A DNA stretch of 32,000 bases from Nonlabens ponticola (GCF_003966335.1 NZ_CP034549.1:750001-782000), one strand, 5' to 3'. Counted from the stretch's first letter, positions 1-32,000 are shown. Made by a program: numbers and translations. The notes: generated by a model from the sequence alone, not told the origin.

Positions 1-806
1 TGGAAGTGTTTTTTCATGGTGGTGTGAGTTTTGATCCTTATGTGGAGCCATTTAAGAAGTTGCTACCTGATAGTGAGATCAAATATTATGAGACCTATAA
101 TGCTAGTGAAGGCTTTTTTGCCATACAGGATCAAAATGATTCAAAGGATCTCTTGTTAATGCTGGACTATGGTATTTTTTATGAATTCCTACCTATGTCC
201 ACCTACGGCACGGCTCAAGAAAAGGTCGTGACGCTGGATCAAGTAGAGTTAGGTGAGAATTATGCCATTGTCATTACTACAAATGCTGGATTGTGGCGCT
301 ACAAAATAGGTGACACCGTGCGTTTTACCAGTGCGTCGCCCTACCGTATCAAAGTCACTGGTAGGACAAAGCACCACATTAATGTTTTTGGCGAGGAACT
401 AATCATCGAGAATGCCGAAGAAGCCCTGAAAAAAACCATGCAAGAAGTTCCTTGTTCTATTAAAGACTACACGGTCGCACCTATTTTTATGGAAGGAAAA
501 GAAAAGGGCGCGCATGAATGGCTTATTGAGTTTGAACAGCATCCAAAAGATGAGCAACTCTTCAAAGAAGTTCTAGACCAGCAATTGCAGCAAGTCAACA
601 GTGATTATGCGGCCAAAAGATATATGAATACCACTTTATCTGCACCTACTATTCATGTCGCCGCACCGCAGACGTTTTACCACTGGCTCAAGTCCAAAAA
701 CAAATTAGGCGGACAGCATAAAATCCCAAGATTATCTAACTCTAGGGATTATCTCGATGAATTGCTCAAGATTCATCAAAGCGCGGCTACTGCGAGCAAC
801 AATTAG
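1..806 (+). CDS. GH3 auxin-responsive promoter family protein (GH3/JAR1-like adenylating enzyme), C-terminal part; 5' end lies off-window
   Basis: The ORF is open to the window edge (in frame from nt 3). The C-terminal half shows family-typical stretches (YEFLP, WRYKIGDTVRFTS, YRIKVTGRTKHHINVFGEEL, GGQHKIPRLSNSR). Confidence 0.75.
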   Translation, partial: EVFFHGGVSFDPYVEPFKKLLPDSEIKYYETYNASEGFFAIQDQNDSKDLLLMLDYGIFYEFLPMSTYGTAQEKVVTLDQVELGENYAIVITTNAGLWRYKIGDTVRFTSASPYRIKVTGRTKHHINVFGEELIIENAEEALKKTMQEVPCSIKDYTVAPIFMEGKEKGAHEWLIEFEQHPKDEQLFKEVLDQQLQQVNSDYAAKRYMNTTLSAPTIHVAAPQTFYHWLKSKNKLGGQHKIPRLSNSRDYLDELLKIHQSAATASNN

Positions 807-838
807 AGGTAATAAGCTCATATTTAACGGCTATAATT

Positions 839-868
839 TTTGTATCAAGTCGTAGCATCCTACTTTTG
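839..868 (+). promoter_or_regulatory. Candidate Bacteroidota sigma-A promoter for feoAB (-33 TTTG at 839-842, -7 TActTTTG at 861-868)
   Basis: Exact TAnnTTTG match with an 18-nt spacer to an upstream TTTG, 27 nt upstream of the feoA TTG start. Confidence 0.4.
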
Positions 869-893
869 CTTATTCAAATTTATTCTAAATAAG
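869..893 (+). promoter_or_regulatory. AT-rich operator-like repeat between the -7 box and the feoA start (possible Fur-type site)
   Basis: cTTATTCaaatTTATTCtaaATAAG: direct TTATTC repeat, plus inverted repeat CTTATT (869-874) / AATAAG (888-893). The position would occlude the transcription start. Only loose resemblance to nATwAT hexamer arrays. Confidence 0.25.
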
Positions 894-895
894 AG

Positions 896-1126
896 TTGGG
901 AAAAACCATTGCACAGTTGAAGCGAGGCGAGATTGCCATCATCAAGGATTTTGAGGAGACAGACGTACCGCTCAAACTACTTGAGATGGGTTGTTTGCCA
1001 GGTAATATTGTAACCATGATGCAAAGCGCGCCGTTTCAGGATCCTATCTACTTAAATGTGAACGGCACGCATCTCGCCATACGTAGGGAAACGGCTCAAA
1101 AGATTAATGTAGAAACCTATGTCTAG
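896..1126 (+). CDS. feoA: Ferrous iron transport protein A (FeoA)
   Basis: 76 aa with a TTG start. FeoA-like SH3 fold pattern (LKRGEIAIIKDF...LLEMGCLPGN...). Overlaps feoB by 8 nt. Confidence 0.85.
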   Translation: MGKTIAQLKRGEIAIIKDFEETDVPLKLLEMGCLPGNIVTMMQSAPFQDPIYLNVNGTHLAIRRETAQKINVETYV

Positions 1127-3236
1127 ATCCATCAATGTTTCTTTAATCGGCAATCCCAATACTGGTAAAACATCGTTATTTAATAGGCTAACGGGTCTCA
1201 ATCAAAAAGTAGGTAACTATCCAGGAATTACTGTTGAGAAAAAAGAAGGAATTTGCAAACTGGATCGCGGTTTCAAGGCTCATATACTTGATTTACCGGG
1301 AACCTATAGTTTGAACACGTCATCACTGGATGAAAGTGTTGTAGTAGAGACTTTGCTCAATAAACATGATAAGGATTTCCCTGATGTGGCAGTCGTGGTA
1401 TCTGATATTGAGAACTTGAAGCGAAATCTGTTACTCTTCACCCAAATCAAGGATCTTGAAATACCTACTATACTTGTCATCAACATGGCAGATCGTATGG
1501 AGCGCAAGGCCATCTCGCTAGATATTGACTTGATGGAAGAAGAGCTCAATACTAAGGTCGTACTAGTAAGCGCCAGAAAAAATCAAGGTATTGATGATCT
1601 TAAACAAGCCATTACAGAATATAAAAACCTCACCGTGGCGCCTTGTCTCAATGCCAGCGTCATTGATGTAGATTATTTCAATAGGCTGCGCAAGACTTAT
1701 CCCAACCAGCTTACCTACAAGCTATGGTTAGTCATTACACAAGATGTCAATTTTGGTAAAATTGATCGTGGTAGGGATAATGATCTTGATCGGGTTAAGA
1801 AAAGCAGCTTTGAGATCAAGTCAGAGGCAGACCTCAAACGTATGCAGCACAAGGAAACGGTGGTGCGCTATCAATTTATCAATGGCCTGCTTAAAAAAGT
1901 ACTTTCTATTGATACGATAAATGCAAAGGATTTGAGAACAAAATTGGATCGCATATTACTTCACAAGGTTTGGGGTTATGCCATATTCTTTTTGATTCTG
2001 TTGATCATATTTCAAGCGATCTATGACTGGTCATCATATCCCATGGACTGGATCGATGAGAGTTTTGCAGCATTGAGCTCGTTAGTAAGCGATAGTCTAC
2101 CTGCAGGGCCATTCACCAGCCTAATCGCTGAAGGTATTATTCCAGGATTAGGCGGTATTGTGATTTTCATACCGCAAATTGCTTTTCTTTTTTTCTTCAT
2201 TGCCTTGCTGGAAGAAAGTGGTTACATGAGTCGCGTAGTTTTTCTCATGGATCATATCATGAAAAAATTTGGTTTGAGTGGTAAAAGTGTCGTGCCACTC
2301 GTTTCTGGAACAGCTTGCGCCATTCCTGCGGTGATGGCCACGCGTAATATTGAAGATTGGAAAGAGCGATTGATCACTATTCTAGTCGTGCCATTTACAA
2401 CCTGCAGTGCGCGATTGCCCGTTTACCTCATTATTATTGCCCTGGTTATTCCTGATCGAGATATCTGGTGGATCTTTAATCTGCAAGGGCTTGTGCTTAT
2501 GCTGTTGTACTTGTTAGGATTTGGTGCGGCGATTTTTAGCGCATGGGTGCTCAATAAAATTTTACCTATTGATCGCAAGAGCTTTTTTGTCATGGAAATG
2601 CCTGCCTATAAATTACCCATGCTCAAGAATGTTGGGATTACTGTAGTAGAAAAAACCAAAAGTTTTGTGCTGGGTGCAGGTAAGATTATCATGGCTATAT
2701 CCATTGTTTTATGGGTACTTGCCAGTTATGGAGTAGGCGATGATTTCAATAATGCTGAGCAAATTGTAATACAACAAACTGCAGGGCAAGATCTATCACA
2801 AAAGGAACTAGATCAAAAAATTGCTTCTTACAAGCTAGAGCATAGTTTTATAGGCTACATTGGTAAAGGTATCGAGCCTGCTGTGCGGCCACTAGGTTAT
2901 GACTGGAAAATAGGTATTGCGATTGTAAGCAGCTTTGCAGCGCGCGAGGTATTTGTAGGTACATTGGCAACGATTTACAGTGTCGAGAGCAGCGAGGAAG
3001 AAACAATCAAGAATCGCATGAAAGCAGAGACTAATCCAATTTTGGGCGGTCCGCTATTCAATTTTGCTAGTGGTATCTCGTTGTTGTTGTTCTATGCATT
3101 TGCCATGCAGTGTATGAGTACCCTAGCGATCGTAAAACGGGAAACAAATGGCTGGAAATGGCCAGCGGTTCAATTTGGCGCCATGACGATCATTGCCTAC
3201 TTTGCTAGTCTAGGCGCTTATCAATTGTTGCAATAG
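1119..3236 (+). CDS. feoB: Ferrous iron transporter B (FeoB)
   Basis: 705 aa. N-terminal G domain (GNPNTGKTSLFN, DLPG, NMAD) followed by a polytopic membrane domain. Confidence 0.95.
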   Translation: MSRSINVSLIGNPNTGKTSLFNRLTGLNQKVGNYPGITVEKKEGICKLDRGFKAHILDLPGTYSLNTSSLDESVVVETLLNKHDKDFPDVAVVVSDIENLKRNLLLFTQIKDLEIPTILVINMADRMERKAISLDIDLMEEELNTKVVLVSARKNQGIDDLKQAITEYKNLTVAPCLNASVIDVDYFNRLRKTYPNQLTYKLWLVITQDVNFGKIDRGRDNDLDRVKKSSFEIKSEADLKRMQHKETVVRYQFINGLLKKVLSIDTINAKDLRTKLDRILLHKVWGYAIFFLILLIIFQAIYDWSSYPMDWIDESFAALSSLVSDSLPAGPFTSLIAEGIIPGLGGIVIFIPQIAFLFFFIALLEESGYMSRVVFLMDHIMKKFGLSGKSVVPLVSGTACAIPAVMATRNIEDWKERLITILVVPFTTCSARLPVYLIIIALVIPDRDIWWIFNLQGLVLMLLYLLGFGAAIFSAWVLNKILPIDRKSFFVMEMPAYKLPMLKNVGITVVEKTKSFVLGAGKIIMAISIVLWVLASYGVGDDFNNAEQIVIQQTAGQDLSQKELDQKIASYKLEHSFIGYIGKGIEPAVRPLGYDWKIGIAIVSSFAAREVFVGTLATIYSVESSEEETIKNRMKAETNPILGGPLFNFASGISLLLFYAFAMQCMSTLAIVKRETNGWKWPAVQFGAMTIIAYFASLGAYQLLQ

Positions 3237-3241
3237 GTGAA

Positions 3242-3273
3242 TGATAATTATGCTTTCGCGAAAGCGTAACAAC
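3242..3273. repeat. Palindromic repeat element, copy 1 (core GCTTTCGCGAAAGC at 3252-3265; 22-bp arms with one mismatched pair)
   Basis: tgataattaTGCTTTCGCGAAAGCGtaacaac. 30/32 identical to 17150-17181. Lies between the feoB stop and the small Cys-rich ORF. Confidence 0.9.
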
Positions 3274-3284
3274 GACAAATTTAA

Positions 3285-3416
3285 ATGCAGATAATACAAT
3301 ACTTATTAGTCATCATCACCGTGCTGGCTGCGCTAGGCTGGTTATTGCGCAAACAATTGTTCCCGTCGCGACATGATAATTCAAATTGTGGTGACGGCGA
3401 TTGTGGTTGTCACTAG
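3285..3416 (+). CDS. FeoB-associated Cys-rich small membrane protein (43 aa; not in the ORF track)
   Basis: My own translation: MQIIQYLLVIITVLAALGWLLRKQLFPSRHDNSNCGDGDCGCH*. One N-terminal TM helix plus a C-terminal CGxGxCGC tail, 48 nt downstream of feoB. This is the layout of the family of that name found next to feoB in Bacteroidota. Confidence 0.7.
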   Translation: MQIIQYLLVIITVLAALGWLLRKQLFPSRHDNSNCGDGDCGCH

Positions 3417-4277
3417 TCAGACTTTTTCATGGTCATAGGTATCAAGTAGTTGTTTTGCGGCCTCATTAGATATCTTCAAATTATTAATGACAACCTCGCA
3501 TTCTTGACTATTTTTCTCCTTATCATAGGTAATGTTCAGCATAGACAGGTATTGAAAGTCTTCTCTAGCTTCATAATGTATCTCGACGATACTGTAGCTA
3601 TTTCCTCTACCGGCAGATAGATCTTTAATCTTTTCAACTGGATTTGAGTACAACTCATGAACAAAGTTTTGTGCGCCTGTGACAACTCTAAATTGCTTCT
3701 CTAAGCGCAATGTTGGATACCAATGGTTGAACTTATCGCTGTACGGTTTAACCACTTGCTTCATCATAATTAAAACTGGATAGCCAATCAAAATAATTAA
3801 TTCTAATAACCAGATGATCAGTAAAACAGGTCCATCGACCTTTATCCCGAATAATTCATAATAGCCATCGGTGAACAGTAGTTCTATGTTGGCAAAGAAT
3901 GATTCTGTATCTACAAGCCATTCAAATGAAATAAGATAATCGGCTGGTGTGAGAAAGCTGTCATTAAAAAGGTACTGCATGGTTCCTAGCCATTGTAGCA
4001 CCCAAACTATAAATCCAGTTGCTGCAACAAAGGCAACTCTCAAAATCTTACTTCTAATTTTCAAAATCTTGAAAACTTCCATAGTCAATCTATGGATAAT
4101 CATACCTGAACCTAGAGCTGCTAGAAAATTTAAGTAGATAAAAGGATTGACTGTTGTCACCATTGAATAGAGATACCCTAAAACAAAGGCGATGATGGTA
4201 TTTAGCGCAATTGCGATAATCAGGTTTGTATTTTCTGTACTATTTGATTCCTGATAAAATTGTGGTGTAGAATTCAT
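3417..4277 (-). CDS. Hypothetical integral membrane protein (about 4 TM segments plus a ~110-aa soluble C-terminal domain)
   Basis: 286-aa ORF with hydrophobic segments (IIAIALNTIIAFVLGYL, LNFLAALGSGMII, VAFVAATGFIVWVL, VLLIIWLLELIILIGYPVLIM). I recognise no family. Confidence 0.6.
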   Translation of the reverse strand: MNSTPQFYQESNSTENTNLIIAIALNTIIAFVLGYLYSMVTTVNPFIYLNFLAALGSGMIIHRLTMEVFKILKIRSKILRVAFVAATGFIVWVLQWLGTMQYLFNDSFLTPADYLISFEWLVDTESFFANIELLFTDGYYELFGIKVDGPVLLIIWLLELIILIGYPVLIMMKQVVKPYSDKFNHWYPTLRLEKQFRVVTGAQNFVHELYSNPVEKIKDLSAGRGNSYSIVEIHYEAREDFQYLSMLNITYDKEKNSQECEVVINNLKISNEAAKQLLDTYDHEKV

Positions 4278-4323
4278 GTAATTAGTTAAATCGCTAAAGT
4301 AATAATCATTAGAATTGGAACTA

Positions 4324-4356
4324 CAAAAAAAGCTCGTTCTAGTAGAACGAGCTTTT
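4324..4356 (-). terminator. Rho-independent terminator of the cold-shock gene
   Basis: 13-bp perfect stem (4328-4340 / 4344-4356) with a 3-nt loop, followed on the minus strand by a 7-nt U tract. Located 25 nt after the csp stop. Confidence 0.8.
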
Positions 4357-4380
4357 AATTCTTAAGAAAATCTATTTATA

Positions 4381-4575
4381 CTACTGTATAACTCTAACGT
4401 TTACAGCGTTCATTCCTTTTTTTCCTTCTTTTTCTTCATACTCTACTTTGTCACCTTCTCTAATCTCATCGATTAGGCCAGTCACGTGTACGAAGCAATC
4501 TTGATCTGTTCCATCTTCAACGATAAATCCAAAACCTTTTGACTCGTTGAAAAATTTTACGGTACCTTCTTTCAT
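4381..4575 (-). CDS. Cold-shock protein (CspA family, S1-like CSD)
   Basis: 64 aa with RNP1/RNP2-like motifs (KGFGFI, CFVHV). Confidence 0.95.
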   Translation of the reverse strand: MKEGTVKFFNESKGFGFIVEDGTDQDCFVHVTGLIDEIREGDKVEYEEKEGKKGMNAVNVRVIQ

Positions 4576-4601
4576 TGTAATAAATTGTAATAATTAAGTT
4601 C

Positions 4602-4609
4602 CAAATGTA
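4602..4609 (-). promoter_or_regulatory. Candidate -7 box TAcaTTTG for the cold-shock gene
   Basis: Exact TAnnTTTG on the minus strand, 26 nt upstream of the ATG. An upstream TTTG sits only 15 nt away, which is a short spacer. Confidence 0.35.
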
Positions 4610-4684
4610 GATAGATTATTTCGGCAAAATTGTTAATAACTTATTTATTTTCAATTTTGTAGGATTTATAAGCGCTAGAAACAA

Positions 4685-5173
4685 CTATTTTGGCTTGCCA
4701 GCGATATAGGTGGTAAAGCCTTTGACACTGCGGTCGTACATGACGATACTGCCAGCTACTGATACATTGAGACTCCTAGGCGTATTAAATTTTACCAGAT
4801 GGTGGGATTTTTCAATAGCCAGATTGCTCAATCCATGATCTTCTGCACCTAGTAAATAAACACAATTGCGTGGATGTTTAAAATCCTGCAGCAGTTGGGC
4901 ATCGTCCACAAATTCAATGCCTACCAGCATCGCACCTTTAGGTAAATGTTTATAGAAATCTTCAAAAGTCTTATAATGAAAATAGGGTATGGAATCCACT
5001 GCATTGTGCGTATCAGACGCTTGTTTTGCATATCGCTTGCCTATGGTGTAGATAAAGCTTGCGCCTAGATTTTGTGCGCTGCGCCACAAGACGCCCAAAT
5101 TCTCTGGTGTTTTACCGTTCATGATACCTATACCAAAAAAGCCGCTCTCTAGATTATCTGTGTCTTGATTCAT
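4685..5173 (-). CDS. SpoU/TrmH-family RNA 2'-O-methyltransferase-like protein (short, catalytic domain only)
   Basis: 162 aa. SPOUT motifs (NLGVLWRSAQNLGA, YLLGAEDHGLS, LNVSVAGSIVMYD). ATGA overlap with the recQ stop. Confidence 0.7.
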   Translation of the reverse strand: MNQDTDNLESGFFGIGIMNGKTPENLGVLWRSAQNLGASFIYTIGKRYAKQASDTHNAVDSIPYFHYKTFEDFYKHLPKGAMLVGIEFVDDAQLLQDFKHPRNCVYLLGAEDHGLSNLAIEKSHHLVKFNTPRSLNVSVAGSIVMYDRSVKGFTTYIAGKPK

Positions 5174-7329
5174 ACACTGGTAGTTTTTGTACTTACAATG
5201 GCGATGCCCAATCGCAATGTGCCATAGTCAATCTTACCATCTAGGTGTTCATATAAAGGTTTGAGTGCGGTATCATTCTCAAATTGTGGATAGGCTTTTT
5301 CTATGAGCTCTAGGTCTGCGGTGTCGATCAATTTCTTGATATCAACATCACCGTGTGAGGTAAAACGTTTTGATAAATGCGATAAGATGGTGGTAGGTGC
5401 CAGCTCACGTGCAGTCGCTATTTCTTGTACTGTTTTTCCATCCCAGAAAGCTCTTACAGATTCCATGACGGTATCTTTTTTGGGTGACTTCTTTTTCTTC
5501 TTGGGTTTGGGCATCATATCGCGATAGATAAATTCGCCGTCACGAGCGTCTTTATAGTCTTCCATTAATTTGAGAAAAGCAGGCCCGTACTGATCATGTT
5601 TGTGTGAACCAACACCGGTAACATCTGCAAATTCATTGTCGTCTAGAGGTATTCTGGTGGCAATGTCTGTGAGTGTCGCGTCGCTAAAAATCATGTAGGG
5701 CGCGATTTGCTCTTTTTCTGCTAGCTGGGTTCTCAAGCTCTTGAGTGCGAGGAACAATTCCTCGTTGGCCCTAGAAGGGATAGCATTGGCCTGAGCGATT
5801 TTTTTATTTGCAATATCGCTAGCTTTAGGTATTACGGCTAGCGAAACCTCTCTACCATCAAATAACACTTCTTTTCCTTGTGCGGTTACTTTCAGATGAT
5901 TCTGCTCGTGGAAGGCTATTTCCATCAGGCCTTGATTGATCATTTGTATGATGTATTGTTGCCAGTCGTTCCAGCTGGTATCACCACCAGCGCCATAGGT
6001 CTTGATTCCTTGAAAGCCGCTTTCCATGACGGTAGCGTTTTGTGCGCCGCGCAGTAGATCGATAAGTAGATTAAGCGAGACGCGCTCGCCTGTGCGCAGC
6101 AAGGCACTTAGTGCTTTTTGCGCATTTGTAGTAGCATCAAAAAAGTCTGGCTTGTTAAGGCAAACATCGCAATTGCCGCAGTCTTCTTCTAGATATTCAT
6201 TAAAATAGGACAGCAGCATGCGTCTGCGGCAAGTAAGTGCCTCGGCAAACTGTTTCATGCGTTCCAGTTTTGCGATTTGTACCTGTGCATTGCCGCTACC
6301 ATCTGCAAAGCGTCGCAGCTGGATCACATCTGCATAGCTGTGAAACAACAATGCATGACTATCAATGCCATCGCGACCGGCGCGACCTATTTCCTGATAA
6401 TAGCCTTCAATATTTTTAGGCATATTGTAATGGATCACAAACCGCACGTTTGATTTGTCGATTCCCATTCCAAAAGCGATGGTCGCCACTACGATCTTTA
6501 TCTCGTCTTCAATAAATTGTTCCTGTATGCTTTCGCGAAAGCTAGCTTCCAATCCGGCATGGTATGCCGCGACAGAGTATCCACTAGCACTCAACTTACC
6601 TGCAATGCTCTCACAGGTCTTGCGGCTCAAGCAATAAATAATGCCAGATTGATCTTGATAATTTTTGAGAAATCGCTGTATTTGCGTGAGTCGATTATTG
6701 CCAGGACGTACCTCAAGCCTGATGTTGGGCCTGTCAAAAGAAGAGACGTACTCACCAGCATGGGCAATGGCCAGTTGTTTTTTGATGTCTGCACGTGTGG
6801 CACGATCTGCGGTAGCGGTAAGTGCGATGAGCGGCGCTTGCGGATAGCTGGTTTTTAAGTAAGCTAGTTGGGTATAAGCTGGTCTAAAATCATGACCCCA
6901 AGTGGAAATACAATGAGCTTCATCAATAGCGATGAGTGATACAGTCGCCTGTTGTAAATGATTGTTTAAAAGCGAGATACTTTCTGGCGCCACATAAATC
7001 AATTGCAGTGCACCAGCGGCCAGTTGTCGATAAAGATCTTCTTGCTGTGCAGCATCTTGTGTGCTATTGAAAAAGGCAGCGGCTATACCATTAGCCTTTA
7101 AGGCGTCCACTTGATCCTTCATTAGCGCGATGAGTGGTGAAATTACCAGCGTGACGCCGTCTAGCATCAGGGATGGCAGCTGGAAACACATGGATTTACC
7201 ACCACCGGTAGGCATGACGACCATCAGGTCCTTACCGGCTAGGACATCATCGATGATTTCTTCCTGCAGTAGCCTGAAGCTATCATAACCAAAATGTTTC
7301 TTGAGAATTTCTAATTTTTGTGTACTCAT
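5170..7329 (-). CDS. recQ: ATP-dependent DNA helicase RecQ (with poly-Lys linker and extra C-terminal HTH-like domain)
   Basis: 719 aa. Helicase motifs (PTGGGKSMCFQLP, DEAHCIS, YYQEIGRAGRDG), RQC zinc cysteines (CGNCDVC), an HRDC-like segment, then PKPKKKKKSPKK and a ~100-aa tail. Confidence 0.95.
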   Translation of the reverse strand: MSTQKLEILKKHFGYDSFRLLQEEIIDDVLAGKDLMVVMPTGGGKSMCFQLPSLMLDGVTLVISPLIALMKDQVDALKANGIAAAFFNSTQDAAQQEDLYRQLAAGALQLIYVAPESISLLNNHLQQATVSLIAIDEAHCISTWGHDFRPAYTQLAYLKTSYPQAPLIALTATADRATRADIKKQLAIAHAGEYVSSFDRPNIRLEVRPGNNRLTQIQRFLKNYQDQSGIIYCLSRKTCESIAGKLSASGYSVAAYHAGLEASFRESIQEQFIEDEIKIVVATIAFGMGIDKSNVRFVIHYNMPKNIEGYYQEIGRAGRDGIDSHALLFHSYADVIQLRRFADGSGNAQVQIAKLERMKQFAEALTCRRRMLLSYFNEYLEEDCGNCDVCLNKPDFFDATTNAQKALSALLRTGERVSLNLLIDLLRGAQNATVMESGFQGIKTYGAGGDTSWNDWQQYIIQMINQGLMEIAFHEQNHLKVTAQGKEVLFDGREVSLAVIPKASDIANKKIAQANAIPSRANEELFLALKSLRTQLAEKEQIAPYMIFSDATLTDIATRIPLDDNEFADVTGVGSHKHDQYGPAFLKLMEDYKDARDGEFIYRDMMPKPKKKKKSPKKDTVMESVRAFWDGKTVQEIATARELAPTTILSHLSKRFTSHGDVDIKKLIDTADLELIEKAYPQFENDTALKPLYEHLDGKIDYGTLRLGIAIVSTKTTSV
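6529..6542. repeat. Palindrome core copy 2, inside the recQ CDS (encodes S-F-R-E-S)
   Basis: Perfect GCTTTCGCGAAAGC. The 19-mer TATGCTTTCGCGAAAGCTA (6526-6544) is identical to 30496-30514. Confidence 0.95.
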
Positions 7330-7391
7330 GATATTTGTCTGTATGGCGTTTATAAAAAGTAGGATATAAATTTACAATGCTTACAGTTAAA

Positions 7392-7422
7392 TGTCATGCT
7401 GGGTTTATCACCTTAACATGAC
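7392..7422. repeat. TGTCATGCTG-family spacer repeat (weak hairpin GTCATG...CATGAC)
   Basis: tgtcatgctgGgtttatc (7392-7409) is 17/18 identical to 19104-19121. Lies in the recQ/lipoprotein divergent spacer. Confidence 0.7.
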
Positions 7423-7468
7423 TGGATTATAGTAACTTGCTATCTATTATTTCTATCAGTCCAGAATT

Positions 7469-8317
7469 ATGAAATCGTACATACTATTTGTTCTAGCTAT
7501 AGTAATCCCAACAATAGGTTGTGCCCAGTCTGGTGCAGTTGATGAGTATAAATATGTGGTGGTTGATAATCAGTATGAATGGCAAAATGAAGCCAACCAA
7601 TATCGTCAAAACGAACTCATGGAGTTCCTGCTTGAAAAGTATGGATTTAATGCGTTGCGCAACAATCAGGTGATGCCAGAAGATCTGAATCGCGGTACCT
7701 GTAACGCACTAGCCTTAAAAATGGACAAGTCTGGAACCTTGCGCGTTGATCTAGATGTATGGTTAGAAGATTGCAATGGGAACAAAGTTTTTACCACCAA
7801 AACAGGAACTGGTCGCACCAAAGATTATAAGATCGCGTATAACGAGGCGATACGCGAGGCATTTGAGTCTTTTGAAGAATTGGATTATGAGTATACACCT
7901 AACTCAAAGGAACCGGCTAAAATAAATCCGCTAACTGCAGAATCGCCAACGCTAATTGCAAATAAGGCAACTGCGGAGAAAAGAAAAGTTATTCAAAAGG
8001 AAATTGAGGTCAAGGAAGTCATTGAAGACATCAAGAATGAATTACCCAATGAGAACGATCCTGAAGTGACTAACGAACCAGCTGGTTATTCTAACCGCTT
8101 AGGTTATAAGGTGATTTTCAACGACTCAAAAGGCAGTTTTGAAGTGTTCTTAAAAGATCAGAAAATAGGTCGTGGACGCAAATCCACCCATGGCGTTTAC
8201 CTACTTTACACAAACGATTTTTCAGGAATAGCCTACATGAAAGGTGATGTACTGGTTTTAGAATACGAAGCTACCGCTGGCGTTCCAGAGATAATGCTGC
8301 TCACGACCAGTAATTAA
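7469..8317 (+). CDS. Hypothetical lipoprotein
   Basis: 282 aa. Signal peptide with a lipobox-like TIGC. Charged linker (KEIEVKEVIEDIKNE) between two domains. I recognise no family. Confidence 0.6.
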   Translation: MKSYILFVLAIVIPTIGCAQSGAVDEYKYVVVDNQYEWQNEANQYRQNELMEFLLEKYGFNALRNNQVMPEDLNRGTCNALALKMDKSGTLRVDLDVWLEDCNGNKVFTTKTGTGRTKDYKIAYNEAIREAFESFEELDYEYTPNSKEPAKINPLTAESPTLIANKATAEKRKVIQKEIEVKEVIEDIKNELPNENDPEVTNEPAGYSNRLGYKVIFNDSKGSFEVFLKDQKIGRGRKSTHGVYLLYTNDFSGIAYMKGDVLVLEYEATAGVPEIMLLTTSN

Positions 8318-8925
8318 ACGTGTTTGCCTACTTCAAATCCATGCTTTCCTAAGAACTGGTTACCACTATCAATCGCATCACTTTCTAGTTTGGTCGCCAT
8401 GCTGTCGTTCCATCTATTTAAATAGCCGAATAGCGAGATGACACCTAACATCTCAACGATCTCGCCATCATCCCAATACTTGTGCAGTCGATCTTGAATT
8501 TCTTGATCCACGGCATTAGGCACCTGGCTCGCAGCAAGTGAGAAATCCAGTGCAGCACGCTCCGCATCGCTAAAGGCTGGATGTGTCCTGTATTCCCAGA
8601 TGTTGTACAGTTGTTCTTGTTCTGCGCCATATCGTTCTGCTGCTCTTATCGCGTGTGCTTGACAGTATCGACAACCTGTAGCATTGCTAGAAACCCACGC
8701 AATCATGCGTTTGAGCGCGCTGGTCACACGACCTTCATTTGCCATGACTGCCTTATTCAAGTTGATAAAAGCCTTAGAAATTGCTGGCCTGCGCTGCATG
8801 GTAAGCACGCTGTTAGGGCAAAAACCTAGCGTTTCATTGAAAAAGGTTGCTAGCTCCTTGGTTTCTGGATCATGATCTGGATTCAATGGTGTTACTAGTG
8901 GCATATAACGGATATTTGTAGCCAA
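8314..8925 (-). CDS. AhpD-like / carboxymuconolactone decarboxylase family peroxidase-related protein
   Basis: 203 aa. CxxCxxxH core (GCRYCQAHA). The TTG start at 8925 is uncertain; an alternative ATG lies at 8904. Confidence 0.7.
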   Translation of the reverse strand: MATNIRYMPLVTPLNPDHDPETKELATFFNETLGFCPNSVLTMQRRPAISKAFINLNKAVMANEGRVTSALKRMIAWVSSNATGCRYCQAHAIRAAERYGAEQEQLYNIWEYRTHPAFSDAERAALDFSLAASQVPNAVDQEIQDRLHKYWDDGEIVEMLGVISLFGYLNRWNDSMATKLESDAIDSGNQFLGKHGFEVGKHV

Positions 8926-8947
8926 GTTAGTAAATTACCATTCAACA

Positions 8948-8955
8948 TAACTTTG
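8948..8955 (+). promoter_or_regulatory. Candidate -7 box TAacTTTG upstream of recJ
   Basis: Exact TAnnTTTG 11 nt before the recJ ATG, which implies a very short leader. No well-spaced -33 element. Confidence 0.3.
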
Positions 8956-8966
8956 TCAATTACCAC

Positions 8967-10664
8967 ATGCGCTGGACACTCAAACCTGCTCCTGATCCTA
9001 GTAAAACCACCCAACTTGCTCAAGAGCTTAAAATTGATGAGGTACTGGCTGGTTTGTTGGTGCAACGTGGTGTTGACGCTTTCGCGAAAGCAAAATCATT
9101 CTTCAGGCCATCTCTTGACGACCTGCATGATCCACTCTTAATGACAGACATGCAAGCGGCTGTAAAACGTATAGCTAAAGCTGTGGCAAATCAGGAAAAT
9201 ATACTGGTGTATGGCGACTATGACGTGGACGGTACCACCAGTGTAGCGCTGGTTTCATCTTTTTTGCAATCGTATTATCCTAATGTAGCTACCTATATTC
9301 CAGATCGTTATGAAGAAGGTTACGGCGTGAGTTATCAGGGAATTGATTATGCCCACGACAATGATTTCTCGTTGATCATAGCTCTAGATTGTGGCGTTAA
9401 AGCCGTTGATAAAGTAGCTTATGCAAGTGAGAAGAATATTGATTTTATCATCTGCGATCACCATAGACCTGGCAAGAAATTACCTGAAGCTATAGCGGTT
9501 CTAGACCCAAAACGTGATGACTGTGAGTATCCCTATGATGAATTATGCGGTTGTGGTGTCGGTTTCAAATTGTGCCAGGCCATCGTGCAAGCAAACGATT
9601 GGGATTTTGATTTACTCATTCCTTATCTAGATCTAGTAGCTACCGCTATCGGTGCAGATATCGTCCCGATTACAGGTGAAAACAGGATTCTTGCGCACCA
9701 TGGTTTGCATGTGATAAATTCAAGCCCGCGTGCTGGATTCAAAGTGATTATTGAGAATATGAAACTCAAGAACAAATTCACTATTACAGATGTGGTTTTC
9801 AAGATCGCACCACGCATCAATGCCGCTGGTCGCATGAAACATGGACAACACGCTGTGAGTCTCATGACTGAAACTGATGAGCTATCTGCTAAAACCATGG
9901 CACTGGAGATTGAAGAATTCAATAGCGATAGAAAAAGTGCCGATCAATCAATAACAATAGAGGCGCTTGATCAAATTGAGGCGTTAGGAGAACAAGAACG
10001 CTACACAACAGTAGTGTATGATGCGAGCTGGCATAAAGGAGTAATAGGAATAGTTGCCAGCCGCTTGATTGAAAGATATTATCGACCTACTCTAGTATTT
10101 ACAAAAAGTGGTGACTATCTCGCTGCAAGTGCACGCAGTGTCAAGGGATTTGATGTGTATAATGCTCTAGAGCAATGCGGTGATTTGATCGAGCAATTTG
10201 GCGGTCATAAATATGCAGCAGGTTTGACCTTAAAAGCAGAAAACTATGATGCGTTTAAGGCTCGATTTGAGGAAGTGGTTTGTGCCACAATTTTAAATAA
10301 GGATCTAGTCGAGGAAATCAAAATAGATAGCATTTTACCGCTAGCAAGTATCAGCCCAAAATTCTACCGTATTCTCAAACAAATGGAACCATATGGGCCC
10401 GGAAATATGACGCCTATTTTCATGACGCAACAGGTTCAGGACACTGGCTATGGTAAATGCGTGGGTCATGAAGATGCTCACTTAAAGATACGAGTTACAA
10501 AACCTAATGATTCTAAACACGATTACAATGCGATAGGTTTTAATCTAGGTTCAAAATGTGATTTAATTGTAGATAAGAAGAAATTTGATATTGCTTACAG
10601 CATCGATGAGAATGAGTGGAACAACGAGGTAAGCCTGCAATTGAGATTGCGAGACATTAGCTAG
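8967..10664 (+). CDS. recJ: Single-stranded-DNA-specific 5'-3' exonuclease RecJ
   Basis: 565 aa. DHH-family motifs (VYGDYDVDGTTS, LDCG, ICDHHRP) and a DHHA1-like GGHKYAAG. Confidence 0.95.
   Translation: MRWTLKPAPDPSKTTQLAQELKIDEVLAGLLVQRGVDAFAKAKSFFRPSLDDLHDPLLMTDMQAAVKRIAKAVANQENILVYGDYDVDGTTSVALVSSFLQSYYPNVATYIPDRYEEGYGVSYQGIDYAHDNDFSLIIALDCGVKAVDKVAYASEKNIDFIICDHHRPGKKLPEAIAVLDPKRDDCEYPYDELCGCGVGFKLCQAIVQANDWDFDLLIPYLDLVATAIGADIVPITGENRILAHHGLHVINSSPRAGFKVIIENMKLKNKFTITDVVFKIAPRINAAGRMKHGQHAVSLMTETDELSAKTMALEIEEFNSDRKSADQSITIEALDQIEALGEQERYTTVVYDASWHKGVIGIVASRLIERYYRPTLVFTKSGDYLAASARSVKGFDVYNALEQCGDLIEQFGGHKYAAGLTLKAENYDAFKARFEEVVCATILNKDLVEEIKIDSILPLASISPKFYRILKQMEPYGPGNMTPIFMTQQVQDTGYGKCVGHEDAHLKIRVTKPNDSKHDYNAIGFNLGSKCDLIVDKKKFDIAYSIDENEWNNEVSLQLRLRDIS
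9078..9091. repeat. Palindrome core copy 3, inside the recJ CDS (encodes A-F-A-K-A)
   Basis: Perfect GCTTTCGCGAAAGC in codon phase 0 of recJ. Confidence 0.95.
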
Positions 10665-11058
10665 CTTGCTTTTGATCTACCACTTTCAGAATGTTCGATA
10701 AACTTTTAGGTGTTACTGGTTTAACTACAAATTCTTTAACTTCCTTATATAGTTTTGATTTGAGTTTGTCGTTAGGATCAATTGAACTACTTACTAAAAA
10801 GATGATTATCTGATCCTTGTGTGGATAGTGAATAAATGAATCCAAAAATTGCCAACCATCCATAACGGGCATGTTGATGTCGAGCAATATCACATCAGGT
10901 ATGTTGGCAGGCTCTATATTAATTAGCCTATCGATGGCTAGCTTACCATTGCCAAAAGTTTCTAATTGATAAGGCCTTCTAAATTTACCGATCATTTTTT
11001 TAACGGTAAACGTAAAGATCTTATCATCGTCAACAAGCCATACCTTACTCGCAATCAT
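10657..11058 (-). CDS. Stand-alone response regulator receiver protein (CheY-like)
   Basis: 133 aa. Acidic pocket (VDDD), phospho-acceptor context (ILLDINMP), conserved K (VVKP). 2 nt downstream of the kinase gene. Confidence 0.9.
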   Translation of the reverse strand: MIASKVWLVDDDKIFTFTVKKMIGKFRRPYQLETFGNGKLAIDRLINIEPANIPDVILLDINMPVMDGWQFLDSFIHYPHKDQIIIFLVSSSIDPNDKLKSKLYKEVKEFVVKPVTPKSLSNILKVVDQKQAS

Positions 11059-11060
11059 AC

Positions 11061-12899
11061 TTATAAGGTAATTCTAAAGGTGGTTCCTAAATTTTTCTTG
11101 CTGCGTACTCCTATGGTACCGCCCATGGCTTCTACTTGATTTTTAGTCATATAGAGTCCTATGCCACGAGCATCTTTATTGCCGTGAAAAGTCTTATACA
11201 TACCAAAGACCTTGTGGCCATTGCGCTTCATATCAATACCGGTACCATTATCTTCAAAAACTATCAGTGATTTTCCATCTTGTTTTGTGGCACTAATTTT
11301 TATAAAGCTAGCAATGTCTTTTTTTCTGTATTTAATACTATTAGTCATCAAATTGAGCAAAATACTTTCTAGATAAGCTGGTGAAGCAGATACTACAAAG
11401 TCATCATCAATATTGATGTGTACATCTACTTGATTCTCTTTAATCTGTGAGCTTATGTTATCCATGACTTTGACAATATTGTCCTTGAGGTAGATATTGC
11501 TCAGTTCAATCCTTTCTGTATTTACCGCAACAACGTCATTAAGGTGACCTATAGTTTCTGTTAATTGTTTACTTGATGAGCTCAGTAGCTGGATGATGTT
11601 GTTCTTGTCATCCTCGTTTTCTTCTTTTTGATATAGATGTAACAATACCTCAAAATTACTGGAGTGAGATCTCAGGTTGTGACTCACAATGTGGGCAAAG
11701 TTCAACAATCGCTCATTTTGTTGAGCAGTAAATTTGGTAAAAGCCTTTAATTCTTGTTCTTTGTCTTTGAGCGCTGATATATCAAGAGCTTGAATAATCA
11801 AGTCAATAGGATCACCATTCTCATCTTCAATCAAGGTTCCTACAATGGAACTAGCAACAAATTTTCCCGTGGATCTCTTTAATTTGATTTCTAATTCAAG
11901 ATTATTTACCTTTTTATTGAGCAAATCTGTAACAGCATTGAATAAGCGTGGGAATTCATCTTTAGAAACCATTTGTTCTAGAGACATCCTCATGAGCATA
12001 TCTGCATCATAATTGAGCAACGAGCTTATACTAGGATTTACAGCACCTATTTGTAAGGAGACAGGATCAACTACAAGCATACCAACACCTGAGGCGTTGA
12101 ATAATTCTTCAAATTTGCGTAGTGCGGCGCCATAAGCCCTGTCTACATAAACCTTTTCTGTAATATCTTCAAAAGTTCCAAATTGACGAACGCATTTACC
12201 GTCTACCATTTCAGCCTTCATGACACTGCGCACCCAGCGCTCGTTGCCTTTTGCTGTAATTAGTTGTAACTCTACGTCAAATTCCTCACCAGTAGTATAG
12301 GATCGTGTGAATAGATCAGTCACCTTTTCCTGCGATGCGCCAGGTTTGTAAAAGCTTAATCCCGTGGCTACATCTGGAACAAAGTCCACAGCGACCTCAT
12401 GGATTTTCTTTGTAGTATCAGACCAATATAATTCTCCATTAATATGATTGACTTCCCAGCTCCCTATTTTAGCCTTATCTGCTGCATCAAGTAATAGTTG
12501 GTGCTCTTTATTATGTCTAGCTTGTTCTTCAACAAAGTCAGTGATATCCTCGCTGTACATAATCACACCAGCTATCTCTCCATTACTTCTATGAGGCTTG
12601 ATCGACCACTTAATCCATTGAGTGGTACCATCTTCTCTCAAGAATGATTGACCATCACTGTGTTCTTCGGCTCCATTTAATATGCGTTGATGCTTATCAC
12701 GCCATTCTTTACCTATTTCAGGGAAAATCTCATAATGTTGAAAGCCGCGCAAGTCTGTTTTGTCTAGATTATAATCGCTGCACCATTTTAAGGAGTGTGC
12801 GAGATATTTCAAGTCATTATCTAGGTATGCGATAGCAACAGGAGCTTGATAAAGTTGCTCGTGCAGCGCCTTAAAAGATTGATGAGGGATTTCTTTCAT
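11061..12899 (-). CDS. Multi-PAS sensor histidine kinase (cytoplasmic)
   Basis: 612 aa. Three PAS-like modules, an H box (VSHNLRSH), and N/G boxes (LMTNSIKY, DNGTGID, GIGLY). Confidence 0.9.
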   Translation of the reverse strand: MKEIPHQSFKALHEQLYQAPVAIAYLDNDLKYLAHSLKWCSDYNLDKTDLRGFQHYEIFPEIGKEWRDKHQRILNGAEEHSDGQSFLREDGTTQWIKWSIKPHRSNGEIAGVIMYSEDITDFVEEQARHNKEHQLLLDAADKAKIGSWEVNHINGELYWSDTTKKIHEVAVDFVPDVATGLSFYKPGASQEKVTDLFTRSYTTGEEFDVELQLITAKGNERWVRSVMKAEMVDGKCVRQFGTFEDITEKVYVDRAYGAALRKFEELFNASGVGMLVVDPVSLQIGAVNPSISSLLNYDADMLMRMSLEQMVSKDEFPRLFNAVTDLLNKKVNNLELEIKLKRSTGKFVASSIVGTLIEDENGDPIDLIIQALDISALKDKEQELKAFTKFTAQQNERLLNFAHIVSHNLRSHSSNFEVLLHLYQKEENEDDKNNIIQLLSSSSKQLTETIGHLNDVVAVNTERIELSNIYLKDNIVKVMDNISSQIKENQVDVHINIDDDFVVSASPAYLESILLNLMTNSIKYRKKDIASFIKISATKQDGKSLIVFEDNGTGIDMKRNGHKVFGMYKTFHGNKDARGIGLYMTKNQVEAMGGTIGVRSKKNLGTTFRITL

Positions 12900-13035
12900 G
12901 ACATTAAAATAGGTAACTTAATTTGTTAACAAACGTTAATGAAAAACGCATCAACATTTTAATCGATAAAAAACAATTAAATAAGATAAAAAACAATAGT
13001 TGTTGTAGGGTAAAGGTATTTCACCGAACCAAAGT

Positions 13036-13788
13036 TTAGAATTTATCTAATTTTAGATCAATTCCATTGAATACTCCATAGGTGTAATGCGTGATCCAAT
13101 CACCTAGATTTATATACTTTGAGCTTTCTGATAGTTCAATCTCCAGCGGTAAATGTCTGTGGCCAAAGATGAAGTAGTCATAATGTTCATCTTCTAATTT
13201 CTTGCGGGCATATTGAGCCAGCCATTCTTGATCTTCACCTAGAAAAATAGCATCGTCGTCGCCTGAGATCAGTTTATTCTTGACAGATAGATGACGAGCT
13301 AGCCGCACACCTATATCGGGATGGATCCATTTAAAGCACCACTGGAAGAATTTATTGGTAAAGATCTTTTTCATGCGTTTGTAACCCTTGTCACCAGGTC
13401 CTTTGCCATCGCCGTGGCCTATAAAAAACTTCTTACCGTTGAATTCAAAAACCTGAGGCTCGTGATAAACAGGTATGCTCAGCTCATCCTCAAAGTAACC
13501 GAACATCCACAGATCATGATTACCCACAAAAAAATAGATAGGAATACCGCTATCTCTGATCTCGGCCAGTTTTCCCAATACGCGCACTTGACCTTTAGGC
13601 ACCACCGTATCGTACTCATACCAGAAGTCAAATAGATCGCCCAGCAAAAAAATCGCTGCTGCATCCTTTCTAGCCATTTCCAGCCAATCCAGAAATTTAC
13701 GTTCACGAGGTTTGCTCAGTTCCTGAGTTGGTGCACCCAGGTGATTATCGCTTGAGAAATAGACTTTTTTTCCTTCGGGAATCTGCAT
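13036..13788 (-). CDS. lpxH: UDP-2,3-diacylglucosamine diphosphatase (LpxH)
   Basis: 250 aa. Metallophosphoesterase motifs (SDNHLG, GDLFDFW, GNHD, GHGD, GHRH) in LpxH-like spacing. Confidence 0.8.
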   Translation of the reverse strand: MQIPEGKKVYFSSDNHLGAPTQELSKPRERKFLDWLEMARKDAAAIFLLGDLFDFWYEYDTVVPKGQVRVLGKLAEIRDSGIPIYFFVGNHDLWMFGYFEDELSIPVYHEPQVFEFNGKKFFIGHGDGKGPGDKGYKRMKKIFTNKFFQWCFKWIHPDIGVRLARHLSVKNKLISGDDDAIFLGEDQEWLAQYARKKLEDEHYDYFIFGHRHLPLEIELSESSKYINLGDWITHYTYGVFNGIDLKLDKF

Positions 13789-13843
13789 GCAGCAAAGATA
13801 GTGTTATGCACTAATTGTTTGATAGCAGTAAGTTTTGATGGGA

Positions 13844-13865
13844 TTACGCTTTCGCGAAAGCGTAA
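13844..13865. repeat. Palindromic repeat element copy 4: perfect 22-bp palindrome TTACGCTTTCGCGAAAGCGTAA
   Basis: Perfect self-complementarity over 22 bp, in the spacer between the RskA-like lipoprotein gene and lpxH. Confidence 0.95.
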
Positions 13866-13945
13866 TAGTCAAAAATCACACGTACTAAAAGTAAGGGCAG
13901 CCTATCTGCAAACAAACTGCCCTAACAAAACAAACCTAACAACTA

Positions 13946-14839
13946 CTACCTGCGCACGGTGCCTCTAGGGAAAGACTGTTGCACATAGTTTTGAAAGTTC
14001 TGTGATGCTGGTGCTGTTGCGGCACCTGCTGTAGCAAACAAAGGTTTTAATGTGAATGGTGCTGGAGAATTGTCTGGCACTGGCTCAAGACTGATTACCA
14101 CGTTACGACCTACCACACTGAATGGTAAACTCTCACCATTTGGCAGATTGTTGAAGAAATCCTCGCCAGGTACTGGTGGTCCTGCATTGTTTTCTGTCCC
14201 GCTAAATCCATTATCATCATCTCTATCACCAAAGTCGGTAAAAGTTCCTGTACTCAATGGGCCGCTATCACCTATTACCCAGCCTTCATAAACCCAACCT
14301 TCTGGCAATTCAGGTAGGTCTAGATTTGCCGTAGGTGGCATCCCTGGAGAACCGAACCATACGCCAGCCTCATCATTACCATTGTTACCATTAAGTTCAT
14401 CAGTAGGTGTTCTTAGGAAAAAGCTACCTGCTGCATCAGAAAAATCACCTGGTGCTGGGCCAAAATCTGTCGATAATGTAACAGTATCACCATCAAAGCT
14501 ACCTGCTAGGTACTTGACATCGCTGGGCGCTGGATCGTTATCTGGCGACGGTTCAATAGTTAGGATAAATGCGGTGGCTGCATCCAGATCATCTTGGGAC
14601 ACCTCAAAGTCTGTGGTGCTCAGGTCACCATTTGCATTTACATTAAAGGTTCCTGTGGTAACGGGCACGCCATCTACCATGACCCAACCTTCATAAGCAT
14701 AATCAGGTCCTAGATCATCCAGTCCTTGAATGTCCAGTTTAAGATCTGCCGTCTGGTTTGTGGATACATCATCATCGTTGTCAGAACATGCTCCTAGAGC
14801 AAGAGCGACAATTGCTAGGGTTAAAAGTGAATTTTTCAT
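13946..14839 (-). CDS. Lipoprotein with two tandem RskA-like (anti-sigma-K C-terminal-like) domains
   Basis: 297 aa with lipobox LGAC. Internal duplication: YEGWVMVDGVPVTTGTF...LTIEPSPDNDPAPS and YEGWVIGDSGPLSTGTF...ISLEPVPDNSPAPF. This resembles the YxxW...G.P.S.G / EP..G...P pattern of the RskA extracytoplasmic domain. Confidence 0.55.
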   Translation of the reverse strand: MKNSLLTLAIVALALGACSDNDDDVSTNQTADLKLDIQGLDDLGPDYAYEGWVMVDGVPVTTGTFNVNANGDLSTTDFEVSQDDLDAATAFILTIEPSPDNDPAPSDVKYLAGSFDGDTVTLSTDFGPAPGDFSDAAGSFFLRTPTDELNGNNGNDEAGVWFGSPGMPPTANLDLPELPEGWVYEGWVIGDSGPLSTGTFTDFGDRDDDNGFSGTENNAGPPVPGEDFFNNLPNGESLPFSVVGRNVVISLEPVPDNSPAPFTLKPLFATAGAATAPASQNFQNYVQQSFPRGTVRR

Positions 14840-14970
14840 TGTTTATATAATTTGTTATTGTTGATGTAAATAACAGGAGATGATGTAACACCAGTGTTGC
14901 AAGAAATTAAAAGTATTATCACGGCCTGTGATGCTTTTGTGATATACTTATAGTTCATTTATTCCAGCTT

Positions 14971-15666
14971 ATGAAAACACTGATCATAGAAGACGATAAG
15001 GAACTTTCAGACCTGCTTGCCCTGCATGTGGACGATCTGGATACAGAGATCATACAGCGTTATGACGGCCAGTCGGGTCTGGAAGCAGCACTGGAAAACG
15101 ACGTGGATTTGATCCTGCTGGACATTACTATGCCTAAACTGGATGGTATAGAAGTATGCAAACGCATACGCAAGGAAAAGAATACTCCTATAATAATGGT
15201 TACTTCACGCAGCGAGGAAATTGACAAGGTCCTGGGTCTGGAAATAGGAGCAGATGATTACATCACAAAACCATTTTCCATACGTGAACTCAAGGCACGA
15301 ATCAAGGCTGTTTTAAGAAGAACGGAAAGTGTCAAAAGTACCGAGCAAAAGGATTCACAAGACGTATTGCAATTCACAGATTTAGGCATTGATATTCCCA
15401 TGAGAAAAGTGATGGTGAGAGGCGAGCGCATAGAATTATCACCTAAAGAATTTGAGCTGCTGGTAGTACTGGCAAGCAACCAAGGTAGGTCCTTCTCGCG
15501 CGGCGAGTTGCTCAACATGATTTGGGGTTACAATTTTTCAGGTTATGAGCATACGGTGAACTCTCACATCAATAGATTGCGCATTAAGGTAGAGAAAGAC
15601 ATGAGCGCACCAGAATACATACTGACCACTTGGGGCATAGGCTACCGATTTAATGAAGAGATATGA
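14971..15666 (+). CDS. OmpR/PhoB-family response regulator
   Basis: 231 aa. Receiver domain (LLDITMP) plus a winged-helix output domain (ending TTWGIGYRF). Confidence 0.95.
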   Translation: MKTLIIEDDKELSDLLALHVDDLDTEIIQRYDGQSGLEAALENDVDLILLDITMPKLDGIEVCKRIRKEKNTPIIMVTSRSEEIDKVLGLEIGADDYITKPFSIRELKARIKAVLRRTESVKSTEQKDSQDVLQFTDLGIDIPMRKVMVRGERIELSPKEFELLVVLASNQGRSFSRGELLNMIWGYNFSGYEHTVNSHINRLRIKVEKDMSAPEYILTTWGIGYRFNEEI

Positions 15667-17123
15667 AAAAGAAGTTTGTTCTTAAACTCTGGTTGATCAT
15701 AATAGGTCTGGTAGGATTGATGGCGGTGGCTTATGCTGCGATCACCACACATTTTCAGCGTAGTCTACAAACGCAGGTGCAGCAGGAGTTGCACGCGACA
15801 CTCGCACAAGACCTGGTGGATGAGAAATTTAAAGATGATGTGCCCTTTAATGCAGATGGCAGTGTGAACAAAGCTTTCTTTGGTGATTTGATGCACAACA
15901 TGATGGCCATAAATAGGACGATTGAGATTTACCTTCTTGATGAGTCGGGTCGCATTTTATACAGCGTTGTTCTCGATCCCAAAGAGAACGATGCCGCTCA
16001 ATTGGTGCCATTAGAACCTATACAGCAGTTTATTAATCGGGAAAACGGTGAGGTCATCAAAGGTGTCGATCCTACTGATCCAGGTAACAAAAAGATTTTT
16101 AGCGCAGCACCTTATTCCACTGATCTAGGCGACGGCTATGTCTATATAATTCTTGAGGGAAATAAACTAGCCAGCGTTAATGCAAGCATCCTTGATACAG
16201 AGTTGGCAACCTTTACGCTTTGGCTACTAGTGATTACTTCGCTTTTTATCATGGCAATAGGTCTAGGTGCGGTAACGCTGGTTACCAGAAACCTGCGTCG
16301 CATGACAGCAGTCATCACAGATTTTAGAGATGGCGACTTGCAGGCGCGCATCCTTAATCCTAGTGAGAGTGACTTTCCAGTTTATGCACAGGCCTTTAAT
16401 GAAATGGCCAACACGATTACTTCAAACCTAGAAGAATTAAAAGGCGTTGATGAATTGCGCAGAAACCTAATCGCAAATGTTTCTCACGATCTGCGCACGC
16501 CACTCGCCATTATTAGAGGCTATGCCGAAACCGTAAAAGATAGCCTGCAGGATTTACCTCTTGAAAAGCAGCACAAATATTTGAGCATCATAGAAAGCAA
16601 CAGCCAGAAACTTACGGGATTGGTAGAGCAGCTTTTTGAATATTCAAAACTGGAAGCGAGACAAATTCAGCCGCATAAAGAGCATTTCTCAATTTCAGAT
16701 CTGGCGCAGGATATCATCGTCAAATATGAATTGCTTGCCAAAGAAAAATCCATTGATCTCAAGCTCAATAAAGCACAAGAAAATATAATGGCTCATGCAG
16801 ATGTCGCTCTTATGGAGCGCGCCATTGAAAATCTGCTGCAAAACGCTATTAAATACACCCAAGAACATGGCGAGGTCGTCATCGACATCCAACAAATCGG
16901 GACTGATTGTAAAGTCTCTGTCATTGACAATGGCGCTGGAATAGAAGAAGAGTTCCAGAAATCCATTTTTGCCAGGTTTCAAACCGCACCATCCAGCCGT
17001 GGTCAGGGCACAGGAATTGGTCTAGCCATCGTCCAGAAAATCATGGAACTGCACGACACAACTATTGAGTTGGTAAGCCGCAAACAGCAGGGCAGTACTT
17101 TTAGCTTTATGCTACCTGCCTGA
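15663..17123 (+). CDS. Membrane sensor histidine kinase (2 TM, periplasmic loop, HAMP, HisKA, HATPase)
   Basis: 486 aa. H box SHDLRTPL, N box QNAIKY, G boxes DNGAGI and GTGIGL. ATGA overlap with the regulator gene. Confidence 0.95.
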   Translation: MKKKFVLKLWLIIIGLVGLMAVAYAAITTHFQRSLQTQVQQELHATLAQDLVDEKFKDDVPFNADGSVNKAFFGDLMHNMMAINRTIEIYLLDESGRILYSVVLDPKENDAAQLVPLEPIQQFINRENGEVIKGVDPTDPGNKKIFSAAPYSTDLGDGYVYIILEGNKLASVNASILDTELATFTLWLLVITSLFIMAIGLGAVTLVTRNLRRMTAVITDFRDGDLQARILNPSESDFPVYAQAFNEMANTITSNLEELKGVDELRRNLIANVSHDLRTPLAIIRGYAETVKDSLQDLPLEKQHKYLSIIESNSQKLTGLVEQLFEYSKLEARQIQPHKEHFSISDLAQDIIVKYELLAKEKSIDLKLNKAQENIMAHADVALMERAIENLLQNAIKYTQEHGEVVIDIQQIGTDCKVSVIDNGAGIEEEFQKSIFARFQTAPSSRGQGTGIGLAIVQKIMELHDTTIELVSRKQQGSTFSFMLPA

Positions 17124-17149
17124 TTCCCATTTTTAGGTAGTCTTGTTTG

Positions 17150-17181
17150 TGATAATTACGCTTTTGCGAAAGCGTAACAAC
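17150..17181. repeat. Palindromic repeat element copy 5 (22-bp palindrome at 17156-17177 with one C-to-T change in the core at 17165)
   Basis: tgataattaCGCTTTTGCGAAAGCGtaacaac, 30/32 identical to 3242-3273. Confidence 0.9.
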
Positions 17182-17209
17182 CCAACAACATCTTGCATTA
17201 TATTTAAGC

Positions 17210-18346
17210 ATGATCAATAAACGCCTGCTTATCAAAAACTTGCTAGCTCATCTGGATGAGAATAGTTTTTATGACAAGAAACTGCGCATTGATCTAGGCA
17301 ACAAAGAGGGCAAGGCAAAATTCCTCAAACACATCTGTGCGCTGAGTAATTCAAACCCGCATAATAACAGTTATATCGTCATCGGGATTGATGACAAGAA
17401 AAATGAAATCCTGGGCACTGAATTTTTTGATGATTCTAAACTGCAAAATCTGATCAATGCCTACCTGCAAAATGCGCCGCAGGTCATGTATGAAAATATC
17501 GCATTTCCGCACTTGTCGTCTGACAAGGTCGTGGGTTTGGTAACCATAAATGCTCAGGAAAAGGTGACCGCACTGCGCAAGAATATTTGGAAATACTACG
17601 GTGGCGCAGTGTTTTATCGAGATGGTAGTATCTCGATGCCCAAGGATTTTGGCGGTATGCCCAGCGTCAATAATCCTGCAATTGTTGAGCAGCTAGAAAA
17701 AAAAGCCAGTAACAATATCGAGCTCACGCTGGATCGAGTCATGCAATTCATGGCGCGGGAACAACAAGGCCTGCACACGGCTTATAAAGTTTTTAAAGAG
17801 CAGTTTGTCATTTGCTGGAGTGGTAAGGTAAAAGAGCGCAAAAGTCAAGAGTATTTTAATAGGGTAGATATCGAGCTGGTCAACGAGCAAGTGCGCCTGT
17901 TTTATAGTGCTCTGGATGAGGTGCAGATATCCTACAACGATGATGAGTTTTCCATTCTAGAATATGTGGAGCTCAGCGTGGGTGACAAATCATCCTATTA
18001 CCCATTGGAGCGCAAGACTTTAAAGTTTGCACCTAATGGCACCTACAAACTCACGTCTAAAATTTTGTTCAATCCTCCGTATTATGATCGCAAGACCTTG
18101 CATCATATCTACAATTCAAACCTATCACTGTTGCACAGCATTGCTTCTGGACATCCTTTAAATGAACGCCAACTACAGGACTTGAGACGCCTTCCAGAAA
18201 CTATGCTGGTATGCAAATTCAACAATGTAGGCGAGCCTATTGACAAGATGAAAGCCCACAAAAACTTTCTCAAAACTTTCCCAGATACTTATGAAGCCTA
18301 TAAGGAAGCCCTGCGTATCTTGAGAAAAGTAAAATACAACTCGTGA
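17210..18346 (+). CDS. AlbA_2/Schlafen-like putative nucleic-acid-binding domain protein with an uncharacterised C-terminal half
   Basis: 378 aa. The N-terminal ~130 aa fit the AlbA_2 pattern (E..FYDKK......FLKHICALSNSNP..NSYIVIGIDDKKNEILG). The rest is unrecognised. Confidence 0.5.
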   Translation: MINKRLLIKNLLAHLDENSFYDKKLRIDLGNKEGKAKFLKHICALSNSNPHNNSYIVIGIDDKKNEILGTEFFDDSKLQNLINAYLQNAPQVMYENIAFPHLSSDKVVGLVTINAQEKVTALRKNIWKYYGGAVFYRDGSISMPKDFGGMPSVNNPAIVEQLEKKASNNIELTLDRVMQFMAREQQGLHTAYKVFKEQFVICWSGKVKERKSQEYFNRVDIELVNEQVRLFYSALDEVQISYNDDEFSILEYVELSVGDKSSYYPLERKTLKFAPNGTYKLTSKILFNPPYYDRKTLHHIYNSNLSLLHSIASGHPLNERQLQDLRRLPETMLVCKFNNVGEPIDKMKAHKNFLKTFPDTYEAYKEALRILRKVKYNS

Positions 18347-19086
18347 GAACCATAGTCATAGGCGACATCCACGGTGCACATCGCGCCCTTACCCAATTAC
18401 TAGATCGATTACAACCACAACCAGACGACTGTCTCATTTTCCTGGGCGATTATGTAGACGGCTGGTCACAGAGCTATGAGGTACTGGAGTTTTTGATCAC
18501 GCTTTCGCGAAAGCGTAAACAGCAAAATCACACTGCACCGATCTATCTGCGCGGTAATCATGATGAGTTGGTGCTCAATTTTCTCGTTAAAGATGAGCGC
18601 AATGAGCAGTGGTTGCATCATGGTGGGACAAGCACAGTCGAAAGCTATGCCAACAGAAGCGATGCAGATCGTGCAAGGCATGTCGCATTCCTAATTGACG
18701 AGTTGCTAGATTTTCTAGAGTTGGACGGTAATGGATTTTTCCATGCTGGATTTCACAACTTGCATGGACCGCACTATGAATACTATAAAAACTTGCCCTA
18801 TTGGGATCGCACCCTTTGGGAAATGGCCTTGTGCATAGATCCCAACATGTCACCAGATAATGACCGCTATCCTAATAGGCTCAAGATGTATAAGGAGATT
18901 TTTATAGGCCACACGCCTACCACACGACTAGGTGAAATGAAACCCATTCACGCTGCCAATGTCTGGAATGTGGACACTGGCGCAGCCTTTCTAGGACCGC
19001 TAACGGCTATGTGCATAGAAACCAAAGAAATCTGGCAAAGTGATCCAGTCCATACGCTTTACCCTAATGAAGATGGTAGAAATTAA
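18343..19086 (+). CDS. PPP-family metallophosphoesterase (lambda-phosphatase / PrpA / ApaH-like)
   Basis: 247 aa with a GTG start in a GTGA overlap with the upstream stop. Motifs GDIHG, GDYVDGW, GNHDE, GHTP. Confidence 0.85.
   Translation: MRTIVIGDIHGAHRALTQLLDRLQPQPDDCLIFLGDYVDGWSQSYEVLEFLITLSRKRKQQNHTAPIYLRGNHDELVLNFLVKDERNEQWLHHGGTSTVESYANRSDADRARHVAFLIDELLDFLELDGNGFFHAGFHNLHGPHYEYYKNLPYWDRTLWEMALCIDPNMSPDNDRYPNRLKMYKEIFIGHTPTTRLGEMKPIHAANVWNVDTGAAFLGPLTAMCIETKEIWQSDPVHTLYPNEDGRN
18499..18516. repeat. Palindromic repeat element copy 6, inside the phosphatase CDS (18-bp perfect palindrome; encodes T-L-S-R-K-R)
   Basis: ACGCTTTCGCGAAAGCGT. The flanks (tgatc...taaacagc) resemble the intergenic element flanks. 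Confidence 0.95.
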
Positions 19087-19103
19087 GTGAGCTTTATAAT
19101 ACT

Positions 19104-19131
19104 TGTCATGCTGAGTTTATCTCAGCATCTC
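19104..19131. repeat. TGTCATGCTGAG hairpin repeat, copy A
   Basis: Stem ATGCTGAG (19108-19115) / CTCAGCAT (19121-19128), loop TTTAT. Confidence 0.85.
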
Positions 19132-19169
19132 CTTGCTGTTACTTAAAGTATTAATCTACTTATTCACTC

Positions 19170-19196
19170 TGTCATGCTGAGGCATCTCAGCATCTC
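19170..19196. repeat. TGTCATGCTGAG hairpin repeat, copy B
   Basis: Stem ATGCTGAG (19174-19181) / CTCAGCAT (19186-19193), loop GCAT. Same flanks as copy A (tgtc...ctc). Confidence 0.85.
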
Positions 19197-19223
19197 TATC
19201 CTCAAATCATAAATCAACTTGAG

Positions 19224-19244
19224 ATCCTGAAACCAGTTCAGGAT
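19224..19244. repeat. ATCCTGAA hairpin repeat
   Basis: Stem ATCCTGAA / TTCAGGAT, loop ACCAG. Third hairpin of the spacer cluster. Confidence 0.8.
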
Positions 19245-19322
19245 GATATTAGTAAAATCTGACTTGAGCCAAAGACCTCAAAATTTCCTAATTTCAAACC
19301 ATCAACCTTAAAATCAGATCCC

Positions 19323-20456
19323 ATGGGAATTTTTGATAAGATAAAAGAGAAATTAAGCCACGAGTTTATTGACATTGTCGAGTGGCTGGATTATACAGAT
19401 GACACCATCGCGCATCGTTTTGAGCGTTATCAGAATGAGATTAAAAATGGCGCAAAACTCATTGTGCGTGAAGGACAGACAGCCGTATTTGTCAACGAGG
19501 GCCAGCTGGCAGATGTATTCAAACCTGGAACCTATGATCTGACCACACAGAATCTGCCTATTCTGTCAACACTTAAAGGATGGAAATATGGTTTCAACTC
19601 ACCTTTCAAGGCTGAGGTCTATTTTGTCAACACGCATTTATTTACCGATGAAAAATGGGGAACCAAAAATCCAATCACACTTAGCGATGAACGATTCGGA
19701 TTGGTAGAGATCAGAGCATTCGGAACCTATGCCTTTAAGATCGCCGATGCTGGTAAGTTTATCGTGGACATCGTAGGAACAGATAACAACTTCACGAATT
19801 TTGAAATCAACGAGCATCTCAAAAGTTTGATCGCCACGAGGTTTACCGATACGGTAGGTGAGGCGAATTTACCTATTGAATTGTACGCCGCAAATACATC
19901 TGAATTATCAGAAACCTGTCGTGAGGTGATGATGCCTGAGTTTATGAGTGTAGGTATCTCGCTAGAGAAATTCTACATAGAGAATGTATCCATGCCAGAA
20001 GATCTCAAGAAAGAGATTTTTGAATACAGCCGCATCGATAAGATTGATCTGGATAAACTCACAAAATTCAAAACTGCTAAAGCTATCGAGGCTGCAGCAG
20101 CTAATGAAGGCGGCACCGCAGGTGCAGGAATGGGAATGGGAATGGGTTTTGTGCTCGCGCAGCAAATGGGCGGTATGATGTCACCACAAATGGGTGGACA
20201 ACAAAACATGCAGCAACAGCAGCAAGCAGCTGCAATGCCACCACCTATGCCACAAGCAGTCCAATATTACTACGCTAGTAATGGATCGCAGACAGGACCA
20301 GTGCCATTTGAACAACTGCGAGCGTTGTTTGCTGGCAGAACTATCAACAGAGATACACTTATCTGGAAAAGTGGTATGGAAACTTGGAAGCCACTGAATG
20401 AGGTTGAAGAACTCAAGCAATTCCTAGGAGGTAACACGCCACCGCCGTTGCCGTAG
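19323..20456 (+). CDS. SPFH/Band-7-like protein (COG4260, YdjI-like) with Q/M/G-rich linker, C-terminal GYF_2 domain and proline-rich tail
   Basis: 377 aa. The N-terminus (MGIFDKIK..FIDIVEW.D...IAHRFERYQNEIKNGAKLIVREGQTAVFVNEGQ) is typical of this SPFH subgroup. The C-terminus (YYYASNGSQTGPVPFEQL...LIWKSGMETWKPLNEVEEL) fits GYF_2. The protein ends in TPPPLP. Confidence 0.7.
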   Translation: MGIFDKIKEKLSHEFIDIVEWLDYTDDTIAHRFERYQNEIKNGAKLIVREGQTAVFVNEGQLADVFKPGTYDLTTQNLPILSTLKGWKYGFNSPFKAEVYFVNTHLFTDEKWGTKNPITLSDERFGLVEIRAFGTYAFKIADAGKFIVDIVGTDNNFTNFEINEHLKSLIATRFTDTVGEANLPIELYAANTSELSETCREVMMPEFMSVGISLEKFYIENVSMPEDLKKEIFEYSRIDKIDLDKLTKFKTAKAIEAAAANEGGTAGAGMGMGMGFVLAQQMGGMMSPQMGGQQNMQQQQQAAAMPPPMPQAVQYYYASNGSQTGPVPFEQLRALFAGRTINRDTLIWKSGMETWKPLNEVEELKQFLGGNTPPPLP

Positions 20457-20469
20457 TCGCTGTGCGACA

Positions 20470-20544
20470 GATTGCCAATTTCTTATTGTCCATTTGTTTT
20501 GCAAATCTTCCTTTTTTTAGCGCTTTAGTTAGAAATTGGCAATC
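20470..20544. repeat. 14-bp perfect inverted repeat GATTGCCAATTTCT / AGAAATTGGCAATC enclosing a 47-nt loop
   Basis: Arms at 20470-20483 and 20531-20544 are exact reverse complements. Lies in the spacer between the SPFH and zinc-ribbon genes. Confidence 0.9.
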
Positions 20545-20605
20545 AAGTTTTACGAAGTAAAGCGCAAATCAGCAATAGGCAATAGCGTGAACCAACCATG
20601 ATTTT

Positions 20606-21694
20606 GTGAATACATCAACCTTAAATTCTGAAAGAAAGAAGTCCTGCATCAATTGTGGTGCAGAGCTTACCTATGAACCTGGAACAGATACCATAACTTG
20701 TGATTATTGTGGTCATAAGGAAGAGATTGACCAGACCGTCCAGCCTTTTGAGGAACTGGAATTACATAAGTATTTGGATTCCACGGGCTCGCAATCACAT
20801 TCGGTCGAATTGTCCATGCTGCAATGTTCCAATTGCGGTGCTACCCAGCATATTGAGGAAAACTACAAATCCGTGCATTGCGTGTATTGCACATCACCAC
20901 TGATTATTGAGGATCAATATCAAGAAGAATGGATTTTGCCTGGCGCTGTATTGCCATTTCAGTTTAAGGTGGACAAAGCACATCAGATTTTCAAAAAATG
21001 GGTTGATAGCTTGTGGTGGGCACCCAACAATTTACAGCGAGCCAGTCTCAATCCAGAATACACCAAAGGTCTCTATGTTCCCTACTGGACGTTTGATGCG
21101 CAATTGGTTGCGGACTATAAAGGCCAGCGTGGCGATCATTATTACATCGAGGTTTCTAGAGGTTCTGGTAAAAACCGCAGAACTGAACGAGAACGTCGTA
21201 CCGATTGGTCACCAGCATCGGGAACGGTTTCAGGCTTGGTAGATGATACCTTAGTCAAAGCCAGCCAAAACAAATCACGACAAATTCCAGCAAAGGTCTC
21301 ACGATGGAAACTGGAAGCGCTTAAAACTTTTGATACCAACTATTTGGCTGGATATGTTACTGAGAAATATACCATACCACTCAAGGATGGTCATCTTACA
21401 GCAAGTGAGAAAGCTAAAGAAATCGCCATTAATTGGATACGCCGTGACATAGGTGGTGACGAGCAGCGCATTACTAAGATGGATATGAAACTATCAGATG
21501 AGACTTTTAAACATGTCCTACTGCCGTTGTACATCAGTTCCTACCAGTTTGACGGTAAGCGGTATAACTTTTATATAAATGGGCAAACGGGTGCCATCCA
21601 TGGCGATAGACCCTATTCATTTTGGAAAATCTTTTTGGCGATTTTGGCAGCAGTCATTGTGATAGGCACTATTGTTTATTTGACCAATTTTTGA
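20606..21694 (+). CDS. Double zinc-ribbon protein with a C-terminal transmembrane anchor (YdjG-like)
   Basis: 362 aa with a GTG start. Two CxxC...CxxC ribbons (CINCG...CDYCG; CSNCG...CVYCT). C-terminal TM helix (IFLAILAAVIVIGTIVYL). Confidence 0.6.
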   Translation: MNTSTLNSERKKSCINCGAELTYEPGTDTITCDYCGHKEEIDQTVQPFEELELHKYLDSTGSQSHSVELSMLQCSNCGATQHIEENYKSVHCVYCTSPLIIEDQYQEEWILPGAVLPFQFKVDKAHQIFKKWVDSLWWAPNNLQRASLNPEYTKGLYVPYWTFDAQLVADYKGQRGDHYYIEVSRGSGKNRRTERERRTDWSPASGTVSGLVDDTLVKASQNKSRQIPAKVSRWKLEALKTFDTNYLAGYVTEKYTIPLKDGHLTASEKAKEIAINWIRRDIGGDEQRITKMDMKLSDETFKHVLLPLYISSYQFDGKRYNFYINGQTGAIHGDRPYSFWKIFLAILAAVIVIGTIVYLTNF

Positions 21695-21715
21695 TTTTGG
21701 ATAGGTAATTATAGT

Positions 21716-21760
21716 GATCACGCTGCTTCGACTACGCTCAGCATGTATTTCGCGAAAGCG
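21716..21760. repeat. Composite repeat: inverted CATGCTGAG-family unit fused to a degenerate half of the TTTCGCGAAAGCG palindrome
   Basis: CTCAGCATG at 21737-21745 (reverse orientation of the 19108 family), followed 2 nt later by TTTCGCGAAAGCG (21748-21760). Confidence 0.7.
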
Positions 21761-21823
21761 GTATCTTAAAATTTATCTTCTTTATGAATAACATGTTATG
21801 CTATTCCATATGAGTGTTTAATT

Positions 21824-21856
21824 AAAAAAGCACAGTCAAATGTTATGACTGTGCTT
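21824..21856 (-). terminator. Rho-independent terminator of the 21910-22392 gene
   Basis: 11-bp perfect stem (21828-21838 / 21846-21856) with a 7-nt loop, followed on the minus strand by a U tract of 4 free residues (6 T in total including the stem base). Confidence 0.75.
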
Positions 21857-21909
21857 AAATGCTATTACTTGTTTGTCGCTTTACGTACTAAAGCTGGAAA
21901 TTGTTCGGC

Positions 21910-22392
21910 TTAACTCACCTGCTTTTTGAAAATATAACGAGTTACATATATACCGTTAGAATCACCGTTGCCGCTAAAGCTTTCTACACCGCTGTTGACA
22001 AAGGCCAATTCCCATCCTTCTGAAGCAAGGTCATTGATCTTTGAGGTAACCACAGCATCGTTTGCAGCAATATTCTGAAATCTGATACCTGCAATATTGA
22101 AGAAGTTGAGCAACTTAGTTTCTTCAAAATCCTTGACACGTATATCCTTGCGACTGGATTTGTTGCGTTCATCATCTTCCTCGCTGCGCGAACTCGTATA
22201 ATCTCTAAAGTCACGATCTTCGGTACCAAAAATCATTCTAGATCTACCTATACCACTAGGCACGATGGACTCGATGACAGTCACGGTCTGGTAAACGTAA
22301 GTAGGTGCGCTTGTTGCGACTTGTGCTTCTTGAGCATTAACAAACGTACTAGAAATGAGGGCAGCGATTAGAAATATAATTCTGTAAACCAT
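21910..22392 (-). CDS. Hypothetical secreted protein
   Basis: 160 aa. Signal peptide (cleavage around VNA-QE), an acidic/basic low-complexity middle, and a C-terminal GWELAF-containing domain. No family assigned. Confidence 0.55.
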   Translation of the reverse strand: MVYRIIFLIAALISSTFVNAQEAQVATSAPTYVYQTVTVIESIVPSGIGRSRMIFGTEDRDFRDYTSSRSEEDDERNKSSRKDIRVKDFEETKLLNFFNIAGIRFQNIAANDAVVTSKINDLASEGWELAFVNSGVESFSGNGDSNGIYVTRYIFKKQVS

Positions 22393-22442
22393 TTTGAAAA
22401 ATTTAAGTTAGTACAGCTAAATTATTGATTTAAGCTTATTTC

Positions 22443-23996
22443 TTACAAGTCAAATTTAATTCCTTGCGCTAGCGGTAATTCGGTTGTGTAATTGATGGTA
22501 TTGGTTTGTCTTCTCATGTAGACTTTCCATGCATCGCTACCTGACTCGCGGCCGCCGCCTGTGTCTTTCTCACCACCAAAGGCGCCACCTATCTCTGCAC
22601 CGCTGGTTCCTATGTTTACATTGGCAATACCACAATCAGATCCAGCCACACTCAAGAAGCGTTCTGCCTCGCGCAAGTTGTTAGTCATGATGGCACTGGA
22701 TAATCCTTGCTTTACACCATTTTGAAGTTCTAGTGCATTGTTCACGTCGCCACTGTATTTGAGTAAATACAATACTGGAGCGAAAGTCTCATGCTGTACA
22801 ATTTCAAAATCGTTTTGTGCCTCTGCAATGGCTGGTTTTACATAGCAACCGCTTTCATAACCATTACCAGATAACATGCCACCTTCCACGATTACTTTAC
22901 CGCCTTCTTGAACTACTTTTTCAAGAGCATTCTGATAACCTTTAACAGCATCCTTATCAATTAATGGACCTACATGATTGTTCTCATCTAGCGGATTCCC
23001 GATTTTCAATTGTTTGTAGGCGTCAACTACTGCATTCTTTACCTGATCATACATGGATTCATGAATAATCAGGCGTCTGGTACTGGTACAGCGCTGTCCA
23101 GCAGTTCCTACGGCGCCAAATACCGCACCGATGACCGTCATTTTTACATCGGCGTCTGGTGTGACGATTATAGCATTGTTACCACCTAATTCCAATAAGG
23201 ATTTACCCAATCGTTCACCTACTTTACTGGCCACAATCTTACCCATGCGAGTTGAACCTGTTGCAGAAATAAGCGGTATGCGAGAATCAGTAGTCATCAT
23301 CTCACCAACCTTGTAATCACCGTTGATTAAACAAGAGATACCTTCTGGCAGCCCATTTTCTTTAAGGACTGTTGCAATGATATTTTGGCAAGCAACTCCA
23401 CATAAAGGCGTTTTCTCGCTAGGTTTCCATATACAAACGTCTCCACAAACCCATGCCAGTGCAGTATTCCATGCCCATACAGCTACAGGAAAATTAAAGG
23501 CACTGATAATTCCAACTACACCTAGTGGATGGTATTGCTCATACATTCTATGTCCTGGACGTTCAGAGTGCATGGTAAGTCCGTGCAATTGGCGTGATAG
23601 ACCTACTGCAAAATCGCAGATGTCAATCATTTCTTGAACCTCGCCTAGACCTTCTTGATAGGATTTTCCCATCTCATAGGAAACCAGTTTTCCCAGCGGC
23701 TCTTTTAATCGACGTAATTCTTCACCAAACTGTCGCACGATCTCACCACGTTGCGGTGCTGGCATCATGCGCCATTCCTTAAATGTGTCGTGAGCTGTGG
23801 TGATGACTTTCTCATAATCTGCAGCGGTGGTGGTGGTCACGCTGGCGATTTTCTTACCGTCAACTGGCGAGTGAGAATGTATCAATTCACCATCACCAAA
23901 ATGCTTATTTCCTGTTGAGGTACCATGATTGGTATCTTTAATTCCTAATTGTTTGAGAGCTTTTGGGATTCCAAAAGCGCTTGCTATATCTGACAT
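22443..23996 (-). CDS. ALDH7-type aldehyde dehydrogenase (alpha-aminoadipic semialdehyde / piperideine-6-carboxylate dehydrogenase-like)
   Basis: 517 aa. Catalytic ELGGNN and GQRCTS. The C-terminus (GSDCGIANVNIGTSGAEIGGAFGGEKDTGGGRESGSDAWKVYMRR...LPLAQGIKF) closely resembles antiquitin/ALDH7. Confidence 0.85.
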   Translation of the reverse strand: MSDIASAFGIPKALKQLGIKDTNHGTSTGNKHFGDGELIHSHSPVDGKKIASVTTTTAADYEKVITTAHDTFKEWRMMPAPQRGEIVRQFGEELRRLKEPLGKLVSYEMGKSYQEGLGEVQEMIDICDFAVGLSRQLHGLTMHSERPGHRMYEQYHPLGVVGIISAFNFPVAVWAWNTALAWVCGDVCIWKPSEKTPLCGVACQNIIATVLKENGLPEGISCLINGDYKVGEMMTTDSRIPLISATGSTRMGKIVASKVGERLGKSLLELGGNNAIIVTPDADVKMTVIGAVFGAVGTAGQRCTSTRRLIIHESMYDQVKNAVVDAYKQLKIGNPLDENNHVGPLIDKDAVKGYQNALEKVVQEGGKVIVEGGMLSGNGYESGCYVKPAIAEAQNDFEIVQHETFAPVLYLLKYSGDVNNALELQNGVKQGLSSAIMTNNLREAERFLSVAGSDCGIANVNIGTSGAEIGGAFGGEKDTGGGRESGSDAWKVYMRRQTNTINYTTELPLAQGIKFDL

Positions 23997-24015
23997 ATTG
24001 ATTTATGTAAAGTGA

Positions 24016-25011
24016 TTAGTCTAGCTTTTCAGCTAGTTTTTTGAATACCTTTTTAGGGTTTTTGTTCTCATAGAGAATATCATAGACCGCATTGAGAATG
24101 GGTGTTTTGGCACCATGCTCTTGATTGATTTCGTAGGCACTTTTAGTAGCGTAATAACCTTCGGCAATCATGCTCATTTCCAATTGTGCGCTGCGTACCG
24201 TGTAACCTTTGCCTAGCATGTTACCGAATAACCTATTCCTAGAAAAAACGGAATATCCCGTAACCAACAAATCGCCCAAATAGGCGCTATCGTTGATATT
24301 GCGTTTCATTTTATGGACTTTCTTGATGTAGCGCTTCATTTCCCTAATAGCGTTAGACATGAGTACACTCTGGAAATTATCGCCATAGCCCAATCCATGC
24401 GCGATACCAGCGGCAATTGCATAGATGTTCTTAAGGACTGCAGCATACTCGGTACCTATAATGTCGTCGCTTATTTTACAGTTGATGTAGTCGCTTTGAA
24501 ATTTCTCAGCCAGCGCGGCTGCTTTCTCTTCGTTTGCAAAAGCAACTGTTAGGTAGGAAAGACGTTCAAGAGCGACCTCTTCTGCATGACATGGGCCTGT
24601 GATAACGCCAATATCCTCTAGGTCGATATCATAGTGTTTGCTAAAATGCTCACCAACGATCAATCCAGTTTCTGGTACGATACCCTTTATCGCACTCACC
24701 ACGGTTTTTCCTTCAAAGGAAACGGTAAGCGGTTCTAATTCCTTGTAGAGAAACGCGCTGGGAATCGCAAAAATGCATACATCAGCATAGCCTACTATTT
24801 CATTGATGTTTGATGATAATTTGAGTTTGCTGGTATCAAACTCCACTCCTTGCAAATAGCTGGGATTGTGATCATTGCGTTTAATGTGTTCAATGGCATA
24901 ATCACTGCGCATGTACCAGCCTACTTCCTGCATGTTCTCGCACAACATTTTGACAATGGCTGTTGCCCAGCTACCACCGCCTAAAACTGCAATTTTCTTG
25001 AATTCTTCCAT
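24016..25011 (-). CDS. gpsA: NAD(P)H-dependent glycerol-3-phosphate dehydrogenase
   Basis: GGGSWATA dinucleotide fold. The ORF track extends to a TTG at 25044, but MEEFKKIAVLGGG (ATG at 25011) matches usual GpsA N-termini. A TAccTTTG -7 box lies at 25027-25034 on the minus strand, 15 nt upstream of that ATG. Confidence 0.85.
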   Translation of the reverse strand: MEEFKKIAVLGGGSWATAIVKMLCENMQEVGWYMRSDYAIEHIKRNDHNPSYLQGVEFDTSKLKLSSNINEIVGYADVCIFAIPSAFLYKELEPLTVSFEGKTVVSAIKGIVPETGLIVGEHFSKHYDIDLEDIGVITGPCHAEEVALERLSYLTVAFANEEKAAALAEKFQSDYINCKISDDIIGTEYAAVLKNIYAIAAGIAHGLGYGDNFQSVLMSNAIREMKRYIKKVHKMKRNINDSAYLGDLLVTGYSVFSRNRLFGNMLGKGYTVRSAQLEMSMIAEGYYATKSAYEINQEHGAKTPILNAVYDILYENKNPKKVFKKLAEKLD

Positions 25012-25119
25012 AGAGTTAGTTGTACTCAAAGGTAGCATTTTCAAGAGTAATCTATAACGTTGTAGCGACTGCCCACTTGCCCATGGTTTTTCATGTGTTA
25101 TGTAGATGGATGTGATTCA

Positions 25120-25133
25120 GCTTTCGCGAAAGC
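25120..25133. repeat. Palindrome core copy 8, in the gpsA/lipoprotein divergent spacer
   Basis: Perfect GCTTTCGCGAAAGC with flanks tcA...Gga. Confidence 0.95.
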
Positions 25134-25228
25134 GGAATTATAAAAACCGGTAAACAACAGAAAAACAGATGTTTATAAAAATGGCATGATTTTCGAAAAC
25201 GTTATAGTGAATTTAAAAATCAAATATT

Positions 25229-26125
25229 ATGAAGGCAATAACTACTTTTTTGGGCGGTCTCGCACTTGCCGTTACTTTGACTAGCTGTGAGGCAGATGTA
25301 GTGATAGGTAATCCAGTAGTGGAGCCTACACTAAATGAAATTATGGAGTCGCACGAGATCTGGTATTTGGATTTGAATAGCTCTCAAGGACCACTAGATG
25401 TGCCGTTTATGACGCGTGCGTTTACCCTGAGTTTTGATTATGGGACTTTGTTTGCAAACAATAATATAGCAGGTATAGGTAGAGCTGGTGCAGGATTGGG
25501 TATTGATGTAGGTGCTTATGATGGTTTTGGCGATTTGTTGACGATCAATCACGATCTCGATGGTATCCATGAATTTAGAGTGATCGTGAGAGATTTCAAT
25601 AGATTAGAATTGCGTGATCTGGTCTCTGGAACTCGATACTTTCTAGATGGTTACAGTGTCAATAATTTTGACTATGATCGATTGTTCTACAACAACATCC
25701 AGTACTTCTTACAAGAATACCAGACTTGGGAAAAAGTGTATACTAGTAATGAAGGTGCGATCAATGAATTTGACGAGGAAAATTTCTTGAGATTTTTACC
25801 AGGAAGCGATGCAGATATTTTTCAAAGTTCTAAGGATAGAAATGGAACCAATGCTGGTAACTTATTCTATGATTATGAAGGTGAATATTGGGTGGAAGAT
25901 GTCACGCCAGGCTCGCTTAACAAGCATTTAACGCTCGATTATGATTTTATAGGCAATGATTATTTCGATCTTTACGTGATTGATGATGGGACTATTGAAC
26001 TATTTCATGAATCATCGGGAACTACCTATGAATTCAAGGGTAAAGGTAGGATCGTTATTAAAAATAATACTGGCAGTAAATCTAGGTTGCTAGATGTAAA
26101 TCGCTCTAGAGAAAAGAAAAAATAA
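25229..26125 (+). CDS. Hypothetical lipoprotein
   Basis: 298 aa. Signal peptide with lipobox LTSC. Rich in D/Y/N/F. No family recognised. Confidence 0.6.
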   Translation: MKAITTFLGGLALAVTLTSCEADVVIGNPVVEPTLNEIMESHEIWYLDLNSSQGPLDVPFMTRAFTLSFDYGTLFANNNIAGIGRAGAGLGIDVGAYDGFGDLLTINHDLDGIHEFRVIVRDFNRLELRDLVSGTRYFLDGYSVNNFDYDRLFYNNIQYFLQEYQTWEKVYTSNEGAINEFDEENFLRFLPGSDADIFQSSKDRNGTNAGNLFYDYEGEYWVEDVTPGSLNKHLTLDYDFIGNDYFDLYVIDDGTIELFHESSGTTYEFKGKGRIVIKNNTGSKSRLLDVNRSREKKK

Positions 26126-26160
26126 ACTCTACGGAGTTTGAAGATTTGGTTGGTTGGAAG

Positions 26161-26196
26161 CCGCCTGATGACTTACTGGTCACGGGCGGTTTTTTT
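26161..26196 (+). terminator. Rho-independent terminator of the lipoprotein gene; its T tract overlaps the nadD stop codon
   Basis: GC-rich stem CCGCC...GGCGG with inner TGAC/GTCA pairing and one bulge, followed by a 7-nt T run (26190-26196). Confidence 0.65.
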
Positions 26197-26782
26197 ATTT
26201 GTAGAAATTCATTTCTTCTATGTATCGCTGCACATCATCGTGCATGAAATATCGCAAGTCTTTGCTTGCCGCTATCCCATCGCGTATCATGGTAGATGAG
26301 ATCTCCATAATAGGTGCCTCAATCCTAGTTATGGATGGATGGTTTTTAAGTTCATCAGGCACGTCACCAGGCGATATTCTAGGGTACACGATGATGCTGT
26401 ACTCATCCAGAAGTGTTTGATAGTTTTTCCACCGTGGTAGGCTTTTCAAATTATCTTCTCCCATGATAAGTGTAAAATCGTAGTCGGGATATTTTTCAGT
26501 TAGATGAGCAAGCGTATTTACCGTGTAGTTAGGTTGTGGTAAATTGAATTCAATATCACTAGGCTTGATCTTATCATAATCATCAACGGCTAGATGCACC
26601 ATGTGAAGACGCTGTCTATCGTCCAGCAAAGTGTTTTTCTTCTTATGTGGATTATGTGGCGTGACTACCATCCATATTTGATCTAGATCACTATGTTCAA
26701 CCAGATAATTTGCAATGGCAAGATGGCCTATGTGTATAGGGTTAAAGGTGCCAAAATACAATCCTATCTTACTCTTCTTCAT
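26195..26782 (-). CDS. nadD: Nicotinate-nucleotide adenylyltransferase
   Basis: 195 aa. GTFNPIHIGH (HxGH) and ISSTMIR motifs. Confidence 0.9.
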   Translation of the reverse strand: MKKSKIGLYFGTFNPIHIGHLAIANYLVEHSDLDQIWMVVTPHNPHKKKNTLLDDRQRLHMVHLAVDDYDKIKPSDIEFNLPQPNYTVNTLAHLTEKYPDYDFTLIMGEDNLKSLPRWKNYQTLLDEYSIIVYPRISPGDVPDELKNHPSITRIEAPIMEISSTMIRDGIAASKDLRYFMHDDVQRYIEEMNFYK

Positions 26783-27368
26783 GACTAGCTACTGGAGCGT
26801 TTATGTAATCTTGCACGACGCGATAAGCCTTATTTTTTGCCTGATCTAGATCATCATTTTCTATAATGACGTCAAATTGAGGTGCAGTTGCCATTTCGGT
26901 ACTTGCCTTTGCAACGCGCATGGCGATCTTCTCTTGGCTTTCTGTTTTTCTTTTCTTGAGTCTTATTTGCAGCTCATTGATGGACGGTGGCTTTACAAAA
27001 ATCGCAATCGTGCGATCAGGAAATTTTTTCTTGAGTCGCAAGCCACCTACCACGTCGATGTCAAAAATGACATTTTTACCTTGAGCCCATAACCTTTCTA
27101 CCTCAGTCTTGAGTGTGCCATAGAATTGATCTTTATAGACCTCTTCAAACTCTAGGAACTTTTCATCACGTATGCGTTGCTTGAACTCTTTTATACCAAG
27201 AAAATAATAATGAACACCATCGATTTCACCTTCACGAGCTTCTCTGGACGCAGCACTTATTGAAAAGGCTAGATTGAGTTCCTCTTGTTTGAGTAAATGT
27301 CTTACCAGGGTGGTTTTACCTGCACCAGATGGCGCACTGAATACGATAAGCTTAGGTACGTTATTCAT
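26769..27368 (-). CDS. gmk: Guanylate kinase
   Basis: 199 aa. P-loop SAPSGAGKTT and a GMP-binding region (REGEIDGVHYYF). 14-nt overlap with nadD. Confidence 0.9.
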   Translation of the reverse strand: MNNVPKLIVFSAPSGAGKTTLVRHLLKQEELNLAFSISAASREAREGEIDGVHYYFLGIKEFKQRIRDEKFLEFEEVYKDQFYGTLKTEVERLWAQGKNVIFDIDVVGGLRLKKKFPDRTIAIFVKPPSINELQIRLKKRKTESQEKIAMRVAKASTEMATAPQFDVIIENDDLDQAKNKAYRVVQDYINAPVASHEEE

Positions 27369-28234
27369 TACAGCACGTTGAGTAGTTGTTCTTTTATTTT
27401 TTCCAGCTCATCTTTCATTTGAACCACTAGTTGCTGCATGGCAGCATGGTTTGCCTTGCTACCTATGGTATTGATCTCACGACCTATTTCTTGAGAAATA
27501 AAAGCTAGTTTTTTTCCTTGAGATTCCGGAGCATTCATAGTTTCCAGAAAATACTTCAAATGATTTTCTAGCCTTACTTTCTCCTCTGTAATGTCGTATT
27601 TCTCTAGGTAATAGATTAGTTCTTGTTCAAAACGATTCTCATCTACCTTTTCCTTAAGATCGATCACAGCTTTTTCTAATCTTGATCGAACATCAGCAAG
27701 TCGTGTCACATCTTCTGATAAAATTTGATGAAGTAGATTTTGGATGTTTTGAATTCGTTCATTAAAATCACTTTCCAGAACTTTTCCCTCTTGAGTTCTG
27801 AAGGATTGCACTTCTTGCAAGCATTGCGACGCTAGATCTAACACTTTTTGTAGATCATCTTTGGATACCTCGTGACTGCCAGAGGCAAAAATATCTGTAA
27901 AACCAGATGCGATTTGGAGTAGGGTAGCATCATCGACACTATCAGTTCCAGGCACTTGTTTAAGTTGCTGGATGTAGCTGGCAAGCTTATCGGGATCTAA
28001 TGCCTCTACATTGCTGCTATCCGTGCTTTCTACATGCAGTGAGAAATCTATCTTACCACGTTTAAGCAGTGATGCGATGAGCTTTCTTATTTCTAGCTCT
28101 TTACCGCGGTAGTCTGACGGCATGCGCATATTGAGATCGATATTCTTGCTGTTGAGCGTGCGTATCTCAATAGTGATCTTATGTGATGAGGTTTGAGTGA
28201 CTGTCTTCCCATAGCCAGTCATAGAGGTAATCAT
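27368..28234 (-). CDS. yicC: YicC-family protein (stress-induced, endoribonuclease family)
   Basis: 288 aa. N-terminal MTGYG motif and a C-terminal DUF1732-like EIGREINTIGSKAN. TAATG junction with gmk. Confidence 0.85.
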   Translation of the reverse strand: MITSMTGYGKTVTQTSSHKITIEIRTLNSKNIDLNMRMPSDYRGKELEIRKLIASLLKRGKIDFSLHVESTDSSNVEALDPDKLASYIQQLKQVPGTDSVDDATLLQIASGFTDIFASGSHEVSKDDLQKVLDLASQCLQEVQSFRTQEGKVLESDFNERIQNIQNLLHQILSEDVTRLADVRSRLEKAVIDLKEKVDENRFEQELIYYLEKYDITEEKVRLENHLKYFLETMNAPESQGKKLAFISQEIGREINTIGSKANHAAMQQLVVQMKDELEKIKEQLLNVL

Positions 28235-28275
28235 GCAATCTATTTTAGACTGTCAAAGATAATTTAAACTAGCAG

Positions 28276-28875
28276 CTAGTTAAAATCATATTCCTCGTCT
28301 GCAATCTTGTTGCGCAATCTACTTAATGATTGTTGTCTAATGCCTAGATAAGAGGCGATATCCTTGAGAGGTAAGCGCTCCTCAATCTCGCTAAAACGCT
28401 CCATGAACTTCAAATATCTTTCAGTCGCGTCACGAGTTATCATCCTTGCTTTTTCATCCAGCATATTGTGATAACGTTGCAGCATCAATTTGTGAAATGC
28501 TGGCGAGAGGCCTGGATACAATTTATTCATGTATTCAAAATCTTGATATTTAAAACACATGACTTCACCTGCTTCAACACAAGAAATTTGAAGATTAGAA
28601 GGCGTTTGATCTATAAAGCTGTACATCGATGTCATGACATCATTATCTGCCACAAAGCGTATGGTGTGCATTTCTCCTTTTTCATCTATAATACTGCCCT
28701 TAAGTATTCCAGATTTAATAAAGTAGATATTGTCGCATACCTCACCTAGATGTAGTAAGATTTGCTTCTTCTTTACTTTAACGACCTCCAGCATACTGAA
28801 GATCTCATTTGCATAAGTTAAAGAAGGCCTATCACCATCGCCCGTTAGATCGTGAAGGAATTCTGGTAGTTCCAT
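28276..28875 (-). CDS. Crp/Fnr-family transcriptional regulator
   Basis: 199 aa. cNMP-binding beta-roll followed by a C-terminal HTH (DIASYLGIRQQSLSRLR). Confidence 0.8.
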   Translation of the reverse strand: MELPEFLHDLTGDGDRPSLTYANEIFSMLEVVKVKKKQILLHLGEVCDNIYFIKSGILKGSIIDEKGEMHTIRFVADNDVMTSMYSFIDQTPSNLQISCVEAGEVMCFKYQDFEYMNKLYPGLSPAFHKLMLQRYHNMLDEKARMITRDATERYLKFMERFSEIEERLPLKDIASYLGIRQQSLSRLRNKIADEEYDFN

Positions 28876-28938
28876 TTAGTTACTCTTTTCACTGACAAAG
28901 ATGATAAATCTTAGTTGTATAAACAACATATATTGAGA

Positions 28939-29958
28939 TTAATACAAGATACTGTCCTTAGGCTCAACAGGTTCGGGAAGCTCTTTCTCATCAAGAATGT
29001 CACGCAAATCAATCTCTATTGTCCTACATAAAGCCGTCATAGGGACATCATTTATTCTACCTTCAAACGGGTCTTCACTGTTATCACCCACTACTTCCAT
29101 GGTACTAAAAATCCACATGACCAACACAGAAAATGGAATTTGTAGGAAAATGAACCACGGTTGCATATCAGGATCGAGAATGGAAGTGGTGTGCTCGTCA
29201 AAAACGTTGAGCATACCAAAAGGTAGCAGCAGGATGAAAATCCACGTAAAAACCTTGGTAAAATAGCCATATTGTCTAGGGAAAGGTGTGTTTTTAATAC
29301 GCTCGCATTTACCCTGTAGATTATAGAATTCTTCTAGGCAGCTGTGCATCTGGTCTTCCTGGAACCCATCAAGAACGCCAGCCTTGCGAAGGCGTTGAAT
29401 AGTTCTCGCTTGATTTTTTACTAGATGCGTGGCTGGATTGACTCTATTCTTAAGATCAGCAAACTCACGCATCGGTACAAAGTTGTAGGCCTCATTACAG
29501 GCGATATTACGCTCCGCATGTTTGTCAAACATTTTTTCAATGGCTCTAGTTTCTTTGATCGCCCAGGATTTGGGTTGACGCAATTGTACTCTTAAGGCAT
29601 TGATCCATGCAATGTGACGGTAGATAAGTTGTTTTTGTTCCTTGTACTGCTGTTCTTCATCGTCCATTTCTATGAAGCTTATTGCTTGTATCGCCCAGGT
29701 ACGACTATAATTAACGATGCCACCCCAAATTTTACGACCTTCCCAAAATCGATCATAACTCTGACTATTTTTAAAACCTAAGTAAAACGAAACTGCAATA
29801 CCGATGACGGTTAGTGGCTGGAAAGGAATAGCAAGAAACTTCCATCCTAGGAATTGATAGATGGAGAAAATAACGCCACAATAAACTGTAAAGATTAAAA
29901 GATTGAGCCAGCCATATTTGAGAATGATGCTCCACTCAATGTTGCGTTTGATATACAT
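28939..29958 (-). CDS. Bestrophin/UPF0187 (YneE-like) family anion channel
   Basis: 339 aa. An N-terminal TM pair and a characteristic FKNSQSYDRFWEGRKIWGGIVNYSR segment. Confidence 0.8.
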   Translation of the reverse strand: MYIKRNIEWSIILKYGWLNLLIFTVYCGVIFSIYQFLGWKFLAIPFQPLTVIGIAVSFYLGFKNSQSYDRFWEGRKIWGGIVNYSRTWAIQAISFIEMDDEEQQYKEQKQLIYRHIAWINALRVQLRQPKSWAIKETRAIEKMFDKHAERNIACNEAYNFVPMREFADLKNRVNPATHLVKNQARTIQRLRKAGVLDGFQEDQMHSCLEEFYNLQGKCERIKNTPFPRQYGYFTKVFTWIFILLLPFGMLNVFDEHTTSILDPDMQPWFIFLQIPFSVLVMWIFSTMEVVGDNSEDPFEGRINDVPMTALCRTIEIDLRDILDEKELPEPVEPKDSILY

Positions 29959-30000
29959 AAGGTCGTGATTGGTTTCGTAAATTTAGCCCATTGATTTTTA

Positions 30001-30666
30001 ATGGCTTCGACACTACTTTCAACGAGATTACTTACCGTAGCGCAACAGGAACTCGTCCTGAATAGTGGTCATGGTCTGGTACATTATGCTTGCCTTGAAA
30101 TTATAGATCATGAGGTATCGATGATCGATATATCGGCATCTCACATCATAATCACCAGCAGCAATGCAATCACAGCGCTTAAAAAAATCCCTAGAGACCT
30201 AATACAACAGGTTTACTGTGTAGGTGAGAAAACTGCAGCGCGAGTAGAGGACATGGGTTTAAAACCAGCTATCGTTTCTAGCAATTCAACACAACTGGCT
30301 CACGCCATTTCACAACATCATCCTACACAAGAGTTTCTGTTTCTATGTGGCAAGGATCGACGCGAGGAATTGCCAGCTATTCTCAAGAAGAATAATGTCC
30401 TTTTTAAAGAGATAATCGTCTATGAATCGGTGATGGTTCCCAAGAGCTTTGATCGTAAATTTGCAGCAGTTTTGATGTTTAGTCCTCGTGGCGTTTATGC
30501 TTTCGCGAAAGCTAATAACGCACAACCAGACAACGTTATATGTATAGGCGAGACGACCGCTCAAGCAGCAAGAGAAATTTATAAGGTCGTGCACGTTGCC
30601 ACCAAGCATACGGTAGAAAACGTCATAGTAACCGCTATTAAAGTATTGAACAATGATAAAAAATGA
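30001..30666 (+). CDS. hemD: Uroporphyrinogen-III synthase
   Basis: 221 aa. HEM4-like two-lobe pattern (ITSSNA...; FSPRGV...IGETTA). 14-nt overlap with hemE supports the assignment. Confidence 0.7.
30496..30514. repeat. Palindrome core copy 9, inside the hemD CDS (core 30499-30512 encodes A-F-A-K-A)
   Basis: Perfect GCTTTCGCGAAAGC in codon phase 0. The 19-mer is identical to 6526-6544. Confidence 0.95.
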
Positions 30667-31672
30667 TTTATTTCTAAGAGCACTGAGAGGTGAAACAGTA
30701 GAGCGACCACCAGTGTGGATGATGCGACAGGCCGGACGTTATTTGCCAGATTTCATGAAGCTTAAAGAGAAATATGACTTTTTTACACGTTGCCGCACGC
30801 CAGAGCTAGCTACTGAAATTACCGTCATGCCCATTGAACAAATAGGCCCAGATGCTGCGATCTTATTTTCTGATATTCTCGTGATACCACAAGCCATGAA
30901 TATTGAGGTTGAGATGCGACCTGGTGTAGGTCCATGGTTGCCCAATCCCATAAGAACTGCAGCAGATCTTGACCGTGTGGTCGTGCCAGATGTCAAGGAT
31001 TCCTTGAGCTATGTGATGCAGGCTATTGATATGACCAAGGATGCTCTCAACGATGAGGTACCGCTCATAGGTTTTGCAGGATCGCCATGGACTATTTTAT
31101 GTTACTGCGTGCAAGGACAAGGAAGCAAGAATTTTGATAAGGCAAAAGAATTTTGTTTCACCCAGCCGCAAGCAGCGCATGAGTTACTGCAACGCATAAC
31201 AGATACTACCATAGCTTATTTGATAGAAAAGGTAAATCACGGCGTCAATGCCGTGCAGGTTTTTGATTCTTGGGGTGGCATGTTGTCACCAGTGGATTAT
31301 CAAGAATTCTCGTGGAAGTACATACAGCAAATCATCAACGCATTGAAACCTTATACTGAGGTGATTGTTTTTGGTAAAGGTTGCTGGTTTGCACTTAACG
31401 ATATGGCCAAAAGTGGTGCCAGCGCACTAGGCGTCGATTGGACCTGTAGCGCACGCAACGCTCGATATCTTTCGGGTGGTGAAATCACTTTACAAGGAAA
31501 TTTTGACCCATCACGATTATTCTCACCACCTGCGACCATCAAGAAAATGGTCAAGCAGATGATAGATGAATTTGGTAAGGATAAATTTGTAGCAAACCTA
31601 GGTCACGGAATATTGCCCAACATTCCTGTGGAAAATGCGCAAGCCTTTGTGGATGCTGTAAAGGAATATTGA
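30653..31672 (+). CDS. hemE: Uroporphyrinogen decarboxylase
   Basis: 339 aa. Signature [15 protein letters not shown] and further family-wide motifs. Confidence 0.95.
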
Positions 31673-32000
31673 TGAGTACGTTCCTGCGCAAATACAACAG
31701 GTTCTTGCTGCGCCTATCGCCACAGAGCAATTTGGTGTATGGTTTCTTTATCTATAATCTTATAGGCTTTTTGCTGTTATGTTTGCCTTTTGCGCGCAAA
31801 ACATCCTTGTCGGTCATTGATGTCTTATTTGCATCTACCAGCGCTATATCTACCACTGGATTGCTGACATTAAGCATGCCAGATGATTTCACCTTTTTTG
31901 GGCAGTTTGTGATCATGCTGTTATTTCAAATAGGTGGTATAGGTTACATGACCTTTACCACTTACATACTGCTTAATACTAATAAAAAGGCGAGTGCCTG
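31672..32000 (+). CDS. TrkH/KtrB-family potassium transporter, N-terminal part (3' end off-window; not in the ORF track)
   Basis: My own translation: [18 protein letters not shown]...VLFASTSAISTTGLLTL...LLFQIGGIGYMTF. It has a selectivity-filter-like TTGL and a QIGGIG. The ATG overlaps the hemE TGA (TGATG). Confidence 0.65.
   Translation, partial: MSTFLRKYNRFLLRLSPQSNLVYGFFIYNLIGFLLLCLPFARKTSLSVIDVLFASTSAISTTGLLTLSMPDDFTFFGQFVIMLLFQIGGIGYMTFTTYILLNTNKKASA

Follow-up and report, generated by a model that had tools for sequence, protein, structure and literature searches.

The palindrome GCTTTCGCGAAAGC, 14 bp long, recurs throughout a 32,000-nucleotide stretch of the Nonlabens ponticola genome (hereafter the window), in the spacers between genes as well as inside the genes themselves, which raises the question of what kind of sequence this word is, how its copies come into being and what preserves them. 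Its density, the origin of its copies by substitution and their letter-perfect upkeep between species suggest that it is apparently an undescribed counterpart of the DNA-uptake sequences and of the HIP1 word (GCGATCGC) of cyanobacteria.

Copies in the window and across the clade

All seven perfect copies listed in the first-pass annotation are found where it placed them, as is a copy with one mismatch, GCTTTTGCGAAAGC (Table 1). What had been described as a half copy at 21748-21760 is in fact a 12/14 match, TATTTCGCGAAAGC, and of four purported 22-bp palindromes a single one is a perfect palindrome of at least 22 bp (13843-13866), the copies at 3252, 17160 and 18501 having one mismatch each in the 22-mer. 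The assignment of the in-gene copies to recQ, recJ, a phosphatase gene (encoding a Metallophos phosphoesterase) and hemD holds. A window-specific segment of 3.3 kb, comprising three genes, has a copy of the word on either side.

Table 1. Positions and settings of the copies of GCTTTCGCGAAAGC in the window
Copy	Position	Setting	Peptide read	Flanks and extent
Perfect	3252..3265	convergent spacer between feoB (stop 3236) and ORF 3417-4277 (minus)		flanks ttat (before) and gtaa (after)
Perfect	6529..6542	inside recQ (5170-7329, minus)	S-F-R-E-S	flank skew absent
Perfect	9078..9091	inside recJ (8967-10664, plus)	A-F-A-K-A	
Perfect	13848-13861 (core)	tandem spacer between RskA-like gene and Metallophos gene		24-bp perfect palindrome 13843..13866, ATTAC-core-GTAAT
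1 mismatch	17160-17173 (core)	spacer between histidine kinase gene and SLFN/DUF5929 gene		17156..17177 with TTAC and GTAA flanks
Perfect	18501-18514 (core)	inside Metallophos phosphoesterase gene (18343-19086)	T-L-S-R-K-R	18-bp palindrome 18499..18516
2 mismatches	21746..21759	convergent spacer		
Perfect	25120..25133	divergent spacer between gpsA (start 25044, minus) and ORF starting at 25229		
Perfect	30499..30512	inside hemD (30001-30666)	A-F-A-K-A	

The enormous enrichment claimed at the outset is borne out, with nine matches at two mismatches or fewer against 0.12 expected from dinucleotide shuffles. For perfect copies, at most 2e-4 are expected in the window under Markov models of order 0-5, where 7 are found; when they are trained on related sequence in which the word was masked, the expectation per 32 kb lies between 1.5e-5 and 8e-5 perfect copies. 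A frequency merely reflecting composition, which had been allowed for, is exceeded at least 1e5-fold. Perfect copies are far more numerous than near copies: the sites with 0, 1, 2, 3 and 4 mismatches stand at 144:13:14:18:148; at the rate seen in outgroups, about 4, 34 and 207 sites would have 2, 3 and 4 mismatches, respectively. The intermediates expected from a drive acting through point mutations are not seen, the sites with three or four mismatches being at or below background. Isolated half-sites (GCGAAAGC) fall to the background level once the perfect copies are masked, which identifies the whole 14-bp palindrome as the unit. Outside the word, TCGCGA is neither avoided nor strongly enriched, being only about 2-fold above the outgroup level.

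The word is confined to the Nonlabens-Dokdonia clade of the Flavobacteriaceae (marine flavobacteria). Three of 80 loci with RecJ homology carry 2-5 copies each, and the remaining 77, from other Flavobacteriaceae and amounting to 955 kb, contain none. Among the matches listed in the genome scan, most belong to Dokdonia, Nonlabens and blocks of uncultured Flavobacteriaceae, with 1-3 copies per 8 kb, and the spread is chromosome-wide, e.g. in Dokdonia sp. R86516, with copies at 0.88, 1.38, 2.15 and 2.82 Mb. Where loci of word-bearing lineages were not chosen for the word, their 83 kb contain 18 copies, or about one every 4.6 kb. The density of about 1 per 4.5-6.7 kb corresponds to roughly 450-650 copies per genome, a total that is an extrapolation from density rather than a count over complete genomes.

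Called ORFs hold 105 of 162 copies (approximately 65%), with 57 lying outside, and 102 of 151 copies fall within open frames of at least 150 codons. Spacers are 3.4-fold enriched in the word, the divergent ones being the richest (0.88/kb vs 0.41/kb in convergent ones), and it is the spacer copies that form the most extended palindromes. Inside genes three frames are used, encoding AFAKA, xFRES or xLSRK. The constraint is on the DNA and not on the peptide: synonymous encodings are absent, the exact word underlying 60 of 61 AFAKA peptides and all 30 of the FRES peptides. Resident prophage genes carry the word alongside host genes and spacers, including those of a portal/head module (L289) and a head protease (L253).

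The spacing had been called irregular and turns out to be more even than random, with a CV of 0.36 in the window (P=0.003). The copies are over-dispersed: the smallest distance between any two is 856 bp, no gap is under 500 bp where 9.1 would be expected, and two are under 1 kb as against 17.4 expected. Such even spacing could equally stem from selection against rearrangement between close repeats. The core is surrounded by a weaker symmetric consensus (T-T-N-C before it and G-N-A-A after it) and by shoulders of about 20-25 nt, which on each strand are rich in G+T 5' of the word and in A+C 3' of it, creating a mirror-image skew. At -24..-15 this skew is C to G and thus not a pure transition (deamination) footprint; at both RecJ sites (A and B) it travels with the word, and it is missing from the recQ copy. 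Dokdonia and Nonlabens have different preferences at flank position -2 (P=1e-8), which amounts to a genus-specific dialect. Beyond about +/-4-10 nt the copies share no sequence, and there are no copy-specific inverted repeats.

Conservation and origin of the copies

Judged from alignments with related species, the word sites are conserved far beyond neutral expectation. In 20 pairwise comparisons of such sites, at 72-78% nucleotide identity, the word is perfect in 18, has one mismatch in one and is missing in one (recQ), whereas only 1.3-6.1% of all aligned 14-mers are intact in the same comparisons. The site orthologous to the Metallophos copy at 18501 also bears the word in L121 (14881), the spacer copy at 25120 is kept in both L319 (5791) and L320 (5851), and the hemD site has the identical DNA word in three further Nonlabens species, AFAKAN being present in 10 of 10 Nonlabens HemD proteins. 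The 2-mismatch copy at 21746..21759, whose orthologues are perfect in Nonlabens sp. YIK11 (L319, 2497) and Hel1_33_55 (L320, 3101), is a copy in decay.

Orthologue length is unchanged at five gene sites, i.e. RecJ sites A and B, RecQ, HemD and the Metallophos gene, which indicates that copies arise by substitution, with neither insertion nor target-site duplication. In recJ, AFAKA replaces the family-wide (T/S)(F/Y)(E/D)xAK at unchanged length, the amino-acid change being TFEEAK to AFAKAK, and L121 shares the same site. At RecJ site A the DNA of the outgroups agrees with the word at 7.9 of 14 positions on average, the clearest case of a new copy made where the DNA already resembled the word. 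At the HemD site, outgroup genera have SF(V/T)(S/K)EN of equal length. The recQ site of the nearest relative, L121, reads GTTTTCTCTTTCTT, a 6/14 match without an indel, which suggests that the recQ copy of the window is lineage-specific and young. Between this copy and its orthologue 8 of 14 positions differ, with no intermediate seen.

Possible roles of the word

The reading that we favor, tentatively and at somewhat below an even chance, is that GCTTTCGCGAAAGC, a lineage-specific, hyper-abundant word, is read by a protein, most probably as a mark of "self" in DNA uptake and recombination, of the USS/DUS/HIP1 kind. In this model, a symmetric, dimer-like, sequence-specific protein would read the word as duplex DNA, with its flank preference drifting between genera. 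New copies are made by base substitution, after which their DNA is kept without a changed letter from species to species, with at least about 0.9 kb between neighbors; biased fixation, through molecular drive or direct selection, would spread and keep them. Consistent with that, naturally competent Flavobacteriaceae that prefer self DNA have been described (Riemerella), with no signal known (PMC7965970), and HIP1, which is conserved and quasi-periodic, has lately been proposed as an uptake signal (PMC5861425; bioRxiv 10.64898/2026.06.24.733823). The initial view of a HIP1-like, uptake or protein-binding word, as opposed to a REP or MITE, is in agreement with the placement in ORFs, the lack of insertion, the constraint on DNA, the restriction to one clade and the conservation. 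It has to be noted that drive via point mutations predicts a population of intermediates, and that its absence counts against this explanation. The role of USS and DUS in DNA uptake and recombination is established, and they are rarer in recently acquired DNA; the multi-copy carriage of GCTTTCGCGAAAGC by prophage structural genes is unlike that and counts against uptake. If true, the uptake model would give the Bacteroidota their first DNA-uptake sequence, and GCTTTCGCGAAAGC would also be the first such sequence that is a palindrome.

Some of the same evidence would suit a chromosome-organising site, at which a nucleoid or partition protein, in the manner of Noc at NBS, SlmA at SBS or MatP at matS, anchors loops or marks domains every few kb: a perfect palindrome of 14-16 bp with symmetric flanks is the usual format for a dimeric DNA-binding protein, the spacing is over-dispersed, the sites are strongly conserved, and HIP1 was read that way by Xu et al. 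(PMC5861425). We regard this as unlikely, there being no obvious reason for such a site to occur in phage head genes. Furthermore, the known Noc, SlmA and MatP sites number in the tens per genome, compared to about 500 copies here, and they are not known to alter the amino acids of conserved proteins, as the word does in RecJ. A signal acting in single-stranded DNA, be it a Chi-like site that stops or loads a helicase-nuclease in both directions, an exonuclease-resistant cap or a priming signal, is less probable still. The 3' half of each word strand is d(GCGAAAGC), an exceptionally stable mini-hairpin that resists nuclease and SSB, has a Tm of 76.5 °C and is found at the primase site of phage G4 (PMC13037366). 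An equally improbable "palindromic Chi", or exonuclease stop, would consist of two overlapping mini-hairpins, one per strand, with the G+T shoulder giving rise to a protected, recombinase-loading 3' tail, and resident phages would have adopted it so as to be taken for self, the phage copies fitting mimicry of a host signal. Base pairing does not explain the mirror-image, strand-specific GT-rich 5' shoulders, and a density of about 1 per 4.5 kb matches that of E. coli Chi. Against a single-strand signal, lone half-sites are not enriched, the known Chi sites are short (5-8 nt) and asymmetric, with a bias in orientation, the skew is limited to about 25 nt where resection tails are long, and the C to G change at -24..-15 departs from pure deamination.

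Only slightly lower do we place the possibility that the word is a functionless by-product, made out of near-matches and restored after mutation by a lineage-specific methyltransferase or very-short-patch-type repair acting on TCGCGA/CGCG. Both motifs are present in the core, the abundance of HIP1 goes along with orphan methyltransferases (PMC4390886), sites that are 3-4 mismatches away from the word are scarcer than in the outgroups, as if drained, and everything host-resident, prophages included, bears the word. However, a patch of 4-6 bp does not account for 14-20 specified positions, the minimum spacing, flank shoulders and genus dialects would be left unexplained, and the level of TCGCGA outside the word is too near that of outgroups (just about 2-fold over) to speak for such repair. 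Two further readings are largely refuted and retain very little probability. A mobile palindromic element, either a REP/BIME mobilised by a RAYT or a MITE, landing in genes like the Rickettsia palindromic elements, would give a dispersed palindromic repeat with enriched spacers, and two copies do flank the 3.3-kb segment; yet length is unchanged at 5/5 gene sites, the flanks are unconserved, the copies are solitary and mostly in ORFs, the 29 window ORFs scanned contain no transposase or RAYT, and the inverted similarity of 47 nt on the two sides of the segment does not exceed that between unrelated copies (I1 vs I2). At the gene level, the word would act in spacers as an intrinsic terminator or as a hairpin that affects RNA stability, and within genes as a selected peptide motif, namely the AxA site of signal peptidase (AFA-KA). 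The folding energy of the 22-mer is -7.3 kcal/mol, about nine phase-0 copies (counted by eye) follow a hydrophobic run near the N-terminus, thereby resembling signal-peptide cleavage sites, and 15 phase-0 copies are at most 50 codons from the upstream stop. In contrast to a terminator, with its GC-rich hairpin and T-run, the word has an A-rich 3' side, is most abundant in divergent spacers and is mostly intragenic, without a match to any Rfam family, and a peptide motif is contradicted by the use of all three frames and the missing synonymous encodings.

Comparison with known motif families

REP/BIME and MITE sequences are likewise dispersed short palindromes, and GCTTTCGCGAAAGC is enriched in intergenic DNA. 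However, REPs are imperfect palindromes that lie outside genes, frequently in clusters, and are associated with RAYT (IS200/IS605-like), whereas GCTTTCGCGAAAGC lies largely in ORFs, is never adjacent to another copy and is accompanied by no transposase domain in the window ORFs. MITEs insert with target duplications; no copy of GCTTTCGCGAAAGC shows insertion, and protein lengths with and without the word are equal (RecJ A, B, RecQ, HemD), which sets it apart from RPE as well. An origin from a MITE or REP with target-site duplications, as the first-pass annotation had also envisaged, has left no sign. The parS/Noc-type ParB site has as its consensus a 16-bp palindrome, TGTTNCACGTGAAACA, which occurs in few, origin-proximal copies; in GCTTTCGCGAAAGC the TTTC/GAAA blocks are 2 bp apart instead of 4, and the copies are spread over whole chromosomes.

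Chi resembles GCTTTCGCGAAAGC in being a genome-wide, taxon-specific word found about once per 4-5 kb, inside and outside genes, with a G+T-rich context on the strand destined for the 3' tail. It differs in being 5-8 nt long, non-palindromic and co-oriented with replication, while GCTTTCGCGAAAGC, as a palindrome, has no orientation and holds far more information. The mini-hairpin d(GCGAAAGC) described by Hirao is exactly the octamer that makes up the 3' half of either strand of the word (PMC13037366), but it represents a physical property of that octamer, which by itself is unenriched here, and no family of genomic repeats.

With DUS (Neisseriaceae) and USS (Pasteurellaceae), GCTTTCGCGAAAGC shares lineage specificity, a core with flanks of lower information, dialects between genera, gene copies made by substitution where tolerated, spacer enrichment and the dominance of perfect copies; USS are also reported to be evenly spaced. 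DUS and USS are, however, asymmetric 9-12-mers present about once per kb, compared to a perfect palindrome whose half-sites are at background and which is present about once per 4.5 kb. In addition, uptake bias has been demonstrated for both, with ComP as the DUS receptor, whereas it is a proposal for GCTTTCGCGAAAGC, which sits in prophage structural genes too. The likeness to HIP1 consists in a clade-specific, over-represented palindrome in coding and non-coding DNA, whose orthologous sites are conserved beyond neutral expectation and non-randomly spaced and whose function is debated (uptake, recombination, nucleoid structure). GCTTTCGCGAAAGC differs from it in sequence and phylum, belonging to the Flavobacteriaceae, in length (14 bp with a 20-22 bp consensus vs 8 bp) and in being about 5-15-fold rarer per kb, and the mirror-image, strand-skewed shoulders and genus-specific flank dialects belong to the Nonlabens/Dokdonia word.

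Distribution of the word

A pattern search of the window recovers the near copies of the 14-bp palindrome GCTTTCGCGAAAGC and its perfect copies, the latter at the coordinates that the first-pass annotation had listed (table), against a mean of 0.12 chance matches at two or fewer mismatches in 100 dinucleotide-preserving shuffles. The enrichment it had claimed is likewise borne out, as against the seven perfect copies present, 1.5e-5 to 8e-5 are expected per 32 kb when 735 kb of related sequence, masked for the word, is used to train Markov models of order 0 to 5. As it had also proposed, four perfect copies lie within genes, namely recQ, recJ, a Metallophos (PPP-type) phosphoesterase gene and hemD, as judged by ORF listing and Pfam; the remaining copies occupy spacers of all types, i.e. 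convergent, tandem and divergent. The HemD of the window shares 100% identity with uroporphyrinogen-III synthase from Nonlabens ponticola. It had, however, described four intergenic 22-bp palindromes, and only one perfect palindrome of at least 22 bp was found, at 13843-13866.

Positions of word copies and associated features, with conservation of word sites between loci
Locus or comparison	Feature	Position(s)	Sites conserved
Window	perfect copies	3252, 6529, 9078, 13848, 18501, 25120, 30499	
Window	near copy, 1 mismatch	17160	
Window	near copy, 2 mismatches	21746	
L289 (IMG/VR)	copies, bona fide phage head module	191, 6705, 11185	
L253 (IMG/VR)	copies, bona fide phage head module	4210, 7851, 10955	
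L110	phase-0 copy after hydrophobic run	157	
L071	phase-0 copy after hydrophobic run	7055	
L026	phase-0 copy after hydrophobic run	4855	
L100	phase-0 copy after hydrophobic run	6347	
L043	phase-0 copy after hydrophobic run	1303	
L113	phase-0 copy after hydrophobic run	3059	
L319	GCTTTCGCGGAAGT in EI24-family gene	13229	
L320	GCTTTCGCGGAAGT in EI24-family gene	13224	
L138	dispersed ATGGCCAATGAT	13008, 14133, 19653	
Window	three-gene segment	13946-17123	
L121	spacer in place of three-gene segment	13480-13560	
Window	SLFN/AlbA_2 + DUF5929 gene and Metallophos gene	17210-19086	
L319 to L320	word sites		4/4
L320 to L319	word sites		4/5, plus one at 1 mismatch
Window to L319	word sites		2/2
Window to L320	word sites		2/2
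Window to L321	word sites		1/1
Window to L121	word sites		2/3
L145 and L152	word sites		2/2 each direction

A scan for the 14-mer in one genome per species gave at least 120 blocks, 91 of them classed by record title as flavobacterial. Among the matches listed, the flavobacterial blocks come mostly from Dokdonia, Nonlabens or uncultured Flavobacteriaceae and bear 1-3 copies per 8 kb at positions across whole chromosomes; the remaining 29 blocks are lone matches in unrelated phyla. In an unbiased sample of 80 metagenome loci (1.0 Mb), picked by RecJ homology alone, three bear the word: L121, the nearest relative of the window and syntenic with it (4 copies), L145 (2) and L152 (5), the last of which shares the metagenome assembly ERZ651776 with a Dokdonia MAG. 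The other 77 loci (955 kb), all from Flavobacteriaceae and serving as the outgroup, hold zero copies even when one mismatch is allowed, and a search of them for alternative “dialect” words returned no iterated 12-mer, only tandem repeats. For three Nonlabens loci fetched via HemD, L319 (Nonlabens sp. YIK11), L320 (Hel1_33_55) and L321, the perfect copies number 4, 7 and 4 per 20.7 kb. Unbiased sequence has one copy every ~4.6 kb and the zero-truncated block counts give ~1 per 6.7 kb, which extrapolates to a genome total of roughly 450-650 copies. In the outgroup locus L138, a dispersed ATGGCCAATGAT occurs three times, each time preceded by a CT-rich stretch; these appear to be start regions conserved among paralogous genes, and they bear no relation to the word.

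Among the matches listed in a scan of viral contigs, most are chance singletons, accompanied by a handful of low-GC contigs with 2-3 copies each. On the viral contigs L289 and L253, head-module genes were recognised (portal, protease, major head, adaptor, HNH); in L289, copies fall within the HNH gene and the head-protease/major-head gene, adjoining the portal and adaptor genes, and the head-maturation protease gene of L253 contains one copy, so that the word is written into phage genes too. The density on phage contigs is at least ~1 per 13 kb (four contigs with known total length). Cultured phages, searched with a 36-mer, which is an insensitive probe, gave just two chance mycobacteriophage matches. 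A group of viral contigs of 65% GC (L201, L210, L213, L217, L219, L226 and others) carries a single 14-mer with identical flanks, acgacg before and cgcgat after, and prophages of Mycobacterium abscessus have a related site in their tape-measure gene. The shared 14-mer marks a single gene site conserved across a high-GC prophage family (contigs of ~50 kb), and it has no relation to the flavobacterial phenomenon.

Maintenance, spacing and placement in genes

The mismatch spectrum is bimodal with no cloud of intermediates, the counts at 0/1/2/3/4 mismatches being 144:13:14:18:148 for the 91 flavobacterial blocks among the matches listed and 18:1:2:4:22 in unbiased sequence; the outgroup rate leads one to expect ~4, 34 and 207 at 2, 3 and 4 mismatches (652 kb). 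Perfect copies exceed one-off copies more than 10-fold, though 42 one-off neighbours are possible. At orthologous positions in sister species, a comparison suggested in the first-pass annotation, word sites are largely kept with some turnover (table), and only 1.3-6.1% of all aligned 14-mers are identical across species at 72-78% nucleotide identity. The turnover includes the recQ copy of the window, which is missing in L121 (6/14 positions match at that place), and the spacer copies, which are unlike between the window and L121; the degenerate window copy at 21746 has perfect counterparts in two further Nonlabens species. A two-mismatch variant, GCTTTCGCGGAAGT, lies at the orthologous place of an EI24-family gene in L319 and L320; either it is an ancient copy that decayed and was then frozen by coding constraint, or it resembles the word by chance. 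The spacing, previously described as irregular, is in fact more regular than chance: within the window alone the CV is 0.36 (P=0.003), and the 67 neighbour gaps include none shorter than 500 bp (9.1 expected) and two shorter than 1 kb (17.4 expected), with P<2e-4 by simulation.

Frames that stay open for 150 codons or more contain 102 of 151 copies, and called ORFs contain 105 of 162 although, by crude gene calls, ORFs make up 86% of the sequence, which means that spacers are 3.4-fold enriched. The codon phases of the copies are 58:24:20, encoding AFAKA, (R/S)FRES and (T/S/A)LSRK. RecJ site A is RGVDAFAKAK in the window and in L121, where the other loci (75 captured) have RGI(E/D)(T/S)(F/Y)(E/D)xAK with the length unchanged, and the outgroup DNA there matches a mean of 7.9/14 word positions vs ~3.7 by chance. 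A second RecJ site, common to L145 and L152 and absent from the window and L121, also involves no indel. RecQ of the window reads AYHAGL-EASFRESIQ vs SHEERENVQ and TAEERNKIQ, and HemD reads SPRGVxAFAKAN in 10/10 Nonlabens proteins and, at equal length, SPSGVxSF(V/T)(S/K)EN in Gillisia, Gramella, Christiangramia, Zunongwangia and others. The equal lengths with and without the word indicate that copies overwrite codons by substitution, with amino acids changed and nothing inserted.

What is kept is the DNA word and not the peptides. In word-lineage ORFs, AFAKA is encoded by the exact word in 60/61 cases, out of 64 possible encodings, and FRES in 30/30, on which grounds a peptide motif was rejected; neither peptide occurs in outgroup ORFs. 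About nine phase-0 copies were seen by eye to follow an N-terminal hydrophobic run (table), e.g. KLKYILVFLFVS-AFAKAQ-QLQ, where the word creates a site of the AxA signal-peptidase type with Q after it. Fifteen phase-0 copies have the upstream stop no more than 50 codons away, and the copies after hydrophobic runs look like spots that tolerate the word cheaply.

Core, flanks and shoulders

The flank consensus over 150 perfect copies is T-T-(A/C)-C before the core and G-(T/G)-A-A after it (-1 C 79%, +14 G 80%, -3 T 71%, +16 A 69%), and positional conservation is absent farther than ~+/-4 nt from the core. Spacer copies are the most extended palindromes, 10/35 reaching a perfect palindrome of at least 22 bp vs 3/102 coding copies. 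After perfect copies are masked, the half-sites GCGAAAGC and GCTTTCGC are near background, so an asymmetric half-site was rejected and the unit is the whole palindrome. The core is invariant and the flanks form dialects: at position -2, Dokdonia has A in 59% and T in 8% of copies, and Nonlabens has A in 34%, T in 36% and C in 28% (P=1e-8).

A mirror-image strand skew spans ~20-25 nt around the word. On either strand, the 5' side shows C reduced from 19% to 8-11% and G and T raised; its enriched words are TGTG, TTGT and GTTG (2.5-3-fold), and its depleted ones are AACC, CCAC and CACC (4-14-fold). The skew is symmetric at each site and is seen in all three coding phases as well as in spacer copies. 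It comes with the word at RecJ sites A and B, and the recQ copy of the window, missing in L121, shows no skew. A longer element or hairpin was rejected, as the shoulders show no copy-specific complementarity; same-copy and cross-copy alignments are alike (P=0.86), so that the shoulders have only composition in common. An origin in signal peptides fails since, while some AFAKA lie at cleavage sites, the skew is found in every phase and in spacers; a one-sided, replication-direction skew is contradicted by the positive per-site correlation of left-C and right-G depletion; and a deamination footprint fits positions -14 to -5 but not -24 to -15, where G replaces C.

Readings of the word and its window neighbourhood

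Elhai distinguished three classes of hyper-frequent genomic words, namely Chi, uptake sequences and HIP1 (PMC4390886), and the combined properties of the present word are most likely those of this small “signature” class. It is clade-specific, extremely over-represented, under DNA-level purifying maintenance and evenly spaced, with the whole palindrome as the unit, symmetric lower-information flanks, genus dialects and substitution into genes where tolerated. The preference in the first-pass annotation for a HIP1- or uptake-type word over a REP has held, as REP and MITE elements are at odds with copies that are mostly intragenic and lack indels, conserved arms and clustering, in a window without a transposase. 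A terminator is contradicted by the A-rich 3' side and by divergent spacers being richest in copies, an RNA family by the lack of any Rfam match in the window, and parS/NBS by its different sequence and by the genome-wide copies.

The perfect 14-bp dyad and symmetric flanks argue for a symmetric protein reading duplex DNA, and such a protein would recognise the word in that form. The function ranked highest, tentatively, is that of a “self” tag of the USS/DUS type in uptake and recombination, which we hold to be plausible at somewhat less than an even chance. Natural competence with an unexplained preference for self DNA is known in Flavobacteriaceae (PMC7965970), and HIP1, the nearest analogue of the word, improves transformation and has lately been argued to serve as an uptake signal (bioRxiv 10.64898/2026.06.24.733823). 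The word might instead be a binding site that organises the nucleoid, which seems unlikely. It is more doubtful still that it acts as a single-strand signal, in which the mini-hairpin DNA d(GCGAAAGC) (PMC13037366) would be used together with the GT-rich shoulders, and a by-product of methylation-linked repair appears slightly less probable again. Four features weigh against a simple point-mutation drive: the word is palindromic, its density is lower than that of known uptake sequences, phage genes carry copies and intermediates are lacking.

We rate this as a HIP- or USS-like word in a phylum new for such words, set apart by its length, symmetry, shoulders and dialects. A full-text literature search found no paper with GCTTTCGCGAAAGC and none mentioning both “highly iterated palindrome” and Flavobacteri*; where “palindrom” occurs together with Dokdonia or Nonlabens, the papers concern other subjects, going by their titles and abstracts, and the sole family-level match for “DNA uptake sequence” deals with competence and describes no signal (PMC7965970). 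Hyper-frequent words are scarce, and each class has opened recombination, transformation or chromosome biology. The present one, from Bacteroidota (Dokdonia, Nonlabens), is unusually long, perfectly symmetric, strongly conserved, evenly spaced and found in resident phages too, and it overwrites residues of proteins including RecJ, RecQ and HemD. It provides a concrete 22-36-bp probe for a reader-protein search, a direct test for sequence-specific DNA uptake in marine flavobacteria and a second, independent system for the 30-year-old HIP1 question, and could serve as a marker for binning and for assigning phages to Nonlabens and Dokdonia hosts.

Regarding the neighbourhood, the word copies at 13848 and 17160 flank a three-gene segment of the window (RskA-like anti-sigma factor, OmpR-type response regulator, histidine kinase) that is absent from the syntenic L121, which has in its place a short spacer where tandem (AGAGTTC)n heptamers precede (TTAAAC / TTAAGT)n hexamers. 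A recombination cassette was rejected here, the 47-nt inverted end similarity (79%) being no better than that of unrelated copies (74%); no word copies lie at other synteny breaks. Farther on, a SLFN/AlbA_2 + DUF5929 gene has a 4-nt overlap with the Metallophos phosphoesterase gene that holds the copy at 18501. The two genes give weak PADLOC defence-candidate singleton matches (PDC-S50, 1e-8; PDC-S10, 2e-5), and the pair is kept in L121.
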